From positions 102,905-166,904 of the forward strand of contig JBMNJV010000001.1 of assembly GCA_050951845.1 (NCBI GenBank): DNA of 64,000 bases. Direction: 5' to 3'. Position numbers and translations under genes: made by a program. Source of the stretch: Saccharofermentanales bacterium (GTDB lineage Bacteria; Bacillota; Clostridia; Saccharofermentanales; DTU023). Positions 1 to 64,000 of the stretch are shown one piece after another; position 1 is the first letter of the stretch; each line of letters starts with the position of its first letter. The notes beneath the pieces are model-generated. The model had not been told where the DNA came from. It was given only the letters and a program-made list of their open reading frames with translations, and did not search any database.

Positions 1-152
1 GAGAAAAGAATAACCCATTTTTCCTTATAATCATCCGGAAAATTAATTTCTCCATGTGTTGTAACAGCAGTAAACTTCGGTGCAGGACGTCCGATCAAAG
101 GAAACTCCTGTCTTACTTCTTCAGATATATTTTTATCATTATAATTGTCCAT
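1..152 (-). CDS. Peroxiredoxin (AhpC/TSA family), N-terminal part only; gene continues past the window start
   Basis: My reverse-complement translation from ATG (150-152) gives MDNYNDKNISEEVRQEFPLIGRPAPKFTAVTTHGEINFPDDYKEKWVILFS. This is a typical Prx N-terminus ending just before the peroxidatic Cys. AGGAGG lies 6 nt upstream (159-164). It is absent from the ORF track because it is truncated. Confidence 0.8.
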   Translation of the reverse strand, partial: MDNYNDKNISEEVRQEFPLIGRPAPKFTAVTTHGEINFPDDYKEKWVILF

Positions 153-326
153 AAAAAACCTCCTAAATCAGTCTGATATCTTATATTTTTTTCTAATAAT
201 ATTTTAATCCCAAAAGACAGTTGACCCTGTAAGATTCGTTACAGTGAACTTCTGCAGCGATAATACGTGCACAACGTTACCTTTATATAACAGGAGATAT
301 TCCGGGAAGTTTTTTGTAATAATATT

Positions 327-420
327 GATCTACACGCCATTGGCAATTTGCGCATTATTGATTCACTACCGGAATAATATACAGTATCCTGATCAACACG
401 CCATTGGACATTTGCGCATT
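327..420. repeat. Two 30-bp imperfect direct repeats (327-356, 391-420; 27/30 identical, period 64 bp) upstream of the peroxiredoxin gene
   Basis: gatcTacacgccattggCAatttgcgcatt versus gatcAacacgccattggACatttgcgcatt, read directly. Located between the LysR stop (464) and the Prx start (152). Confidence 0.7.
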
Positions 421-463
421 TTGGCTACAGTATCAAACAGTTGCTTCACTGACGGAAGAGGGA

Positions 464-1324
464 TTAATCTGTTTCTTTGCCGAAAAAGGAGTGAATCTTT
501 TCGTGCATGTCTGCATATTTCAGGTAAACAATATTGAATTCACGAACGACTATTTCTCCCTGAATCGAAAATTTTGCAAGCTCCGGATCAGAATCGGCAA
601 GTATATTATACACAAATGAAATACCGAATCCCCGCTTCACCAGATCCAAGATCAACTTGAAGCTCGAGATACAAATATGGCGCTGAAACCGCTCCAGAGT
701 TTCATTGTACCAGCTGAGTTCCTGCTCCAGAATAGCGCGGGTACCGGACCCTTTTTCCCGATGAATGATGGTTTCCTGCAACAACTCATCAATACTGATC
801 TCCCGTCCTGCAAAGGGATGGTCTTTTCTGCAGATACCCACAAACGGTTCCCGGCGAAGCAGAATATTGTTAAAGCTGTTTTTATCGAACATACCCTCAA
901 TTACGGCAAAATCCAATTCATTATCTTCTAATGATTTCAGGAGATGCTCCGTATTATCCACAATTATCGTTAGAGCATTATCTTTCAGGCTCAAAAATCT
1001 GCAGATATATTCCTCCAGGAAGTAATCACCGATTGTTTTGGTCACACCTATCCTCAAGGTATTAATCTCTTTGTCTTCGAGTCTTTCTCTCAATGCATGA
1101 TCATGCACTTTTGCCGCCCTGGCATATTTTTCAAGCAGTATCCCGGCATTTGTTTTAGTCAATTTATGATTTTCGTAACGAAACAGCTTACACTCATAAG
1201 CACGTTCCAGAGATTGGATCTGCTGAGTTACTGCCGGTTGAGACAGATGGAGTATTTCTGCCGTTTTGCGATAATTCATATACTTACACAGTGTTAAAAA
1301 CGTATCAATTCGATAATCGAGCAT
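464..1324 (-). CDS. LysR-family transcriptional regulator
   Basis: 286-aa ORF. N-terminal HTH is typical of LysR (FLTLCKYMNYRKTAEILHLSQPAVTQQIQSLE), followed by a substrate-binding domain. RBS GAGGGA. Divergent from the 1528 gene. Confidence 0.9.
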   Translation of the reverse strand: MLDYRIDTFLTLCKYMNYRKTAEILHLSQPAVTQQIQSLERAYECKLFRYENHKLTKTNAGILLEKYARAAKVHDHALRERLEDKEINTLRIGVTKTIGDYFLEEYICRFLSLKDNALTIIVDNTEHLLKSLEDNELDFAVIEGMFDKNSFNNILLRREPFVGICRKDHPFAGREISIDELLQETIIHREKGSGTRAILEQELSWYNETLERFQRHICISSFKLILDLVKRGFGISFVYNILADSDPELAKFSIQGEIVVREFNIVYLKYADMHEKIHSFFGKETD

Positions 1325-1387
1325 ATTATTCCCTCACACCCCGGCATATGATAATTTTATTTTATTATCAGATAAATAACATTAAAT

Positions 1388-1415
1388 TTAACTTATCACC
1401 AAGGTAAGATATAAT
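1388..1415 (+). promoter_or_regulatory. Candidate sigma-A promoter for the 1528 operon (TTAACT-16-TATAAT); TTATC-A-GATAA palindrome at 1367-1377 just upstream
   Basis: Hexamers read in the sequence. Position is in the LysR-divergent intergenic region. No experimental support. Confidence 0.35.
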
Positions 1416-1527
1416 CAAAATTAACTTATAAAAACCATTAATAAATCGGATATTAAGTACATTAACCGGGAGCTGAAAAGAGGAGTCTTTTTACTTCCGG
1501 AAATTAAGATAAGGGGAGCTATAAACT

Positions 1528-4086
1528 ATGAATATTGTTGTGATTGGCGGTGTTGCAGCCGGTACTAAGACTGCTGCAAAATTGAGACGTGAAAACAGTA
1601 AAGCTAAGGTTACTATTTACACAAAAAGTAAGGATATTTCATATGCAGGCTGCGGTTTGCCATATTATGTGGGAGGCAGTATCGAAAGTCGTGAAGAACT
1701 GATCGTCAACAGCCCTGCCAAGTACACCGGCCTGACCGGCGTGGAAGTGAAGACGGAAATGGAAGCAGTTTCAGTCAATGCAGCTGCAAAGACTGTTTCG
1801 TTTGCAAATGGCGACGATGTTCCCTATGACAAGCTGGTCATCGCCACCGGTGCATCACCTTTTATTCCTAATGTTCCCGGCACTAACCTGCCCGGTGTTT
1901 TTACCATGCGTACCCCTGATGATGCCGTTCAATTACGCGCATATATCGATGAAAATAAATGTGCCGGTGCCGTTGTGGCAGGCGGCGGCTTTATCGGCTT
2001 GGAGATTGCGGAAAATCTGCTGGCCAAGGGTTTGAAAGTCACTGTCGCAGATATGGCTCCTCAAGTCATGCCCGGCCTTTTTGATACAGAAGTTGCTGAC
2101 TACATTCGCAAGCAGCTGCAGGCAAAAGGCATCCGAGTTGTCCTCGGTGCTCCGTTAACCGGGATTACAGGCAGTGAGAAAGCTACCGGTATTACTACAT
2201 CCGTTGGTAATTTTGAGGGTGATGCAGTAGTTTTGGCTATCGGTGTTCGTCCCGCTACCGGTTGGCTGGCCGATTCCGGTATCGAAATGAATCATGGCAC
2301 AATCGTTGTGGACAAGTATCAGAGAACCAACTTGAATGATGTTTATGCCGTCGGCGACTGCGCACAGGTTTTCAATCGCCTGACCGGCAAGAGTCAATGG
2401 TCCGCTATGGGTTCCACTGCCAACATCACAGGTCGGTGTTTAGCTAAAAATCTGACCGGTACAGATGCCCCCTACGGCGGTTGCCTGGGTACAGGTGTGG
2501 TTAAACTGACTGACGAACTGAATGCAGGTCGCACCGGTCTGACCGAGGCCCAGGCAAAAGAGGCAGGCTACGATGTTATTACTGCCACCTGTTTCACTGA
2601 CGATAAGGCACATTACTATCCCGACGCTTCTACTTTCATAACCAAAGTGATTGCCGACAAACAAAGCCATCAACTGCTGGGTATCCAAGTCCTGGGTTCA
2701 GGTGCTGTAGATAAAATGGTCGATATTGCCGTGACCGGCATTGCGTTGGGGGCCAAAATCGAAGACTTCGATACTCTGGACTTTGCTTATGCGCCTCCCT
2801 TCTCCACCGCCATTCATCCCTTCGTTCAAGCTTGTTACATGCTGGAAAACAAAATGTGCGGCGCGTATGAGACCATAACACCTGCTGAATATGCTGCTAC
2901 TAAGGCAAAGGGCTATAAAGTTATCGATGTCAGCCTTGCTCCTGCTCTCCCGGGTACACAATGGGTAGATCTGGCAAAGGTCAAGGGTCCGATCAAAGGT
3001 CTGGATTTGGATGCAAAACTCCTCTTGGTTTGTGCTAAGGGCAAACGCGGATATTTCCTCCAGAATAGGCTGAAGTCATACGGCTATACCAATACCCGTG
3101 CACTGGAAGGCGGTCTGCTGCTAAGTGATGTAAAAGTATCCTTTGAAGGCAATAAGCTGCCTCCCGAAGAAATCAGACGTGTCAAGAGTCTGGGCTGCCT
3201 GCAAGATAAACGCTATCCCGATGTTTTCAACGTCCGCGTAATTACCCGTAACGGTAAAATCACCTCCAAAGAACATCAAGTTATTGCGGAAGCGGCTGAA
3301 AAATTCGGTTCGGCTGAAGTGACCATGACTACCCGCTTGACCATGGAAATCCAAGGTGTACGCCATGCAAATATCCAGCCTTTGATTGACTTTTTAGCCG
3401 AATACGGATTGACTACCGGCGGTACCGGTTCTAAAGTTCGTCCCGTTGTTTCCTGCAAAGGTACTACATGTCAGTACGGTCTGGCCGATACGTTTGATCT
3501 TTCTGAAAAAATCCATGAGAGATTCTTCGTCGGCTATAGTGATGTTATTTTACCTCATAAGTTCAAGATTGCTGTCGGCGGCTGTCCTAACAATTGCGTA
3601 AAACCCAATCTGAATGATCTCGGTATCGTCGCTCAAAAAATACCCATGATCAATTATGCCAAATGCCGCGGTTGCAAAAAATGCCAAGTAGTCGATGGCT
3701 GTCCGATTAAGATTGCTGAATTGGTTGACGGCAAGATCCATATCGATCCCGATATCTGTAACAGTTGCGGTCGCTGCATCGGCAGATGCCCCTTCGGTGC
3801 ATTTGAGGAATATCAATCCGGCTATAAAGTCTACATCGGCGGTCGCTGGGGTAAAGAAGTCGCTCACGGTCAGCCCCTAAGCAAGATTTTCACTTCTGAA
3901 GAAGAAGTTATGAATGTAATTGAAAATTCGATTCTCCTGTTCCGTGACAAGGGAATCCCCGGTGAACGTTTTGCCGATACCGTTAATCGTCTGGGCTTTG
4001 ACTATGTCAATGATGAATTGATTAAAGGGAATATCGATAAGGATGCAATCTTGAAGAAAACGGTCAAAGGCGGTGCAACCTGTTAA
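1528..4086 (+). CDS. Three-module fusion: CoA-disulfide reductase/NADH oxidase-like flavoprotein + rhodanese + sulfite/nitrite-reductase-like 4Fe-4S hemoprotein domain with a ferredoxin insert
   Basis: 852 aa.
- Residues 1-450: GGVAAG dinucleotide fold, redox Cys42 in SYAGCGLPYY, second GGGFIGLE fold.
- Residues ~455-535: rhodanese with C502 in VCAKGKRG.
- Residues ~545-852: SCKGTTC and GGCPNNC siroheme/4Fe-4S-type Cys pairs, plus CRGCKKC...CP and CNSCGRCIGRCP ferredoxin motifs.
RBS AAGGGGAG. Confidence 0.85.
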   Translation: MNIVVIGGVAAGTKTAAKLRRENSKAKVTIYTKSKDISYAGCGLPYYVGGSIESREELIVNSPAKYTGLTGVEVKTEMEAVSVNAAAKTVSFANGDDVPYDKLVIATGASPFIPNVPGTNLPGVFTMRTPDDAVQLRAYIDENKCAGAVVAGGGFIGLEIAENLLAKGLKVTVADMAPQVMPGLFDTEVADYIRKQLQAKGIRVVLGAPLTGITGSEKATGITTSVGNFEGDAVVLAIGVRPATGWLADSGIEMNHGTIVVDKYQRTNLNDVYAVGDCAQVFNRLTGKSQWSAMGSTANITGRCLAKNLTGTDAPYGGCLGTGVVKLTDELNAGRTGLTEAQAKEAGYDVITATCFTDDKAHYYPDASTFITKVIADKQSHQLLGIQVLGSGAVDKMVDIAVTGIALGAKIEDFDTLDFAYAPPFSTAIHPFVQACYMLENKMCGAYETITPAEYAATKAKGYKVIDVSLAPALPGTQWVDLAKVKGPIKGLDLDAKLLLVCAKGKRGYFLQNRLKSYGYTNTRALEGGLLLSDVKVSFEGNKLPPEEIRRVKSLGCLQDKRYPDVFNVRVITRNGKITSKEHQVIAEAAEKFGSAEVTMTTRLTMEIQGVRHANIQPLIDFLAEYGLTTGGTGSKVRPVVSCKGTTCQYGLADTFDLSEKIHERFFVGYSDVILPHKFKIAVGGCPNNCVKPNLNDLGIVAQKIPMINYAKCRGCKKCQVVDGCPIKIAELVDGKIHIDPDICNSCGRCIGRCPFGAFEEYQSGYKVYIGGRWGKEVAHGQPLSKIFTSEEEVMNVIENSILLFRDKGIPGERFADTVNRLGFDYVNDELIKGNIDKDAILKKTVKGGATC

Positions 4087-4099
4087 AGGTAAAATTATT

Positions 4100-5236
4100 A
4101 TGAAGCGTTATCTGATAGTTTTGATTTGTGTTTCTTTATTGTTGCTTACTGCATGTACAAGCAACACCGGTGATATCGACAGAACAAGCAATACAGGTGA
4201 TACCCGGGACACCACCGAAAGCATAAACAGTACCGGCAACACCGCTAATACCACCGACAGTACAGGCAACACCGGCAATGCCGATGACACCACCGATACC
4301 ACCGACAATACCGGGAAAACTGTGAATTCTGCGGAAGAAGAATTGATTACTTTTACTGATGCCTTGGACCGCACGGTTTCCATCGAAAAAAATCCGGAAC
4401 GCGTGGCCTCATTGCTGGGAAGCTTTGCGGATGTCTGGGTATTGGCCGGTGGTTCTCTCTGTGCCGCTCCCGATGATGCATGGGAGGATTTCGGACTGGA
4501 GCTTGACAATGCAGTAAACATCGGCGGCGCTCATTCACCAAGCCTCGAATTACTCCTGTCTGCAGAACCCGATTTTGTTATTGCAAGTGCATCCACGGCA
4601 AGTAATGTAGAAATGAAAGAATCATTGGAAGCAGCAAATATTACCGTGGCATATTTTGATGTCGATAATTTTTACGATTATCTGGGTATGCTCGACACAT
4701 GCACGGATATTACCGGACAAAAGGAGTTATACAAACAGAATGGCTTACAGATCCAAACACAAATAGAAGAGATCAAAAACCGATATACAGAGAAAAATAT
4801 TCCGGATCAGGAGCGGACCATCCTTTTGCTCAGAACAGCTTCAAGCTTTGTCAAAGCTAAGGGGAGCCGCGGAACTATCTTAGGAGAAATGCTTGCGGAT
4901 ATGGGTTGTATCAACATAGCTGACAATGACAGTACTATTCTCGAAAATCTCAGCGTCGAGGCAGTAATCCGTGAAGAACCGTATCATATTTTTGTGGTCA
5001 CGATGGGTAGTGATACCGACGCGGCAAAAGCATCCCTTGAAAATATGATCCGGGAAAATCCTGCTTGGAATTCTCTGTCAGCCATAAAAGAAGATAGAAT
5101 GTATATAATGGACAAGACTTTATTTAATTTGAAACCGAATGCTCGCTGGGCGGAAGCTTATCAGAAGTTATATGAAACTCTTACAAATGAAATCCCCGGG
5201 GATGAAACACTGCCTGACGAAACACTGCCTAATTAA
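4100..5236 (+). CDS. ABC transporter substrate-binding lipoprotein, iron-siderophore/cobalamin (FecB/BtuF) type
   Basis: Start moved to the internal ATG at 4100 (MKRYLIVLICVSLLLLTAC lipobox). Thr/Asn/Gly/Asp-rich tandem low-complexity linker. Body matches periplasmic-binding-protein type 2 (NPERVASLLGSFADVW..., EPDFVIAS). Confidence 0.8.
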   Translation: MKRYLIVLICVSLLLLTACTSNTGDIDRTSNTGDTRDTTESINSTGNTANTTDSTGNTGNADDTTDTTDNTGKTVNSAEEELITFTDALDRTVSIEKNPERVASLLGSFADVWVLAGGSLCAAPDDAWEDFGLELDNAVNIGGAHSPSLELLLSAEPDFVIASASTASNVEMKESLEAANITVAYFDVDNFYDYLGMLDTCTDITGQKELYKQNGLQIQTQIEEIKNRYTEKNIPDQERTILLLRTASSFVKAKGSRGTILGEMLADMGCINIADNDSTILENLSVEAVIREEPYHIFVVTMGSDTDAAKASLENMIRENPAWNSLSAIKEDRMYIMDKTLFNLKPNARWAEAYQKLYETLTNEIPGDETLPDETLPN

Positions 5237-5289
5237 ACACAGACTAATGGAACTCTGTCTAATAAACACTGACGGATAAAATTTATGTA

Positions 5290-6303
5290 ATGAAACTCTT
5301 ACAAAACAATAAACTTCGAATCGGTTATATTTATGCCATTGCCATCTCTCTGTTTTTAATTGCTGCAGTGCTGGGTATCCTGCTCGGTGCAACTGAATTT
5401 AAATTTTCAGATTTGTTGATGGTAATTCAGAAGATCGATTCAGATAGTCCGCAAGCAAAAATTCTGTGGTTTGTCCGACTTCCGCGAGTATTGGCAAGCC
5501 TGCTGTGTGGTGCTGCACTTGCAGTCTCCGGTGCAATAATCCAAGGAGTACTTGCCAACAGACTTGCCTCACCGAGTATTATCGGCGTGAATGCCGGCGC
5601 AGGACTGGCTGTGACACTTTGTTCGGCTTTCGGCATTGCAGGAGGCTGGAGATTATCGCTGTTTGCATTTTTCGGAGCATTTGCCGCAGTTATGACCGTC
5701 AGTTTCGGTGCAAAAAAGTGGGGAGCTTCCAGAGGAACCGTCATCCTGATGGGTGTAGCGATGAATAGTCTGCTCGGAGCCATTTCCGCCGCTGTGACTA
5801 CCTTTGTACCGAATGTCAGCATTATGAGCAATGATTTCAAAATCGGCGATTTTTCTGCCGTTACATATATCAAACTCATTCCTGCATCTCTGATCATCAT
5901 TATTTCGATCATTATTCTCTATACCCTGTCGAACGAGCTTGATGTGCTGACCCTGGGCGATGAAAACGCCAAAGGTCTCGGCATGAATACAGGCATGATG
6001 CGCACTCTTTTTTTGATGCTCGCGGCAGCTCTGGCCGGAGCAGCCGTAAGTATCGCAGGTCTGCTATCCTTCGTCGGTCTGCTCGTACCCCATGCCGTCC
6101 GACGCATTGCTGCCAACGAAGCTCACCATCTCATACCGCTGTGTGCCTTGTTTGGCGCAGGATTTGTCACATTAAGCGACACATTTGCAAGAATCGTCTT
6201 TGCTCCCTACGAACTACCTGTCGGGATTATCATGGCATTCCTCGGTGTACCGTTCTTCCTGTTTATTTTAAATAAAGGAAAAGGAGGACACAGACGTGCT
6301 TGA
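5290..6303 (+). CDS. FecCD-family ABC permease
   Basis: 337 aa and highly hydrophobic. Typical FecCD motifs (RLPRVLASLLCGAALAVSGAIIQ, LGDENAKGLG). Confidence 0.9.
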   Translation: MKLLQNNKLRIGYIYAIAISLFLIAAVLGILLGATEFKFSDLLMVIQKIDSDSPQAKILWFVRLPRVLASLLCGAALAVSGAIIQGVLANRLASPSIIGVNAGAGLAVTLCSAFGIAGGWRLSLFAFFGAFAAVMTVSFGAKKWGASRGTVILMGVAMNSLLGAISAAVTTFVPNVSIMSNDFKIGDFSAVTYIKLIPASLIIIISIIILYTLSNELDVLTLGDENAKGLGMNTGMMRTLFLMLAAALAGAAVSIAGLLSFVGLLVPHAVRRIAANEAHHLIPLCALFGAGFVTLSDTFARIVFAPYELPVGIIMAFLGVPFFLFILNKGKGGHRRA

Positions 6304-7057
6304 AATCAAAAATATTCACGCCGGATATTTCAAAAAAGATGTATTGCACGGTGTTTCCCTCGATGCACATGCCGGTCAGATCACAGCGATCTTGGGTCCT
6401 AACGGCTGCGGAAAATCTACCCTGCTGAAATCGATCTGCGGTATCATTCCCGTGACATCCGGCCAAGTGCTCCTGAATGGAGAAAATTTATCAGCATTGC
6501 CGCAAAATCAGATAGCACAAAAAATTGCTTACCTGTCACAAAGCAAACAGATTCCGGATATTACGGTGAAGCGTTTAGTTCTCCACGGGCGATTTCCGTA
6601 TTTAAGTTATCCCCGCCGTTATCGGCAGGAAGATTACCTTGCAGTAAAAAAAGTAATGAAACAGATGAATATTTCGGAATTGTCTGAAATACCTCTCAGT
6701 CAGCTCTCCGGCGGTCAGCAGCAAAAAGCCTATATTGCTATGGCCCTGGCTCAAGATACGAGTATTATACTCTTAGATGAACCGACCACGTATCTGGATA
6801 TATCACACCAATTGCAAATACTGCAACAAGTCAGAGAACTGGCGAATTCAGGAAAATATATCATCATGGTTATTCATGATCTTGCCTATGCACTTGAAAC
6901 TGCCGATCAGATAGTTCTGATGCAAGAAGGGCTTGTGGCAATGCAAGGCACGCCGGAAAAAATTTATGAGACAGGTTTACTCGATGAAATTTTTAACATC
7001 AAAGTTACACGAGTAAGCATTGATGAGCAATGGCATTATTTTTGTATGGAAAAGTAA
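6296..7057 (+). CDS. ABC transporter ATP-binding protein (FepC/FecE-like)
   Basis: GTG start overlapping the permease stop. GGAGGA RBS. Walker A GPNGCGKST, signature LSGGQQQ, Walker B ILLDEP. Confidence 0.9.
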   Translation: MLEIKNIHAGYFKKDVLHGVSLDAHAGQITAILGPNGCGKSTLLKSICGIIPVTSGQVLLNGENLSALPQNQIAQKIAYLSQSKQIPDITVKRLVLHGRFPYLSYPRRYRQEDYLAVKKVMKQMNISELSEIPLSQLSGGQQQKAYIAMALAQDTSIILLDEPTTYLDISHQLQILQQVRELANSGKYIIMVIHDLAYALETADQIVLMQEGLVAMQGTPEKIYETGLLDEIFNIKVTRVSIDEQWHYFCMEK

Positions 7058-7123
7058 AAGACCTTATCAATGATGAGCCGGCTATTACCATACTGAACAT
7101 CCGATAAAATCATATTGTTTTGG

Positions 7124-7151
7124 TTGACACAATTCTTCAGATCGGTAGAAT
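7124..7151 (+). promoter_or_regulatory. Candidate sigma-A promoter (TTGACA-16-TAGAAT) about 220 nt upstream of the MFS gene
   Basis: Consensus -35 and near-consensus -10 read in the sequence. Implies a long leader of unknown function. Confidence 0.4.
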
Positions 7152-7374
7152 GAAGACAGTAAGATACCAGAAGATAGTCAGATACTATTAAATTAAATTT
7201 TCTAAACTAATATAGATAATTCCCTTTAAAATAGCATTTTGAAACTTACGCACAAGATCCCAAAACCCTGTTTTTTAATCTAAACTCAATTTCAGATTAA
7301 AGAATAGGGCTAAAAGCATATATAAAAAAGAGCGAATAATAAAAAGCAGTAGATAAAAGTATGGGAGGTTTTAA

Positions 7375-8595
7375 ATGAAAAAGAACAGGTGGTTATTGTT
7401 AGCGGCCAGTATTGTCGCAAATCTATGTATCGGTTCGGCTTATGCATGGAGTGTATTCTCTTTACCCTTACAACAGGAGTTTGGCTGGACCGCAACCCAG
7501 GTTAACGTCGCCTACTCGATCTGTCTGGGAATGATTCCTCTGGCTATGATTCTCGCCGGAAAATTCCAGGACAAACATGGCCCGAAATGGGTTGTTTTTG
7601 CCGGAGGCGTTCTCTTCGGAACCGGAACCTTCCTCGTAAGCTTTACCGGCAGCATCACCTGGCTGTATTTGACTTACGGCTTATTAGGCGGAACCGGTAT
7701 CGGATTTGTCTACGGAAGTACCATCCCCAATACCACTAAATGGTTCCCTGATAAAAGAGGGCTTGCCGGAGGTCTGATTGCCGGCGGGTTCGGAATCGGG
7801 GCAGTAATCTTTGGGCCCCTTTCCGCCGGTCTCATTGAAAAAATCGGTATTCTTTCAACTTTTCGTTATGAAGGCATCGCCTACATTATCGTTGTCGGAA
7901 TTGTCTCCCAATATATTACGGCTCCTCCGAAAGATTATAAACCCGAAGGCTGGGAACCTCCTGCTCCCGCTCCCGGCGTGGTCAGCAAGACAGTGGCCGA
8001 TCTGACTCCGGGACAAATGTTTCGCACCCCCATCTTCTGGATTCTCTTTGCCATGTACACCTTGGCCTGCTTCGCCGGGCTGATGATTATCGGCAATGCC
8101 TCCCCCATCGGTCAGGAACAAGTCGGTTTATCCGCTGCGGCAGCAGCAGGAGCTGTTGGCTTCCTGAGTTTGGGAAATACCTTGGGTCGTGTCATTTGGG
8201 GCTGGGTTTCGGATATGATCGGACGCTTTGCCACCCTCTTGATTATGTACTCCATCTCAGCGGTCGCTCTGTTCGGGCTGATTAAAGCAAGCACCTACTG
8301 GCCGTTCGTTATTTCCGTCATGGCGGTAGCTGCCTGCTTCGGTGGTTTTTTCGGGATTTTCCCCGCTCTCACCGCAGACAATTTCGGTCTTAAAAATCTC
8401 GGCGTCAACTATGGTGTCTTGTTTGTCTCATATGGTTTGGCCGGAGTCATTGCCCCCACCCTGGCAGCATACTTAAAAGAAGCCAGCGGCGGAGAATACG
8501 CCCTTCCTTTAACCATTGCTCTGATCGTGAATATTGTGGGAATTATTTTATCCGTAATCTATAAGAAAATGAGTGAACCCAAGAAAGAGGCTTAA
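7375..8595 (+). CDS. MFS transporter, oxalate/formate antiporter (OFA) family
   Basis: 406 aa with about 12 hydrophobic segments. N-terminus GSAYAWSVFSLPLQQEFGW is typical of OFA-type MFS. RBS GGGAGG. Confidence 0.8.
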   Translation: MKKNRWLLLAASIVANLCIGSAYAWSVFSLPLQQEFGWTATQVNVAYSICLGMIPLAMILAGKFQDKHGPKWVVFAGGVLFGTGTFLVSFTGSITWLYLTYGLLGGTGIGFVYGSTIPNTTKWFPDKRGLAGGLIAGGFGIGAVIFGPLSAGLIEKIGILSTFRYEGIAYIIVVGIVSQYITAPPKDYKPEGWEPPAPAPGVVSKTVADLTPGQMFRTPIFWILFAMYTLACFAGLMIIGNASPIGQEQVGLSAAAAAGAVGFLSLGNTLGRVIWGWVSDMIGRFATLLIMYSISAVALFGLIKASTYWPFVISVMAVAACFGGFFGIFPALTADNFGLKNLGVNYGVLFVSYGLAGVIAPTLAAYLKEASGGEYALPLTIALIVNIVGIILSVIYKKMSEPKKEA

Positions 8596-8628
8596 ACTCA
8601 CAAGCTTCAAATTACGGATAAATGAAAA

Positions 8629-9219
8629 TCAGTAACCTGCTCTTAAATTCGTAATTGTTTTTTTCTCAATAGACAGATCACTGAAATAACGATATCCGCC
8701 TTCGCCCGTCGGGCACTGCGCCTCGATGCCGACCTTAACCGTATTCTCAACAGACAAAGCAAATAAACGCACCATGTCATACTTTTTGCCATCTAATGAG
8801 TAGTGGATGGCAAAATTGTCTCCGACTCTTGCGACTTGTAGCCAGACAGCATCCTGATCAATATTGCATCCGTTTGCATCATCAGAAACAATATTTGTAA
8901 CAACACTGACAACCGCATTTGTGTCAAAATCCGACTTTTCAAAAGCAGCTTTGACCCATGTATTTTCATCCTGGATTACCATAATACATCCGGCATCATA
9001 AGTGGCTTCGAAATCCGGTCTTACCCTGACTTTAGCTACAAAATCTCCGTCAATTTCCTGATAATAGAACGGAGCATTCGTTTGCGGCTTCATCAGCTTG
9101 CCATCTTCAGGGACAGGGTTATTAAAGAAATCAGTTTTTGCCGGCGCATAGATTGCAATTTCATCACCTTTCTTTGTTACTTCACTTTCATTGAAACTTT
9201 TAAATAATGTTAAATCCAT
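8629..9219 (-). CDS. DUF1349-family protein (concanavalin-like fold, 'regulation of enolase 1'-like)
   Basis: 196-aa ORF with RBS GAGGT. Sequence pattern (DFVAKVRV...YDAGCIMV...WVKAAFE...WLQVARVGDNFAIHYSLDGK) resembles DUF1349 as I recall it. No search was run. Confidence 0.5.
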   Translation of the reverse strand: MDLTLFKSFNESEVTKKGDEIAIYAPAKTDFFNNPVPEDGKLMKPQTNAPFYYQEIDGDFVAKVRVRPDFEATYDAGCIMVIQDENTWVKAAFEKSDFDTNAVVSVVTNIVSDDANGCNIDQDAVWLQVARVGDNFAIHYSLDGKKYDMVRLFALSVENTVKVGIEAQCPTGEGGYRYFSDLSIEKKTITNLRAGY

Positions 9220-9249
9220 AAAATACCTCTATCTGCTTAATTAATTCCT

Positions 9250-12200
9250 TTATTTATCTTGTTTTAATTTTCTTCTTGTAATAACAAGCATAACTCCCAA
9301 TAAGATTAATACTGTCATAAAGATGGTTCCCATTGAGGATTCGCCCGTTTGAACAACAGGATTTGTTGCACCTTGTGCAGGTGGTATTGTAGTATCCGCA
9401 GGAGTGGTTGTAACTTTAACTGTCGTCTCTGCCGGTTTGTAGGAAGCAACAAAATAATAGTAACGTTCCGCGGTGTTGTTTATTACTGTATCACCCGACA
9501 TCTCCAGACTCCATTTATCAAAGGTATAAGACGGATCCACATGTGTTGCCGTCGGAACGATTAAACCGTTTGCTAAAGCATCTGCCCAGGTAATGTCTTT
9601 TAAAGCATCGAATGCGATAACTGTTCCTGTGTCAAATGTCGGATTATATTTTAACCAACCGGCTCCTGTCGGATCAAAGTACACCCTGATATAATTGTCG
9701 GGAATCGGACTATCAATATCCGCACCAACCGGAATGACTTTAACAAGAGCACTCGTTTCTGTAGGCTCCGGTTCCGTAGGTTCCGGTTCCGTAGGTTCAG
9801 TTTCTGCAGGCTCCGTTTCCGTTGGCTCCGTTTCTGTAGGTTCCGGTTCTGTTGGTTCCGGTTCCGTTGGTTCCGGTTCTGTAGGTTCTTCTGCTTTTTC
9901 CTCTACTAATTCACTTCCCGGAATTATGTCTTTGCTTCCGTCCGGATACGTAATTGTTATGTCTCCATTATCTGCAACTGTTATATCTGTTCCTTCCGGG
10001 AAATTATTCTTATTAGCTTCTTCAAATTTCTTCTTTAATTCAGCTTTTTCTTCGTCAGTTAATTTGTTCTTATCTTTAACTTCCGTCTTTTCCGGAACAA
10101 TCGGCTCTATTGTGTCTGCCAGTGCTTTCACAATAATTAATACCGTGATTTCTTCGCTTGATCCGTCTTTATATTTTATTACTACTATAGCTTCTTTATT
10201 TCCGGGCGTTGATATATTAACCGGTTCCTTAAATTCAAATGTCGTTCCTTCCGGGAAATCAGCTGCATTGGCTAGTGAATCTTCAGCTTTCGGTTCTTGT
10301 CCTGAGATGACTTCCTGATCCACAGCAATCGGGTCGAAAGTATCGGCTTGAGTCGGTTTCGGATTTATAAATATTGTTACCGCAACTTCTTCACTTGATC
10401 CGTCTTCGTATTTTACTACGACTATAGCCTCTGTACTGCCGGGTATTGATGTGTCAACCGGTTCCTTGAATTCAAATGTAGTTCCTGCCGGTAATACAGC
10501 TGCATTGGCTATTGAATCTTCCGCTTTCGGTATTCCGCCAAGTTCAACAATTTGATCTTGAGCTACCGGATTGCACATATCAACATATAATATCTCAGGC
10601 GGTTCGGGTTGGGTCGCAGTTCCTTCAACTACAGTCAGCTCAACCGAAACCTCTTCGCTTGATCCGTCCGGATACGTTACTACAACTGTTACAGTCTGCG
10701 GACCAGGCTTTGATGTGTCCGGTACTTCATTTTCCGGGTATTCAAACTTTGTCTCAGCCGGTAATTTATCAACATTGGCTATTAAATCCTTTGCTTCCGG
10801 TATTGCATCCTGGTCAACTTCCTGATCTTTGGCAATTGGCTCATAAGTATCAGCTAAAGTAGGCTTTGGATTGACAACAACTATTACTTCAACCCGATCG
10901 ACTGAACCGTCTGAAGAATATGTGACCAAAACTACGGCTGATTTTCTGCCTGCTGTTGATGTGTCAACCGGCGTTTCATATGAAAAAGTTGTATCTGCCG
11001 GCAATATATCAGTATTGGCTATTGAATTCTTGGCATCAGGTATTTCTCCTATTTCAACAGCTTGCGTTTTACCTATCGGATTATAGCTGTCTGCTTTTAT
11101 GGGTCCGACTACCACCGGAATAATAACTTGGATTTTTTCACCGTTTGATAAATCTGCTTCTCTGCCATTCGGTAATTCTACCTCAACAACAGCTTGAGTA
11201 CCTCCCGCTTTATTTACATCAGGTTGAGTTATTAGCGTTACCTTTGATCCTTCCGGAAGATTTTTAATTTTATTTATATAATCTTGAAGTACCGGTTGTA
11301 CTCCAAATGGTGTTTTAACTGCATCTGACACTTGCGGATCCCACACTTTCGGGTCGGTGTCCGCATCAAGTTCATCTTTATCGGATACACCATCATTATC
11401 ATCATCCAGATCGCCTTCTACAAGTACACTGCCTGTTTCAGGATCTACGATGCCTGCGTCCAGATCTACTTTTCCGTCAGCATCGGTGTCTCTGTACATT
11501 GTTATTTCTACTGTTTTCTTTACGGCAGATCCTTGCTTATCAGTTACTGTCACAGTTACTTCGATTACTCTTATTTCTTCGTCGTTACACCAATCAGTTA
11601 CTTTTGGCGTGCCTGTAATTTGTTTTGTCGCTTCATCATAATATAAGCCTGAATCTTCCGGTACCTCAACTATTACTGTTGATGTTTCAGGAACTTCAAT
11701 CTGAACTGCTGTAATGGCATTTCTTTCCACTACATTCTGTTTTTCCGGTGTAATGGTTACTTCACCTGTTGTAGCAACAGGTACAGAGTCTGCATCTTTC
11801 GGATCGGTGCCTGCCGCTATTTCATCCGCATCTGAGTAGCCGTCACCATCATCATCCAGATCGCCTTCTACAAGTATATCGCCTGTTTCAGGATCTGCGA
11901 TTCCTGCGTCTAAGTCTACTTTTCCGTCACCGTCAGTATCTCTGTATACCTTAATAGTTATCGATTTGGTCGCTACATTATCCTCAACATCTTTTGCAGT
12001 GATTGTTACCGTGAAGTCTCGCGTTTCTTCATAGTCAGGAGCATTTGTATCATCCCAATCCGTCAATTTTGCCGGAGTGCCTTCGATTTGCCCTGTTTCA
12101 GCGTTATAGTTCAGACCCTGCGGCAATCCTTCAACCGTGACTTCTTTAACACCGGCATTGTCCGTAACATTTACCGGTAACGGGGTGATTTCCTTTCCTT

Positions 12201-15200
12201 CGATTGCCCAAATGTCATCTGCATCAATCACCGGGAGCATACTGTCACTAATTGATACCTTCACCTCAATTTCATCTTCCGTACCATCCGGGTAACGGAC
12301 AATCACCAGAACATAATGATCTCCCGGCTCTTTAACGTTAGGCAGACTGCCGGGATCATCAACCAGGATTAATGGCTGAGGTATGGGATTTCCTTCACCA
12401 TCATCTTCCGGATATCCCGTTGTAATTACAGCGAAGACCTGAGCTTCAGTGATCCCCTGGCCGTCATACTCTTTACTTATATCTGCAGCGCTTGGCTCGT
12501 ATTGTTCTGCATCCGGTACTTTAGATACAGCAGTATAGACCGAATCCGACGCATTACCCAGATAATCATAATAAGTTGCTTTGATGATTTGATTTTCTTC
12601 GAATTTCTTATTGTCAGGAAGTGTGAAGTTCAAAACGGTGACATTCTCTTTTGTTTCAACAGCTCCTGTTATGGGATTACTCAGATCAATGCTTTCGACT
12701 GTTTCAGAGAAGGTGTTGCCATCTCCATCCTCCCAAACTCCTGTCGGCTTGCCCTCTGTATCATACCGGCGTGTCAAGACGTATTGATCACTATCAAGGT
12801 GAAGAATGATCTTGTCGACATCCCGGATATCGGCTTCGCCGTCACTTGCAGCGATATTGGTTATTTTCAGGATGCTCGTTTCTTCTTTAGGCTGTACTAT
12901 ATAAGGTGGTGTAGGCGGTTCCAAATCTATGACGATAGCACCACCGCTTGTCACCTGCTCATTTCCTGCCGGATTCTCCTCTGTCGTTGTTATGTCAGTC
13001 TTGTTGGATTCCAGCTTGCCTGGCAAAATCTGAGTCACAAAGACTTTATTGTTCGCAAATTTCCTGACATCCGCCGGGGACAAGTTGATCTCTAACGTGC
13101 CGTCGCCATTTTCTATCTCTTTTCCGCTGATACCCGGAATATAAATCCTCGTGTAGGTATCATCGTCATTTTTGCTGTAAAGCTGAATCTGCGCATTTTG
13201 AGTTCCCAGAATAGTAAGGACGGCATTGCCATTCTCATCTCCGGTGCTCTGAGTGATACTCGTGATGGAATCAGTAGTCGATTTCTGACCGATCGTCAAG
13301 GTGAAGTCGTCTTTGGTCGAGACATTGCCAAAGACGTCTTCCGCACTGATGATGATGGTGTATTGACCCAGTTGGTCATCCGGCAGAACATCCGCTGTCT
13401 TGCCGGAGAATTTGCCTGTATTCGGATCGAAGGTAATACCATCGGGTAACGACGATACAGACTCGCCGTCTTTGGTGACGGTGTAGCTGAGTTTTGCATC
13501 TTCATCGTTTGTCGTGACTTGCCCGTCCGTATCACTGATCAGATCACCGGTTTCAAGATTAAAACTGGTAGCGGTAATTGAAGGCGGAACCAAATCCAGG
13601 GCGGGCACATCAAACGTCTTCGGTGCGTGAGTATCCGCAGGATCTTCGCCATAAATCACATAGTCTGTTCTTTCGCTCTCCGGAACAGCAAACGTCAGCT
13701 TCCCTGCAGGGTCAGGCTGAATCGTAATCTCGTTGTTTTCATCATCCCTGACCGCTACAAATTCGTTATCATTATCCAGATAGCCCAGAGTATAGTTTGC
13801 ACCGGCATAGGAACCTGCAGGGATTTCCGCGGAAATCACATGATGAGTGACTACACCGGAATTGTTCTTAAGATGCGGCTCTTGCCTGATATTTGTAAGA
13901 ACAAGTTCCGTATAGGGATGGACTTCTTTTGAAGCGTACTCTGAAGCAGCCGGTGTCTCTTTATTGCTGGTAAATGCTGCAAACACCCGATCAATATCCT
14001 TAAAGCTTAAAGGGCTCCCCTCTACCGCAGAAGAAACAGTCAAAAGACCGTCCGCCTCAGTTAGTTTCAAGTCCGGATCTTCCGAAGTCCACTGGTTTTC
14101 ACCAACTTTGCTGAACAGCTTCGGAGCGGCTGCCTCACCCAGTTTCAGATAAAGGTACTTGACATTGTCAGTCTGCGGACTGTCAATAACGATAGTCGTG
14201 TGGTTCTTCTGTATTCTGTGAATATTAGGCGGGAAAATATTAACCACGAAATTTTTCAAAGTGAATTCATAATCATCTGTCTCATTTACAGTCTGGACTG
14301 CGCCGGGCTGGGTGCTGACAGCGACTGCCATGTAAGTGTGCAGAACACTCTCACTGTCTCTGAGGCTGATGGCGGTCCATTTTGAGAGATTATCGCTTTG
14401 ACCCAGCATGGTGATGTACATGGATGCCCAGGTTCTTTTGTTGTTGAAGTGATTGATAATGTTTTCTTCCGAGTATAATTCGGGTTCCTGCGCGCTGAAC
14501 TCCGTCATCAAATAAGAGTATTTCCGACCGTTGGCATCATGGCCTTCCTGAGGAGCCCACGTCCATGGTTCCCCATCCTCTCCGGCACTGTAAAAGCCCG
14601 GAATGATTTCATACTTGGTTGGATCCATGGTCTTGCCTTCAGTAGTACGCAGAAGAACCATGGCTACTTGACTGTTACCGAACGGCGGGTCGTTAGCAGC
14701 AACCGGCGGATCATTGTGATCCGGATCAGCCACATGGGCTTCGTAGTCCGCCTTATCAGTATCTTTTGTGTACCATTCCTTGATCGCCGTCATGTTCACC
14801 AAAGGCTTATACTGGGCATAAAGGTGAATGGTTGCAATACCGTTTTCGTTGACGATAGGAGTGTCAATGGTCTTCCATTCATTAGTATGATTTACAGGCT
14901 GTTGCGGTTCTTCATTTAGCTGCAGCTGGAAACCTTCGCCGGTGCTTACTTTGACCTTGCTTCCATTGGTATAAAGCTCATGAACCTGAGTTTCACCGGA
15001 AACCGTCCTGCTTTCAGACCAGCCGACAAAATAAGCGTCGTCCTTCTTGAAACCCTTGTCAAAGAGCACGTTTCCTTCCTTTTTGAGATAAGCCGTCAAT
15101 TCCCCGTTTCCATCTGTGACACTCGCAAGGGGCAATGCTACAGTATGAGTAACCTCTTCTCCTTCATTACCGTTGTTACTGTGGAGAACGATATTATATT

Positions 15201-17832
15201 GTTTCAGATCCTTCTCCCAGGCTGCGTAGACGGTTCGTCCCGTATCCACCGGGGAGGTCTTCGTAAATCTGTAATTGGAATCTTCTTCCCACTGTGAAAC
15301 TTCTGTAAGTGCGGGCAGACCGTTGTCCGGATCATCAAAATCTCTTTTGCTCATGGAATCAACCGGTTTGGTTGTCCAGCCCAGGAAAGTATAGCCTGAT
15401 CTTTCAGGAGCATCGCCTTCTCTTCCGTAAAAGAGTCTGGACTTATAAACATCATCATCTAAATTCGTAATAGCTTTTCCTTCATAATCGGAGAAGTATT
15501 TCTCACCCGATCCCGATGTCCAAATATCTCCATTAATATCTAAATAGAGGACATTTTCATCTGCAAATCCATTTGGTTGGTATTCCGCATCTTCATAAGC
15601 TTTCTTGTTGATAGGCACAATTCTTTCAACGATAGTACCTGTATTATCATTGACATTGAACTTGACCTTTGCCTGCATACGATAAGTTGATGAAACCGAT
15701 CTGAAATAGCCGGCAGCAGCATTGGAAAAGTGGATGGACATGTCCTTTTTCAAGTCTTTTCCTGTAGGCAGAGAGACGCTGAAAGGATAGCCTTGTTCAT
15801 ATCCTTCAGTTTCTCCGTCATATTCTTCGCCTTCAGCCATAAAGGTTTCAGCAGTTGTACTTGAATAGACAGCTTGAAATCCTGTATCATCGCTGAATCT
15901 TGAGCTGACGTAAGCATTAGGATATTTACTGTGGCCGGTAACTTTGGTGGAGTCTGTAAAAAATTCATCGACATGAGGCGTATTGGCACTTCGATTGACA
16001 AAGATCCCTGTCCTTACATCGGAATTGGGCATAAGATAAACTCTGTTGGCTGAGGTAGCTCCGCTATCCTCCGTAAGAATATATTCTTGCCCGTTGATCT
16101 TCATCTTGATGTTTTCCGGTGTATTGGTCATTGAGTCGAAAAGGGTAAAGGTGATCGTACTGCCGGCATTTATGGTAAGTCCAGCCTCTACATTCAAAAT
16201 ACAGGACCCGTTCTTGTAGGGAGCTACGGTATAGCCTGCACCGTTACTGCTCGGGCTTCCATATTTGACTTCTCCGCCGGCATTTTTCTTCATATTGCCA
16301 ATGGCACGTTGATAATTATTACCTGATCCCGCTTTGAAATAAGCGCGGGCAGATCCCGCCATACCGGAAAATTCAATAGGTTGTCCTGCACCAACTGTAA
16401 TATTCGTATTCGGTATAAAACTGTAGGTCGTCTGCCTTGCGTCAGGATTTGTTGAATTTGTAGCTATATAGGAAGTGGACAGACTCAGAGTTGAATTGTT
16501 CACGTCGCCAAAGAGCTCGTCCATCATCTCCTTGTCTACGTTGTAAACAAAACGCACATAGTCTGAGCGCTTCTGATGCCCGTGCAGATAGACATTCTTA
16601 ATGGAATCTGTTTTGACAACATTAGCATTCGCCACGGCGTGGGTTCCCACATTCGTTGTTCCCGACGGAAAAAGCTTCCATGTCATCGTCTCGACGCTGG
16701 TACCGGTTGAGCCGCTTTCAAATTCACTCGCCTTGATGAAGGTTGCGGTATTGCCCCAGGTATTCCCATACATATCCAGCATTCTCATCTGACCGACAGT
16801 ACCGCTGTCATCTGCCACGAGGGCGTCATAAATGCGCTTGTCCATGGTCTGGCGAATTCCCAGACTGGAATTCAGATATATGCCATTGTCCGCAATGAGT
16901 CTCGGCAAGTAATAGTTGGGGGCAATTTTGTAATATACGATCAGTCTGCCGTTCTCATTATCGTAGACAACAGACTGCGCAGCTGAGCGATAGATATCCA
17001 TGGGCAGATATGTATTGGGAATCATATTGGACATGGATGCTGTTTTGAAGGGAGCCATCACTCTGAACGTGACGTCGGAAACACCTTCGGTTACTGTCTT
17101 GCCCTTATAATCACCATTCTCATAGTATTCATATTTACCCAGTACCGGTATATTGTTGCTGCCGGTCTGCTTATAAACCATATTGCCGTTGTAGTAACGC
17201 ATACCGACTGTGTAATCCTGATTAAACTCCCCGGAATTCAGTACAAGATAGAGCTTTGATTTCATGTAGTCTGAGTTTGTTGGCATGTTGGGATATACTT
17301 TGGTAACCGGGGCTGTAAACAGATTATTTGCAGTGAAAGCCGGATCTGTTTTTGACCATGTAATGGCCCCATCGTTTAAGTAAACATTGGTGAATTTACT
17401 GACGTCGGACTCCGTCGCTGAATAGGACATCCTGAAGAAACTTTTATCCTTATCGACATAAGCGGCCAGTCTCGGATCGATGAAAAACTTCGCCGTTTTC
17501 CAGTACGTTCTGAAAGAATCGGAAGAATACGATTCCGAATCCGGAAACATGCTCAGCTCAAATTCCAGAACCCTCTGTCCGGCATCGTTTGTGTAGAAAT
17601 GGCGGTAGGAAAAACCGGCAGTGCCGATCCCTATTCCCGATTTCGTCAACCCATCTTCCAGAGGCCACTCGTTTAAGACCTCCTCTTCATTATTCCAGTT
17701 AAAATTTGTTTTATATGACTCTTCGGCCTCTAACTTCATGGGAAAAGCTGCGTAAACTATGAATCCGGCTAACAAGAGTGTTACAAACCACTTTAGTATC
17801 TTATGCTTACTTTCATAATTTATTTTACCCAT
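9250..17832 (-). CDS. Giant cell-wall-anchored surface protein/adhesin
   Basis: 2,860 aa from ATG 17832 (AGGTG RBS).
- N-terminal signal/TM: WFVTLLLAGFIVYAAF.
- Listeria-Bacteroides-type repeats: GYTFLGWTTKP...VYAAWEK.
- Two D-rich thrombospondin-type-3-like Ca-binding modules.
- At least 4 Rib-like repeats (VTYPDGSSEEV).
- PEPTE linker.
- C-terminal sorting signal: VVQTGES + hydrophobic helix + RRKLKQDK. Confidence 0.9.
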   Translation of the reverse strand: MGKINYESKHKILKWFVTLLLAGFIVYAAFPMKLEAEESYKTNFNWNNEEEVLNEWPLEDGLTKSGIGIGTAGFSYRHFYTNDAGQRVLEFELSMFPDSESYSSDSFRTYWKTAKFFIDPRLAAYVDKDKSFFRMSYSATESDVSKFTNVYLNDGAITWSKTDPAFTANNLFTAPVTKVYPNMPTNSDYMKSKLYLVLNSGEFNQDYTVGMRYYNGNMVYKQTGSNNIPVLGKYEYYENGDYKGKTVTEGVSDVTFRVMAPFKTASMSNMIPNTYLPMDIYRSAAQSVVYDNENGRLIVYYKIAPNYYLPRLIADNGIYLNSSLGIRQTMDKRIYDALVADDSGTVGQMRMLDMYGNTWGNTATFIKASEFESGSTGTSVETMTWKLFPSGTTNVGTHAVANANVVKTDSIKNVYLHGHQKRSDYVRFVYNVDKEMMDELFGDVNNSTLSLSTSYIATNSTNPDARQTTYSFIPNTNITVGAGQPIEFSGMAGSARAYFKAGSGNNYQRAIGNMKKNAGGEVKYGSPSSNGAGYTVAPYKNGSCILNVEAGLTINAGSTITFTLFDSMTNTPENIKMKINGQEYILTEDSGATSANRVYLMPNSDVRTGIFVNRSANTPHVDEFFTDSTKVTGHSKYPNAYVSSRFSDDTGFQAVYSSTTAETFMAEGEEYDGETEGYEQGYPFSVSLPTGKDLKKDMSIHFSNAAAGYFRSVSSTYRMQAKVKFNVNDNTGTIVERIVPINKKAYEDAEYQPNGFADENVLYLDINGDIWTSGSGEKYFSDYEGKAITNLDDDVYKSRLFYGREGDAPERSGYTFLGWTTKPVDSMSKRDFDDPDNGLPALTEVSQWEEDSNYRFTKTSPVDTGRTVYAAWEKDLKQYNIVLHSNNGNEGEEVTHTVALPLASVTDGNGELTAYLKKEGNVLFDKGFKKDDAYFVGWSESRTVSGETQVHELYTNGSKVKVSTGEGFQLQLNEEPQQPVNHTNEWKTIDTPIVNENGIATIHLYAQYKPLVNMTAIKEWYTKDTDKADYEAHVADPDHNDPPVAANDPPFGNSQVAMVLLRTTEGKTMDPTKYEIIPGFYSAGEDGEPWTWAPQEGHDANGRKYSYLMTEFSAQEPELYSEENIINHFNNKRTWASMYITMLGQSDNLSKWTAISLRDSESVLHTYMAVAVSTQPGAVQTVNETDDYEFTLKNFVVNIFPPNIHRIQKNHTTIVIDSPQTDNVKYLYLKLGEAAAPKLFSKVGENQWTSEDPDLKLTEADGLLTVSSAVEGSPLSFKDIDRVFAAFTSNKETPAASEYASKEVHPYTELVLTNIRQEPHLKNNSGVVTHHVISAEIPAGSYAGANYTLGYLDNDNEFVAVRDDENNEITIQPDPAGKLTFAVPESERTDYVIYGEDPADTHAPKTFDVPALDLVPPSITATSFNLETGDLISDTDGQVTTNDEDAKLSYTVTKDGESVSSLPDGITFDPNTGKFSGKTADVLPDDQLGQYTIIISAEDVFGNVSTKDDFTLTIGQKSTTDSITSITQSTGDENGNAVLTILGTQNAQIQLYSKNDDDTYTRIYIPGISGKEIENGDGTLEINLSPADVRKFANNKVFVTQILPGKLESNKTDITTTEENPAGNEQVTSGGAIVIDLEPPTPPYIVQPKEETSILKITNIAASDGEADIRDVDKIILHLDSDQYVLTRRYDTEGKPTGVWEDGDGNTFSETVESIDLSNPITGAVETKENVTVLNFTLPDNKKFEENQIIKATYYDYLGNASDSVYTAVSKVPDAEQYEPSAADISKEYDGQGITEAQVFAVITTGYPEDDGEGNPIPQPLILVDDPGSLPNVKEPGDHYVLVIVRYPDGTEDEIEVKVSISDSMLPVIDADDIWAIEGKEITPLPVNVTDNAGVKEVTVEGLPQGLNYNAETGQIEGTPAKLTDWDDTNAPDYEETRDFTVTITAKDVEDNVATKSITIKVYRDTDGDGKVDLDAGIADPETGDILVEGDLDDDGDGYSDADEIAAGTDPKDADSVPVATTGEVTITPEKQNVVERNAITAVQIEVPETSTVIVEVPEDSGLYYDEATKQITGTPKVTDWCNDEEIRVIEVTVTVTDKQGSAVKKTVEITMYRDTDADGKVDLDAGIVDPETGSVLVEGDLDDDNDGVSDKDELDADTDPKVWDPQVSDAVKTPFGVQPVLQDYINKIKNLPEGSKVTLITQPDVNKAGGTQAVVEVELPNGREADLSNGEKIQVIIPVVVGPIKADSYNPIGKTQAVEIGEIPDAKNSIANTDILPADTTFSYETPVDTSTAGRKSAVVLVTYSSDGSVDRVEVIVVVNPKPTLADTYEPIAKDQEVDQDAIPEAKDLIANVDKLPAETKFEYPENEVPDTSKPGPQTVTVVVTYPDGSSEEVSVELTVVEGTATQPEPPEILYVDMCNPVAQDQIVELGGIPKAEDSIANAAVLPAGTTFEFKEPVDTSIPGSTEAIVVVKYEDGSSEEVAVTIFINPKPTQADTFDPIAVDQEVISGQEPKAEDSLANAADFPEGTTFEFKEPVNISTPGNKEAIVVIKYKDGSSEEITVLIIVKALADTIEPIVPEKTEVKDKNKLTDEEKAELKKKFEEANKNNFPEGTDITVADNGDITITYPDGSKDIIPGSELVEEKAEEPTEPEPTEPEPTEPEPTETEPTETEPAETEPTEPEPTEPEPTETSALVKVIPVGADIDSPIPDNYIRVYFDPTGAGWLKYNPTFDTGTVIAFDALKDITWADALANGLIVPTATHVDPSYTFDKWSLEMSGDTVINNTAERYYYFVASYKPAETTVKVTTTPADTTIPPAQGATNPVVQTGESSMGTIFMTVLILLGVMLVITRRKLKQDK
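9755..9890 (-). repeat. 15-bp in-frame tandem repeat (about 9 units) encoding the (P-E-P-T-E)n linker of the adhesin
   Basis: ggttccggttccgta-type units read directly. Translation is EPTEPEPTEPEPTEPEPTETEPTETEPAETEPTEPEPTEPEPTE. Confidence 0.9.
10120..11100 (-). repeat. Four ~80-aa Rib-like domain repeats inside the adhesin (boundaries approximate)
   Basis: Repeated pattern AD(T/S)Y(E/N)PI..DQ.V....IP.A.DSIAN...LPA.T.F.(F/Y)...VDTS.PG....V.V.Y.DGS.E.V.V...V seen four times in the translation. Confidence 0.7.
11335..11955 (-). repeat. Two ~150-bp D-rich modules (about 11335-11500 and 11795-11955), roughly 90% identical at DNA level over ~100 bp, each following an Ig-like segment
   Basis: YRDTDGDGKVDLDAGIADPETGDILVEGDLDDDGDGYSDADE versus YRDTDADGKVDLDAGIVDPETGSVLVEGDLDDDNDGVSDKDE. 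Confidence 0.8.
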
Positions 17833-18105
17833 CAAACTGCACCTTTCTCATTAAATCTCACTTCACTATATTCATACACTACAAGTTTACAGATTTAATC
17901 ACATTAAATCTTCAGATTAAAGTAATTTCTATATAAAATGAGTCTACCTATTTCCAGCTATACTTTCAAATTTCTCTTGGAATATACTATAATCGGAATA
18001 TACATTGAATATCTAAGCACTTAGATTTACTTTTTTACTAACAATAATTCCGGGTGTTTTTGTCATTTTTTGAAATATTTAGCGGACACAAAGATAATTT
18101 GGAAG

Positions 18106-19857
18106 TTACCGTTTATCTTCAATTTCTAAAATTTCACCAACAAAAACCCAGTGTGGCTGCCATTCACCATTTTCATCCACAGGGAATGATTTAGGGTTGG
18201 CTTTGTAGTATTCCTGTACATCCGTGGCAATATCCTCTCTGGCAAACCCGTGCTGGTAAATTTTTCTACAGAGAAACGTTAAATTTGCTTCCTCGTAAGT
18301 TACGCTGTCGCCCATAGCAACGGGTGTAAGTCCTGCTGCCTCCGCTTTATTACCGGCGCGGCCTGAATGAGATCCCATATATCCCAACGCTTCCTTGCAG
18401 CTTGAAGGGAAAAAACTGACCGTAAAGGTCTCATTCTTCATTAAAAATTCATGTGTATACCGGGCAGGATGGAGGTACACAGTTAAGACAGCCCCGGTTT
18501 TTCCCGGTCTTGTCCACAGAGTACCCGAGCTGCCCCAGCCGATAGTACAGGAATTAAAATGTTCCATGTTCCCGGCAGTTACAAGCGCCTTCTGCTTTTG
18601 GAAAAGAGAAAATACCTCAGTATCTTTCTCTTCAGAATTGTTTATTTTGTTAATACTGCTCTTTTTCTTTCTCCTTCTCTTTTTCCTTATTTTCCTGATA
18701 AGACTGATAACTAAGATTAACAATACAACCAGCAATAATAACAAACCTGCTCCGATTAAGAGACGTTTCTGTAATAAGACCCCTAACCAAGGAACAAACA
18801 AACCGGGTAAAGGTTCCGAAACAATATCCCGATAATAAAGCATTTTTGTATCATATTCAGAAGGCCGGTCTGCATACAAGGTCAACAATCTGGCACCATG
18901 CTCGTTTCCGCGTCCATACATATAAAAGCCGATTCCGGAAGTAGTGATCAGATCAATTCCTTCAACTGTGCCACAGTAATCATTCAGATGATCATGTCCG
19001 AAAAACGCAGCTTTTACACCCATTGATTTCCATGCAGAAAACTCTCCGCTGTCGTACTCGGAAGAACAGGGACCTTCTCCCAGATTACCTGCCCAAATAT
19101 AATCCGGATTTGGTGTATACCACTTTTTTAAAAAATCTGATCCATAACTAGTTACTGCTCCCTTTGTCCCGAAAGGAACTTCATCCAGCATTTCATAAAC
19201 CTGAGGAACAGGAATATGTTGAAATACATATGAAACGGGTGATTTGTAACGAGTCAGGAATTCATCGTTTGCCTGAAGCATCCATTCATTTTGTTCTTCA
19301 GTCACATAGCCATATTTTCCCCGTCCGGGTTCAGCATATGTACCGCTATCCAAAAACCAAAGAATCAGAGGGCTCTCCGGAATAAGCGGATTCTCAATCA
19401 GCAAAGAATAGTTTCCGGCTCCCGGCATTTTCTCTCCTTCGACAGCTAAGCATCCGGGATATGATTGGTATATCAGAAGTTGTTCTGCATTGGTTAAACC
19501 GGATTCATAATCATGATTCCCGAACACTAACGCAAACGGGATTTCACGTTTGACCACAGGTTGAATTATAGCATCAATGGCTTTTTTAACATTTTCCACG
19601 CCTTGCGTGTCCGGTCCCTGGATCATATCACCCAAAAAAACAACTAAATCCGGATCCGCAACGTCTAAAGCAGAATTAAGCAGCGTCAGCATTGCCTGCT
19701 GGGGTTGAGCTGTGTCTTGTGTATCTGCCACAATCAAAATCTTAAACTGCTGATTATCATCAAACGACAGATAATGTGCCGGTTCCGCATTTACATCCGC
19801 TCGGCACAACATCACCGTCATTAACAGAATAACCAAAAACAATACCAAGCGCCGCAT
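18106..19857 (-). CDS. Secreted calcineurin-like metallophosphoesterase fused via a TM helix and Lys/Arg-rich stop-transfer to a C-terminal flavin-reductase-like (FMN-binding split-barrel) domain
   Basis: 583 aa from ATG 19857 (AAGGAGG RBS).
- Signal peptide: MRRLVLFLVILLMTVMLCRADVNA.
- MPE motifs: ILIVADTQD, FLGDMIQG, VFGNHDYE, FFGHDH.
- TM: LLIGAGLLLLLVVLLILVISLI, followed by RKIRKKRRRKKK.
- C-terminus: ALVTAGNMEHFNSCTIGWGSSGTLW... resembles flavin reductase family proteins. Confidence 0.75.
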   Translation of the reverse strand: MRRLVLFLVILLMTVMLCRADVNAEPAHYLSFDDNQQFKILIVADTQDTAQPQQAMLTLLNSALDVADPDLVVFLGDMIQGPDTQGVENVKKAIDAIIQPVVKREIPFALVFGNHDYESGLTNAEQLLIYQSYPGCLAVEGEKMPGAGNYSLLIENPLIPESPLILWFLDSGTYAEPGRGKYGYVTEEQNEWMLQANDEFLTRYKSPVSYVFQHIPVPQVYEMLDEVPFGTKGAVTSYGSDFLKKWYTPNPDYIWAGNLGEGPCSSEYDSGEFSAWKSMGVKAAFFGHDHLNDYCGTVEGIDLITTSGIGFYMYGRGNEHGARLLTLYADRPSEYDTKMLYYRDIVSEPLPGLFVPWLGVLLQKRLLIGAGLLLLLVVLLILVISLIRKIRKKRRRKKKSSINKINNSEEKDTEVFSLFQKQKALVTAGNMEHFNSCTIGWGSSGTLWTRPGKTGAVLTVYLHPARYTHEFLMKNETFTVSFFPSSCKEALGYMGSHSGRAGNKAEAAGLTPVAMGDSVTYEEANLTFLCRKIYQHGFAREDIATDVQEYYKANPKSFPVDENGEWQPHWVFVGEILEIEDKR

Positions 19858-19984
19858 ACGAACCTCCTTCACAAACGAACAATTCAATAGAGTTAAATAC
19901 TGATATATTTATCATAAACAGTATAACATCTTGTGCATTAATAACGATCGGAGATCCGGTGAATATTTTTCCTGGCAGTGTAAG

Positions 19985-20070
19985 TCTTCTATTTTATGGC
20001 GTAGAATTCAGGTCCAGAGAAATCCCGACATCGGCAGCCGAGATCTTCTATTTTATGGCGTGTAATTCAG
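19985..20070. repeat. Two 27-bp direct repeats (19985-20011, 20044-20070; 25/27 identical) upstream of the metallophosphoesterase gene
   Basis: tcttctattttatggcgtAGaattcag versus tcttctattttatggcgtGTaattcag, read directly. Confidence 0.7.
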
Positions 20071-20103
20071 AGCAACGTCCTGCTGATTCAACAACAGTAT
20101 TCT

Positions 20104-20859
20104 TTATAAAAACAAATAATTATTCTTGTAACCACCCAGGATCGGTGCCATCTTTTCGCCTGTTTTTTTCATGAAATCGGAATCTAAATCCCGTGCATGT
20201 ACAGGACATATACCGATACAGCGCATACAGCTGATGCATTGATCTTTATCGGTCATACGGGGATTATCAAAGTCAATCGCAGAAACCGGACAATTTTTTG
20301 CACATAAACCGCAGGCGATACAGTTTTCATTTCCCTCGGGTTTGAAAGGCAGAACATTGTAGTCTTTATATATATCATGACTTCCCGGAAGATCTAACGG
20401 ACCATATTCATGACTTTTTAGTTTATTCTGAATTTTTTCGGCAAAACCAGTTAGTTCGGCAGAATCTTTCGCATCAGGACGACCTGTTGCATACTGACGA
20501 AAAATTGAATGTTCAGCAACTGCTGCAATAGCGGCAATGCAAACAAAACCAAGTTTTTCTAACGTATCTTGCAGCTCAGTCAAAGTATCCTCCCAAGCAC
20601 GATTACCATAAACACAATTGAGGATTGCTTTTGCTCCATGTGCGGAAATTTTTCGGAGTCGTTCGATTACAATTTTAGGAACTCGCCCGCCATATGTAGG
20701 AACAGATACAACACAAAGATCTTGTTCAGCTAAACTTAAGCTTTCAATTTCCTGACATAAATCAATTTCTTGATACTCATCCGACAAAGATTTCACAAGA
20801 ATATCTGCAACCTTTTTTGTACCGCCTGTCGGACTGAAATGAATACTGTAATGTGACAT
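20104..20859 (-). CDS. Flavodoxin-like protein with C-terminal 2x[4Fe-4S] ferredoxin domain (EFR1-type)
   Basis: 251 aa. N-terminus IHFSPTGGTKKVADIL. C-terminus CIACGLCAKNCP and CISCMRCIGICP. Confidence 0.8.
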   Translation of the reverse strand: MSHYSIHFSPTGGTKKVADILVKSLSDEYQEIDLCQEIESLSLAEQDLCVVSVPTYGGRVPKIVIERLRKISAHGAKAILNCVYGNRAWEDTLTELQDTLEKLGFVCIAAIAAVAEHSIFRQYATGRPDAKDSAELTGFAEKIQNKLKSHEYGPLDLPGSHDIYKDYNVLPFKPEGNENCIACGLCAKNCPVSAIDFDNPRMTDKDQCISCMRCIGICPVHARDLDSDFMKKTGEKMAPILGGYKNNYLFL

Positions 20860-21020
20860 AATATCATGACCTCCCCTTCAAAACACTTACCATGCAGTTA
20901 ATAAACTCTAATTTATTATTCATTATATCAAAAACATTTTTCTCCGGTTGGCTTATCCCTATCGGGAACTACATAGGATGTTTTCCGTAATGTACGTTTC
21001 CTCATGAGATTATTTTCAGG

Positions 21021-21464
21021 TCATTCCGGTCTGGTAAAGATTTCCAGCTTTCCTGTCTCCATATCGATGACTGCAAGCATACAGGTTGGCATGATTAGAA
21101 TCTGACCTGTCAAGTCTTCGGCCAGGGCTTCTATTTCCGGATTGTGACCTATCAGGAGGAGGGAGTCAAAGTTCACTTGCTTTATAAGACCCTTAAGGGT
21201 ATAAACTGATGCGGCGTAGATTTCATCCATGTATTCAATTTCTCCCTGATAGGCATAAGACTCCAGTAGCAGATCCAGGGTCTCCCTTGTTCTCTGCGCA
21301 CCGGAACAGAATATGCGATCAATTTCAAAGGCCTTTTCTTGAAAATACTTACCCATAGCCTCAGCTTGTCTCCTGCCCCGGCTATTTAAGGGCCTGTCAT
21401 AGTCTCTGAGTGCGGGATTACTCCAGCTGCTCTTGGCGTGTCTCAGCAAATATAATTTTTTCAT
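21021..21464 (-). CDS. SixA-like phosphohistidine phosphatase (histidine phosphatase superfamily)
   Basis: 147 aa from the internal ATG at 21464 (MKKLYLLRHAKSSW...RPLNSRGRRQA...GHNPE). GAGGTG RBS lies inside the repeat edge. The 92-codon upstream extension in the ORF track is rejected. Confidence 0.8.
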   Translation of the reverse strand: MKKLYLLRHAKSSWSNPALRDYDRPLNSRGRRQAEAMGKYFQEKAFEIDRIFCSGAQRTRETLDLLLESYAYQGEIEYMDEIYAASVYTLKGLIKQVNFDSLLLIGHNPEIEALAEDLTGQILIMPTCMLAVIDMETGKLEIFTRPE

Positions 21465-21479
21465 GGAATCACCTCGTAT

Positions 21480-21650
21480 TTTATTTTTTATTTTCCTGCT
21501 ATTCCTGCCAATAGTATAGGCACAAAGGACTGTTCTTTGGTTTGGCTTTACATATGTATAAGGAACCAACAAACCGGGCGAAAGTTCTGAAACAATATCA
21601 CGATAAAAAAGTATAACCCTGATATATTTCTGATAAACAGTATAACATCC
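21480..21650 (-). pseudogene. Internally deleted remnant of a paralogue of the 18106-19857 metallophosphoesterase gene
   Basis: 21560-21611 matches 18789-18840 at 45/52 nt (codons for YYRDIVSE.LPGL.VP). 21620-21649 matches the 5' flank 19901-19930 at 28/30 nt. The two segments are 8 bp apart here but 1,060 bp apart in the intact gene. Confidence 0.7.
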
Positions 21651-21977
21651 GGTACATCTGGTTTGGCAGCATAATATTAAAAAATAATCTGTCTTAGTCA
21701 GGTAGTCAGGTCTGCCAGGAACGTATATCGCCAACATCAAAAAAAATCCGGAAAATACTGATTATAAATCCAAATTGTTGAGTAAGAACAAAAATCAAAT
21801 AATACTACTTCGTTTCTTGTTCTGCATCTATCAAAGATCTCAATAAAACCTTTACAAAAAACCAAGCTGCTTCACCATTTTTCATCTAAATTTGATAAGA
21901 TAATCACTATAAATATTTGTTGCTTTCAATTATCAGTGTTTTTACAGATCAGCGAAAGTATAAAAGGGGAATTTGTT

Positions 21978-22769
21978 ATGAATCTTATACTTTTCTTTGT
22001 CAGTTTTTTAGCAAGTGTAGTGGGTGCTATCTGCGGAATCGGTGGCGGGGTCATCATAAAACCCCTGTTGGATAGCCTGTCGATCGCTTCCGTTTCCACC
22101 ATAAGCTTTTTATCAGGATGCACGGTACTTGGTATGACACTATATTCCGTTTCCAAAAGTATAAGATCGGGAGATAGCCAGGTAGATTATAAAATCGCCA
22201 CGCCTTTGGCAATTGGTGCCGCATTTGGCGGTGTCGCCGGAAAATATTTGTACACATCCATTAAAGACGCATCTCCTGATCCGGAACTGGTCGGGGCTTA
22301 TCAGGCAATAGCTCTCGCAGTTATTACTGTCGGTACATTGATCTATACCATCTTCAAAGATAAAGTAAAAACACATCAATTAACAAATAAAGTCGCTTGT
22401 TTAGTTATCGGACTTTTACTTGGCATGATGTCCAGCTTTTTAGGAATCGGCGGTGGTCCGATCAACTTGGTAGTCTTATATTTCTTCTTTTCCATGTCCA
22501 CCAAAATCGCTGCACAAAACAGTCTCTATATAATATTGCTCAGTCAAATTACAAGTGTTTTATCTACTATTCTTGCCGGAGAAGTACCGGAATTTTCAGT
22601 AATCTGGCTGGTTATTATGGTAATTGGCGGAATCGGCGGCGGTATAGCCGGAAGATACATCAATACTTTTATTGATGATGCAAAGGTCAATAAACTGTTT
22701 ATCGGACTGATGGTAGTTATCATAGGAATCAGCATCTATAATTCATGGCGTTTCTTAAATGTTTCCTGA
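21978..22769 (+). CDS. TauE/SafE (DUF81) family sulfite/sulfonate-type anion exporter
   Basis: 263 aa from ATG 21978 (RBS AAGGGGA). Multi-TM. Duplicated GIGGG(V/P)I motifs (ICGIGGGVIIKPLL, LGIGGGPINLVVL). Confidence 0.8.
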   Translation: MNLILFFVSFLASVVGAICGIGGGVIIKPLLDSLSIASVSTISFLSGCTVLGMTLYSVSKSIRSGDSQVDYKIATPLAIGAAFGGVAGKYLYTSIKDASPDPELVGAYQAIALAVITVGTLIYTIFKDKVKTHQLTNKVACLVIGLLLGMMSSFLGIGGGPINLVVLYFFFSMSTKIAAQNSLYIILLSQITSVLSTILAGEVPEFSVIWLVIMVIGGIGGGIAGRYINTFIDDAKVNKLFIGLMVVIIGISIYNSWRFLNVS

Positions 22770-22884
22770 AAAATGAACTACTCTGAAATTTTTAAAGTAT
22801 TATTTACAAATTTTAGAAAATACTGATTTTTTATTTAATAGAAAAAAATATAAATTCAAGATAGGAAAAGATATAAATTCAAGA

Positions 22885-24009
22885 TTACCGGTTTCTCGCG
22901 ACCAATTGAGCAAGATGTTGTAATTTGGGAAAAACATGCTCAAAGAACATCAAGTATCCTCGACAGAAACGATTTTGCAGATCTGCATTTTCGTTGACGA
23001 TACGATGACGATAACAACCATTACGACATAAATAAAAGAATTGACAATTCTTACAAGCTTCAGGTGTGACACGTGAACGATCCTCAAAATCCCGGGCAAT
23101 TTCGGACTGAAGCATTTGTTCAATCGAATCATGCTGAACCGTTCCGAGTAAATAATCATCTGTCATGTAAAAATCACAGGGATACACACTGCCATCCGCT
23201 TCTATAATCACGCTGGCAGCACATAAACCACGCTGTTCACAAGATTCAGGCATGATACCGAACATCAGATCCAGATAATTTTCGAATTGTCTGATATACG
23301 GCGCCCGGCCTTTAAGAGCATCTTCATACCAGAGATCAAATAAGCGAATTAAAAATTTTCCGTATGCTTCAGCTGTGAGAGACCATTCCTGCGGATTTTC
23401 TTTGTTGTCGAAATCAATCGGATCCAGACAAGCAATATATTGTTGATATAAGAGGCCGTTCTCTTTGTAGAATTGATAAATCTCGGAAATCGCTTCGGCA
23501 GTCTCTTTATGGACAACTGTCAGAATATTATAATCTACGTTAAATTTATTAAATAAATTTAACGTTTTAATAATTTCATTAAAAGTACCGTTTCCCGAAG
23601 GATCCTTGCGATATTTATCATGCGTTCTTTGAATGCCATCTACCGAGATACCTGCCAAGAATCTGTTTTGAGCAAAAAAAGATGCCCATTCAGCGCTGAG
23701 TTTATAACCATTCGTTTGAATCGCTCTGTAAACAGGAATGCCCCTGCTATTATGTTTTTCTTCGAGCTCAACATATTTTTGAAAGAAATCAAGTCCTGCC
23801 AAAGTAGGTTCTCCGCCTTGCCAAGAGATGGAACAGCTTTGATCAGCATATTCAAAAATCATTTGGAGAGTTTTATCCAAAGTTTCAATATTCATAAAAC
23901 CGCGGCATCCCTCTTCCCGATATTGCATTTCATCTTCATAGAAGCAATATTGACAACGCATATTGCACATACCGGATGCAGGTTTAATCATGACATTAAG
24001 ATGAGGCAT
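22885..24009 (-). CDS. Anaerobic sulfatase-maturating enzyme (radical SAM/SPASM)
   Basis: 374 aa from ATG 24009 (AAGGAG RBS). CNMRCQYC radical-SAM motif. C-terminal SPASM Cys clusters (CEQRGLCAAS, CDFY, CKNCQFFYLCRNGC). A Cys-type sulfatase is in the same locus. Confidence 0.85.
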   Translation of the reverse strand: MPHLNVMIKPASGMCNMRCQYCFYEDEMQYREEGCRGFMNIETLDKTLQMIFEYADQSCSISWQGGEPTLAGLDFFQKYVELEEKHNSRGIPVYRAIQTNGYKLSAEWASFFAQNRFLAGISVDGIQRTHDKYRKDPSGNGTFNEIIKTLNLFNKFNVDYNILTVVHKETAEAISEIYQFYKENGLLYQQYIACLDPIDFDNKENPQEWSLTAEAYGKFLIRLFDLWYEDALKGRAPYIRQFENYLDLMFGIMPESCEQRGLCAASVIIEADGSVYPCDFYMTDDYLLGTVQHDSIEQMLQSEIARDFEDRSRVTPEACKNCQFFYLCRNGCYRHRIVNENADLQNRFCRGYLMFFEHVFPKLQHLAQLVARNR

Positions 24010-24054
24010 AAAAACTCCTTGATTTCTTTGATTGTACAAACTATTTTACAGTAA

Positions 24055-24101
24055 TGATTGAAATTCAACAAGTTTTAAATAATTTGATTGATTTTCAATC
24101 A
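24055..24101. promoter_or_regulatory. Two TGATTGA-type palindromes (TGATTGAAATTCAACA 24055-24070; TGATTGA-TTT-TCAATCA 24085-24101) in the anSME/deoR divergent region
   Basis: Read directly. Related half-sites recur downstream of deoR (TGATTGAAT 24952-24960; ATTCAATA 24981-24988). Candidate DeoR operator. Confidence 0.4.
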
Positions 24102-24109
24102 CAAAATGC

Positions 24110-24138
24110 TTGATTTATGAAGAAATCTGTGTTACAAT
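24110..24138 (+). promoter_or_regulatory. Candidate sigma-A promoter of the DeoR gene (TTGATT-17-TACAAT)
   Basis: Hexamers and spacing read in the sequence, about 35 nt upstream of the start codon. Confidence 0.45.
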
Positions 24139-24171
24139 CATCAACAAAGATACAAAAAGGGAGCATAGCGC

Positions 24172-24942
24172 TTGAGAAAAGAAAAAAGAAGAGCTCATAT
24201 CATGGAAATGCTTCAGCACAGCAATACGGTTTTGATCCAGGATATTGTTGATGCTACAGGCGTTTCAGAAGCCACTATCCGAAGAGATATCATCTATCTG
24301 GAATCTGTCGGGGCATTGAAAAGATTTTGGGGAGGCGTACAGAGGTTAGAAACACCGGACAACCTCCGTAAAGCAGGCCTTATTAGTTACAAGTCCCGCC
24401 ACGATTTTGATGCTATCGGCAGTTTGGCTGCTTCCCGCTTAAAAGATAATCAATTAATATTCATAGGCTCAGGGATGACTACACTATCCATGATTCCTTA
24501 TATAAAGAACAGAAGTATCTCCGTTATTACTAACGGAATCCCGCAACTGGAAGCTTTATACGAAAAACGTATTCAAGCTCTTTTATTATGCGGTTTTTTT
24601 AAAGAGTACTCCCGGTCCCTTGTCGGAAAGGAAGCTCTTGAAATGCTTGCAAAATATAAGTTTGATCACGCCTTCCTCGGAGTCCACGGTATCGACGATA
24701 AACTTAATCTCCTTTCAGCCGATAATTACGAAGAATCAATCAAGAAAATTTGTATCCGTCAGTCTCGTCAAACTTACCTGCTTGCAGATAAAAGCAAGTT
24801 TTCCCGTACAGCCTATTATACTCTGCCGGCAGAAGATGCACGAGACACTATTTTAATCACAGATCAAAAACCTTTCGAGCATCCGGAATGGATTGAAAAA
24901 GACGGAGGATATATCGGAAAGATCGAAAATCTATTAAGATAA
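24172..24942 (+). CDS. DeoR-family transcriptional regulator
   Basis: 256 aa, TTG start with GGGAG RBS. HTH is IQDIVDATGVSEATIRRDIIYLESVGALKR, followed by a DeoR C-terminal sugar-phosphate sensor domain. Confidence 0.85.
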   Translation: MRKEKRRAHIMEMLQHSNTVLIQDIVDATGVSEATIRRDIIYLESVGALKRFWGGVQRLETPDNLRKAGLISYKSRHDFDAIGSLAASRLKDNQLIFIGSGMTTLSMIPYIKNRSISVITNGIPQLEALYEKRIQALLLCGFFKEYSRSLVGKEALEMLAKYKFDHAFLGVHGIDDKLNLLSADNYEESIKKICIRQSRQTYLLADKSKFSRTAYYTLPAEDARDTILITDQKPFEHPEWIEKDGGYIGKIENLLR

Positions 24943-25025
24943 AGTCACTTCTGATTGAATTTCGATCATCAATGACCGAGATTCAATAAGTAACTTAAAA
25001 ATCAGTCAAAAATCAGTCAAAACTG

Positions 25026-25055
25026 TTGACACGTTCATATTGGGTACGCTATATT
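25026..25055 (+). promoter_or_regulatory. Candidate promoter of the PTS-sulfatase operon (TTGACA-18-TATATT), preceded by an 11-bp tandem aaaatcagtca x2 (24997-25018)
   Basis: Read in the sequence. About 100-nt leader with inverted repeat ATATGTAACAT/ATGTTGCATAT. Confidence 0.4.
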
Positions 25056-25159
25056 TTAATATGTAACATAGGTAACGGCATGTTGCATATTTCATAAAAA
25101 TCCTTTTCTATGTTTAGCCGGCATAGACAAATGGAACAAATTTTTAAGGAGGGCTACGT

Positions 25160-26491
25160 ATGGACAAGGTTATTAATTTTCTGGTTAATGACTTACTAAC
25201 TACCCCTACCATCGTTATCGGTTTACTGATCATGCTTGGATATATCCTGCAAAAGGAGTCCGCTGTTAAAGTTATTACCGGTACTGTCAGCGCCATGGTA
25301 GGTATGCAATTAATCGTCTTCGGCGGAGGACAATTTTCAAATCTTTTCAAACCAATCACTGAAGCTGTTGCTGCAAAAACGGGAGTTCAAGGATATTTAA
25401 TGGACTCCTATGCTATGAGAACAGCAAGCTTAGAGGCTTTAGGAGATAAAGCCGGTTGGATGGGATATGTTTTCCTGATTGCATTCGCAGTAAATATTCT
25501 ACTCGTGTATTTCGGAAAATATACAAAAGCAAGAGGTGTTTTCTTAACAGGTAATGCCGGTACAGCTCACTCACAAGGTATGCTTTGGCTAATGGTCGCA
25601 AACTTTGCTTTATCATCACCTGTTCTGATTATTGCTTCCGGTGTTATTGTAGGTATCTACTGGGCCTACTCCACAACTTTAGCAGCCAAAGTTGTCGATG
25701 AAGTTACAGAAGGTGGCGGCTTTACGGTCGGACATAACCAGCAAGTCGGCATTTGGTTCTTCGGACGTTTAGCAGAAAAAATGGCACCGAAGAAAAAAGA
25801 CAAAAAGATCCTTGACTGTGATCACCTGGAACTTCCGGGCTGGCTGGCGATATTTAACAACAACGTTGTTTCTATCGCTATTCTGATGACCATTTTCGTC
25901 GGACTTTTCTGCATTCCTCTAGGCTTTGAAGGTCTTCAGGAATTAGCCGGCAAGAAACACTGGAGTATCTTCCTGATCTTATTAGGAATCCAATTCTCCA
26001 TGTTCATGGTTATCTTGCTCCAAGGTGTTCGTATGCTTTGTTCAGAATTAACAGCATCATTCCAAGGTATCCAACAAAAAATTGTACCTAATGCAGTTCC
26101 CGCTATTGACGTTGCAGCTTTATTACCTTTCTCACCGAACGCAACAACTTTCGGATTCTTATTCTGTACACTGGGAACCGTCATTTCCATGCTTATCTTA
26201 AGTGCTACAGGCAGTCCTATCATGGTTCTTCCGGGATTCACACCTCTCTTCTTCTCAGGTGGTCCTATCGGTGTTGTAGCTAATAAAAAGGGCGGCTTAA
26301 AAGCAGTTATTATTTGCTGTACTTTACTCGGTGTAATTCAAACTTTCGGTACCGTATGGGCAATCACACAAATGAACTATCCGGAAGGTATGGGATGGTC
26401 CGGTATGTTTGACCTTTCAACAGTATGGCCGGCACTCATTCAAGTATTACGTTGGATCGGCAGTGTTTTCGGATTTACTATTGCTTATTAG
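25160..26491 (+). CDS. PTS EIIC, L-ascorbate (UlaA/SgaT) family
   Basis: 443 aa polytopic membrane protein. Overall pattern is typical of UlaA-type IIC. RBS AAGGAGGG. Confidence 0.8.
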   Translation: MDKVINFLVNDLLTTPTIVIGLLIMLGYILQKESAVKVITGTVSAMVGMQLIVFGGGQFSNLFKPITEAVAAKTGVQGYLMDSYAMRTASLEALGDKAGWMGYVFLIAFAVNILLVYFGKYTKARGVFLTGNAGTAHSQGMLWLMVANFALSSPVLIIASGVIVGIYWAYSTTLAAKVVDEVTEGGGFTVGHNQQVGIWFFGRLAEKMAPKKKDKKILDCDHLELPGWLAIFNNNVVSIAILMTIFVGLFCIPLGFEGLQELAGKKHWSIFLILLGIQFSMFMVILLQGVRMLCSELTASFQGIQQKIVPNAVPAIDVAALLPFSPNATTFGFLFCTLGTVISMLILSATGSPIMVLPGFTPLFFSGGPIGVVANKKGGLKAVIICCTLLGVIQTFGTVWAITQMNYPEGMGWSGMFDLSTVWPALIQVLRWIGSVFGFTIAY

Positions 26492-26569
26492 ACATATTAA
26501 ATTAATTGCTAAAGCATCTAAAATTGTATATTAATCTTATCATTAAGCATTCATTGAAAGGAGTTTATT

Positions 26570-26887
26570 ATGAGTAAAAGTTCAATCAACGTATTATTTG
26601 TTTGCGGTATGGGTATGGGCACAAGCACCATGGCAGAACTCGGTGTTAAAAGAGAATTAAAACCTCTGAAAATCAGCGCTGAAGTTGATCATACTTCACT
26701 CGGCATGATGGCATCTCGCAGAGAATGGGCAGATATCATTGTGATCTTAAGAAATCTCTTTACCGAAGTTGTGCCGCAAGAAGGTGAGTTCTTTATTCCG
26801 GTTGTCAACGTCATGGCTTCCAAAGATATCGCAGCTCAAATTAACGAAATTGTTGTAGAACATTTCCCGGGTGCAAAGGAGAGTTAA
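26570..26887 (+). CDS. PTS EIIB (UlaB-like)
   Basis: 105 aa. Phospho-Cys loop is VLFVCGMGMGTSTM. RBS AAAGGAG. Confidence 0.8.
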   Translation: MSKSSINVLFVCGMGMGTSTMAELGVKRELKPLKISAEVDHTSLGMMASRREWADIIVILRNLFTEVVPQEGEFFIPVVNVMASKDIAAQINEIVVEHFPGAKES

Positions 26888-26888
26888 G

Positions 26889-28376
26889 ATGAGAGCCATC
26901 ATTGTATTTTTCGATACTCTCAATCGTGACTATTTACCGCAATACAATCCTGATTGCGGTACCATCGCACCAAATTTTGCAAGATTGGCCGAACGCAGCG
27001 TTCAATTCGACAACAACTATGTCGGATCTATGCCTTGTATTCCTGCCAGAAGAGATGTCCATACAGGCCGCTATAATTTTCTTCATAGAGAATGGGGACC
27101 GTTAGAGCCTTTTGATGACTCTATGCCGGAAATTCTGAAAAAGAACGGAATTTATACCCATTTAATCTCTGACCATCTGCACTACTGGGAAGACGGCGGG
27201 GCAACCTATCACTCCCGTTACTCCTCCTGGGAAATAGTTCGTGGTCAGGCAGGCGATCACTGGAAAGGCGAGCTTAAAGATCCTGAAGTTCCGGAAGTAG
27301 TTCGCGTTCCTCAAAGGCAGCAAGGTGGCGGTATAGCATCAGGATGGCGCTATGACTGGATAAACCGCGGGCATATCAAATCCGAGGCAGATTTCCCTCA
27401 AACTCAGTGTTTTGATTTGAGTTGTGAATTCATCGAAAAGAATAAAGACTACGATAACTGGTTCCTGCATATTGAGACTTTCGATCCTCATGAACCTTTC
27501 TTCGTGCCTCAAAAATATTTAGATATGTATCCGACAGATTATGACGGCAAGCTCTTCGACTGGCCGCGCGGCCCGCTGCAAGAAAGTGAAGAAGTTGTAC
27601 AAGAAGCCAGAAGACGTTATCAGGCTCTGATCACCATGTGCGACCGGAGTTTGGGACGCATCATGGATATGATGGACGAGTATAACATGTGGGATGATAC
27701 CCTCCTACTCGTAGGAACGGACCATGGCTTCCTTTTAGGCGAACATGATTATTGGGGTAAAAATTTAATGCCTTATTACAATCAAGTTGCCCATGCTCCT
27801 CTGTTTATCTGGGATCCGCGTTACGGCGTGAAAGGAGAGCACAGAGAATCTCTCGTTCAAATGATAGACTGGACACCAACTTTATTAAATTTCTTCGGCC
27901 AAGACATTCCGGAGGATGTTCAAGGGAGCAAATTGGATAACGTTATCACAGATGATGAGTCTAACAGAGATTATGCACTCTTCGGAGTTTTCAGCGGTCA
28001 TGCCAATATTACTGATGGCAGATACGTTTACATGAGAGCTCCGGAGCCGGATAAAAAAGACGATGTCTATAACTACACTCTGATGCCGGTTCATATGATG
28101 AATCGTTTCACACCTGATGAATTGAGAGATATGGAGCTTCATCCTCCTTTCTCCTTCACGAAAGGTTGTTCCGTCTTAAAGATTAAGAGCAAAGACCGTT
28201 ACAACGTAGCCCGCTATGGTACACGTCTCTACGATCTCGAAAATGATCCCAAACAGGAAAATCCCATTGACGATCCTGAAATCGAAGAGAGAATGAAACG
28301 TCTGCTCGTAAAAGCATTGAAAGAAAATGATTGTCCGAAGGAACAATACGTAAGATATGGTTTAACAGAAGAATAG
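26889..28376 (+). CDS. Cys-type sulfatase (formylglycine-dependent), apparently cytoplasmic
   Basis: 495 aa from ATG 26889 (AAGGAGAG RBS). Signature C-x-P-x-R plus TGR is present in SMPCIPARRDVHTGR. No N-terminal signal peptide or hydrophobic segment (MRAIIVFFDTLNRDY). Confidence 0.85.
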   Translation: MRAIIVFFDTLNRDYLPQYNPDCGTIAPNFARLAERSVQFDNNYVGSMPCIPARRDVHTGRYNFLHREWGPLEPFDDSMPEILKKNGIYTHLISDHLHYWEDGGATYHSRYSSWEIVRGQAGDHWKGELKDPEVPEVVRVPQRQQGGGIASGWRYDWINRGHIKSEADFPQTQCFDLSCEFIEKNKDYDNWFLHIETFDPHEPFFVPQKYLDMYPTDYDGKLFDWPRGPLQESEEVVQEARRRYQALITMCDRSLGRIMDMMDEYNMWDDTLLLVGTDHGFLLGEHDYWGKNLMPYYNQVAHAPLFIWDPRYGVKGEHRESLVQMIDWTPTLLNFFGQDIPEDVQGSKLDNVITDDESNRDYALFGVFSGHANITDGRYVYMRAPEPDKKDDVYNYTLMPVHMMNRFTPDELRDMELHPPFSFTKGCSVLKIKSKDRYNVARYGTRLYDLENDPKQENPIDDPEIEERMKRLLVKALKENDCPKEQYVRYGLTEE

Positions 28377-28413
28377 CTTTACAGTTCCATTGATAAACCG
28401 GACCAACAAAAAA

Positions 28414-28452
28414 GCCTTTCCCATGATTCTCTTTAACGGGAGAGGCTTTTTT
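28414..28452. terminator. Bidirectional rho-independent terminator between the convergent sulfatase and ligase genes
   Basis: GCCTTTCCC-15 nt loop-GGGAGAGGC (9-bp stem, one G-U), flanked by an A-run upstream and TTTTTT downstream. Confidence 0.75.
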
Positions 28453-28578
28453 ATATTCAGAATTTTATGACTTCCGACATTTTGCACTTTCCGACATTTG
28501 ATCCCTGCAAATACAGGCTGTCATTTGCCGGCCACCTCTATCTGAAACCACATTGTCGGGATGTATTCCTGAAATACT

Positions 28579-29850
28579 TCAGCCAATCATCCTCTTTCCT
28601 GAATAAAGAGACTTACAATTACCGTCACAAATTTGAGTACGTATTTTCAGTTTATAGTTTTTGTCACGTTCGGTGAAAATCGGCAAGTTGCAAATTCGGG
28701 TGCTTGTTTTGAGTTTGCCGGAAAGCAGAGCAGAGACACGTTTTTGTATCTCTTCTTCTATTTGAACATCTCCCAGAACATAGACCTCAAGCTCAAGTAC
28801 ATCACCGGCAAATTCAGCCTTAACATCTGCCAATTCTTTGATACCAAACAGCACTTCATCCAGATCCGACATGCGCAAATTATCGTCAAGACGCCCCTCC
28901 ACCTCTATTCTGGCACTCACGGCTCCGCAAGGACACGGCTCCGCCAGGATACGGGCCCTGTCACCCGTCCTGTATCTTATGAGCGGCATTATCTCCATTC
29001 CTACGGTCGTTATAACCAATTCTCCGTAGTCACCGTCAGGGACAGGTTTCCCGTTTTTTCCGATAATTTCAGTAATAATATGATTCTCCCTGACATGCAT
29101 GCCCTCATGAGCCTGACAGGTTACAGCTCCTCCGAGACAAGATTCTCTGAGACCGTAGTGCGGAAAGAGCCTGCTGCCCAGTATATCTTCGATTTCCCGC
29201 TGAACAGAAACAGAACAGACATCCGCAGAAACCAGGGCGCGTTTTAATGTAGAATTATTACCGCAGAATCTGAGCAATGAGAGCAGGGGTACCGGCATGC
29301 CTATATATGTATCGGGACGCTCAATACGCATCATTTCATTCAGTTCCGCATAACTTAAGTCCGAACCTGCCCTGATAGGCTTTGCACCCAGCAATTCCAC
29401 CGCCCTTGCTATCAGCTCGCCCAGGCCGCCAGAAACGGAAAAAGGCATAGTAATCAGCACAGTTTCGCCAGCCGCAGTCATCTCGGATATACCCGCAGCA
29501 AAAAAGCTGACTGTATTCTCCAAATCCCCGTCGGAATAAAAGATCCTCTTGGAAGGACCTGTGGTTCCGCTGGTGATGCCTGAAATAACCCTGCTCACCT
29601 CCGACTGAGAACCGAGAAGTAAAGAAGCAGCGTTTTCAGCCAGATCTTCTGCAGTTGTAAAGGGAAGGCCGGCTAATTCTCTCAGACTTGTGAGATGCTC
29701 CGGCAGATCAGCATAAAATCCCCCTCGTTTTTTTTCCTTGGCTAAGAGGGCATTCAGCTTGCTCAGCTGCAAGTTATCCAATATCTCTCCGGTCAAACAG
29801 GGAATATTTTCTTGATCACAGATCCATTTATCTAAGGCAGACTTTTTCAT
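28579..29850 (-). CDS. PaaK-like adenylate-forming enzyme (phenylacetate-CoA ligase / F390-synthetase-like)
   Basis: 423 aa from ATG 29850. Motifs TSGTTGPSKRIFYS and IRYRTGDRARI. Size and architecture are PaaK-like, not long acyl-CoA synthetase. Confidence 0.75.
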   Translation of the reverse strand: MKKSALDKWICDQENIPCLTGEILDNLQLSKLNALLAKEKKRGGFYADLPEHLTSLRELAGLPFTTAEDLAENAASLLLGSQSEVSRVISGITSGTTGPSKRIFYSDGDLENTVSFFAAGISEMTAAGETVLITMPFSVSGGLGELIARAVELLGAKPIRAGSDLSYAELNEMMRIERPDTYIGMPVPLLSLLRFCGNNSTLKRALVSADVCSVSVQREIEDILGSRLFPHYGLRESCLGGAVTCQAHEGMHVRENHIITEIIGKNGKPVPDGDYGELVITTVGMEIMPLIRYRTGDRARILAEPCPCGAVSARIEVEGRLDDNLRMSDLDEVLFGIKELADVKAEFAGDVLELEVYVLGDVQIEEEIQKRVSALLSGKLKTSTRICNLPIFTERDKNYKLKIRTQICDGNCKSLYSGKRMIG

Positions 29851-29953
29851 TTTCCGTATCAGGTCTCTCCTTTGCTGTGCGTGAGTTTGCAGAAGCAAAA
29901 AGGAACTATGTCACGCTCACTGTCTGCTGCACAAAATAATATGAATTTCTGAC

Positions 29954-30379
29954 TTAAATCAAATCGTATTTCTGCATGATCAAGATGCATTTTTCCAGCG
30001 TGTCTCTGACTACCATGGGGCAGCGCAGTACTTTGTTGCCCGGATCACCTTCCAAAATCTGCCTGCAGTCTATACCGCCGTATTCGGCAGTATATTCAAC
30101 AAACCATTCATATAACTCTTTTGACATGCTTTTCAAATTGACGTTCTCCACTTCGTCATCTCCGCCTCTTCCGCCAAAATAACTTAAAAAGCACATTCCC
30201 CCGCTGAGAGCGCCGCAGACCTCGCCAGAACCGTCAAGGCCTCCTCTCAGACCGGCCATGGCACGGACTAAGTCAGGATTTTCCTTACCCTCACTCTCAA
30301 GAGCAATCAATAGTATTACCTGTGCACAAGAATAACCTTTTTGCGAAAGCTCTAATAGTCTGTCGAAGATATCACTCAT
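29954..30379 (-). CDS. C_GCAxxG_C_C family redox-active protein
   Basis: 141 aa from ATG 30379. Conserved Cys pattern: YSCAQV, VCGALSGG, DCRQIL, RCPMVV. Confidence 0.7.
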   Translation of the reverse strand: MSDIFDRLLELSQKGYSCAQVILLIALESEGKENPDLVRAMAGLRGGLDGSGEVCGALSGGMCFLSYFGGRGGDDEVENVNLKSMSKELYEWFVEYTAEYGGIDCRQILEGDPGNKVLRCPMVVRDTLEKCILIMQKYDLI

Positions 30380-30384
30380 AGAAT

Positions 30385-30975
30385 TCACATCCTTTCACTG
30401 ACACTTAAAAAATACCTGAATCTTTTTGTACAATAATCATCGTGTTTAAGCTTACAGAACTTCTCCGCAGTCCCGTCCCATATCCTCTCAATGTAATAGT
30501 ATTTCCATTCGTCAGTAATATCCACACAGGATAGGGGGTTAAAACCGCCTGTCCGCAAAAATTTATAAAAATTTGCCTCATCACCATAAAAAATATCTGA
30601 GAGGAGAAGTTTTCCGCCTCTTATCAGCAGCCTGTGAGCTTCCCTGAGAGCTGCGCAGCCATCTCCCGAGATAAAAAAAGCACATTCGGATATAATCGCT
30701 TCAAAGCTCCCGTCGGAAAAACAGGCCCTCAACATATCGCCTCCGGTCACATCTTCCCCGGGCTCCAGATCTATACCGCAGGCATCAAAACCCAGCTCTT
30801 TTAATAGTTTGAGAGTAGCTCCGCTCCCGGCTCCCATGTCCAGAATTCTGCAGGGCTCAATACCCGAATGCTTGATCAGACGTCTCGTTGTTTTCCGGCC
30901 GCCGGGATGCCTTTCAAGCTTCTCTTTATATCCCGTGTTCAGACATAAAGAATCAGTAAATCCTGATACATCCAC
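30385..30975 (-). CDS. Class I SAM-dependent methyltransferase
   Basis: 196 aa. GTG start overlaps the upstream stop by 1 nt, with GGAGGA RBS. Motif I is ILDMGAGSGATL; acidic loop is GIDLEP. Confidence 0.8.
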   Translation of the reverse strand: MDVSGFTDSLCLNTGYKEKLERHPGGRKTTRRLIKHSGIEPCRILDMGAGSGATLKLLKELGFDACGIDLEPGEDVTGGDMLRACFSDGSFEAIISECAFFISGDGCAALREAHRLLIRGGKLLLSDIFYGDEANFYKFLRTGGFNPLSCVDITDEWKYYYIERIWDGTAEKFCKLKHDDYCTKRFRYFLSVSERM

Positions 30976-31196
30976 TACTTATCCTCCAGAACCTTCTCTA
31001 CGGAAAGAACCTTACCCAGAGCCAAATCCTCCGGGACATAAACAAAGCCGCATTTAGGGCAGGCGGGTAACTCGACGGGAAATGAATTGTCCAGATATTC
31101 AAAAACCGCCTCCGTCTTTTCCAGAGGGATACCGCACTTGCTGCAGATGAGATTTTCCTCCGCTTCCACAGAGTAATATACTTTATTGTCTGTCAT
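30975..31196 (-). CDS. Small zinc-ribbon protein (two CxxC pairs)
   Basis: 73 aa. CSKCG...CPKCG. Translationally coupled on both sides (overlapping stop/start codons). Confidence 0.7.
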   Translation of the reverse strand: MTDNKVYYSVEAEENLICSKCGIPLEKTEAVFEYLDNSFPVELPACPKCGFVYVPEDLALGKVLSVEKVLEDK

Positions 31197-33496
31197 ACAT
31201 CATACCTCGTTCTCACCTTCATGCGGTGACTGTATGCTCCTTTGATATTGTAAACGCCCGCTTCGTCCTCTGTAAATCTGAGCCAAAATGTGACATTACC
31301 CTTTCTCAAAGAACTCGTGAGCAGGCCGCTTTTTTCATCGTAGACGGCACTTCCGCCGGCATGATACGCCCCTATGACGTCATATACGTCTTCCTCCAGA
31401 ATCATGCGCTGATCAAGAATTTTGGCCACATCCTCCGGTATCACTATCTTGTATTCGGGACTCACCACTATTACCTCCTCATTCCATATCTCTTCCAACA
31501 GCTTACGCTTGAGATTCAGTCTGTTTTTGCGCTTCTCGGATATATCGGGCGGGTTACCTGCCGGAGCTGCATAAACAAGTTCAAGTACATGCATACTCTC
31601 CCTTCCTTCTCTGGCGAAGCGGTCGCGGCAGGCCATGCAATAACTGATATAAGGCACATCTTCATCCTTGGTGCAACTTTGAGCCATCTTGGATGCGAGA
31701 TCCTTATTTACATAACTCACGAGACCGCCGTAGCCGCAACATTCCGTCATGTCGCCGTTATACGGAACCTCCTTTAATGTGCAGCCTAAACTGGCAGTAA
31801 GCTTACGCAGAGCAACTTGCATATCGCTATCTCCTCTTGCGCTGCAGGAATCGTGCATGATCAGCGGTCTGTCGTATTCCAAGGCTCCCTCGGGCAATCC
31901 GTTTTCATTAAGTATATCCCAGATACCTTTCACCTCTGTCCCCGTCATTTCTTCAAGCGTCTTTTTGCAAGTGGGACAAGCAGCGATTATTTGAGGATTT
32001 CCGAGTTTATTCAGTTCGCTTTTTAAGAGTTCTTCACACTCCTCATAAATTGCAGTCCTTCCGGCCCATTTGGCTATAGCACCGCAACAGCCGTTGATCA
32101 GACCTACTCCTCCTTCAAGTCTTTCTGCCAGATCCGAATAGGCCTTAAATACCGCCTCAGGCGCTATGGCTCCGGCCTGACACCCCGGAAAAAACACATA
32201 TTTGCATTCCTCATATCCTGATTGGGGCTTGGCAAGAAAAGCTTCATTGTTTGAAAAGAGCATGTCCAAAAGGGCAAATTCATGGTAGGCCAGAGACATC
32301 TTGGTCGTGCTGACCATATTTTCCCTGGCATCCCTGCAGATTTCAGCCATGTCATAGCCGTTGGGACAAGTGAAAGTACACTGACCGCAGAGTGAACAAG
32401 AGTTTATGGTCTTATTCATCAGGTGGTCACCCATGATTATATCTACGTTGTTGTAAATCTCTCTGGTTAGTAACCGCGGGTATTTGCCCGTTTCCTGCAG
32501 AAAAACACAGTGTTTTATGCATTCCTCACATTTACACTGTATACATCGCGCAGCTTCTTCCATTGCAGCTTCTTTTGTGTAACCTTCTTCCGGCTCGGGG
32601 ATTCGCTTTGAGGGAACCGCCTCACTCATGTCAGTGTAAAGCCTGGACTCTCTAGCCCCTTCTTCGCCCCGCGAACTTCCCGGATCCAAGCCCTGGGCTA
32701 TGCGATCAGCGGAAACTCCCGCTCTCCTTGCATCAAAAATAGCTTCTAAAACACTTATATCGCTGTTTTGCGAGCTGAGGAGCTTAGATACAGGAGATAA
32801 CAGGGTCCTGCTGTCAGGTATATCTCCCGGAAAACATTCATCCAGAAAACTGCGGGCTGCAGCGACTATATTATAGATTTCCTGCTCGCTCTCAAATAAC
32901 TCTTTTGTGAGCTTGGCAGAGTAAATAATTTTTATATCCATAGCCTCAAGCCTTGCAGCTTCTTTGGCCAAATCATCTTCCGATAAAAAAGGGGCACAGT
33001 CTTTAATCAGAGAGATTGCGTCCGCCTGGCTTACATAAAAACTCGTGGGATAGCTTTTTCTCGCCAGCTCCGCAGCCAGAGAAAGTGAAAACAGATCCGC
33101 ACCGTACACTGCTGCCTTTTGCTTTTTCTTGAACTTCAGCATGCCCCTCCCCGTCTTCGGGCTGCCATGGTTGATCGCCGCACGTTCTAAAGCCGGAATA
33201 TCAATACCTTCCCCGACTTCGTTCATCCTGCAGACCTCTTTGCAAGGAGCTGCACAGCCGTAAACCAGGATACGAGGAAATGGCGTGACATGCTCAAGCA
33301 TTGCACGAGCCTCGGAGAAATTACCTTTCTCTACAAAGGCTATCAGTTTTTTTGCGTCTAAACCCAAAGGACAGGCAGCGTGGCAAAAAGCGGGTTCTTC
33401 ATAAATACAGCGATATTCACGCTCCAGCAATCCCTCTAAGCTATACAGCTTTTTTTGAATATAGTCCCTGGTAGATCTCTCTTTGAAATGGTCCAT
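31193..33496 (-). CDS. Multidomain Fe-S oxidoreductase: GltD-like N-terminal cluster domain + degenerate dinucleotide fold + 2x[4Fe-4S] + two CCG (HdrD/GlpC-like) domains + unknown C-terminal domain
   Basis: 767 aa, RBS GGAGAG.
- N-terminus: CHAACPLG...YGCAAPCKEVC.
- Degenerate fold: AAVYGADLFS in place of GxGxxG.
- 4Fe-4S motifs: CIQCKCEECIKHC and CSLCGQCTFTCP.
- CCG patterns: C439..C470C471..C507xxC510 and C551..C586C587..C620xxC623. Confidence 0.8.
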   Translation of the reverse strand: MDHFKERSTRDYIQKKLYSLEGLLEREYRCIYEEPAFCHAACPLGLDAKKLIAFVEKGNFSEARAMLEHVTPFPRILVYGCAAPCKEVCRMNEVGEGIDIPALERAAINHGSPKTGRGMLKFKKKQKAAVYGADLFSLSLAAELARKSYPTSFYVSQADAISLIKDCAPFLSEDDLAKEAARLEAMDIKIIYSAKLTKELFESEQEIYNIVAAARSFLDECFPGDIPDSRTLLSPVSKLLSSQNSDISVLEAIFDARRAGVSADRIAQGLDPGSSRGEEGARESRLYTDMSEAVPSKRIPEPEEGYTKEAAMEEAARCIQCKCEECIKHCVFLQETGKYPRLLTREIYNNVDIIMGDHLMNKTINSCSLCGQCTFTCPNGYDMAEICRDARENMVSTTKMSLAYHEFALLDMLFSNNEAFLAKPQSGYEECKYVFFPGCQAGAIAPEAVFKAYSDLAERLEGGVGLINGCCGAIAKWAGRTAIYEECEELLKSELNKLGNPQIIAACPTCKKTLEEMTGTEVKGIWDILNENGLPEGALEYDRPLIMHDSCSARGDSDMQVALRKLTASLGCTLKEVPYNGDMTECCGYGGLVSYVNKDLASKMAQSCTKDEDVPYISYCMACRDRFAREGRESMHVLELVYAAPAGNPPDISEKRKNRLNLKRKLLEEIWNEEVIVVSPEYKIVIPEDVAKILDQRMILEEDVYDVIGAYHAGGSAVYDEKSGLLTSSLRKGNVTFWLRFTEDEAGVYNIKGAYSHRMKVRTRYDV

Positions 33497-33755
33497 AAAT
33501 TTCTCTCCATTTGTCTGGCAGTGCTAGGGAATAATCCTGCATAGTATTATTTTAGAGATACAGAATCATAGCCATCCTTTTAAGGATGGTTTGAAATCGG
33601 CTTATAAGACTTGTCAGCGCCCGGCATCTCAAGATGCCGGATTTCACTACATTCAAACAGAGAGGCGGTATAACCTGCCTCTCTGTTTATTATAATACAT
33701 TAATTAAGTGTTTCGCTGACTATATAATATTTTACAATATTTTTTACTGACTATC

Positions 33756-36512
33756 CTATAATTCTTTCAGTGCTTCCAGGACTACATCCGGTTTAGCAGG
33801 GACTCTGGTTATACGAGCGCCGGTAGCATTATAGATAGCGTTCAGTATAGCCGGATGAGGTGCGGTCAGTGGTGCTTCACCGCAGCCTGCAGCTCCGAAG
33901 AGGCTATTCGGACGCGGATGAGATTCCTGATAGATAACTTCCAGGTTGTCAGGTATATCCGTCGGATACGGAATGCCGCATCTGAGCAGAGATGTGTGCT
34001 TCTCAAGATCTTCGAAATCCTCGGTTAACGCCAGACCGATACCTTGTGCAAGTCCTCCGTAGAACTGTCCGTCTACGACGGCTTTATTCATTACAGTTCC
34101 GACATCGGCAACACAAGTAAATTTCTCAACTTTAACCTTGCCGGTTTCTGTGTCAACAGCTACCTCCGGCAGGAAAATGCTGTACATATATCCCGGGAAC
34201 GGATCGCCCTGACCGGTTTCCTGGTTTAGTGCAACCGAAGCGGTGAAAGCATAAACGCCTTTTGCATGGGTGTCTATTCCATCGGCCTGCATTTCCTCAT
34301 ATGTCCTGTATGTTCCGTCATCTTTCTTCATAGCTTTGACCAGGTTTTCACATGCAATACGAGTTGCATTGCCTGTCATTATTGTCGAACGGCTGCCGCC
34401 GGCAGGACCGGAGTTCGGGGTGTGCTTGGTATCACATTGGAATAATTTAATATCTTCCGGCTTAAAGCCTGCTTCTCTCAGTGCTTCGTGTGCCGAAGTA
34501 AGAGTTCCCATATCGGCACCTTGACCGTGATCTTCCCAGGAGTTTCTGACCAGGACAGTATTATCAGGCTGTAAGTCGACCCAGCACTCGGAGACATCTG
34601 AGTTATCTAAGCTACAACCGTATACACCCAAGGAAACACCGATGCCGTATTTGATTTTTCCGTCAGAAGCGGCGTTCTTTTCTTCTACGCGTTTCTTGGC
34701 TTCCAGATATTTCGGACGTGCCAGATCGTAAAGATCCTCTAAGCAATATACATCAGGTTTGCAGCCGGTTGGCGTGCGAGAGTCTTCACTTTCCTTGTAG
34801 CAGTTCATAGCTCTCATTTCGAAAGGATCGATTCCCATCTTGGCAGCGAGGCAGTCAATAGCTATATCGCTACCCATAAAGGCCTGAGGTGAACCGTAAG
34901 CTCTGAATGCCGAACCCCATGCGTGATTGGTAAATACTGTTGAATTTTTGCTTCTTATACTCGGGATATCAAGACCTGCGCCCACGAACTGAGTCAATCT
35001 GTGAGTGAGAAGATCGCCGAATTCCGAGTACGGACCGTGATCAATGTAATTACGGCCCCAGAGTGCCTGGATCTTACCGTCATCATCGGCAGCAAGCTTG
35101 ATATTCATGAAGCCCGGGCTTCTCTTTCCGGTATAAGTGATGGATTGATACATATTAAAGTTAAGGCTGACAGGGCGCTGTGTAACAAAAGCGGCAACTC
35201 CCAGCAGAGCCTCGTTTGTCGGTGAGAATTTATATCCGAAGGTACCTCCGGCATTATTTTGAACCATTCTTAAGTTTTCCATCTCAACACCGATACCTTC
35301 AGCAATCATCGGCATATGGAGGTGGATACCTATACTCTTGGAATGAATAGTGAGCATTCCGTCTTCGTCTATGTATGCATAGCCGTTGTCAGGCTCGAGG
35401 TACATGTGAGGCTGACGTGAACAGTAGCTCTCGATTTCTATTTGATTTTCTTCAGGTACGCTGTCCCAATCGAAATCAGGTCCCTTGATACAATTTGTCT
35501 CGTAATATTCGTTAGGAATTCCCGGATGAATTTCGATTGCGTCAGGCGCAAGTGCTTCAGGCACACTCATGTACGCAGGGAGAACTTCCAGATCAACTTT
35601 TACAGCTTTTGCAGCCGCCCTGGCTTGTTCCTCTGTGTCTGCAGCTACGATCGCTATGGCATCGCCGAATTGGAAAACTTTCTCGTCACAAAGTATCGGG
35701 CGATCCCAGCCGTCACATTTGTTGTTTAACGGTAACATGACGAGACCGTTGATACGGTTCTTTCCGGGAACATCTTTGGCAGTGATAATCTTGTATACTC
35801 CGGGCATTTTTTCCGCCTCGGAAGTATCTATACCTTTGATATTGGCATGTGAAACTTCAGCTTGAACCAGGGCAAGACGTAAGGTGTCCGGAGGCATATA
35901 AAGTGCATCGTCCGCACCGAAGTCCCAGGTTCCCGTTACTTTCATTGCAGCTGAAGGACGTACATACTCCGTGCCGAGTATGCGATTGTCTGTCGGTTCA
36001 AACATGAGATCTTCTTTGGTTTTTTCACCTCGCAATACTGCAGCCGCTGCCATGGTGGCATCGATGAGAGGCTTATAGCCGGTACATCTGCAGAGATTAC
36101 GGCATTTGTTGAACCATGCGCTGACTTCTTCTCTGGTCGGATCAGGATTTTGATCAAGCAGAACCTTGGCACTGATTATGAAGCCGGGGCTGCAGAAACC
36201 GCACTGTGCACATCCATAAGCCATCCATGCCACTTGAAGCGGATGGAGATTGTCAAGTGTACCTATACCTTCAATTGTCGTGATTTCAGAAAAATCAGGA
36301 ACATTTGAGATCGGTACGATACAGGACCTGGTTACTTTTCCGTCTAATATAACATTACAAGCTCCGCATTGACCTTGCCCACAGCCGATCTTACATCCTG
36401 TGAGCAGAAGACGCTCACGAAGTATAGTTGAGAGCTTTTCATCACCCTTGACGAGAATACTCCTCTTAACTCCGTTAATATTCAGAATTTTTTTAGTGAC
36501 TCCCTTACCCAT
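33756..36512 (-). CDS. Molybdopterin-dependent aldehyde oxidoreductase, MOP type (2x[2Fe-2S] + Moco domains, no FAD domain)
   Basis: 918 aa. [2Fe-2S] motifs are CKIGCGQGQCGACNV, CAQCGFCSPG and CRCTGY. They are followed directly by xanthine-oxidase-family Mo domains (GGTFGYK). The architecture equals Desulfovibrio gigas MOP. RBS GAAAGGAG. Confidence 0.85.
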   Translation of the reverse strand: MGKGVTKKILNINGVKRSILVKGDEKLSTILRERLLLTGCKIGCGQGQCGACNVILDGKVTRSCIVPISNVPDFSEITTIEGIGTLDNLHPLQVAWMAYGCAQCGFCSPGFIISAKVLLDQNPDPTREEVSAWFNKCRNLCRCTGYKPLIDATMAAAAVLRGEKTKEDLMFEPTDNRILGTEYVRPSAAMKVTGTWDFGADDALYMPPDTLRLALVQAEVSHANIKGIDTSEAEKMPGVYKIITAKDVPGKNRINGLVMLPLNNKCDGWDRPILCDEKVFQFGDAIAIVAADTEEQARAAAKAVKVDLEVLPAYMSVPEALAPDAIEIHPGIPNEYYETNCIKGPDFDWDSVPEENQIEIESYCSRQPHMYLEPDNGYAYIDEDGMLTIHSKSIGIHLHMPMIAEGIGVEMENLRMVQNNAGGTFGYKFSPTNEALLGVAAFVTQRPVSLNFNMYQSITYTGKRSPGFMNIKLAADDDGKIQALWGRNYIDHGPYSEFGDLLTHRLTQFVGAGLDIPSIRSKNSTVFTNHAWGSAFRAYGSPQAFMGSDIAIDCLAAKMGIDPFEMRAMNCYKESEDSRTPTGCKPDVYCLEDLYDLARPKYLEAKKRVEEKNAASDGKIKYGIGVSLGVYGCSLDNSDVSECWVDLQPDNTVLVRNSWEDHGQGADMGTLTSAHEALREAGFKPEDIKLFQCDTKHTPNSGPAGGSRSTIMTGNATRIACENLVKAMKKDDGTYRTYEEMQADGIDTHAKGVYAFTASVALNQETGQGDPFPGYMYSIFLPEVAVDTETGKVKVEKFTCVADVGTVMNKAVVDGQFYGGLAQGIGLALTEDFEDLEKHTSLLRCGIPYPTDIPDNLEVIYQESHPRPNSLFGAAGCGEAPLTAPHPAILNAIYNATGARITRVPAKPDVVLEALKEL

Positions 36513-36536
36513 TCTGGATTCTCCTTTCTGGATTAC

Positions 36537-36672
36537 CTCTTGATTTTCTCTCTTGAATCTCTTGTTCTCTTGTTTTTCTCGTGATTTCTTCCGATTTTCT
36601 CTTGATTTTCTCTTGATTATTTCTCGATTTACTCTTGATTTGCTTTTGATTTGCTTTTGATTTGCTTTTCTA
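36537..36672 (-). repeat. About 12 phased copies (mostly 11-nt period) of CTCTTGATTT(T) in the mop leader/upstream region, ending in 3 perfect 12-bp units (gatttgcttttg)
   Basis: Read directly: ctcttgatttt / ctctcttgaat / ctcttgtt / ctcttgttttt / ctcgtgattt / cttccgatttt / ctcttgatttt / ctcttgattattt / ctcgatttac / tcttgatttg / cttttgatttg x2. On the mop sense strand this is AAATCAAGAG-type and purine-rich. Confidence 0.85.
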
Positions 36673-36698
36673 CAATTATTAAGATTTTTACGACAAAA

Positions 36699-36824
36699 TT
36701 TACATTAAGACATTGCTAAAAAGTTGTTTTAATGTAAACCTCTGTTGAGACTGCAATTAATTTTATTGCTGACCGGTTGCTGACTGTTACCATCTTTATT
36801 TTTATTGTAAACTGTTACCATCTT
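36699..36824. promoter_or_regulatory. Operator-like elements in the mop / 85-aa-ORF divergent region
   Basis: All read directly; function inferred.
- 10-bp perfect inverted repeat TTTACATTAA-N20-TTAATGTAAA (36699-36738).
- TTGCTGAC x2 (36767-36784).
- 14-bp direct repeat ACTGTTACCATCTT x2 (36783-36796, 36811-36824). Confidence 0.4.
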
Positions 36825-36855
36825 ATATTCTTATATTTATGAAAGGAGACAGTTT

Positions 36856-37113
36856 ATGAATAACAATGCCGACATGCCTAAAAAAATTACTGCGGATGAG
36901 ATTAAAGTCGAAGTAGTCGATAAGGATACGGGAATAACTTATGTGAGAAAACTCCCTATAAACTACCTGGAAACATCTAATTTTCTTCGTCTTTCCGCTG
37001 AAGACAGCCAAGGAAAACCGTCTTCACTTGTATTCTACACCGAACAGGGAGTCCTTGGTCTCCGGGATATGACAGGCGGCGGACCGGATACCCACCGCTG
37101 TGAAGATCACTAG
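36856..37113 (+). CDS. Hypothetical 85-aa protein divergent from mop
   Basis: Strong RBS (GAAAGGAGACAGTTTATG). The ORF is conserved in both copies. No family recognised. Ends in ...GGGPDTHRCEDH. Confidence 0.5.
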   Translation: MNNNADMPKKITADEIKVEVVDKDTGITYVRKLPINYLETSNFLRLSAEDSQGKPSSLVFYTEQGVLGLRDMTGGGPDTHRCEDH

Positions 37114-37238
37114 GAATAATAATATTCCACATTTTTCAACGTAAATTCTAAGATATTCCCGATAATACTCTACTTAAATAAATTTTAATAATAGAGTATT
37201 TTTCTGTCAAATTGTTTGTCATTACAAGTTGTATTTGT

Positions 37239-37266
37239 TTACAACTCGAGTAAAACTGTTTATACT
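37239..37266 (+). promoter_or_regulatory. Candidate promoter for the NTP-transferase gene (TTACAA-16-TATACT)
   Basis: Hexamers read in the sequence. Preceded by a hairpin with T-run (37164-37204) downstream of the 85-aa ORF. Confidence 0.3.
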
Positions 37267-37370
37267 ATTTTTAACAATTCGGCAAGGGGGCTATCTCCAA
37301 AAAGTGAGCAGTTTCCATACTTGAGGAATCCTTCTTTGGAAACAGTACCCACATAACGAAAGGTGAAACT

Positions 37371-38297
37371 ATGAAAGTAGGAGCAGTGATTACGGCAGCC
37401 GGAATGTCATCCAGAATGGGCAAATTCAAGCCCATGCTCAGCATCGGTTCTATATCCGTGGCGCAGCGTATCATTGCAACTCTGCAGCAGTCCGGTGTCT
37501 CGCCGATAGTAGTCGTCACCGGCTATAATGCTGACGAACTTGAAAGACATCTTGCCAAAAGCGGCGTCATCTTCCTTCGCAACGAAAATTATAAAAACAC
37601 GGAAATGTTCGATTCGGCTTGTATCGGTTTAAGTTATCTGCGCAAAAAATGCAACCGTGTTTTATTTACTCCGGTGGACATACCGCTTTTCAGGGCAGAC
37701 ACCGTAGAAGAACTCCTGAAAAAGCATAGTGATGTAGTATATCCCGTCTGTGCCGGTCTTAAAGGTCATCCCATACTCCTCTCCTCAAAAGCAATCGAGC
37801 TCATACTGGATTACAGCGGTGAGGGCGGTCTCGCCGGAGCCCTTCAGAAACTTGATATTTCTGAAGCATATGTTTACATCGAAGACGAGGGCATACTCTA
37901 CGATGCCGACACCCCCGAAGAATTCGATCAGCTTTTGGAATACCACAACAGCCAGCTGATGCGCCCTGTCATCAAGCTCTCCCTGGAAAAAGAGAGAAGG
38001 TTTTTTGACCAACATATTGCACTTTTACTGGAACTTATAGATGAGACACGGTCAGTCAAGACGGCCTGTCAGCGAATGCAGATCTCGTACAGCAAGGGCT
38101 GGAAGACTCTCAATTCGATAGAAGCTCAGGCCGGTTTTGCCTTGGTTTTACGTAGGCAAGGCGGAGCACGAGGTGGCAGCAGCAGCCTTACCCCGGAGGG
38201 CAGGCTGCTTTTGGAGCGCTATCGTAAATATGAAAAAGCCATGCGGGAAGCGTCCGTTGAACTTTATGAAAAATATCTGTCCGATGTGCTCAAATAG
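37371..38297 (+). CDS. MobA/MocA-like molybdenum-cofactor nucleotidyltransferase fused to a ModE-N-terminal-like winged HTH domain
   Basis: 308 aa, RBS AAGGTG. N-terminus AVITAAGMSSRMG.FKPML...TPVDIPL is MocA/MobA-like. C-terminus TACQRMQISYSKGWKTLNSIEAQAGFALVLRRQGGARGGSSSLTPEGRLLLERY is ModE-like. Confidence 0.8.
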   Translation: MKVGAVITAAGMSSRMGKFKPMLSIGSISVAQRIIATLQQSGVSPIVVVTGYNADELERHLAKSGVIFLRNENYKNTEMFDSACIGLSYLRKKCNRVLFTPVDIPLFRADTVEELLKKHSDVVYPVCAGLKGHPILLSSKAIELILDYSGEGGLAGALQKLDISEAYVYIEDEGILYDADTPEEFDQLLEYHNSQLMRPVIKLSLEKERRFFDQHIALLLELIDETRSVKTACQRMQISYSKGWKTLNSIEAQAGFALVLRRQGGARGGSSSLTPEGRLLLERYRKYEKAMREASVELYEKYLSDVLK

Positions 38298-38311
38298 TGG
38301 AGGTCTGAAAA

Positions 38312-39337
38312 ATGCGAAAAATCTATCTTATACGTCACGGACTTCCGGAATTTCCCGGCGGGAAGAGAGTGTGTATCGGACACACAGACTTACCTGTTTC
38401 TCCTGCAGGCAGGATGCAGGCCCTGCTTGCTGCAAAATTTTTAGATGATGCCGGCATCTCGGCTGTATTCTGCAGCAGACTGAAGCGTGCAGTACAAACA
38501 GCAGAGTCTTTCGGCGAAGCGAAAATAATTGACGGACTCGAAGAAATGAATTTCGGAGAGTGGGACGGCTTCTCCTTTGACGAAATTAAAGTCCGCTGGC
38601 CGGATCTCTACGCAGCCAGGGGGCGCGATAATTCCATTCAGCCTCCGGGTGCGGAGAATCCGCAACAAGCTTTGCTCCGTTTCAACTCGGCTCTGCGCAA
38701 AATACTCGAGGGCAGCACGGGAAATATCGTGATAATCTCCCACGCTTCTGTAATGCGCACCTTTCTGTCTGAAATATCCGAAAAAGAATTGCCGCCCGGC
38801 AGAGAACTCCTGCCCTATGGCTCGGTGTCTGAGCTCAGCTTGAAAAACAATAATTTTTCCATTGAATATATGGGCAAATTAAATAGACCACCGCTCACCA
38901 CAGAACTCTGTCTCGAACTGATCGCCGCAGCCGGTACACCGGAACACGTAATCAGACATAGTGTAGCGGTAGCCAAAGAAGCAGGAAGGATAGGAATAGC
39001 TTTAGCGGAAAGCGGTCTCAACTTAGATATTGATTTAATAATCAGGTCAGCTCTCCTCCATGATGTGGCCAGAACAAAGAAAAACCATTGCAAAGTAGGT
39101 GAAAACTGGATCAGCGCCCTCGGCTACCGGAAGGAAGCAGAAATTGCGGGCGGTCACTGTGACAATTATCTCTTCGAAATACCGGACGAACTTGCGGTAT
39201 TAATTGTTGCCGACCGGGTAGTTTCAGAAGATAAGGTGGTAGGTCTTGCACAAACAGAAATTAAATTATACTTGATTGCCAAATCACAGCCTTCTTTAAG
39301 CTCATCAATAGTTATATCCGGTCTTAAAAGCGAATGA
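38312..39337 (+). CDS. Histidine-phosphatase (PGM/CobC-like) + HD-domain fusion protein; the 3' end probably disrupted
   Basis: 341 aa, RBS GGAGG. Motifs are LIRHGLPEF, RLKRAVQTAE and ISHASVMR, then HD motifs HSVAVAKEA...LLHDVAR. The last ~30 codons are the antisense of the deoC fragment, so the native C-terminus is likely lost. Confidence 0.7.
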   Translation: MRKIYLIRHGLPEFPGGKRVCIGHTDLPVSPAGRMQALLAAKFLDDAGISAVFCSRLKRAVQTAESFGEAKIIDGLEEMNFGEWDGFSFDEIKVRWPDLYAARGRDNSIQPPGAENPQQALLRFNSALRKILEGSTGNIVIISHASVMRTFLSEISEKELPPGRELLPYGSVSELSLKNNNFSIEYMGKLNRPPLTTELCLELIAAAGTPEHVIRHSVAVAKEAGRIGIALAESGLNLDIDLIIRSALLHDVARTKKNHCKVGENWISALGYRKEAEIAGGHCDNYLFEIPDELAVLIVADRVVSEDKVVGLAQTEIKLYLIAKSQPSLSSSIVISGLKSE

Positions 39338-39381
39338 TCAATCATATCCGCTACGTCTTGTACCGTAATCTCTTTTTTCAT
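39241..39381 (-). pseudogene. deoC: Truncated deoxyribose-phosphate aldolase gene (first ~47 codons only)
   Basis: MKKEITVQDVADMIDHSLLRPDITIDELKEGCDLAIKYNLISVCARP matches the DeoC N-terminus (IDHT.LKP...ASVCVNP). Similarity stops at about 39241, and the catalytic Lys region is absent. RBS GAGAGGA. Confidence 0.7.
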
Positions 39382-39456
39382 TATTATTCCTCTCTCAAAA
39401 TATAGTCACGTAAATTGTTAACCTGAAGAAATTTTTTCTAAATTGTATAATCTTAT

Positions 39457-41004
39457 TTAAGAAGTTTTTGACATTGCTAATCGTTCGTCATCGGTCATTG
39501 CTTCATCCAAAGTATATGACATCAGCGTTTCCTGAGTAATATTTTCATTGAGAAATTCACCGCGTTTGTATCCGTGATGCATTACTAAAATCCGGTCGCA
39601 TAAAGAAAGTACTTCCGGCATTTCTGAAGAGATAAGAACAACTGCAACACCTAAACTCGTAAGGTTATCAATAATTTTATAAATCTCGTTTTTGGCACCG
39701 ATATCTATTCCGTGAGTCGGCTCATCCATAAATAAAATTGAAGGATTATTGACAAGCCATCTGGCAACTATTGTTTTTTGCTGATTTCCACCTGATAAAT
39801 TGGTTATCAGTGCATCCAGGGAAGGAGTTTTTACATTGAGATTTTCTTTTGCCTCACTAGCGACACCATCCAACTCTTTATTATTCAAAATTCCTCTTTT
39901 TGAAGTACAGCGTTGATATACCAGCAACATGTTCTCTTTTACGCTCATTTTAGAAAAAATGCCTTGAATTTTTCTTCCTTCCGGAATCATGCCGATACCT
40001 GCATCAATGGCTTTAGCACAATTATCAAAATTAACCTCTTCACCGTTAATTTTTATTGTCCCGGCTTTTTTCCTGCGAGCACCGAAAATACATTCCAGTA
40101 CCTCTGTTCTGCCTGCACCGACCAAACCTGCAAATCCTAAAACTTCTCCGGGATAAAGATCGAAAGACACATTGTTCACTTTCCCTTCAAAATCGGATAA
40201 ATTTTCTACAGATAAGATTGGTTTTAAACTGCTGTAATCTTTGATAAAGTTTCGGATATGAGTTCCCTCATATTCACGACCCACCATGTAACTGATCATC
40301 TTATGTTCATTCAGATCTTGCGTAGGAGAAGTAATAATATGTTCACCATCCCGTAAAATCGTGATTGTGTCAGATATTGAAAGCACTTCTTCCAATTTAT
40401 GAGATATGTAAATTATTGTTACGCCCCGCGAGCGAAGTTTATCTACAATATTCAGTAAAAAATCAACTTCTTTTTCAGTTAATGAAGATGTCGGCTCATC
40501 CATAATCAGCATTTTAGCATCATAAGAAATTGCTTTTGAAATCTCTAATAACTGTTGCTCGGAGACACTTAAATCTCGAACCAGAGAATTTGGGGAGATA
40601 TGATCAACACCTAAATTAGTTAAGAGAAACATGCAGTCTTCACGCATCTTTTTATAATCGACTAAGCCCAATTTCGTTTTCGGCATTCTGTTTAAGAAAA
40701 TATTCTCTGCAGCTGTCATCGCAGGAGCTAATGAAAGTTCTTGGTGAATCATTGCAATGCCTGCATGATTAGCGTCATTGGGGTTGGCAAATTTACACTC
40801 TTCGCCCATAAAGATTACTTTTCCTTTAGAGGCTTCAAATACTCCGTTCAGAATATTCATCAAAGTTGATTTTCCCGCTCCGTTTTCTCCGATAAGAGCA
40901 TGGACTTCTCCCTCTTTTATTTCAAAAGAAACATCCTTCAGAGCAATCGTGCCGGGGAATCTCTTCTCGATATTTTCTATTTTGCAAATAGTCTTTTTGC
41001 TCAT
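39457..41004 (-). CDS. Sugar ABC transporter ATP-binding protein (RbsA/MglA-type, duplicated ABC domains)
   Basis: 515 aa. Walker A GENGAGKST. Signatures LSVSEQQ and LSGGNQQK. RBS AAGGAGG. Confidence 0.9.
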   Translation of the reverse strand: MSKKTICKIENIEKRFPGTIALKDVSFEIKEGEVHALIGENGAGKSTLMNILNGVFEASKGKVIFMGEECKFANPNDANHAGIAMIHQELSLAPAMTAAENIFLNRMPKTKLGLVDYKKMREDCMFLLTNLGVDHISPNSLVRDLSVSEQQLLEISKAISYDAKMLIMDEPTSSLTEKEVDFLLNIVDKLRSRGVTIIYISHKLEEVLSISDTITILRDGEHIITSPTQDLNEHKMISYMVGREYEGTHIRNFIKDYSSLKPILSVENLSDFEGKVNNVSFDLYPGEVLGFAGLVGAGRTEVLECIFGARRKKAGTIKINGEEVNFDNCAKAIDAGIGMIPEGRKIQGIFSKMSVKENMLLVYQRCTSKRGILNNKELDGVASEAKENLNVKTPSLDALITNLSGGNQQKTIVARWLVNNPSILFMDEPTHGIDIGAKNEIYKIIDNLTSLGVAVVLISSEMPEVLSLCDRILVMHHGYKRGEFLNENITQETLMSYTLDEAMTDDERLAMSKTS

Positions 41005-41096
41005 TATGACCTCCTTGACGAAACGACAACAAATGTTGTCGTTTCATCAAATAAAAGCATTACAATAATTATTAAAATTTTTCCTGAAAATTATTA

Positions 41097-42290
41097 TTAT
41101 TCATATAATTCCGGGAATAAGGATTTTACATTATCCGGTGTAGCAATTACTGCATCATATGCATTCATTTCTTCAGGTACAACACCTGCTACCAGACTGT
41201 TATATGCATCAATTACCGGTTGATAGCCCTGGTTGAACGGATCTTGGTCAATACAGACTGAAATTGTTCCGTCTTCAATGTAATCAGCAACAGCAGATAA
41301 TGCATCGTGGCAGATCAAAGTGATTTCTCCGCTCTTACCGGCATCAATAATTGCCTGTGCGGCACCGCCTGGTCCTCCTGCAGTAACATAAAGCGCACTC
41401 AAATCCGGATTGGCATTAATCAGGTCTGTTGTCAGGTTATAAGCGGTATCGGCATCATCATCATTTTCATATTCTCCTACGAGATTCAGAGCTTCTACCT
41501 CATCAGTGACATCGCGGCAACCTGTTCTGCGTTTTTCATGTCCGTAAACGGAGAAACGTCCGGTAATAATTGCATATTTTCCACCATCCGGAAGAGCATC
41601 TACTATAGCCTGGCCGGCTACTTTTCCTGCCGCATAGTCATCCATTCCGTACCATGCAATACGTTCGGTATCAGGAAGATCACCATTAAATGTGTATATT
41701 TCAATTCCTGCTTCAATCGCTTTGTTAACACTGTCGTTTAACTCATCCGATACACCGAAAATACAAATCGCATCATATCCGGAAGCAGTACAGTTATCTA
41801 TAGCTGAAACCCATTCCATTGCATCAAAAGATTTAACTGCAATAACATCAACTACACAGTTTCTGTCTGCCAAAACCTCTTTCGCAAATTCTTGGCCAAC
41901 TACAACTGCAGCACCCCACGGATTGTTTTGAACACAAATTGAGGCTATGCGTAATTTGTCATCCGCTTTTTGATCAACCGGCAATGATCTCAGTACTTTT
42001 CCGTCAGGAGCTACTATATCAGCACCTTTGGTGAAATCACCGGAATCATCGGCAGCTTCTTCTGCCGCTTCTTCTGCTGGTTCTTCTTTCTCTTCAGCTT
42101 TTTCTTCAGCTTTTTCTTCAGCTTTTTCTTCCGCTTTTTCTTCAGCTTTTTCTTCTACAACTTCTTCTTTTTTAGTATCTTCTTTTTTCTCATCGGAGTC
42201 TTTTTTATCCGATTTTCCGGAACAACCGACTATACTGATTAGTAATAATACAGTAAGTAAAAGTGATACTATTGTTCTGATTTTTTTCAT
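41097..42290 (-). CDS. Sugar ABC transporter substrate-binding lipoprotein (RbsB-type periplasmic binding protein)
   Basis: 397 aa. Lipobox LISIVGCSG. (EEKAE)n linker encoded by a 15-bp tandem repeat at about 42091-42165. The body is a type-I PBP fold. Confidence 0.85.
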   Translation of the reverse strand: MKKIRTIVSLLLTVLLLISIVGCSGKSDKKDSDEKKEDTKKEEVVEEKAEEKAEEKAEEKAEEKAEEKEEPAEEAAEEAADDSGDFTKGADIVAPDGKVLRSLPVDQKADDKLRIASICVQNNPWGAAVVVGQEFAKEVLADRNCVVDVIAVKSFDAMEWVSAIDNCTASGYDAICIFGVSDELNDSVNKAIEAGIEIYTFNGDLPDTERIAWYGMDDYAAGKVAGQAIVDALPDGGKYAIITGRFSVYGHEKRRTGCRDVTDEVEALNLVGEYENDDDADTAYNLTTDLINANPDLSALYVTAGGPGGAAQAIIDAGKSGEITLICHDALSAVADYIEDGTISVCIDQDPFNQGYQPVIDAYNSLVAGVVPEEMNAYDAVIATPDNVKSLFPELYE

Positions 42291-42366
42291 ATTCTTACCT
42301 TTCTATTTTTCCATTAGATTTGCATTGCACAATGCATTGCCTCATTGTAAAACACTAAACCAGGGA

Positions 42367-43344
42367 TTATCTCCGGTGTTTTCTCAGTGCATCAACCGAT
42401 ACGGATGCTATAATTACCAAACCTAAAACTACTGTTTGCCAATAACCGGGAACAGTTATCTGGACAAACAAATTTCTCAGCAGTGCCATCAAGATCGCAC
42501 CAACCGTAACTCCGAAAATCCTTCCTTCACCGCCGGACATTGAAATCCCGCCGATAACTGCCGCTGCAATCGCATCGAGTTCATAACCGGAACCATATGA
42601 AGGACCTGCCTGTTTCAATTGTCCCATCATAATCAATCCGACAATTGAACACATCAGTCCGCATATAACATAAACAAGAATCGATGTTCTGCTGGTATTA
42701 ATACCGGTTAAAGAAGCTGCTCTGGGATTGTTGCCGACAGCATAAATGTTTCTGCCTACAACCGTATATTTTGTAAATATCCAGGCCAGTATTACGACCA
42801 CAGCCATTACAATAACCTGAACCGGTACAGGCCCCACATAACCGCCGCCAAAAACCGAAATCCAGGATTCACCATATTTGATAGGAGATCCGTTTGATAA
42901 CAGAAGTGCAACTCCTTCACCGACACTTAACATACCCATCGTTGCAATAAACGGAGGCAAACCCACTTTTGCTATTAAAACCCCGTTGATCAATCCAAAT
43001 AACAAACCGATTGCAAAAATCATCAACAGAACCAAAAAGGGAGAAATCCCGCCGGCCTTTTCATTGACATAGGCAGCAAAACATATTCCGCAAGCGATAT
43101 TTGATCCGACTGACAGATCAATTCCGCCGGCAATAATGACCATCCCCATACCTACTGCTAAGATTGCATATTGAGAAGCTTGTTTCAATACATTAAATAA
43201 ATTCAAAGTAGTCGGGAATGAATCAGGTCTGACAAAGCTTAAAAACAAACCGATAATTAATATCAGGATTACAACTATTATTTCTTGCTGCGAAAAAAAA
43301 TACTTAAGTCTTTTTCCCAGAACTTGATTTCCACTTTTTTGCAT
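42367..43344 (-). CDS. Sugar ABC transporter permease (RbsC/AraH family)
   Basis: 325 aa and polytopic. Typical GGIDLSVGS motif. Confidence 0.9.
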   Translation of the reverse strand: MQKSGNQVLGKRLKYFFSQQEIIVVILILIIGLFLSFVRPDSFPTTLNLFNVLKQASQYAILAVGMGMVIIAGGIDLSVGSNIACGICFAAYVNEKAGGISPFLVLLMIFAIGLLFGLINGVLIAKVGLPPFIATMGMLSVGEGVALLLSNGSPIKYGESWISVFGGGYVGPVPVQVIVMAVVVILAWIFTKYTVVGRNIYAVGNNPRAASLTGINTSRTSILVYVICGLMCSIVGLIMMGQLKQAGPSYGSGYELDAIAAAVIGGISMSGGEGRIFGVTVGAILMALLRNLFVQITVPGYWQTVVLGLVIIASVSVDALRKHRR

Positions 43345-43422
43345 ATTTCAAATACTAACCTTTCTCTGCTCCCTGTTAAACGGATGGCGTTTTCTGATCA
43401 CTCTCCAGCTGAAAAACAATAT

Positions 43423-44295
43423 TTATTCAGAGAAAGCTTTGCGCAAAAATTCTAATGATTCTTTGGCATCTCTGTCCAATTTTGCTTCGTCTGCACCACC
43501 GGATAAATCACGCCAGATAAATGTGTCATTACCCACTTGAGTACCGGTTCTGGTAAATGCTTCAATGATAATCAGATCTTTATAATTCACATCTCTCAGG
43601 GCTTTGCCTATTCCTACCCAATCCAAGTGACCTTTTTCAGGGCTGGGAAGTTTTCTGTTACCTTCACAGACATGCATATGACCTAAATATTTACCGGATT
43701 TTCTGATTGCATCAAGCATGTCGTCTTCTTCTATATTCATATGGAATGTATCTAAGTGAATTTTTACAGCATCACTTCCGACTTCTTCCACAAACTGTAT
43801 TGCTTCATCAGCTGTATTAATGACTAAGCCGTCGAATCGATTTAAAACTTCCAAACTTAATTCAATTCCTAAACTCTCAGCTTCTTTGCCCATTACTTTT
43901 AAACTTTCCACACCATTTTTCCAGAAAGTTGCCTTATCTTTATCCGAAAAGTCAAACGGCCACGTTGAATGCAACGCTCCGATCAATCTGCGGCAATCCA
44001 AAACATCCATTGCCGCCATCAGTTCAGAATAAAATGCCAATCCCGCTTTTCTTATTTCCGGATCCTTTGATGAAACATCATATTTCTTAGGCGGACCCAG
44101 ATTTGCAGAAAGCTCCAAGTCCAAGTCCTTTGTCAACGCTTTCAATCTCTCCAAATCTTCGCGCGACATCTTGAGAAGTTCACCGGCGGAGATTTCTAAG
44201 GCGTCAAATCCCAGATCTTTTACCTTTTTGGCGTAATAGAAATAATCCCCTTTCCATTCATCTGACCAATACGAGAAAAATATTCCATATTTCAT
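43423..44295 (-). CDS. Ketose 3-epimerase (D-allulose/D-tagatose 3-epimerase family, xylose-isomerase-like TIM barrel)
   Basis: 290 aa. Co-linear with my recollection of the Clostridium D-psicose 3-epimerase: MK.GI...YW..EW..DY.YY..KV..LGFD.LEI, EVLNRF, LDTFHMNIEED, GH.H..E.NR..P. Confidence 0.8.
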   Translation of the reverse strand: MKYGIFFSYWSDEWKGDYFYYAKKVKDLGFDALEISAGELLKMSREDLERLKALTKDLDLELSANLGPPKKYDVSSKDPEIRKAGLAFYSELMAAMDVLDCRRLIGALHSTWPFDFSDKDKATFWKNGVESLKVMGKEAESLGIELSLEVLNRFDGLVINTADEAIQFVEEVGSDAVKIHLDTFHMNIEEDDMLDAIRKSGKYLGHMHVCEGNRKLPSPEKGHLDWVGIGKALRDVNYKDLIIIEAFTRTGTQVGNDTFIWRDLSGGADEAKLDRDAKESLEFLRKAFSE

Positions 44296-44558
44296 TGCTT
44301 CATTCCTTTCTTCTGCTTTGCTGTTGTTTTCTAAAATTTTAAGAGAGCGGGTTATTCTGCATTTGTTTCATTTGTTCTAACATATTAACATACAGTCTTA
44401 TAAATTTCACTCTCTTTTGTTCAATTTGTTGTTATTACCTAAAAAATAATCTTATTATTTAGTGATAATATTTAAAGTAATAATGTATTTTAATATAATT
44501 GTATTTACATTGTTCTTGCTGCATTTTTCACTGTTAATTCATCTCTTTACAGCATTCT

Positions 44559-44604
44559 GATTAGTTAAACTAATCACGTTAATTAGTTAAACTAATCATG
44601 TTAA
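44559..44604. repeat. 22-bp tandem repeat x2 (44561-44582, 44583-44604; 1 mismatch), each carrying the palindrome (G/A)ATTAGTT-A-AACTAATC
   Basis: Read directly. Abuts the kinase stop codon and lies about 265 nt upstream of the epimerase start, inside a 309-bp AT-rich intergenic region. Confidence 0.8.
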
Positions 44605-46125
44605 TCAGTACAGCTGATCACGGTTAAAATAATCGCCATAATCGGATAACATTTCTGCTATGTATGTAAAGCGTTTTTCCAATAAATTATATTTACCTGA
44701 GTTATTAATATCCGGAGATAAAGTATGTTCTACTTGATGGAGTTGTTTTATTTGGGAATAATCATCCCATAACCCCATCGCTTTTGCAGAAATTGCCGCC
44801 GCACCTAACGATGCTGCATCCTGATCAATGTTGGTTTTTATAATATTTACATTGAAAATATCGGCAAACATTTGTAACCAGATTTTACTTTTGCTGCCTC
44901 CGCCACAAATCAAAAGATTCTTTGACAATTCGACTTTTTCCGCAATCTGATTGTATGACAACTTCAAATTCATTGCGATTCCCTCAAGAGTCGCTCGCAA
45001 AATATCTGATTTTGATGTTCCTAAACCGAGACCAAGATAGGCCCCTCGAATATTTACACTCTTATCTTGAGAAGTTCCTCCGGCAAGACTCGGGTTAAAA
45101 ACCACATCGTTAGAACCGGGCGGGGATTGTAATGCCAGCTCATCAATAATCCGATAGGCATTTTTGGTATCTTCAATCTCTTGACAAATCGTATCTCTTA
45201 CCCAAGTCAAAGAACTTCCGGCAGAAAAAATTGAATAGGCGGAAGTATACATGTTTTCTTGGATATGAACAAAAACATAAGGTTTTGTTTTGTAATCAAG
45301 CATCGGTTTTTCGGAGTTTACCGCAATCCAGCTCGACGATCCGAGAGACAGATATACGGCACCTTCTTCAGCTCCGACTGCACCCAAAGCCATACATGCA
45401 TTATCAACACCGCCGCAAGCAACAGATGTGCCTTCCGGTAAACCGGTTAATTTTGCGGCTTCTTTCGTGATTTTGCCAACGATGAAATGAGAATTAACTA
45501 TTTCAGGGAAAATGGCTTCGGGAATACCGGCAACATCTAAAAATTGTTTCTCCAGTTCATTCTCATTGAGATTATAAACTCCAAAACCGGAAGCATATGA
45601 ATGATCTGTATAGAAATTACCTGTTAATCTGTAGTTTATATAATCCTTGGAACCTAAAATTTTGTAGATTTGTTTAAAGATATCCGGTTGATTTTCCTTT
45701 AACCACATTAGTTTAAAAACTGAATAAAGCGGTGCAGGAAAACCGTTTCCGGTAGTCAAGTACCATTTTTCTTCATCTATTCTTTGAAAAAATTGCTGAG
45801 CTTCCGAAACAGCACGTGAATCAGACCAAATCGGAACAAATTCAGATAACAATTCACCTTCAGCGTCAATGGGTACTGTAACAAGACTGTGACCGGAAAG
45901 GGAAACACATGCTATTTCCGAAGGATCAACTTTTGTTTTTTGCAGTAATTCCGTTGTGCTTTCAATGACAGCTTGCCACCAATCTTCAGGTCTTTGTTCA
46001 TGGTAACCGTCTTTCGGATAATAAGTACTGTATTCAATAAATGTTTTTTCGATCGTATTCAATTTCTCGTCATAAAGCGAGGCTTTGATTCCACCGGTTC
46101 CTAAATCATATGCAATAAATTTCAT
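44605..46125 (-). CDS. FGGY-family carbohydrate kinase (xylulokinase-like)
   Basis: 506 aa. N-terminus is FIAYDLGTGGIKASLYD. C-terminal GGGSKS motif. RBS GAGGG. Confidence 0.85.
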   Translation of the reverse strand: MKFIAYDLGTGGIKASLYDEKLNTIEKTFIEYSTYYPKDGYHEQRPEDWWQAVIESTTELLQKTKVDPSEIACVSLSGHSLVTVPIDAEGELLSEFVPIWSDSRAVSEAQQFFQRIDEEKWYLTTGNGFPAPLYSVFKLMWLKENQPDIFKQIYKILGSKDYINYRLTGNFYTDHSYASGFGVYNLNENELEKQFLDVAGIPEAIFPEIVNSHFIVGKITKEAAKLTGLPEGTSVACGGVDNACMALGAVGAEEGAVYLSLGSSSWIAVNSEKPMLDYKTKPYVFVHIQENMYTSAYSIFSAGSSLTWVRDTICQEIEDTKNAYRIIDELALQSPPGSNDVVFNPSLAGGTSQDKSVNIRGAYLGLGLGTSKSDILRATLEGIAMNLKLSYNQIAEKVELSKNLLICGGGSKSKIWLQMFADIFNVNIIKTNIDQDAASLGAAAISAKAMGLWDDYSQIKQLHQVEHTLSPDINNSGKYNLLEKRFTYIAEMLSDYGDYFNRDQLY

Positions 46126-46195
46126 GACTTTTTACCCTCAGTTAACTCAATTAAAAATCATATTAATCAGCAGCAATCTTCAATCTTATTAATAA

Positions 46196-47209
46196 TTAAA
46201 GCTTATCAATAAATTTGAATGAATATGTATAGTCTCTGCTTTCGCCGGGTTGCAAAATCGGAGCTTTGCAGCCCTCCTCACCTAATTTAGGACCATCCAA
46301 AGGCGTATTAAGCGGCTCTAAACCCAAGACATACTCACCTTTTCCCAACATTTTCCATTGTACGAAATAAGGGAAGTCTTCATGTTTATATTGAACATTA
46401 ACGCCTATATTGATATCCGGATTAAATAATGTGTACCGGCTGATTCCGTCATTATCCGGTTTCACATTGTGAAAATAACAACGTTCCGGGTAAGGATATT
46501 GAGGTTCCTCTATCTCGATCCACGAATCAATGAACTTAGCTGCATGTTCTTCTCTGGGTTCTACATCCTCAGTGTCCATAATTATCTGAGCACCTTTGTC
46601 CAGCAACGGATACCCGTAGTTTAAGTGGAGTGAGTATAGGTATTGCCTTTCACCGAAACCATGATTTGTTATTGTGTCCGTAATCGTAAAAGCATCATCT
46701 TCGTATAAAAAATCTAATTTGCGTTTTAAAGTCAGATTTTCACCGAAAATTCTTCCTTCTCGCATTGTCCCTTCAATAGATAAAGAAGGAACATCATCTA
46801 CGGAACCACGTGTAATCGTTACATTCTCTGCGGGAGTATTACTGATTCGTCCGTGCAATCCGACCTCTTCACCATTAATCACTGCAGGACTGCCGATATG
46901 CTGTAAACCGCAAGTAGTTAAAAAACCGACAAAAAAGTTTCTCAGCCACCTGAATCCCTGAGCTTCATAATATTCAGATGCTATTATTCCGCTCGGTGCA
47001 ATATAATTTAAATTTTTCCCTTTATATCTTACCTGATAGATGTCCATACTGCGTCCGGGTAAAATCGTTGCGGAAATATTGCCGCCGTTGTTAACATGGA
47101 TACATTTTACTCCCTCTTGAAACCCTCCGGACAGAACACTTTCTTCGCAAGAAATTAATTGGTTCAGATCACCTATAAAAGGCAACATCTCACTGTATGA
47201 TTTTTTCAT
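46196..47209 (-). CDS. Aldose-1-epimerase-like protein (DUF4432 family)
   Basis: 337 aa from ATG 47209 (MKKSYSEML...). The GLHGRISNTPA segment and all-beta composition fit the DUF4432/galactose-mutarotase-like fold as I recall it. Its RBS (GAGGTG) lies inside copy 2 of the large repeat. Confidence 0.6.
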   Translation of the reverse strand: MKKSYSEMLPFIGDLNQLISCEESVLSGGFQEGVKCIHVNNGGNISATILPGRSMDIYQVRYKGKNLNYIAPSGIIASEYYEAQGFRWLRNFFVGFLTTCGLQHIGSPAVINGEEVGLHGRISNTPAENVTITRGSVDDVPSLSIEGTMREGRIFGENLTLKRKLDFLYEDDAFTITDTITNHGFGERQYLYSLHLNYGYPLLDKGAQIIMDTEDVEPREEHAAKFIDSWIEIEEPQYPYPERCYFHNVKPDNDGISRYTLFNPDINIGVNVQYKHEDFPYFVQWKMLGKGEYVLGLEPLNTPLDGPKLGEEGCKAPILQPGESRDYTYSFKFIDKL

Positions 47210-47225
47210 ATTAATCACCTCGTAT

Positions 47226-47396
47226 TTTATTTTTTATTTTCCTGCTATTCCTGCCAATAGTATAGGCACAAAGGACTGTTCTTTGGTTTGGCTTTACATA
47301 TGTATAAGGAACCAACAAACCGGGCGAAAGTTCTGAAACAATATCACGATAAAAAAGTATAACCCTGATATATTTCTGATAAACAGTATAACATCC
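47226..47396 (-). pseudogene. Second copy of the metallophosphoesterase-gene remnant
   Basis: Identical to 21480-21650. Confidence 0.7.
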
Positions 47397-47723
47397 GGTA
47401 CATCTGGTTTGGCAGCATAATATTAAAAAATAATCTGTCTTAGTCAGGTAGTCAGGTCTGCCAGGAACGTATATCGCCAACATCAAAAAAAATCCGGAAA
47501 ATACTGATTATAAATCCAAATTGTTGAGTAAGAACAAAAATCAAATAATACTACTTCGTTTCTTGTTCTGCATCTATCAAAGATCTCAATAAAACCTTTA
47601 CAAAAAACCAAGCTGCTTCACCATTTTTCATCTAAATTTGATAAGATAATCACTATAAATATTTGTTGCTTTCAATTATCAGTGTTTTTACAGATCAGCG
47701 AAAGTATAAAAGGGGAATTTGTT

Positions 47724-48515
47724 ATGAATCTTATACTTTTCTTTGTCAGTTTTTTAGCAAGTGTAGTGGGTGCTATCTGCGGAATCGGTGGCGGGGTCAT
47801 CATAAAACCCCTGTTGGATAGCCTGTCGATCGCTTCCGTTTCCACCATAAGCTTTTTATCAGGATGCACGGTACTTGGTATGACACTATATTCCGTTTCC
47901 AAAAGTATAAGATCGGGAGATAGCCAGGTAGATTATAAAATCGCCACGCCTTTGGCAATTGGTGCCGCATTTGGCGGTGTCGCCGGAAAATATTTGTACA
48001 CATCCATTAAAGACGCATCTCCTGATCCGGAACTGGTCGGGGCTTATCAGGCAATAGCTCTCGCAGTTATTACTGTCGGTACATTGATCTATACCATCTT
48101 CAAAGATAAAGTAAAAACACATCAATTAACAAATAAAGTCGCTTGTTTAGTTATCGGACTTTTACTTGGCATGATGTCCAGCTTTTTAGGAATCGGCGGT
48201 GGTCCGATCAACTTGGTAGTCTTATATTTCTTCTTTTCCATGTCCACCAAAATCGCTGCACAAAACAGTCTCTATATAATATTGCTCAGTCAAATTACAA
48301 GTGTTTTATCTACTATTCTTGCCGGAGAAGTACCGGAATTTTCAGTAATCTGGCTGGTTATTATGGTAATTGGCGGAATCGGCGGCGGTATAGCCGGAAG
48401 ATACATCAATACTTTTATTGATGATGCAAAGGTCAATAAACTGTTTATCGGACTGATGGTAGTTATCATAGGAATCAGCATCTATAATTCATGGCGTTTC
48501 TTAAATGTTTCCTGA
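47724..48515 (+). CDS. TauE/SafE family exporter (copy 2)
   Basis: Identical translation to 21978-22769. Confidence 0.8.
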   Translation: MNLILFFVSFLASVVGAICGIGGGVIIKPLLDSLSIASVSTISFLSGCTVLGMTLYSVSKSIRSGDSQVDYKIATPLAIGAAFGGVAGKYLYTSIKDASPDPELVGAYQAIALAVITVGTLIYTIFKDKVKTHQLTNKVACLVIGLLLGMMSSFLGIGGGPINLVVLYFFFSMSTKIAAQNSLYIILLSQITSVLSTILAGEVPEFSVIWLVIMVIGGIGGGIAGRYINTFIDDAKVNKLFIGLMVVIIGISIYNSWRFLNVS

Positions 48516-48630
48516 AAAATGAACTACTCTGAAATTTTTAAAGTATTATTTACAAATTTTAGAAAATACTGATTTTTTATTTAATAGAAAAAAATATAAA
48601 TTCAAGATAGGAAAAGATATAAATTCAAGA

Positions 48631-49755
48631 TTACCGGTTTCTCGCGACCAATTGAGCAAGATGTTGTAATTTGGGAAAAACATGCTCAAAGAACATCAAG
48701 TATCCTCGACAGAAACGATTTTGCAGATCTGCATTTTCGTTGACGATACGATGACGATAACAACCATTACGACATAAATAAAAGAATTGACAATTCTTAC
48801 AAGCTTCAGGTGTGACACGTGAACGATCCTCAAAATCCCGGGCAATTTCGGACTGAAGCATTTGTTCAATCGAATCATGCTGAACCGTTCCGAGTAAATA
48901 ATCATCTGTCATGTAAAAATCACAGGGATACACACTGCCATCCGCTTCTATAATCACGCTGGCAGCACATAAACCACGCTGTTCACAAGATTCAGGCATG
49001 ATACCGAACATCAGATCCAGATAATTTTCGAATTGTCTGATATACGGCGCCCGGCCTTTAAGAGCATCTTCATACCAGAGATCAAATAAGCGAATTAAAA
49101 ATTTTCCGTATGCTTCAGCTGTGAGAGACCATTCCTGCGGATTTTCTTTGTTGTCGAAATCAATCGGATCCAGACAAGCAATATATTGTTGATATAAGAG
49201 GCCGTTCTCTTTGTAGAATTGATAAATCTCGGAAATCGCTTCGGCAGTCTCTTTATGGACAACTGTCAGAATATTATAATCTACGTTAAATTTATTAAAT
49301 AAATTTAACGTTTTAATAATTTCATTAAAAGTACCGTTTCCCGAAGGATCCTTGCGATATTTATCATGCGTTCTTTGAATGCCATCTACCGAGATACCTG
49401 CCAAGAATCTGTTTTGAGCAAAAAAAGATGCCCATTCAGCGCTGAGTTTATAACCATTCGTTTGAATCGCTCTGTAAACAGGAATGCCCCTGCTATTATG
49501 TTTTTCTTCGAGCTCAACATATTTTTGAAAGAAATCAAGTCCTGCCAAAGTAGGTTCTCCGCCTTGCCAAGAGATGGAACAGCTTTGATCAGCATATTCA
49601 AAAATCATTTGGAGAGTTTTATCCAAAGTTTCAATATTCATAAAACCGCGGCATCCCTCTTCCCGATATTGCATTTCATCTTCATAGAAGCAATATTGAC
49701 AACGCATATTGCACATACCGGATGCAGGTTTAATCATGACATTAAGATGAGGCAT
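48631..49755 (-). CDS. Anaerobic sulfatase-maturating enzyme (copy 2)
   Basis: Identical translation to 22885-24009. Confidence 0.85.
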   Translation of the reverse strand: MPHLNVMIKPASGMCNMRCQYCFYEDEMQYREEGCRGFMNIETLDKTLQMIFEYADQSCSISWQGGEPTLAGLDFFQKYVELEEKHNSRGIPVYRAIQTNGYKLSAEWASFFAQNRFLAGISVDGIQRTHDKYRKDPSGNGTFNEIIKTLNLFNKFNVDYNILTVVHKETAEAISEIYQFYKENGLLYQQYIACLDPIDFDNKENPQEWSLTAEAYGKFLIRLFDLWYEDALKGRAPYIRQFENYLDLMFGIMPESCEQRGLCAASVIIEADGSVYPCDFYMTDDYLLGTVQHDSIEQMLQSEIARDFEDRSRVTPEACKNCQFFYLCRNGCYRHRIVNENADLQNRFCRGYLMFFEHVFPKLQHLAQLVARNR

Positions 49756-49917
49756 AAAAACTCCTTGATTTCTTTGATTGTACAAACTATTTTACAGTAA
49801 TGATTGAAATTCAACAAGTTTTAAATAATTTGATTGATTTTCAATCACAAAATGCTTGATTTATGAAGAAATCTGTGTTACAATCATCAACAAAGATACA
49901 AAAAGGGAGCATAGCGC

Positions 49918-50688
49918 TTGAGAAAAGAAAAAAGAAGAGCTCATATCATGGAAATGCTTCAGCACAGCAATACGGTTTTGATCCAGGATATTGTTGATGC
50001 TACAGGCGTTTCAGAAGCCACTATCCGAAGAGATATCATCTATCTGGAATCTGTCGGGGCATTGAAAAGATTTTGGGGAGGCGTACAGAGGTTAGAAACA
50101 CCGGACAACCTCCGTAAAGCAGGCCTTATTAGTTACAAGTCCCGCCACGATTTTGATGCTATCGGCAGTTTGGCTGCTTCCCGCTTAAAAGATAATCAAT
50201 TAATATTCATAGGCTCAGGGATGACTACACTATCCATGATTCCTTATATAAAGAACAGAAGTATCTCCGTTATTACTAACGGAATCCCGCAACTGGAAGC
50301 TTTATACGAAAAACGTATTCAAGCTCTTTTATTATGCGGTTTTTTTAAAGAGTACTCCCGGTCCCTTGTCGGAAAGGAAGCTCTTGAAATGCTTGCAAAA
50401 TATAAGTTTGATCACGCCTTCCTCGGAGTCCACGGTATCGACGATAAACTTAATCTCCTTTCAGCCGATAATTACGAAGAATCAATCAAGAAAATTTGTA
50501 TCCGTCAGTCTCGTCAAACTTACCTGCTTGCAGATAAAAGCAAGTTTTCCCGTACAGCCTATTATACTCTGCCGGCAGAAGATGCACGAGACACTATTTT
50601 AATCACAGATCAAAAACCTTTCGAGCATCCGGAATGGATTGAAAAAGACGGAGGATATATCGGAAAGATCGAAAATCTATTAAGATAA
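49918..50688 (+). CDS. DeoR-family regulator (copy 2)
   Basis: Identical translation to 24172-24942. Confidence 0.85.
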   Translation: MRKEKRRAHIMEMLQHSNTVLIQDIVDATGVSEATIRRDIIYLESVGALKRFWGGVQRLETPDNLRKAGLISYKSRHDFDAIGSLAASRLKDNQLIFIGSGMTTLSMIPYIKNRSISVITNGIPQLEALYEKRIQALLLCGFFKEYSRSLVGKEALEMLAKYKFDHAFLGVHGIDDKLNLLSADNYEESIKKICIRQSRQTYLLADKSKFSRTAYYTLPAEDARDTILITDQKPFEHPEWIEKDGGYIGKIENLLR

Positions 50689-50905
50689 AGTCACTTCTGA
50701 TTGAATTTCGATCATCAATGACCGAGATTCAATAAGTAACTTAAAAATCAGTCAAAAATCAGTCAAAACTGTTGACACGTTCATATTGGGTACGCTATAT
50801 TTTAATATGTAACATAGGTAACGGCATGTTGCATATTTCATAAAAATCCTTTTCTATGTTTAGCCGGCATAGACAAATGGAACAAATTTTTAAGGAGGGC
50901 TACGT

Positions 50906-52237
50906 ATGGACAAGGTTATTAATTTTCTGGTTAATGACTTACTAACTACCCCTACCATCGTTATCGGTTTACTGATCATGCTTGGATATATCCTGCAAAA
51001 GGAGTCCGCTGTTAAAGTTATTACCGGTACTGTCAGCGCCATGGTAGGTATGCAATTAATCGTCTTCGGCGGAGGACAATTTTCAAATCTTTTCAAACCA
51101 ATCACTGAAGCTGTTGCTGCAAAAACGGGAGTTCAAGGATATTTAATGGACTCCTATGCTATGAGAACAGCAAGCTTAGAGGCTTTAGGAGATAAAGCCG
51201 GTTGGATGGGATATGTTTTCCTGATTGCATTCGCAGTAAATATTCTACTCGTGTATTTCGGAAAATATACAAAAGCAAGAGGTGTTTTCTTAACAGGTAA
51301 TGCCGGTACAGCTCACTCACAAGGTATGCTTTGGCTAATGGTCGCAAACTTTGCTTTATCATCACCTGTTCTGATTATTGCTTCCGGTGTTATTGTAGGT
51401 ATCTACTGGGCCTACTCCACAACTTTAGCAGCCAAAGTTGTCGATGAAGTTACAGAAGGTGGCGGCTTTACGGTCGGACATAACCAGCAAGTCGGCATTT
51501 GGTTCTTCGGACGTTTAGCAGAAAAAATGGCACCGAAGAAAAAAGACAAAAAGATCCTTGACTGTGATCACCTGGAACTTCCGGGCTGGCTGGCGATATT
51601 TAACAACAACGTTGTTTCTATCGCTATTCTGATGACCATTTTCGTCGGACTTTTCTGCATTCCTCTAGGCTTTGAAGGTCTTCAGGAATTAGCCGGCAAG
51701 AAACACTGGAGTATCTTCCTGATCTTATTAGGAATCCAATTCTCCATGTTCATGGTTATCTTGCTCCAAGGTGTTCGTATGCTTTGTTCAGAATTAACAG
51801 CATCATTCCAAGGTATCCAACAAAAAATTGTACCTAATGCAGTTCCCGCTATTGACGTTGCAGCTTTATTACCTTTCTCACCGAACGCAACAACTTTCGG
51901 ATTCTTATTCTGTACACTGGGAACCGTCATTTCCATGCTTATCTTAAGTGCTACAGGCAGTCCTATCATGGTTCTTCCGGGATTCACACCTCTCTTCTTC
52001 TCAGGTGGTCCTATCGGTGTTGTAGCTAATAAAAAGGGCGGCTTAAAAGCAGTTATTATTTGCTGTACTTTACTCGGTGTAATTCAAACTTTCGGTACCG
52101 TATGGGCAATCACACAAATGAACTATCCGGAAGGTATGGGATGGTCCGGTATGTTTGACCTTTCAACAGTATGGCCGGCACTCATTCAAGTATTACGTTG
52201 GATCGGCAGTGTTTTCGGATTTACTATTGCTTATTAG
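50906..52237 (+). CDS. PTS EIIC, ascorbate family (copy 2)
   Basis: Identical translation to 25160-26491. Confidence 0.8.
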   Translation: MDKVINFLVNDLLTTPTIVIGLLIMLGYILQKESAVKVITGTVSAMVGMQLIVFGGGQFSNLFKPITEAVAAKTGVQGYLMDSYAMRTASLEALGDKAGWMGYVFLIAFAVNILLVYFGKYTKARGVFLTGNAGTAHSQGMLWLMVANFALSSPVLIIASGVIVGIYWAYSTTLAAKVVDEVTEGGGFTVGHNQQVGIWFFGRLAEKMAPKKKDKKILDCDHLELPGWLAIFNNNVVSIAILMTIFVGLFCIPLGFEGLQELAGKKHWSIFLILLGIQFSMFMVILLQGVRMLCSELTASFQGIQQKIVPNAVPAIDVAALLPFSPNATTFGFLFCTLGTVISMLILSATGSPIMVLPGFTPLFFSGGPIGVVANKKGGLKAVIICCTLLGVIQTFGTVWAITQMNYPEGMGWSGMFDLSTVWPALIQVLRWIGSVFGFTIAY

Positions 52238-52315
52238 ACATATTAAATTAATTGCTAAAGCATCTAAAATTGTATATTAATCTTATCATTAAGCATTCAT
52301 TGAAAGGAGTTTATT

Positions 52316-52633
52316 ATGAGTAAAAGTTCAATCAACGTATTATTTGTTTGCGGTATGGGTATGGGCACAAGCACCATGGCAGAACTCGGTGTTAAAAGAG
52401 AATTAAAACCTCTGAAAATCAGCGCTGAAGTTGATCATACTTCACTCGGCATGATGGCATCTCGCAGAGAATGGGCAGATATCATTGTGATCTTAAGAAA
52501 TCTCTTTACCGAAGTTGTGCCGCAAGAAGGTGAGTTCTTTATTCCGGTTGTCAACGTCATGGCTTCCAAAGATATCGCAGCTCAAATTAACGAAATTGTT
52601 GTAGAACATTTCCCGGGTGCAAAGGAGAGTTAA
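52316..52633 (+). CDS. PTS EIIB (copy 2)
   Basis: Identical translation to 26570-26887. Confidence 0.8.
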   Translation: MSKSSINVLFVCGMGMGTSTMAELGVKRELKPLKISAEVDHTSLGMMASRREWADIIVILRNLFTEVVPQEGEFFIPVVNVMASKDIAAQINEIVVEHFPGAKES

Positions 52634-52634
52634 G

Positions 52635-54122
52635 ATGAGAGCCATCATTGTATTTTTCGATACTCTCAATCGTGACTATTTACCGCAATACAATCCTGAT
52701 TGCGGTACCATCGCACCAAATTTTGCAAGATTGGCCGAACGCAGCGTTCAATTCGACAACAACTATGTCGGATCTATGCCTTGTATTCCTGCCAGAAGAG
52801 ATGTCCATACAGGCCGCTATAATTTTCTTCATAGAGAATGGGGACCGTTAGAGCCTTTTGATGACTCTATGCCGGAAATTCTGAAAAAGAACGGAATTTA
52901 TACCCATTTAATCTCTGACCATCTGCACTACTGGGAAGACGGCGGGGCAACCTATCACTCCCGTTACTCCTCCTGGGAAATAGTTCGTGGTCAGGCAGGC
53001 GATCACTGGAAAGGCGAGCTTAAAGATCCTGAAGTTCCGGAAGTAGTTCGCGTTCCTCAAAGGCAGCAAGGTGGCGGTATAGCATCAGGATGGCGCTATG
53101 ACTGGATAAACCGCGGGCATATCAAATCCGAGGCAGATTTCCCTCAAACTCAGTGTTTTGATTTGAGTTGTGAATTCATCGAAAAGAATAAAGACTACGA
53201 TAACTGGTTCCTGCATATTGAGACTTTCGATCCTCATGAACCTTTCTTCGTGCCTCAAAAATATTTAGATATGTATCCGACAGATTATGACGGCAAGCTC
53301 TTCGACTGGCCGCGCGGCCCGCTGCAAGAAAGTGAAGAAGTTGTACAAGAAGCCAGAAGACGTTATCAGGCTCTGATCACCATGTGCGACCGGAGTTTGG
53401 GACGCATCATGGATATGATGGACGAGTATAACATGTGGGATGATACCCTCCTACTCGTAGGAACGGACCATGGCTTCCTTTTAGGCGAACATGATTATTG
53501 GGGTAAAAATTTAATGCCTTATTACAATCAAGTTGCCCATGCTCCTCTGTTTATCTGGGATCCGCGTTACGGCGTGAAAGGAGAGCACAGAGAATCTCTC
53601 GTTCAAATGATAGACTGGACACCAACTTTATTAAATTTCTTCGGCCAAGACATTCCGGAGGATGTTCAAGGGAGCAAATTGGATAACGTTATCACAGATG
53701 ATGAGTCTAACAGAGATTATGCACTCTTCGGAGTTTTCAGCGGTCATGCCAATATTACTGATGGCAGATACGTTTACATGAGAGCTCCGGAGCCGGATAA
53801 AAAAGACGATGTCTATAACTACACTCTGATGCCGGTTCATATGATGAATCGTTTCACACCTGATGAATTGAGAGATATGGAGCTTCATCCTCCTTTCTCC
53901 TTCACGAAAGGTTGTTCCGTCTTAAAGATTAAGAGCAAAGACCGTTACAACGTAGCCCGCTATGGTACACGTCTCTACGATCTCGAAAATGATCCCAAAC
54001 AGGAAAATCCCATTGACGATCCTGAAATCGAAGAGAGAATGAAACGTCTGCTCGTAAAAGCATTGAAAGAAAATGATTGTCCGAAGGAACAATACGTAAG
54101 ATATGGTTTAACAGAAGAATAG
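52635..54122 (+). CDS. Cys-type sulfatase without signal peptide (copy 2)
   Basis: Identical translation to 26889-28376. Confidence 0.85.
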   Translation: MRAIIVFFDTLNRDYLPQYNPDCGTIAPNFARLAERSVQFDNNYVGSMPCIPARRDVHTGRYNFLHREWGPLEPFDDSMPEILKKNGIYTHLISDHLHYWEDGGATYHSRYSSWEIVRGQAGDHWKGELKDPEVPEVVRVPQRQQGGGIASGWRYDWINRGHIKSEADFPQTQCFDLSCEFIEKNKDYDNWFLHIETFDPHEPFFVPQKYLDMYPTDYDGKLFDWPRGPLQESEEVVQEARRRYQALITMCDRSLGRIMDMMDEYNMWDDTLLLVGTDHGFLLGEHDYWGKNLMPYYNQVAHAPLFIWDPRYGVKGEHRESLVQMIDWTPTLLNFFGQDIPEDVQGSKLDNVITDDESNRDYALFGVFSGHANITDGRYVYMRAPEPDKKDDVYNYTLMPVHMMNRFTPDELRDMELHPPFSFTKGCSVLKIKSKDRYNVARYGTRLYDLENDPKQENPIDDPEIEERMKRLLVKALKENDCPKEQYVRYGLTEE

Positions 54123-54159
54123 CTTTACAGTTCCATTGATAAACCGGACCAACAAAAAA

Positions 54160-54198
54160 GCCTTTCCCATGATTCTCTTTAACGGGAGAGGCTTTTTT
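54160..54198. terminator. Bidirectional rho-independent terminator (copy 2)
   Basis: Identical to 28414-28452. Confidence 0.75.
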
Positions 54199-54324
54199 AT
54201 ATTCAGAATTTTATGACTTCCGACATTTTGCACTTTCCGACATTTGATCCCTGCAAATACAGGCTGTCATTTGCCGGCCACCTCTATCTGAAACCACATT
54301 GTCGGGATGTATTCCTGAAATACT

Positions 54325-55596
54325 TCAGCCAATCATCCTCTTTCCTGAATAAAGAGACTTACAATTACCGTCACAAATTTGAGTACGTATTTTCAGTTTA
54401 TAGTTTTTGTCACGTTCGGTGAAAATCGGCAAGTTGCAAATTCGGGTGCTTGTTTTGAGTTTGCCGGAAAGCAGAGCAGAGACACGTTTTTGTATCTCTT
54501 CTTCTATTTGAACATCTCCCAGAACATAGACCTCAAGCTCAAGTACATCACCGGCAAATTCAGCCTTAACATCTGCCAATTCTTTGATACCAAACAGCAC
54601 TTCATCCAGATCCGACATGCGCAAATTATCGTCAAGACGCCCCTCCACCTCTATTCTGGCACTCACGGCTCCGCAAGGACACGGCTCCGCCAGGATACGG
54701 GCCCTGTCACCCGTCCTGTATCTTATGAGCGGCATTATCTCCATTCCTACGGTCGTTATAACCAATTCTCCGTAGTCACCGTCAGGGACAGGTTTCCCGT
54801 TTTTTCCGATAATTTCAGTAATAATATGATTCTCCCTGACATGCATGCCCTCATGAGCCTGACAGGTTACAGCTCCTCCGAGACAAGATTCTCTGAGACC
54901 GTAGTGCGGAAAGAGCCTGCTGCCCAGTATATCTTCGATTTCCCGCTGAACAGAAACAGAACAGACATCCGCAGAAACCAGGGCGCGTTTTAATGTAGAA
55001 TTATTACCGCAGAATCTGAGCAATGAGAGCAGGGGTACCGGCATGCCTATATATGTATCGGGACGCTCAATACGCATCATTTCATTCAGTTCCGCATAAC
55101 TTAAGTCCGAACCTGCCCTGATAGGCTTTGCACCCAGCAATTCCACCGCCCTTGCTATCAGCTCGCCCAGGCCGCCAGAAACGGAAAAAGGCATAGTAAT
55201 CAGCACAGTTTCGCCAGCCGCAGTCATCTCGGATATACCCGCAGCAAAAAAGCTGACTGTATTCTCCAAATCCCCGTCGGAATAAAAGATCCTCTTGGAA
55301 GGACCTGTGGTTCCGCTGGTGATGCCTGAAATAACCCTGCTCACCTCCGACTGAGAACCGAGAAGTAAAGAAGCAGCGTTTTCAGCCAGATCTTCTGCAG
55401 TTGTAAAGGGAAGGCCGGCTAATTCTCTCAGACTTGTGAGATGCTCCGGCAGATCAGCATAAAATCCCCCTCGTTTTTTTTCCTTGGCTAAGAGGGCATT
55501 CAGCTTGCTCAGCTGCAAGTTATCCAATATCTCTCCGGTCAAACAGGGAATATTTTCTTGATCACAGATCCATTTATCTAAGGCAGACTTTTTCAT
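54325..55596 (-). CDS. PaaK-like adenylate-forming enzyme (copy 2)
   Basis: Identical translation to 28579-29850. Confidence 0.75.
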   Translation of the reverse strand: MKKSALDKWICDQENIPCLTGEILDNLQLSKLNALLAKEKKRGGFYADLPEHLTSLRELAGLPFTTAEDLAENAASLLLGSQSEVSRVISGITSGTTGPSKRIFYSDGDLENTVSFFAAGISEMTAAGETVLITMPFSVSGGLGELIARAVELLGAKPIRAGSDLSYAELNEMMRIERPDTYIGMPVPLLSLLRFCGNNSTLKRALVSADVCSVSVQREIEDILGSRLFPHYGLRESCLGGAVTCQAHEGMHVRENHIITEIIGKNGKPVPDGDYGELVITTVGMEIMPLIRYRTGDRARILAEPCPCGAVSARIEVEGRLDDNLRMSDLDEVLFGIKELADVKAEFAGDVLELEVYVLGDVQIEEEIQKRVSALLSGKLKTSTRICNLPIFTERDKNYKLKIRTQICDGNCKSLYSGKRMIG

Positions 55597-55699
55597 TTTC
55601 CGTATCAGGTCTCTCCTTTGCTGTGCGTGAGTTTGCAGAAGCAAAAAGGAACTATGTCACGCTCACTGTCTGCTGCACAAAATAATATGAATTTCTGAC

Positions 55700-56125
55700 T
55701 TAAATCAAATCGTATTTCTGCATGATCAAGATGCATTTTTCCAGCGTGTCTCTGACTACCATGGGGCAGCGCAGTACTTTGTTGCCCGGATCACCTTCCA
55801 AAATCTGCCTGCAGTCTATACCGCCGTATTCGGCAGTATATTCAACAAACCATTCATATAACTCTTTTGACATGCTTTTCAAATTGACGTTCTCCACTTC
55901 GTCATCTCCGCCTCTTCCGCCAAAATAACTTAAAAAGCACATTCCCCCGCTGAGAGCGCCGCAGACCTCGCCAGAACCGTCAAGGCCTCCTCTCAGACCG
56001 GCCATGGCACGGACTAAGTCAGGATTTTCCTTACCCTCACTCTCAAGAGCAATCAATAGTATTACCTGTGCACAAGAATAACCTTTTTGCGAAAGCTCTA
56101 ATAGTCTGTCGAAGATATCACTCAT
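55700..56125 (-). CDS. C_GCAxxG_C_C family protein (copy 2)
   Basis: Identical translation to 29954-30379. Confidence 0.7.
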   Translation of the reverse strand: MSDIFDRLLELSQKGYSCAQVILLIALESEGKENPDLVRAMAGLRGGLDGSGEVCGALSGGMCFLSYFGGRGGDDEVENVNLKSMSKELYEWFVEYTAEYGGIDCRQILEGDPGNKVLRCPMVVRDTLEKCILIMQKYDLI

Positions 56126-56130
56126 AGAAT

Positions 56131-56721
56131 TCACATCCTTTCACTGACACTTAAAAAATACCTGAATCTTTTTGTACAATAATCATCGTGTTTAAGCTTA
56201 CAGAACTTCTCCGCAGTCCCGTCCCATATCCTCTCAATGTAATAGTATTTCCATTCGTCAGTAATATCCACACAGGATAGGGGGTTAAAACCGCCTGTCC
56301 GCAAAAATTTATAAAAATTTGCCTCATCACCATAAAAAATATCTGAGAGGAGAAGTTTTCCGCCTCTTATCAGCAGCCTGTGAGCTTCCCTGAGAGCTGC
56401 GCAGCCATCTCCCGAGATAAAAAAAGCACATTCGGATATAATCGCTTCAAAGCTCCCGTCGGAAAAACAGGCCCTCAACATATCGCCTCCGGTCACATCT
56501 TCCCCGGGCTCCAGATCTATACCGCAGGCATCAAAACCCAGCTCTTTTAATAGTTTGAGAGTAGCTCCGCTCCCGGCTCCCATGTCCAGAATTCTGCAGG
56601 GCTCAATACCCGAATGCTTGATCAGACGTCTCGTTGTTTTCCGGCCGCCGGGATGCCTTTCAAGCTTCTCTTTATATCCCGTGTTCAGACATAAAGAATC
56701 AGTAAATCCTGATACATCCAC
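56131..56721 (-). CDS. SAM-dependent methyltransferase (copy 2)
   Basis: Identical translation to 30385-30975. Confidence 0.8.
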   Translation of the reverse strand: MDVSGFTDSLCLNTGYKEKLERHPGGRKTTRRLIKHSGIEPCRILDMGAGSGATLKLLKELGFDACGIDLEPGEDVTGGDMLRACFSDGSFEAIISECAFFISGDGCAALREAHRLLIRGGKLLLSDIFYGDEANFYKFLRTGGFNPLSCVDITDEWKYYYIERIWDGTAEKFCKLKHDDYCTKRFRYFLSVSERM

Positions 56722-56942
56722 TACTTATCCTCCAGAACCTTCTCTACGGAAAGAACCTTACCCAGAGCCAAATCCTCCGGGACATAAACAAAGCCGCATT
56801 TAGGGCAGGCGGGTAACTCGACGGGAAATGAATTGTCCAGATATTCAAAAACCGCCTCCGTCTTTTCCAGAGGGATACCGCACTTGCTGCAGATGAGATT
56901 TTCCTCCGCTTCCACAGAGTAATATACTTTATTGTCTGTCAT
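56721..56942 (-). CDS. Small zinc-ribbon protein (copy 2)
   Basis: Identical translation to 30975-31196. Confidence 0.7.
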   Translation of the reverse strand: MTDNKVYYSVEAEENLICSKCGIPLEKTEAVFEYLDNSFPVELPACPKCGFVYVPEDLALGKVLSVEKVLEDK

Positions 56943-59242
56943 ACATCATACCTCGTTCTCACCTTCATGCGGTGACTGTATGCTCCTTTGATATTGTAAA
57001 CGCCCGCTTCGTCCTCTGTAAATCTGAGCCAAAATGTGACATTACCCTTTCTCAAAGAACTCGTGAGCAGGCCGCTTTTTTCATCGTAGACGGCACTTCC
57101 GCCGGCATGATACGCCCCTATGACGTCATATACGTCTTCCTCCAGAATCATGCGCTGATCAAGAATTTTGGCCACATCCTCCGGTATCACTATCTTGTAT
57201 TCGGGACTCACCACTATTACCTCCTCATTCCATATCTCTTCCAACAGCTTACGCTTGAGATTCAGTCTGTTTTTGCGCTTCTCGGATATATCGGGCGGGT
57301 TACCTGCCGGAGCTGCATAAACAAGTTCAAGTACATGCATACTCTCCCTTCCTTCTCTGGCGAAGCGGTCGCGGCAGGCCATGCAATAACTGATATAAGG
57401 CACATCTTCATCCTTGGTGCAACTTTGAGCCATCTTGGATGCGAGATCCTTATTTACATAACTCACGAGACCGCCGTAGCCGCAACATTCCGTCATGTCG
57501 CCGTTATACGGAACCTCCTTTAATGTGCAGCCTAAACTGGCAGTAAGCTTACGCAGAGCAACTTGCATATCGCTATCTCCTCTTGCGCTGCAGGAATCGT
57601 GCATGATCAGCGGTCTGTCGTATTCCAAGGCTCCCTCGGGCAATCCGTTTTCATTAAGTATATCCCAGATACCTTTCACCTCTGTCCCCGTCATTTCTTC
57701 AAGCGTCTTTTTGCAAGTGGGACAAGCAGCGATTATTTGAGGATTTCCGAGTTTATTCAGTTCGCTTTTTAAGAGTTCTTCACACTCCTCATAAATTGCA
57801 GTCCTTCCGGCCCATTTGGCTATAGCACCGCAACAGCCGTTGATCAGACCTACTCCTCCTTCAAGTCTTTCTGCCAGATCCGAATAGGCCTTAAATACCG
57901 CCTCAGGCGCTATGGCTCCGGCCTGACACCCCGGAAAAAACACATATTTGCATTCCTCATATCCTGATTGGGGCTTGGCAAGAAAAGCTTCATTGTTTGA
58001 AAAGAGCATGTCCAAAAGGGCAAATTCATGGTAGGCCAGAGACATCTTGGTCGTGCTGACCATATTTTCCCTGGCATCCCTGCAGATTTCAGCCATGTCA
58101 TAGCCGTTGGGACAAGTGAAAGTACACTGACCGCAGAGTGAACAAGAGTTTATGGTCTTATTCATCAGGTGGTCACCCATGATTATATCTACGTTGTTGT
58201 AAATCTCTCTGGTTAGTAACCGCGGGTATTTGCCCGTTTCCTGCAGAAAAACACAGTGTTTTATGCATTCCTCACATTTACACTGTATACATCGCGCAGC
58301 TTCTTCCATTGCAGCTTCTTTTGTGTAACCTTCTTCCGGCTCGGGGATTCGCTTTGAGGGAACCGCCTCACTCATGTCAGTGTAAAGCCTGGACTCTCTA
58401 GCCCCTTCTTCGCCCCGCGAACTTCCCGGATCCAAGCCCTGGGCTATGCGATCAGCGGAAACTCCCGCTCTCCTTGCATCAAAAATAGCTTCTAAAACAC
58501 TTATATCGCTGTTTTGCGAGCTGAGGAGCTTAGATACAGGAGATAACAGGGTCCTGCTGTCAGGTATATCTCCCGGAAAACATTCATCCAGAAAACTGCG
58601 GGCTGCAGCGACTATATTATAGATTTCCTGCTCGCTCTCAAATAACTCTTTTGTGAGCTTGGCAGAGTAAATAATTTTTATATCCATAGCCTCAAGCCTT
58701 GCAGCTTCTTTGGCCAAATCATCTTCCGATAAAAAAGGGGCACAGTCTTTAATCAGAGAGATTGCGTCCGCCTGGCTTACATAAAAACTCGTGGGATAGC
58801 TTTTTCTCGCCAGCTCCGCAGCCAGAGAAAGTGAAAACAGATCCGCACCGTACACTGCTGCCTTTTGCTTTTTCTTGAACTTCAGCATGCCCCTCCCCGT
58901 CTTCGGGCTGCCATGGTTGATCGCCGCACGTTCTAAAGCCGGAATATCAATACCTTCCCCGACTTCGTTCATCCTGCAGACCTCTTTGCAAGGAGCTGCA
59001 CAGCCGTAAACCAGGATACGAGGAAATGGCGTGACATGCTCAAGCATTGCACGAGCCTCGGAGAAATTACCTTTCTCTACAAAGGCTATCAGTTTTTTTG
59101 CGTCTAAACCCAAAGGACAGGCAGCGTGGCAAAAAGCGGGTTCTTCATAAATACAGCGATATTCACGCTCCAGCAATCCCTCTAAGCTATACAGCTTTTT
59201 TTGAATATAGTCCCTGGTAGATCTCTCTTTGAAATGGTCCAT
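56939..59242 (-). CDS. GltD/HdrD-like multidomain Fe-S oxidoreductase (copy 2)
   Basis: Identical translation to 31193-33496. Confidence 0.8.
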   Translation of the reverse strand: MDHFKERSTRDYIQKKLYSLEGLLEREYRCIYEEPAFCHAACPLGLDAKKLIAFVEKGNFSEARAMLEHVTPFPRILVYGCAAPCKEVCRMNEVGEGIDIPALERAAINHGSPKTGRGMLKFKKKQKAAVYGADLFSLSLAAELARKSYPTSFYVSQADAISLIKDCAPFLSEDDLAKEAARLEAMDIKIIYSAKLTKELFESEQEIYNIVAAARSFLDECFPGDIPDSRTLLSPVSKLLSSQNSDISVLEAIFDARRAGVSADRIAQGLDPGSSRGEEGARESRLYTDMSEAVPSKRIPEPEEGYTKEAAMEEAARCIQCKCEECIKHCVFLQETGKYPRLLTREIYNNVDIIMGDHLMNKTINSCSLCGQCTFTCPNGYDMAEICRDARENMVSTTKMSLAYHEFALLDMLFSNNEAFLAKPQSGYEECKYVFFPGCQAGAIAPEAVFKAYSDLAERLEGGVGLINGCCGAIAKWAGRTAIYEECEELLKSELNKLGNPQIIAACPTCKKTLEEMTGTEVKGIWDILNENGLPEGALEYDRPLIMHDSCSARGDSDMQVALRKLTASLGCTLKEVPYNGDMTECCGYGGLVSYVNKDLASKMAQSCTKDEDVPYISYCMACRDRFAREGRESMHVLELVYAAPAGNPPDISEKRKNRLNLKRKLLEEIWNEEVIVVSPEYKIVIPEDVAKILDQRMILEEDVYDVIGAYHAGGSAVYDEKSGLLTSSLRKGNVTFWLRFTEDEAGVYNIKGAYSHRMKVRTRYDV

Positions 59243-59501
59243 AAATTTCTCTCCATTTGTCTGGCAGTGCTAGGGAATAATCCTGCATAGTATTATTTTA
59301 GAGATACAGAATCATAGCCATCCTTTTAAGGATGGTTTGAAATCGGCTTATAAGACTTGTCAGCGCCCGGCATCTCAAGATGCCGGATTTCACTACATTC
59401 AAACAGAGAGGCGGTATAACCTGCCTCTCTGTTTATTATAATACATTAATTAAGTGTTTCGCTGACTATATAATATTTTACAATATTTTTTACTGACTAT
59501 C

Positions 59502-62258
59502 CTATAATTCTTTCAGTGCTTCCAGGACTACATCCGGTTTAGCAGGGACTCTGGTTATACGAGCGCCGGTAGCATTATAGATAGCGTTCAGTATAGCCGG
59601 ATGAGGTGCGGTCAGTGGTGCTTCACCGCAGCCTGCAGCTCCGAAGAGGCTATTCGGACGCGGATGAGATTCCTGATAGATAACTTCCAGGTTGTCAGGT
59701 ATATCCGTCGGATACGGAATGCCGCATCTGAGCAGAGATGTGTGCTTCTCAAGATCTTCGAAATCCTCGGTTAACGCCAGACCGATACCTTGTGCAAGTC
59801 CTCCGTAGAACTGTCCGTCTACGACGGCTTTATTCATTACAGTTCCGACATCGGCAACACAAGTAAATTTCTCAACTTTAACCTTGCCGGTTTCTGTGTC
59901 AACAGCTACCTCCGGCAGGAAAATGCTGTACATATATCCCGGGAACGGATCGCCCTGACCGGTTTCCTGGTTTAGTGCAACCGAAGCGGTGAAAGCATAA
60001 ACGCCTTTTGCATGGGTGTCTATTCCATCGGCCTGCATTTCCTCATATGTCCTGTATGTTCCGTCATCTTTCTTCATAGCTTTGACCAGGTTTTCACATG
60101 CAATACGAGTTGCATTGCCTGTCATTATTGTCGAACGGCTGCCGCCGGCAGGACCGGAGTTCGGGGTGTGCTTGGTATCACATTGGAATAATTTAATATC
60201 TTCCGGCTTAAAGCCTGCTTCTCTCAGTGCTTCGTGTGCCGAAGTAAGAGTTCCCATATCGGCACCTTGACCGTGATCTTCCCAGGAGTTTCTGACCAGG
60301 ACAGTATTATCAGGCTGTAAGTCGACCCAGCACTCGGAGACATCTGAGTTATCTAAGCTACAACCGTATACACCCAAGGAAACACCGATGCCGTATTTGA
60401 TTTTTCCGTCAGAAGCGGCGTTCTTTTCTTCTACGCGTTTCTTGGCTTCCAGATATTTCGGACGTGCCAGATCGTAAAGATCCTCTAAGCAATATACATC
60501 AGGTTTGCAGCCGGTTGGCGTGCGAGAGTCTTCACTTTCCTTGTAGCAGTTCATAGCTCTCATTTCGAAAGGATCGATTCCCATCTTGGCAGCGAGGCAG
60601 TCAATAGCTATATCGCTACCCATAAAGGCCTGAGGTGAACCGTAAGCTCTGAATGCCGAACCCCATGCGTGATTGGTAAATACTGTTGAATTTTTGCTTC
60701 TTATACTCGGGATATCAAGACCTGCGCCCACGAACTGAGTCAATCTGTGAGTGAGAAGATCGCCGAATTCCGAGTACGGACCGTGATCAATGTAATTACG
60801 GCCCCAGAGTGCCTGGATCTTACCGTCATCATCGGCAGCAAGCTTGATATTCATGAAGCCCGGGCTTCTCTTTCCGGTATAAGTGATGGATTGATACATA
60901 TTAAAGTTAAGGCTGACAGGGCGCTGTGTAACAAAAGCGGCAACTCCCAGCAGAGCCTCGTTTGTCGGTGAGAATTTATATCCGAAGGTACCTCCGGCAT
61001 TATTTTGAACCATTCTTAAGTTTTCCATCTCAACACCGATACCTTCAGCAATCATCGGCATATGGAGGTGGATACCTATACTCTTGGAATGAATAGTGAG
61101 CATTCCGTCTTCGTCTATGTATGCATAGCCGTTGTCAGGCTCGAGGTACATGTGAGGCTGACGTGAACAGTAGCTCTCGATTTCTATTTGATTTTCTTCA
61201 GGTACGCTGTCCCAATCGAAATCAGGTCCCTTGATACAATTTGTCTCGTAATATTCGTTAGGAATTCCCGGATGAATTTCGATTGCGTCAGGCGCAAGTG
61301 CTTCAGGCACACTCATGTACGCAGGGAGAACTTCCAGATCAACTTTTACAGCTTTTGCAGCCGCCCTGGCTTGTTCCTCTGTGTCTGCAGCTACGATCGC
61401 TATGGCATCGCCGAATTGGAAAACTTTCTCGTCACAAAGTATCGGGCGATCCCAGCCGTCACATTTGTTGTTTAACGGTAACATGACGAGACCGTTGATA
61501 CGGTTCTTTCCGGGAACATCTTTGGCAGTGATAATCTTGTATACTCCGGGCATTTTTTCCGCCTCGGAAGTATCTATACCTTTGATATTGGCATGTGAAA
61601 CTTCAGCTTGAACCAGGGCAAGACGTAAGGTGTCCGGAGGCATATAAAGTGCATCGTCCGCACCGAAGTCCCAGGTTCCCGTTACTTTCATTGCAGCTGA
61701 AGGACGTACATACTCCGTGCCGAGTATGCGATTGTCTGTCGGTTCAAACATGAGATCTTCTTTGGTTTTTTCACCTCGCAATACTGCAGCCGCTGCCATG
61801 GTGGCATCGATGAGAGGCTTATAGCCGGTACATCTGCAGAGATTACGGCATTTGTTGAACCATGCGCTGACTTCTTCTCTGGTCGGATCAGGATTTTGAT
61901 CAAGCAGAACCTTGGCACTGATTATGAAGCCGGGGCTGCAGAAACCGCACTGTGCACATCCATAAGCCATCCATGCCACTTGAAGCGGATGGAGATTGTC
62001 AAGTGTACCTATACCTTCAATTGTCGTGATTTCAGAAAAATCAGGAACATTTGAGATCGGTACGATACAGGACCTGGTTACTTTTCCGTCTAATATAACA
62101 TTACAAGCTCCGCATTGACCTTGCCCACAGCCGATCTTACATCCTGTGAGCAGAAGACGCTCACGAAGTATAGTTGAGAGCTTTTCATCACCCTTGACGA
62201 GAATACTCCTCTTAACTCCGTTAATATTCAGAATTTTTTTAGTGACTCCCTTACCCAT
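59502..62258 (-). CDS. MOP-type molybdenum aldehyde oxidoreductase (copy 2)
   Basis: Identical translation to 33756-36512. Confidence 0.85.
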   Translation of the reverse strand: MGKGVTKKILNINGVKRSILVKGDEKLSTILRERLLLTGCKIGCGQGQCGACNVILDGKVTRSCIVPISNVPDFSEITTIEGIGTLDNLHPLQVAWMAYGCAQCGFCSPGFIISAKVLLDQNPDPTREEVSAWFNKCRNLCRCTGYKPLIDATMAAAAVLRGEKTKEDLMFEPTDNRILGTEYVRPSAAMKVTGTWDFGADDALYMPPDTLRLALVQAEVSHANIKGIDTSEAEKMPGVYKIITAKDVPGKNRINGLVMLPLNNKCDGWDRPILCDEKVFQFGDAIAIVAADTEEQARAAAKAVKVDLEVLPAYMSVPEALAPDAIEIHPGIPNEYYETNCIKGPDFDWDSVPEENQIEIESYCSRQPHMYLEPDNGYAYIDEDGMLTIHSKSIGIHLHMPMIAEGIGVEMENLRMVQNNAGGTFGYKFSPTNEALLGVAAFVTQRPVSLNFNMYQSITYTGKRSPGFMNIKLAADDDGKIQALWGRNYIDHGPYSEFGDLLTHRLTQFVGAGLDIPSIRSKNSTVFTNHAWGSAFRAYGSPQAFMGSDIAIDCLAAKMGIDPFEMRAMNCYKESEDSRTPTGCKPDVYCLEDLYDLARPKYLEAKKRVEEKNAASDGKIKYGIGVSLGVYGCSLDNSDVSECWVDLQPDNTVLVRNSWEDHGQGADMGTLTSAHEALREAGFKPEDIKLFQCDTKHTPNSGPAGGSRSTIMTGNATRIACENLVKAMKKDDGTYRTYEEMQADGIDTHAKGVYAFTASVALNQETGQGDPFPGYMYSIFLPEVAVDTETGKVKVEKFTCVADVGTVMNKAVVDGQFYGGLAQGIGLALTEDFEDLEKHTSLLRCGIPYPTDIPDNLEVIYQESHPRPNSLFGAAGCGEAPLTAPHPAILNAIYNATGARITRVPAKPDVVLEALKEL

Positions 62259-62282
62259 TCTGGATTCTCCTTTCTGGATTAC

Positions 62283-62418
62283 CTCTTGATTTTCTCTCTT
62301 GAATCTCTTGTTCTCTTGTTTTTCTCGTGATTTCTTCCGATTTTCTCTTGATTTTCTCTTGATTATTTCTCGATTTACTCTTGATTTGCTTTTGATTTGC
62401 TTTTGATTTGCTTTTCTA
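62283..62418 (-). repeat. Phased 11-nt CTCTTGATTT repeat array in the mop leader (copy 2)
   Basis: Compared base by base with 36537-36672 and found identical. Confidence 0.85.
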
Positions 62419-62601
62419 CAATTATTAAGATTTTTACGACAAAATTTACATTAAGACATTGCTAAAAAGTTGTTTTAATGTAAACCTCTGTTGAGACTGC
62501 AATTAATTTTATTGCTGACCGGTTGCTGACTGTTACCATCTTTATTTTTATTGTAAACTGTTACCATCTTATATTCTTATATTTATGAAAGGAGACAGTT
62601 T

Positions 62602-62859
62602 ATGAATAACAATGCCGACATGCCTAAAAAAATTACTGCGGATGAGATTAAAGTCGAAGTAGTCGATAAGGATACGGGAATAACTTATGTGAGAAAACTC
62701 CCTATAAACTACCTGGAAACATCTAATTTTCTTCGTCTTTCCGCTGAAGACAGCCAAGGAAAACCGTCTTCACTTGTATTCTACACCGAACAGGGAGTCC
62801 TTGGTCTCCGGGATATGACAGGCGGCGGACCGGATACCCACCGCTGTGAAGATCACTAG
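62602..62859 (+). CDS. Hypothetical 85-aa protein (copy 2)
   Basis: Identical translation to 36856-37113. Confidence 0.5.
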   Translation: MNNNADMPKKITADEIKVEVVDKDTGITYVRKLPINYLETSNFLRLSAEDSQGKPSSLVFYTEQGVLGLRDMTGGGPDTHRCEDH

Positions 62860-63116
62860 GAATAATAATATTCCACATTTTTCAACGTAAATTCTAAGAT
62901 ATTCCCGATAATACTCTACTTAAATAAATTTTAATAATAGAGTATTTTTCTGTCAAATTGTTTGTCATTACAAGTTGTATTTGTTTACAACTCGAGTAAA
63001 ACTGTTTATACTATTTTTAACAATTCGGCAAGGGGGCTATCTCCAAAAAGTGAGCAGTTTCCATACTTGAGGAATCCTTCTTTGGAAACAGTACCCACAT
63101 AACGAAAGGTGAAACT

Positions 63117-64000
63117 ATGAAAGTAGGAGCAGTGATTACGGCAGCCGGAATGTCATCCAGAATGGGCAAATTCAAGCCCATGCTCAGCATCGGTTCTATA
63201 TCCGTGGCGCAGCGTATCATTGCAACTCTGCAGCAGTCCGGTGTCTCGCCGATAGTAGTCGTCACCGGCTATAATGCTGACGAACTTGAAAGACATCTTG
63301 CCAAAAGCGGCGTCATCTTCCTTCGCAACGAAAATTATAAAAACACGGAAATGTTCGATTCGGCTTGTATCGGTTTAAGTTATCTGCGCAAAAAATGCAA
63401 CCGTGTTTTATTTACTCCGGTGGACATACCGCTTTTCAGGGCAGACACCGTAGAAGAACTCCTGAAAAAGCATAGTGATGTAGTATATCCCGTCTGTGCC
63501 GGTCTTAAAGGTCATCCCATACTCCTCTCCTCAAAAGCAATCGAGCTCATACTGGATTACAGCGGTGAGGGCGGTCTCGCCGGAGCCCTTCAGAAACTTG
63601 ATATTTCTGAAGCATATGTTTGCATCGAAGACGAGGGCATACTCTACGATGCCGACACCCCCGAAGAATTCGATCAGCTTTTGGAATACCACAACAGCCA
63701 GCTGATGCGCCCTGTCATCAAGCTCTCCCTGGAAAAAGAGAGAAGGTTTTTTGACCAACATATTGCACTTTTACTGGAACTTATAGATGAGACACGGTCA
63801 GTCAAGACGGCCTGTCAGCGAATGCAGATCTCGTACAGCAAGGGCTGGAAGACTCTCAATTCGATAGAAGCTCAGGCCGGTTTTGCCTTGGTTTTACGTA
63901 GGCAAGGCGGAGCACGAGGTGGCAGCAGCAGCCTTACCCCGGAGGGCAGGCTGCTTTTGGAGCGCTATCGTAAATATGAAAAAGCCATGCGGGAAGCGTC
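63117..64000 (+). CDS. MocA-like NTP transferase / ModE-like HTH fusion (copy 2, 3' end beyond the window), carrying Y169C relative to copy 1
   Basis: Same frame and sequence as 37371-38254 except TAC->TGC at 63622. It has no stop before the window end, so it is missing from the ORF track. Confidence 0.8.
   Translation, partial: MKVGAVITAAGMSSRMGKFKPMLSIGSISVAQRIIATLQQSGVSPIVVVTGYNADELERHLAKSGVIFLRNENYKNTEMFDSACIGLSYLRKKCNRVLFTPVDIPLFRADTVEELLKKHSDVVYPVCAGLKGHPILLSSKAIELILDYSGEGGLAGALQKLDISEAYVCIEDEGILYDADTPEEFDQLLEYHNSQLMRPVIKLSLEKERRFFDQHIALLLELIDETRSVKTACQRMQISYSKGWKTLNSIEAQAGFALVLRRQGGARGGSSSLTPEGRLLLERYRKYEKAMREA

Follow-up and report, generated by a model that had tools for sequence, protein, structure and literature searches.

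A very recent complex duplication of probable template-switch origin, with microhomology at two novel junctions, in an uncultured digester bacterium

FoSTeS and MMBIR are models for complex rearrangements, and the rnk-citT module of Cit+ Escherichia coli is an instance of promoter capture by duplication. Kugelberg, Roth and colleagues are said to have described the tandem inversion duplication (TID) in Salmonella, a direct-inverted-direct structure that is remodelled by deletions. In the lac amplifications of E. coli and Salmonella, microhomology junctions and long-distance template switching are found, with template-switch distances of 7 to 32 kb, and promoter-fusion lac amplifications are cited in the same work (Slack et al. 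2006, PMC1428787). Here, we analysed a stretch of 64,000 nucleotides (the window) from an uncultured, Clostridium-like bacterium of anaerobic digesters, and describe in it a new instance of this already known kind of bacterial rearrangement.

The window is composed of a unique left flank, A (1 to 21466), a 17,780-bp block, R (21467 to 39246, plus strand), a 7,979-bp segment, X (39242 to 47220, minus strand), and a second copy of R (47213 to 64000, plus strand) that is clipped by the window end. Base-by-base comparison at an offset of 25,746 bp showed that positions 21467 to 38254 equal 47213 to 64000: over the 16,788 bp compared there is one substitution, A at 37876 versus G at 63622, and otherwise 100% identity, far in excess of a chance repeat. 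Identity at this offset is only ~25% up to 21466 and the match begins at 21467/47213, while 38254 is merely the last base that can be compared before copy 2 is clipped at 64000. The direct repeat, its period, its single substitution and its left edge are thus borne out exactly as the first-pass annotation had given them, and the repeat is confirmed as real and, as also claimed there, very recent. R alone is present in direct copies, which are separated by the 8-kb X, and self-BLAST of the window revealed no further long repeat beyond the R pair. The substitution turns Y169 of a MocA/DVU_1551-like NTP transferase into C; contig SRR31066037_667, assembled independently, has the G allele as well, and the 6 other loci checked (L006, L008, L010, L012, L024 and L027) have A. 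The right end of R is not visible within the window itself and is placed at 39246 by public contigs, so copy 2 is predicted to end at 64992 rather than to run on to about 72958, as had been proposed. Copy 2 is expected to part from X at 64992/64993 and to be followed by the native sequence D, which would read GCACAAAAGGATAAAGAG... (GCACAAAAGG), where X would read TGCACAAACAG.

Flank A ends in a sixA-like phosphohistidine phosphatase gene (21021 to 21464, minus strand; a TIGR00249 sixA match, below cutoff), its ATG being 2 nt away from the edge of the repeat. By domain annotation, R carries genes for a TauE-like exporter, an anaerobic sulfatase maturase, a DeoR regulator, PTS IIC/IIB and a sulfatase, along with a DVU_1553-type CoA ligase, a C_GCAxxG protein, a methyltransferase, a dicluster oxidoreductase, a Mo-dependent aldehyde oxidoreductase (Mop), the MocA-like NTP transferase and a 3'-truncated HisPhos-HD gene. 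X is an extra, inverted and partial sugar operon with all genes on the minus strand: DUF4432, FGGY kinase, D-psicose 3-epimerase, ABC permease, binding protein, ABC ATPase and deoC', the six intact genes spanning 39457 to 47209. R ends on the right within the HisPhos-HD gene, at codon ~311, and X ends on the left within deoC, at codon ~46; two truncated chimeric ORFs are created where they meet. One (38312 to 39337, plus strand) starts with the first 311 codons of the HisPhos-HD gene, whose native product has 357 aa, and continues with 30 codons of antisense deoC'. In the other (39166 to 39381, minus strand), the N-terminal ~45 codons of a DeoC-family aldolase, which natively has 235 aa in contig L001, run into R antisense. 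No record of the exact product of the former, or of the latter ORF, was found in the databases searched.

In public contigs, both from this strain and from related ones, R and X belong to different loci, in the native orders A-R-D and C-X-B, compared to A-R-X(inverted copy)-R in the window. A-R-D is unbroken in JGI Ga0591961_000094 (100% identity), ENA ERZ2647986 NODE_1, NCBI GCA_049659005.1 and several Logan contigs, where the native HisPhos-HD gene at the end of R is followed by XdhC and other genes (D). The A|R junction of the window is itself native, being crossed by contigs L024, L025, L026, L029 and L005. X lies natively between PfkB (B) and DeoC (C), an order found in L001/L020 (100% identity), L034, L035 and others, and the similarity of these native X loci to the window always stops exactly at 39242 and 47220; a MAG of a different species (Clostridiaceae AS23ysBPME_19, 86% nucleotide identity) retains PfkB|DUF4432. 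At least 6 independent assemblies, including those of a 100%-identical strain and of another species, have R followed by D and X between C and B. Because R and X are native at separate loci, the window holds two novel junctions, 39246/39247 and 47212/47213, and not only the latter as first annotated. X as found in the window shows 100% identity to contigs of the same strain (L001/L020/L022) and 99.5% identity to those of other strains (L034/L035), and it was therefore copied from within the genome. On the 1.52-Mb contig ERZ2647986 NODE_1, X lies at 1,023,736-1,031,714 (window plus strand equal to contig plus) and R at ~1,197,970-1,215,8xx (window plus equal to contig minus), ~166 kb apart and inverted relative to one another. 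Distance and orientation come from this one contig of a related strain, 97 to 99.5% identical, rather than from the window strain, and we infer the same orientation of X for the ancestor of the window's exact strain.

Both novel junctions coincide with short sequences shared by the two parents. At R|X (39242 to 39254), alignment of the window with L006, where R runs natively into D, and L001, where C runs natively into X, revealed 5 common bases, GGTCT (39242 to 39246), within a wider match, GGTCT(T)GCACAAA, in which 12 of 13 positions agree. At X|R (47213 to 47220), three-way alignment revealed an 8-bp sequence common to both parents, AATCACCT, which is the complement of the native Shine-Dalgarno sequence, AGGTGATT, of both sixA and the DUF4432 gene. 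No longer homology was detected at either junction by boundary alignment or self-BLAST. Hence, the locus shows what template switching is expected to leave: at least two novel joints between non-adjacent segments (R-end|X-start and X-end|R-start), and microhomology at every joint without long homology.

We consider it probable that the window represents a real, very recent complex duplication, A-R-X-R(...), produced by replicative template switching of the long-distance template-switch, FoSTeS or MMBIR type. A nascent strand copying R would have quit its template at GGTCT and reprimed on the opposite strand inside deoC, from where 8 kb would have been copied back towards R. The strand would then have left again at the Shine-Dalgarno complement and reprimed where the same octamer precedes sixA, so that R would be copied a second time, onward into D. 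Alternatively, the same product could have come from a tandem inversion duplication of large size that was then shortened by two deletions at microhomologies.

The first-pass annotation had also considered an assembly artefact, a chimeric join or mis-threaded strain variants, in which case the novel junctions would exist in no genome. The two copies are indeed nearly identical, the source community holds several strains of the species (97 to 100% identical contigs), and pattern scans of two collections and look-ups of the chimeric ORFs retrieved no contig spanning either novel junction other than the window. However, assemblers do not join overlaps of 5 to 8 bp, and assemblies made independently of the window recover its boundaries. 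R by itself makes up entire contigs of 17,780 bp in Logan (SRR31066037_667) and JGI (Ga0591960_0005542), X by itself makes up an entire contig of 7,979 bp in 4 samples, the flank contigs L003 and L004 end at 21496, which is k-1 = 30 nt inside R, and contigs L008, L010 and L012 end at 39246. Overall, the breaks in independent assemblies of several samples (k=31 de Bruijn assemblies and those of JGI) fall to the base on 21467, 39246, 39242 and 47220, and the reads of these samples must therefore hold a second left neighbour of the start of R and a second right neighbour of its end, and likewise for X. Given these breaks, and the G allele in an R contig, an assembly artefact is very unlikely. The exact X contig further implies that the C-X-B and R-X-R contexts occur side by side in 4 samples, at the level of the sample rather than of a single genome, since such assembly-graph evidence covers the adjacencies present in a sample and not the placement of both R copies in one chromosome. 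If R-X existed as a circle of 25,746 bp, such as one excised from an array, beside a wild-type chromosome, the adjacencies would be the same as those of A-R-X-R-D, with the A-R-X-R path mis-threaded through identical R; the SNP is located 16.4 kb from the start of R, too far to be phased with the left junction by typical HiFi reads, whose N50 is ~10 kb in comparable data sets. The assembly JGI 3300060679, moreover, traverses A-R-D in a 185-kb contig and has X as a separate 7,979-bp contig, a pattern that suggests a mixed population or assembler heuristics. Nevertheless, we regard a circle as improbable: domain annotation found no replication, partition or mobilisation genes in R or X, and without these, or any plasmid similarity, it could not persist; its formation needs the same two microhomology joints, most simply via a chromosomal array; and the junction pattern recurs across several samples.

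The same native loci bear on the reading first given to the repeat, in which one contiguous unit of 25.7 kb (21467 to 47212) was simply duplicated head to tail, with one novel junction at 47212/47213. This would account for the 25,746-bp period, the direct orientation and the absence of mobile genes. Comparison of synteny with related genomes, proposed at the time as a check, turned out against it: the unit is contiguous in no other assembly, R adjoins D and X sits ~166 kb away in inverted orientation, the lengths of two unrelated pieces add up to the period, and the junction at 39246/39247 has its own microhomology and truncates two genes, making a simple tandem origin highly improbable. The accompanying claim of a replication- or recombination-based origin rather than a mobile element is supported by domain scans. 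In Pfam scans, no transposase, integrase, recombinase or relaxase domain turned up in any ORF of 100 aa or more, boundary alignments and self-BLAST showed neither terminal inverted repeats nor target-site duplications at the segment ends, no tRNA was found in the window, and plasmid and phage similarity searches gave no matches. That R or X was carried by a composite transposon, an IS-mediated translocatable unit or an integrative element is scarcely credible, as nothing speaks for it beyond a segment having been copied elsewhere, and one boundary of X and the right boundary of R lie inside deoC and the HisPhos-HD gene, respectively. Finally, the product of the same origin may have been amplified further to A-(R-X)n-R-D (n ≥ 2), and copy 2 would then be followed by X again, as the first-pass annotation had predicted. 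Direct repeats of 17.8 kb are efficient substrates for unequal recombination, and n is neither constrained by the window nor visible to the graph evidence; still, we hold this to be unlikely, as nothing positively points to it and a single SNP separates just two versions of R.

Taken as a double template switch within the chromosome, the locus resembles the lac template-switch system. Both have kilobase-long direct repeats, joints in microhomologies (4 to 15 bp in that comparison), more than one joint, a templated insert from elsewhere and an unstable product, and neither involves a recombinase; the donor locus, retained in the lac system, would be retained here too. They differ in that the window comes from an uncultured Clostridia population of anaerobic digesters and not from a selection experiment, that its switch distance is ~166 to 190 kb versus 7 to 32 kb, and that its mechanism is read from the product alone. 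The resemblance to a TID lies in the succession of direct copy, inverted segment and direct copy, in a middle piece from the same chromosomal neighbourhood and in asymmetric joints at short direct homologies; X is opposite to R in ERZ2647986 NODE_1 and in the same direction as R in the window, which makes the structure direct-inverted-direct on the assumption that the ancestor had that arrangement. In contrast to a TID, the middle piece originates outside the flanking repeat unit and no palindromic precursor is visible. Boundary alignment and self-BLAST showed that X shares nothing with R and that there is no inverted repeat at either joint, and therefore a TID fits only after two large deletions, of ~170 to 190 kb each.

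The rearrangement brings the sulfatase/PTS genes and the Mop aldehyde-oxidoreductase cluster into two doses. In addition, the extra DUF4432-kinase-psicose epimerase-ABC operon is fused to the ribosome-binding site and leader of sixA, 3 nt before the DUF4432 ATG, so that the sixA/TauE leader and intergenic region of copy 2 (47213 to 47681, minus strand) lie directly upstream of it. We therefore suggest a putative capture of the sixA/TauE promoter by the DUF4432 operon, which may alter the expression of the latter; a promoter-like site at 21511-21483 (47257-47229 in copy 2) is a consensus match not above shuffle expectation. As in rnk-citT and the lac fusions, the junction brings an operon that has no promoter, or is regulated in another way, immediately behind a leader that is foreign to it. 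Unlike in those cases, the joint lies inside the Shine-Dalgarno sequence, resulting in a seamless swap of ribosome-binding site and leader, and the capture itself is hypothetical. The 17.8-kb direct repeat is also open to collapse or further amplification by RecA recombination. Tentatively, and with considerable doubt on our part, the R-X array could be an adaptive amplification that is currently segregating in a digester or enrichment community, with one double template switch providing both a dosage gain of the sulfatase/PTS and Mop block and promoter capture of the psicose-type sugar operon at the level of the Shine-Dalgarno sequence, in a natural sweep of a DUP-INV-DUP structure. If so, the array in SRR31066037, SRR31061295 and JGI 3300060823, absent or rare in the sister sample SRR31066036, would be a record of that sweep.

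Base-by-base comparison of the window with itself at an offset of 25,746 bp gave about 25% identity up to position 21466 and 100% identity across 21467-38254, the last base with a partner inside the window, save for a single mismatch (37876 A versus 63622 G) that replaces Y169 with C in a MocA/DVU_1551-like NTP transferase. No other long repeat was found in the window by self-BLAST. Two unrelated genes of the minus strand begin next to the left edge of the repeat, which lies 2 to 3 nt upstream of each ATG: a sixA-like phosphatase gene at copy 1 (21021-21464) and a DUF4432 gene at copy 2 (46196-47209). The repeat reported in the first-pass annotation is therefore real, and the accompanying judgments that it is recent, that it arose by replication or recombination, and that no mobile element caused it also proved correct; no transposase, integrase, or relaxase domain is present in any window ORF of at least 100 aa. 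A tRNA scan of the window returned nothing, Rfam at the gathering threshold gave no family, and megablast against plasmids and phages gave no match.

The idea that one contiguous 25.7-kb unit had been duplicated, with one novel junction, did not survive comparison with public contigs. Exact-protein look-ups retrieved contigs from the same strain (100% identical) and from related strains (97 to 99.5%), in which the window falls into two separate loci. At the first, seen in JGI Ga0591961_000094, ENA ERZ2647986 NODE_1, NCBI GCA_049659005.1, and several Logan contigs, sixA at the end of the left flank (A, 1-21466) is followed by the repeated block (R, 17,780 bp) once and then by D, which runs in the order full-length 357-aa HisPhos-HD gene, XdhC, NTPase, DUF364, FecCD, and further genes; the 185-kb JGI contig is 100% identical to the window over 21.5 kb. 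At the second, seen in JGI Ga0591962_0000862, GCA_049659005.1, ERZ2647986 NODE_1, and others, a sugar operon (X, 7,979 bp) lies between PfkB and its neighbors (B) and DeoC/FGGY and their neighbors (C), and similarity to the window ends exactly at 39242 and 47220 in every case. The PfkB|DUF4432 adjacency is kept in a different species, represented by the MAG Clostridiaceae bacterium AS23ysBPME_19 (86% nucleotide identity). Since the native loci read A-R-D and C-X-B with exact boundaries, the window consists of A (1-21466), R (21467-39246), X (39242-47220), and R again from 47213 onward, joined at two novel junctions, R|X (39246/39247) and X|R (47212/47213). On these comparisons, what looks like a 25.7-kb tandem unit combines two loci and is the product of a two-junction complex rearrangement, and the predicted end point of identity was likewise wrong, R ending at 39246 in the public contigs.

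The relative placement of the two loci can be read from the 1.52-Mb ERZ2647986 NODE_1, which carries both. There X occupies 1,023,736-1,031,714 with window coordinates ascending along the contig, and R lies at about 1,197,970-1,215,8xx with window coordinates descending, so native X is about 166 kb past the R end in the opposite orientation, its PfkB-proximal end pointing to R. In the window X is flipped: the end of R meets the deoC end of X, natively the more distant one, and the start of R meets the end of X that natively is closer. Direct duplication of the whole stretch from R to X, with later loss of an internal part, was accordingly rejected as the only route, given the inversion of X relative to R in this related strain; the rejection assumes that the ancestor of the window strain was arranged in the same way.

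Both joints show microhomology. At X|R, the native X-to-B sequence is ...CATATTAATCACCTtgttcc, the native A-to-R sequence is ...CATGGAATCACCTCGTATTT, and the window reads ...CATATTAATCACCTCGTATTT, with the octamer AATCACCT (47213-47220) common to both parents. This octamer is the complement of the Shine-Dalgarno sequence AGGTGATT of both sixA and the DUF4432 gene, which means that the operon copy retains its own ATG and gains the ribosome-binding site and leader of sixA. We considered whether such a Shine-Dalgarno octamer is simply an abundant source of microhomology, which is not supported: the window contains only 3 occurrences, with 2.6 expected, indicating that its sharing is specific to the sixA and DUF4432 genes. 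At R|X, native R to D is GGTAGGTCTGCACAAAAGG, native C to X is GATGGTCTTGCACAAACAG, and the window is GGTAGGTCTTGCACAAACAG; five bases match exactly (39242-46), and 12 of 13 match when the alignment is extended. At this joint the HisPhos-HD gene is truncated after 311 of its 357 codons and deoC after about 45, which leaves chimeric ORFs at 38312-39337 (plus strand) and 39166-39381 (minus strand), respectively. By our own estimate, in which the chance of at least n bp of microhomology at a random joint is ~(n+1)/4^n, the values are ~1e-4 for 8 bp and ~6e-3 for 5 bp. A third junction near 42102 was ruled out: the many Logan contigs, of different samples, that terminate at 42102-42129 do so because of a 12-nt tandem repeat at 42055-42169 (CTTTTTCTTCAG x 5.8). 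The repeat lies within an ABC binding-protein gene (41097-42290, minus strand), where it encodes a repetitive N-terminal stretch upstream of the Peripla_BP_4 domain.

How could such a structure be formed? The copy of X in the window is 100% identical to X of the same strain, and this identical donor, together with direct copies, an inverted templated insert, microhomology at both joints, and no recombinase, fits the product of replicative template switching. Under template switching, a nascent strand would exit R at GGTCT, reprime in deoC on the opposite strand, copy 8 kb back towards R, exit at AATCACCT, and reprime at the identical octamer before sixA; R would then be copied a second time, with synthesis continuing into D. 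The same structure would also result from a tandem inversion duplication of about 192 kb that was then cut back by two deletions at microhomologies, and the product does not discriminate between the two routes. The two possible structures predict different sequence beyond the window: for A-R-X-R-D, identity with copy 1 would run to 64992 and be followed by GCACAAAAGGATAAAGAGAC... (the 3' end of the HisPhos-HD gene, then XdhC), and for an (R-X)n array, 64992 would be followed by TGCACAAACAGAAATTAAAT....

Whether the junctions are biological or an assembly artefact was approached through independent assemblies. No second contig across a novel junction was retrieved from the public contigs; a 41-mer at the R end gave no match in an exact-pattern scan of a genome-contig collection, and a 51-mer at the X end gave none in a metagenome-contig collection, neither of which includes this strain. 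Look-ups found neither junction-spanning chimeric ORF on record, an absence that is uninformative, since short-k assemblies breaking at the joints would produce it anyway. Breaks of this kind are seen: Logan SRR31066037_667 and JGI Ga0591960_0005542 are whole contigs of 17,780 bp equal to 21467-39246, SRR31061295_61198 begins at 21467, three contigs stop at 39246, and a whole 7,979-bp contig equal to 39242-47220 occurs in four samples. Two flank contigs from A stop at 21496, 30 nt into R, which equals k-1 for the Logan k of 31. All four segment boundaries are matched to the base by independent assemblies, and the breaks are the graph signature that would be expected if the junctions were present in the reads. 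The G allele at 37876 is found in SRR31066037_667 and A in the other loci checked at this site, indicating that the substitution is a real variant rather than a consensus error.

Not all samples behave alike. In SRR31066036, contigs cross A|R and X|B uninterrupted, so the rearrangement is absent or rare there, a result that points to a segregating variant. In JGI 3300060679, a 185-kb contig (L024) runs through A-R-D, and X forms a stand-alone 7,979-bp contig (L022) broken at both rearrangement boundaries; this pattern may reflect a mixed population with a minority rearranged subpopulation or assembler heuristics. A 25.7-kb circle coexisting with a wild-type chromosome, instead of both R copies in one chromosome, is unlikely, as such a circle would lack replication functions.

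R encodes a TauE-like exporter, an anaerobic sulfatase maturase (TIGR03942, above cutoff), a DeoR regulator, PTS IIC/IIB, and a sulfatase, followed by a Desulfovibrio DVU_155x-type cluster with a DVU_1553-family CoA ligase, a C_GCAxxG protein, a methyltransferase, a "diclust_near_Sec" oxidoreductase, a molybdopterin-dependent aldehyde oxidoreductase (NF045668, 1503 bits), a MocA-like NTP transferase, and a HisPhos-HD protein. The X genes (39457-47209, minus strand) encode the DUF4432 protein, an FGGY kinase, a D-psicose 3-epimerase (NF051856, above cutoff), and a ribose-type ABC transporter. Exact-protein look-ups matched a 263-aa version of TauE and found no record of the 277-aa version. The window strain and GCA_049659005.1 have an intact maturase gene (374 aa); in ERZ2647986 and ERR3656298 (contigs L025 and L032, 5996-7120, equivalent to window 22885-24009) it is called as two pieces of 257 and 76 aa, so that some strains may carry a frameshift or pseudogene. 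The NCBIfam model of the DVU_1551-family NTP transferase (359 positions) is divided between two adjacent genes (37371-39337), positions 2-196 matching the NTP_transf_3 plus ModE-like HTH protein and 198-321 the HD part of the HisPhos-HD protein, a split suggesting that the domains have been rearranged compared with the Desulfovibrio type. Between the Mop aldehyde oxidoreductase and MocA-like genes lies a long leader (36513-37370 and 62259-63116), previously termed the mop leader; Rfam at the gathering threshold recognized no Moco riboswitch in it, and other assemblies call an 85-aa ORF without a Pfam hit there.

Self-BLAST also detected two short stretches of 55 and 39 bp, 85 to 87% identical, shared between the metallophosphatase gene region (18789-18843 and 19900-19938, one within the gene and the other just upstream) and the stretch between sixA and TauE where R begins (21560-21614 and 21619-21657, also 47306-47403), which may be a common regulatory motif. 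Farther left in A, a giant 2,861-aa ORF (9250-17835, minus strand) has Rib/He_PIG/TSP3 repeat domains and internal DNA repeats (e.g., 10141-10294 versus 10378-10531); its homologues measure 2,329 aa in GCA_049659005.1 and 2,847 to 2,860 aa in other contigs, and thus repeat number seems to vary between strains.

One related contig derives from ERR10905742, PacBio HiFi sequencing of anaerobic-digester sludge (PMC10541625), and among named genomes the nearest is a MAG of biogas-reactor style that bears the label Clostridiaceae. Rearrangements of this kind are already known, and no new mechanism or system is involved; this is a well-resolved natural, non-laboratory example of a microhomology-mediated duplication that carries an inverted templated insert, and public contigs allow its parents to be reconstructed at single-base precision. 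The example also warns that duplicated blocks of this kind in long-read metagenome assemblies are not necessarily artefact or contamination and can be validated by unitig lengths in independent short-k assemblies. For the organism, the rearrangement would place R-borne genes in two doses, create two truncated chimeric ORFs, and leave a 17.8-kb direct repeat able to collapse or expand by homologous recombination. The sugar operon would acquire a third promoter context; the sixA leader holds one weak promoter-consensus match, and the 104-nt native PfkB-DUF4432 gap holds no promoter-like or terminator-like site on the plus strand, neither result being strong evidence. With its joint inside a ribosome-binding site, the rearrangement would thus have given an operon a foreign leader.

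Follow-up and report, generated by a model that had tools for sequence, protein, structure and literature searches.

The nine genes at 28579-39337 of the 64,000-nucleotide stretch analysed here (the window) represent, in Bacillota, the conserved 'DVU_1551-DVU_1559' neighbourhood of the Desulfovibrio-type, FAD-less MOP aldehyde oxidoreductase (Table 1). Gene content, family membership, conserved synteny, motif integrity and fold similarities were observed directly and are, with a probability of about 0.5, best explained by two modules, one for redox chemistry and one for the cofactor. The arrangement goes far beyond chance, since 80 species genomes share this gene order. The original prediction of a conserved, functionally uncharacterised system around this enzyme was borne out, with co-occurrence far outside the source genome; its count of eight genes had to be raised to nine, and the His-phosphatase/HD gene lies just past its end coordinate. 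The NCBIfam DVU_155x names it had given also proved correct: MOP (1503 bits against NF045668, cut-off 1100), the 767-aa Fe-S/CCG protein FeS767 (776 against NF045663, cut-off 530), the 4-Cys protein (95.6 against NF045645, cut-off 60), the C_GCAxxG_C_C protein CGA (148 against NF045669, cut-off 103) and the ligase (323.5 against NF045666, cut-off 300) exceeded their thresholds, but the methyltransferase (98.6 against NF045667, DVU_1556, cut-off 155) and the MocA-HTH fusion (198.6 against NF045665, DVU_1551, cut-off 315, its N-half alone aligned) stayed below. NCBIfam and Pfam searches placed no gene in a well-characterised pathway.

Table 1. Features of the locus and of its second copy (window coordinates).
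Feature	Position	Strand	Basis or remark
PaaK/F390-synthetase-like adenylate-forming ligase, DVU_1553 family	28579..29898	-	NF045666
C_GCAxxG_C_C protein (CGA), 144 aa, DVU_1555 family	29954..30388	-	NF045669, Pfam PF09719
Class I SAM methyltransferase, 196 aa, DVU_1556-type, distantly ArsM-like	30385..30975	-	Pfam Methyltransf_11/23/25
73-aa 4-Cys zinc-ribbon/rubredoxin-like 'DVU_1557 family redox protein' (DUF7479)	30975..31196	-	NF045645, Pfam
FeS767, 767 aa	31193..33496	-	NF045663, Pfam Fer4_20, Fer4_17, CCG
MOP-FeS767 spacer	33497..33755	-	259 nt, three stable hairpins
MOP-type molybdopterin (MCD) aldehyde oxidoreductase, 918 aa	33756..36512	-	NF045668, Pfam
Divergent control region, MOP / 85-aa gene	36513..36855	.	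tandem array, inverted repeat
85-aa conserved protein, family unannotated	36856..37113	+	synteny, profile search
MocA-like molybdenum-cofactor cytidylyltransferase domain + ModE-N/LysR-type HTH, 308 aa	37371..38297	+	Pfam NTP_transf_3, HTH_1
CobC-like His-phosphatase/HD-domain protein, 341 aa	38312..39337	+	Pfam His_Phos_1, HD
Copy 1 of 17.8-kb direct duplication	21467..39254 (probable right end)	.	= 47213-64000+
Second cluster copy, nearly identical	54325..64000	.	sequence comparison within window
Copy 2 ligase	54325-55644
Copy 2 CGA	55700-56134
Copy 2 methyltransferase	56131-56721
Copy 2 4-Cys protein	56721-56942
Copy 2 FeS767	56939-59242
Copy 2 MOP	59502-62258
Copy 2 85-aa gene	62602-62859
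Copy 2 MocA-HTH	63117 onward, cut by window end		Y169C

The tight packing with overlapping stop and start codons was confirmed from FeS767 through CGA, where three consecutive overlaps (ATGA at the FeS767 stop and 4-Cys start, then TAGTG and GTGA) predict translational coupling of FeS767, the 4-Cys protein, the methyltransferase and CGA. The spacer 3' of MOP folds strongly (MFE -79.3 kcal/mol; z = -6.9 against shuffles) and its first hairpin is terminator-like, with a 13-bp stem followed by UUU, so that MOP and the genes downstream of it may not share one transcript; in some relatives, unrelated genes spanning 1.6-3.6 kb interrupt the locus at this point. Both observations weigh against a pairing of MOP with FeS767. 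On the other side of MOP, the control region contains nine 11-nt tandem units (TTCTCTTGATT x9, 36565-36663) and a 14-nt inverted repeat (36699-36738) as a candidate operator. The closest relative keeps the inverted repeat together with a shorter array, and distant loci share no motif with this region.

The cluster is duplicated within the window, together with a sulfatase/PTS/DeoR/anaerobic-sulfatase-maturase block, and the copies are identical over the 16,788 visible bases but for one SNP. Their paired NCBI accessions differ by 21 and belong to a single 1.02-Mb contig. The right end of copy 1 would lie at 39254, judged from a synteny break with relatives and a chimeric gene: the His-phosphatase/HD protein of this copy is truncated, its last ~45 conserved residues giving way to other sequence beyond residue 314, at window position ~39254, and an intact 357-aa paralogue (P0312) is encoded on the same contig.

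MOP comprises 2x[2Fe-2S] and Mo domains (Pfam Fer2, Fer2_2, Ald_Xan_dh_C, MoCoBD_1/2) and keeps the catalytic-Glu motif GCGEAPL and AFRAYG; no FAD domain was found with Pfam. FeS767 adjoins it in 75/76 loci, the per-gene synteny counts here and below being restricted to loci with enough flank. FeS767 begins with an NfnB/GltD-type 2x[4Fe-4S] domain and a relic Rossmann domain, followed by a 2x[4Fe-4S] ferredoxin domain, two HdrB-type CCG motifs and a C-terminal alpha/beta domain without assigned function. Every Fe-S Cys is invariant, as is every Cys of the two CCG motifs, and Pfam gave no Pyr_redox domain. Foldseek analysis of the AF2 model led to NfnABC/StnC/DPD and HdrB (8rwn_B), with an N-terminus resembling NfnABC/DPD/GltD and a CCG part resembling HdrB. 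In the part earlier labelled 'GltD-like', the FAD glycine motif has been lost; throughout the Bacillota clade it is degenerate (GxDLFS, here GADLFS). As this motif is intact (GGGLSG) in the homologue from a distant locus (L090), the two versions may work differently. From the adjacency to MOP, the NfnB/GltD-type entry domain and the HdrB-like CCG module, it is plausible that FeS767 is the dedicated electron partner of MOP, the adjacency being the one indication that the two interact.

We infer the protein-protein contacts, the direction of electron flow and the nature of the terminal acceptor as follows. MOP, FeS767 and the 4-Cys protein would form the redox module, to which CGA and the methyltransferase would be coupled translationally. 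An aldehyde would be oxidised at the Mo centre of MOP, and the electrons would exit via its two [2Fe-2S] clusters to FeS767 in place of the missing flavin subunit, entering through the NfnB/GltD-type [4Fe-4S] domain, passing the ferredoxin-type dicluster domain and ending at the two HdrB-type CCG (non-cubane Fe-S) sites, which may reduce a thiol/disulfide or a comparable acceptor of two electrons. As the CCG domains of GlpC, LutA and SdhE-type proteins are not known to perform thiol chemistry, the acceptor could also be something else. The 4-Cys protein, encoded in 74/74 loci, might be a tightly bound subunit or a one-electron shuttle; C18, C21, C46, C49 and ~30 other residues are invariant in 71/71 sequences, and this near-invariance suggests a buried subunit. 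CGA, and possibly the methyltransferase, may serve as thiol-based acceptor or handling proteins. CGA (66/68 loci) has five invariant Cys, C21, C58, C108 and C123 in 69/69 sequences and C66 in 68/69, and no relative in the PDB. The methyltransferase (syntenic in 65/68 loci) has one invariant Cys (C98), an HPGG motif and weak PDB matches to arsenite methyltransferases. Cys/Sec pairs, which would mark redox-active Cys, were not seen across the 80 loci.

The cofactor module would contain MocA-HTH (37/41 loci; 106 bits against TIGR03310 MocA, 50.7 bits against the ModE repressor domain), which would make the cytosine dinucleotide cofactor and is also the probable regulator of the divergent promoters. 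It would also include the His-phosphatase/HD protein, whose HD part aligns with the DVU_1551 model at positions 198-321, XdhC in relatives and the ancestral copy, and TrsS, a radical-SAM protein, where present; jointly, these proteins may supply, insert or maintain the molybdenum cofactor. The sister MAG has the order 85-aa-MocA/HTH-HisP/HD-XdhC, and at locus L090 a one-strand operon runs MOP-FeS-DVU_1557-MT-CGA-XdhC (NF045664, 'aldehyde oxidoreductase maturation factor') and continues MocA/HD-TrsS-ligase-CobC-like phosphatase-85-aa homologue. The ligase, present in 48/48 loci, has the P-loop TSGTTG (109), the hinge CPCG and a C-terminal SGKR, and its translation probably begins at M17 (position 29850; 423 aa), because homologues have stop codons upstream of this point and the ligase is likewise annotated with 423 aa in the sister MAG. 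It reached just 91-112 bits against PaaK equivalogs (cut-offs 646-700), with PaaK 4r1l as best PDB match (106 bits). Gene order does not favour activation of the acid product of MOP by this ligase, as the one-strand operon places it among the maturation genes XdhC, MocA/HD, TrsS and CobC-like phosphatase; from gene order in this one operon type, a role in cofactor maturation is probable for the ligase and likewise for the 85-aa protein. The latter family is a universal cluster member without annotation: its gene, which may point either way, adjoins MOP in 42/42 loci, and a profile search gave 1909 homologues, every one 'hypothetical' (162 representatives at 50% identity), but no match was obtained in Pfam or NCBIfam. 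Its AF2 model (pLDDT 67; no Foldseek match) shows a small beta-sheet core and a flexible or disordered C-terminal Cys/His tail with the invariant motif D71-x-T-G74-x-G76-x-D78-x3-C82-x2-H85.

Compared with its relatives, the window copy is a reduced Bacillota variant with a degenerate FAD motif and without TrsS, which 39/48 relatives have, and XdhC, which most have; as the methyltransferase is missing in a few relatives, these three are either dispensable or supplied in trans. The neighbourhood is already recognised at annotation level by database curators and is experimentally unstudied. In C. ljungdahlii, genes for MOP, FeS-CCG, 4-Cys and C_GCAxxG_C_C proteins occur as two sets in tandem, of which the first is up-regulated on syngas/H2-CO2, with its function stated as unknown (PMC5640608). 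MOP itself is orthologous, over its whole length, to the crystallised enzymes of D. gigas and D. desulfuricans, and aligns to these AOR structures (1sij/1vlb and 1dgj) at ~1146 bits. Flavodoxin is the sole partner so far proposed for the D. gigas enzyme, from in-vitro work (PMC10223205), and the present locus points to the long unknown natural redox partner of MOP-type aldehyde oxidoreductase.

Of the genes that the original prediction had listed for the MOP cluster, all nine open reading frames were found at the predicted coordinates, but with six on the minus and three on the plus strand they add up to nine and not to the eight that had been counted. The NCBIfam names given with them were checked by HMM search, which placed MOP, the Fe-S/CCG protein FeS767 and the members of the DVU_1557, DVU_1555 and DVU_1553 families above their cut-offs, whereas the DVU_1556 and DVU_1551 names were reached below cut-off (see the table). 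The methyltransferase (MT) scored 98.6 bits against the DVU_1556 model compared to 225 bits for the canonical protein of a distant locus, L090 (cut-off 155), and its gene is syntenic with the DVU_1556 position in 65/68 loci. For DVU_1551, the HD half of the model (positions 198-321) matched the adjoining His-phosphatase/HD protein (HisP-HD) instead of the MocA-HTH fusion, so that the NTP-transferase and HD domains are redistributed in the window. Pfam was consistent with the NCBIfam assignments, and the PGAP names of the deposited cluster proteins already follow the DVU_155x families, while no family in NCBIfam or Pfam was obtained for the 85-aa ORF. MOP was also compared with the models of selenium-dependent molybdenum hydroxylases, an identity that was rejected due to scores far below the cut-offs (TIGR03311, 401.7 vs. 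830; TIGR03313, 220.5 vs. 1102); neither selD nor yqeB or yqeC was detected among the annotated ORFs, which are a subset of the ORFs of the window.

Table. Genes and other features of the MOP locus, with window positions, family matches (bit score and cut-off) and the number of related loci containing the gene, counted among loci with enough flank only
Feature	Positions	Strand	Family match or description	Loci
MOP, 918 aa	33756-36512	-	NF045668 molybdopterin-dependent aldehyde oxidoreductase, 1503 (1100)	75/76
FeS767, 767 aa	31193-33496	-	NF045663, short name 'diclust_near_Sec', 776 (530)	
4-Cys protein, 73 aa	30975-31196	-	NF045645 DVU_1557 family redox protein, 95.6 (60)	74/74
MT	30385-30975	-	NF045667 DVU_1556 family, best match, 98.6, below cut-off (155)	65/68
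C_GCAxxG_C_C protein (CGA), 144 aa	29954-30388	-	NF045669 DVU_1555 family C-GCAxxG-C-C, 148 (103)	66/68
Ligase	28579-29898	-	NF045666 DVU_1553 family, 323.5 (300)	48/48
85-aa ORF	36856-37113	+		42/42
MocA-HTH fusion	37371-38297	+	NF045665 DVU_1551 family, 198.6, below cut-off (315); model positions 2-196 only	37/41
HisP-HD	38312-39337	+		24/41
XdhC				24/41
TrsS			NF045646 'radical SAM (seleno)protein TrsS', 527-683 in related loci (490)	39/48
MOP-FeS767 spacer	33497-33755	-	259 nt	
Tandem array	36565-36663		11-nt unit TTCTCTTGATT, nine times	
Inverted repeat	36699-36738		14-nt arms TTTACATTAAGACA / TGTTTTAATGTAAA	
Synteny with close relatives	28577-39254			
Repeat, visible part, copy 1	21467-38254		16,788 bases	
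Repeat, visible part, copy 2	47213-64000		16,788 bases	
Single SNP between copies	37876 / 63622		A / G	
SixA-like gene	21021-~21460	-	at left boundary of copy 1	
340-aa ORF	46196-47218	-	at left boundary of copy 2	
Sulfated-sugar utilisation block	22885-28376		within the repeat	
EFR1-family ferredoxin gene	20104-20859		just left of the duplication	
Very large ORF, 2861 aa	9250-17835	-	TTG start	

One genome per species was scanned for FeS767, which led to relatives in 318 species, and the best 80 loci were fetched, nearly all of them from Bacillota (Oscillospiraceae, Christensenellales, Blautia, Erysipelotrichaceae and Peptococcaceae). Using tblastn with the window proteins, the same genes were detected in the same order almost everywhere among these 80 loci, and thus the neighbourhood, which had been described as conserved-looking, does recur outside the source genome. 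For distant lineages, L090 and the DVU locus tags after which the HMMs are named serve as the evidence of conservation. In L090, eleven genes are located on one strand in the order MOP - Fe-S - DVU_1557 - methyltransferase - C_GCAxxG_C_C - XdhC - MocA/HD - TrsS - ligase - CobC-like phosphatase - 85-aa homologue, with XdhC named 'XdhC family aldehyde oxidoreductase maturation factor' by NF045664. In the window, start/stop overlaps (ATGA, TAGTG and GTGA) chain FeS767, the 73-aa gene, MT and CGA, which argues for their translational coupling. Together, this coupling and the gene order of L090 suggest two modules, a redox module that would consist of MOP, FeS767 and the 73-aa protein with MT and CGA attached, and a cofactor module that would comprise MocA, HD, His-phosphatase and XdhC, among whose genes those of TrsS, the ligase and the 85-aa protein are interspersed. 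Recurrent neighbours that would name a substrate were not found in the loci, where just XdhC, a TylF-type methyltransferase, generic ABC ATPases and shadow ORFs recurred. The TylF-type O-methyltransferase (~320 aa) precedes the co-directional 85-aa gene in 20/41 loci (L036:5410-6384, L062:5411-6376, L081:8888-9841) and is absent from the window.

MOP could be aligned end to end with the aldehyde oxidoreductase (AOR) structures of D. gigas and D. desulfuricans (1vlb, 1sij, 1dgj; ~1146 bits). Both [2Fe-2S] Cys motifs are complete (40/44/49/52/64 and 101/104/107/137/141/143), the catalytic-Glu motif GCGEAPL is located at 876, and the catalytic Glu and Arg/Tyr motifs are conserved, while a FAD_binding domain is absent from the Pfam architecture. 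From this orthology and the adjacent MocA-like gene, MOP presumably oxidises aldehydes with an MCD cofactor. FeS767, for which more than 1,599 homologues were obtained, starts with a NfnB/GltD/DPD-type 2x[4Fe-4S] domain (Pfam Fer4_20; phmmer and Foldseek matches to NfnABC, DPD and GltD), followed by a short Rossmann relic, a ferredoxin dicluster, two CCG motifs (C439-C470C471-C507xxC510 and C551-C586C587-C620xxC623, with Cys invariant in 16 diverse homologues) and a C-terminal alpha/beta domain. In Foldseek searches with its AF2 model (pLDDT 76.7), the N-terminus resembled NfnABC, StnC and DPD and the CCG region resembled HdrB (8rwn_B, TM 0.51 on target). The GxGxxG FAD motif is missing and replaced by GADLFS (Bacillota clade consensus GxDLFS), a Pfam search of FeS767 yielded no Pyr_redox, NAD_binding or other pyridine-nucleotide domain, and there are merely ~150 residues between the Fe-S domains. 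A GltD/NfnB-type flavoprotein using FAD and NAD(P)H was therefore rejected on account of the degenerate FAD motif and the lack of a second, NAD(P)H-binding Rossmann domain. The distant homologue from L090 (L090:701-3025; 34% identical), in contrast, contains an intact GGGLSG motif as well as Pfam Pyr_redox_2 and NAD_binding_8; hence, the flavin was probably lost from the Bacillota proteins in a lineage-specific manner. The YgfK model is matched weakly by FeS767 and more strongly by the L090 homologue. The 73-aa protein shows four invariant Cys and ~30 other invariant residues among 71 sequences, a near-invariance typical of a buried subunit.

In the mechanism that we propose, FeS767 and the 73-aa protein would replace the missing flavin subunit of this xanthine-oxidase-family MOP, and electrons from aldehyde oxidation would travel via FeS767 to its HdrB-like site, whose most likely substrate would be a thiol/disulfide couple, possibly on CGA. 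The protein contacts, the direction of electron flow and the acceptor in this scheme are what we infer from the observed gene content, motifs, folds and synteny. Some CCG proteins perform chemistry other than disulfide or heterodisulfide reduction. CGA itself has five invariant Cys, and no relatives of it were found in the PDB.

The gene located between CGA and the ligase in 39 of 48 related loci encodes TrsS (~445 aa), a relative of the tetraether lipid synthase Tes that has the Zn-ribbon of pterin radical-SAM methylases at its N-terminus and shows weak similarity to MoaA and a tungsten-cofactor radical-SAM maturase. Ahead of TrsS, a cysteine-desulfurase-family gene (TIGR01977/SclA-like) and a 93-aa ORF without family were observed in L026 (8692-10127) and also in L009, L014, L023 and L032. 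A tblastn search of the whole 64-kb window for TrsS was negative, and the CGA-ligase spacer measures just 55-103 bp. The two closest relatives, L001 and L002, likewise have no TrsS, and in the next closest, L003 (4131-5516), the gene is interrupted by TAA inside a poly-A run, reflecting either a pseudogene or a sequencing error. From these comparisons of sequence, TrsS appears to have been lost in the lineage of the window. Selenocysteine variants were considered as markers of redox-active Cys but had to be discarded, as no TGA/Cys pairs occur in the 80 loci and the sole in-frame TrsS stop is the TAA of L003. XdhC did not match anywhere in the 64-kb window; it comes after HisP-HD in a sister MAG and in L002.

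The interleaving of XdhC and MocA with TrsS, ligase, phosphatase and 85-aa gene in L090 may alternatively be explained if all proteins but MOP, FeS767, the 4-Cys protein and CGA among them, build, insert and reductively (re)activate the MOP cofactor, e.g. by maintaining a reduced pyranopterin dithiolene or by sulfur delivery, whereas the acceptor, a flavodoxin or ferredoxin, would be encoded elsewhere. The Zn-ribbon of TrsS and its weak likeness to cofactor maturases would fit such a role in maturation or repair, as would the insertion of the cysteine-desulfurase-family gene in 4/48 loci and the identity of MOP among relatives (72-83%), which is well above that of its neighbours (~40-55%; 67% approximately for the 73-aa protein; tblastn). 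Furthermore, the activity of D. gigas AOR varies with the redox state of its pterin dithiolene and the inactive enzyme needs dithionite and sulfide for activation (PMC3877041), for which an HdrB-like disulfide-reducing site would be suited. However, FeS767 with its four cubane clusters and two CCG sites, encoded next to MOP in 75/76 loci, resembles a stoichiometric redox subunit, its translational coupling to three further genes also favours a redox subunit, and its N-terminal domain is the one through which electrons are relayed in Nfn, GltD and DPD. The high-resolution structures of D. gigas AOR also contain ordinary MCD, which is not known to carry an extra modification. We consider a pure maturation system rather unlikely and prefer FeS767 as redox partner of MOP.

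MT possesses a single invariant Cys (C98) and an HPGG motif, and among characterised proteins it is closest to arsenite and arsinothricin methyltransferases. This similarity is weak and mostly confined to SAM-binding motifs, and ArsM uses three or four Cys instead of one. It is therefore very improbable that As, Se or similar elements are processed by MT together with the small Cys-rich proteins and the HdrB-like reductase, with MOP as electron source or protected target, particularly as no ars, sel or mer genes are located nearby and Sec codons are absent in the 80 loci. What would speak for such metalloid or organometal handling, apart from the relatives of MT, are several family names with '(seleno)protein', the short name of the Fe-S family, and TrsS, which a passage in PMC13188914 lists as a selenoprotein family and attributes to Haft and Tolstoy (2025, mSystems 10:e0141724).

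The ligase shows a PaaK fold and intact adenylation motifs, namely TSGTTG (P-loop), CPCG (hinge) and SGKR (C-terminal Lys motif), but an identity as phenylacetate-CoA ligase PaaK was rejected from equivalog scores of 111.9 vs. 700 and 91 vs. 646 bits. In anaerobic phenylalanine degradation, an aldehyde oxidoreductase is known to act ahead of phenylacetate-CoA ligase. Accordingly, the cluster might encode a catabolic pathway, in which MOP makes the acid from a specific aldehyde (e.g. an arylacetaldehyde), the ligase, present in all 48 loci, forms the CoA thioester, and FeS767 passes the electrons to ferredoxin or a membrane carrier; Aklujkar et al. have suggested such a membrane carrier as a possible acceptor for the CCG pair (PMC5640608). 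Against this stand the flanks, which vary from genome to genome without conserved acyl-CoA-metabolising genes, transporters or substrate-specific regulators, the equivalog scores of the ligase (91-112 vs. 646-700 bits), its location among the cofactor genes in L090, and MT, CGA, the 4-Cys protein, TrsS and the 85-aa protein, which would be left unexplained. As no conserved downstream genes exist and the ligase is placed among cofactor genes, a catabolic pathway is the less likely explanation, and we regard it as unlikely. The same enzymes could also run in reverse as an ATP-dependent carboxylic-acid reductase, with the ligase forming an acyl-AMP or thioester, perhaps on a Cys of the 85-aa protein or CGA, and MOP using low-potential electrons supplied through FeS767 for its reduction to the aldehyde. 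PaaK relatives include acyl-protein synthetases, and the flexible tail of the 85-aa protein carries an invariant Cys. We know of no xanthine-oxidase-family aldehyde oxidoreductase that reduces activated acids, though, and D. gigas AOR has been characterised as an oxidase of free aldehydes, which makes the reductase highly unlikely despite the up-regulation of the first C. ljungdahlii set on syngas or H2-CO2, conditions of excess reductant under which acids are reduced (PMC5640608).

The curated HMM set for the MOP neighbourhood omits the 85-aa protein. A profile search led to 1909 homologues (162 representatives at 50% identity), all of them 'hypothetical' and without Pfam domain, and from these sequences it is a genuine, widespread family. 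Its gene adjoins MOP in 42/42 loci; the two diverge in the window and run in the same direction in many other genomes. A long form of 125-150 aa (proteins P0339-P0417) is extended at its N-terminus by a helical segment and ends in the same G-x-G-x-D-x3-C-x2-H tail, and in L090 this form is the last gene of the one-strand operon. In the AF2 model of the 85-aa protein (pLDDT 67, moderate), four strands and one helix precede a disordered tail, on which the invariant residues G74, G76, D78, C82 and H85 are located. Foldseek against the PDB gave no match better than E = 0.1, and fusions to enzymes were not found in the profile searches. By analogy to DsrC, the protein might serve as a swinging-arm carrier, whose Cys/His tail would be loaded or modified by the ligase (and by TrsS or MT where present) and which would be reduced at the HdrB-like site of FeS767, making a protein-bound thiol cofactor the physiological acceptor of MOP. 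We regard this reading as doubtful, indeed improbable; if true, the system would represent a novel type of oxidoreductase, an aldehyde:protein-disulfide oxidoreductase.

The 259-nt spacer between MOP and FeS767 folds strongly (-79.3 kcal/mol, z = -6.9 vs. shuffled sequences) into three hairpins, of which the first is terminator-like. Given this spacer and the unrelated genes located between MOP and the Fe-S gene in some relatives, MOP may be transcribed partly alone, and judged from sequence MOP and the downstream genes could be differentially expressed. Pattern scans for sigma-70 promoters and terminators gave counts equal to the shuffled expectation, and neither a Moco riboswitch nor any other Rfam RNA matched at gathering threshold in the whole window. 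The tandem array, whose unit corresponds to approximately one turn of the helix, separates the presumed MOP promoter from the start codon and is much shorter in the closest relative L002. The inverted repeat in the divergent promoter region is kept in L002 and close relatives only and could be a candidate operator for the MocA-HTH protein. A shared operator upstream of MOP was not detected, as distant loci have no common k-mer or motif beyond the coding sequence.

The whole cluster is part of a direct duplication, in which the visible parts of the two copies are identical except for one SNP. This SNP is non-synonymous, with Cys in place of Tyr169 in the MocA-like domain encoded by copy 2. HisP-HD of copy 1 diverges after residue 314 into 27 unrelated residues (window position 39254), whereas the intact paralogue P0312 (357 aa, second copy on the same contig) and relatives share a conserved helical tail. 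The end of synteny at the same position and this chimeric HisP-HD indicate a repeat of 17.8 kb (21467-39254), with copy 1 as the derived copy and a junction that interrupts the operon on the plus strand. In the sister MAG, and also in L085, HisP-HD is followed by XdhC - NTPase - DUF4213/DUF364 - FecCD/ABC importer; in the window, copy 1 of the operon ends at the duplication junction and copy 2 extends past the window end. There are two accessions for each deposited cluster protein, 21 genes apart on one 1.02-Mb contig. The left repeat boundary is the exact RBS/start codon of two different minus-strand genes, encoding the SixA-like protein and the 340-aa ORF. A mobile element as cause of the duplication was rejected, since no transposase or integrase is located at the boundaries. 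Duplicated along with the MOP cluster but unrelated to it is the sulfated-sugar utilisation block, which consists of an anaerobic sulfatase maturase, a DeoR regulator, an ascorbate-type PTS IIC/IIB and a sulfatase. Equally unrelated are the 8 kb of sugar-utilisation genes between the copies (sugar ABC transporter, psicose epimerase, xylulokinase). The ferredoxin gene and the very large ORF listed in the table were noted in passing outside the repeat.

For ~40 years, the Desulfovibrio MOP/AOR has served as the model on which the structure and spectroscopy of molybdenum hydroxylases were studied. In the D. gigas literature, flavodoxin is a putative partner proposed only from in vitro reconstitution (PMC10223205), and the gene neighbourhood is left undiscussed. 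Our literature search found no mention of DVU1551-1557 or DUF7479, and DVU1558 in one proteomics list only. For C. ljungdahlii, two tandem sets of a four-gene core have been described (CLJU_RS11830-11815 and RS11870-11850), of which the first is induced on syngas or H2-CO2 and whose function was stated to be unknown with a call for its study (Aklujkar et al., 2017, PMC5640608). Hence, the MOP neighbourhood is already known through the NCBI curated models; what is added here is the 85-aa family as a universal, unannotated component, and what sets this locus apart as a variant is the loss of TrsS and XdhC, the degenerate FAD motif, the redistributed domains and the recent duplication. In hundreds of anaerobes, among them acetogens and lineages of gut, rumen and digester, the genes around MOP suggest that it has a dedicated Fe-S/HdrB-like partner along with thiol-rich, SAM-dependent and ATP-dependent accessory proteins. 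Once the system is solved, no fewer than nine widespread 'DVU_155x'-type families and one unannotated small-protein family would have a function, the cellular role of MOP would be settled, and new cofactor-maturation or thiol-redox chemistry might be revealed. The locus may be seen as a natural 'knock-out', as two intact core copies are kept without TrsS (copy 1 also without XdhC) in a clade that has lost the FAD motif.

Among known systems, the E. coli xdhD-ygfK-ygfM/mocA(ygfJ) and PaoABC-PaoD genes combine a molybdenum hydroxylase with a GltD-like Fe-S protein, a MocA cytidylyltransferase and an XdhC/PaoD-type chaperone, a set comparable to the one described here. The MOP cluster differs in having no FAD subunit, and its CCG module, 4-Cys protein, C_GCAxxG_C_C protein, methyltransferase, ligase, TrsS and 85-aa protein are without counterpart in E. 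coli. With the AORs of D. gigas and D. desulfuricans, MOP shares the single polypeptide with 2x[2Fe-2S] and Mo-MCD domains and no FAD domain, although its host is a Clostridia MAG (Saccharofermentanales) and not a sulfate reducer. The same families in the same order characterise the NCBIfam neighbourhood (NF045663-NF045669, NF045645 and NF045646; e.g. L090), from which the window deviates by the absence of TrsS and XdhC, an MT below cut-off, GADLFS instead of GGGLSG, MocA fused to HTH instead of HD, HD fused to His-phosphatase, divergent cofactor genes and the duplication of the locus. C. ljungdahlii likewise has two sets with MOP, fused Fe-S/CCG protein, 4-Cys protein and C_GCAxxG_C_C protein, but these are homologous and in tandem, whereas those of the window differ by a single SNP in 16.8 kb and have 8 kb between them, and expression data exist for C. 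ljungdahlii only. Finally, FeS767 resembles HdrB/HdrD and DsrK in its two CX(n)CCX(n)CXXC motifs after a 2x[4Fe-4S] ferredoxin domain, yet it is fused to a NfnB/GltD-type domain and coupled to a molybdenum hydroxylase without a membrane or HdrA partner, and in analogy to the DsrK-DsrC pair the small Cys proteins encoded beside it may be its protein substrates.
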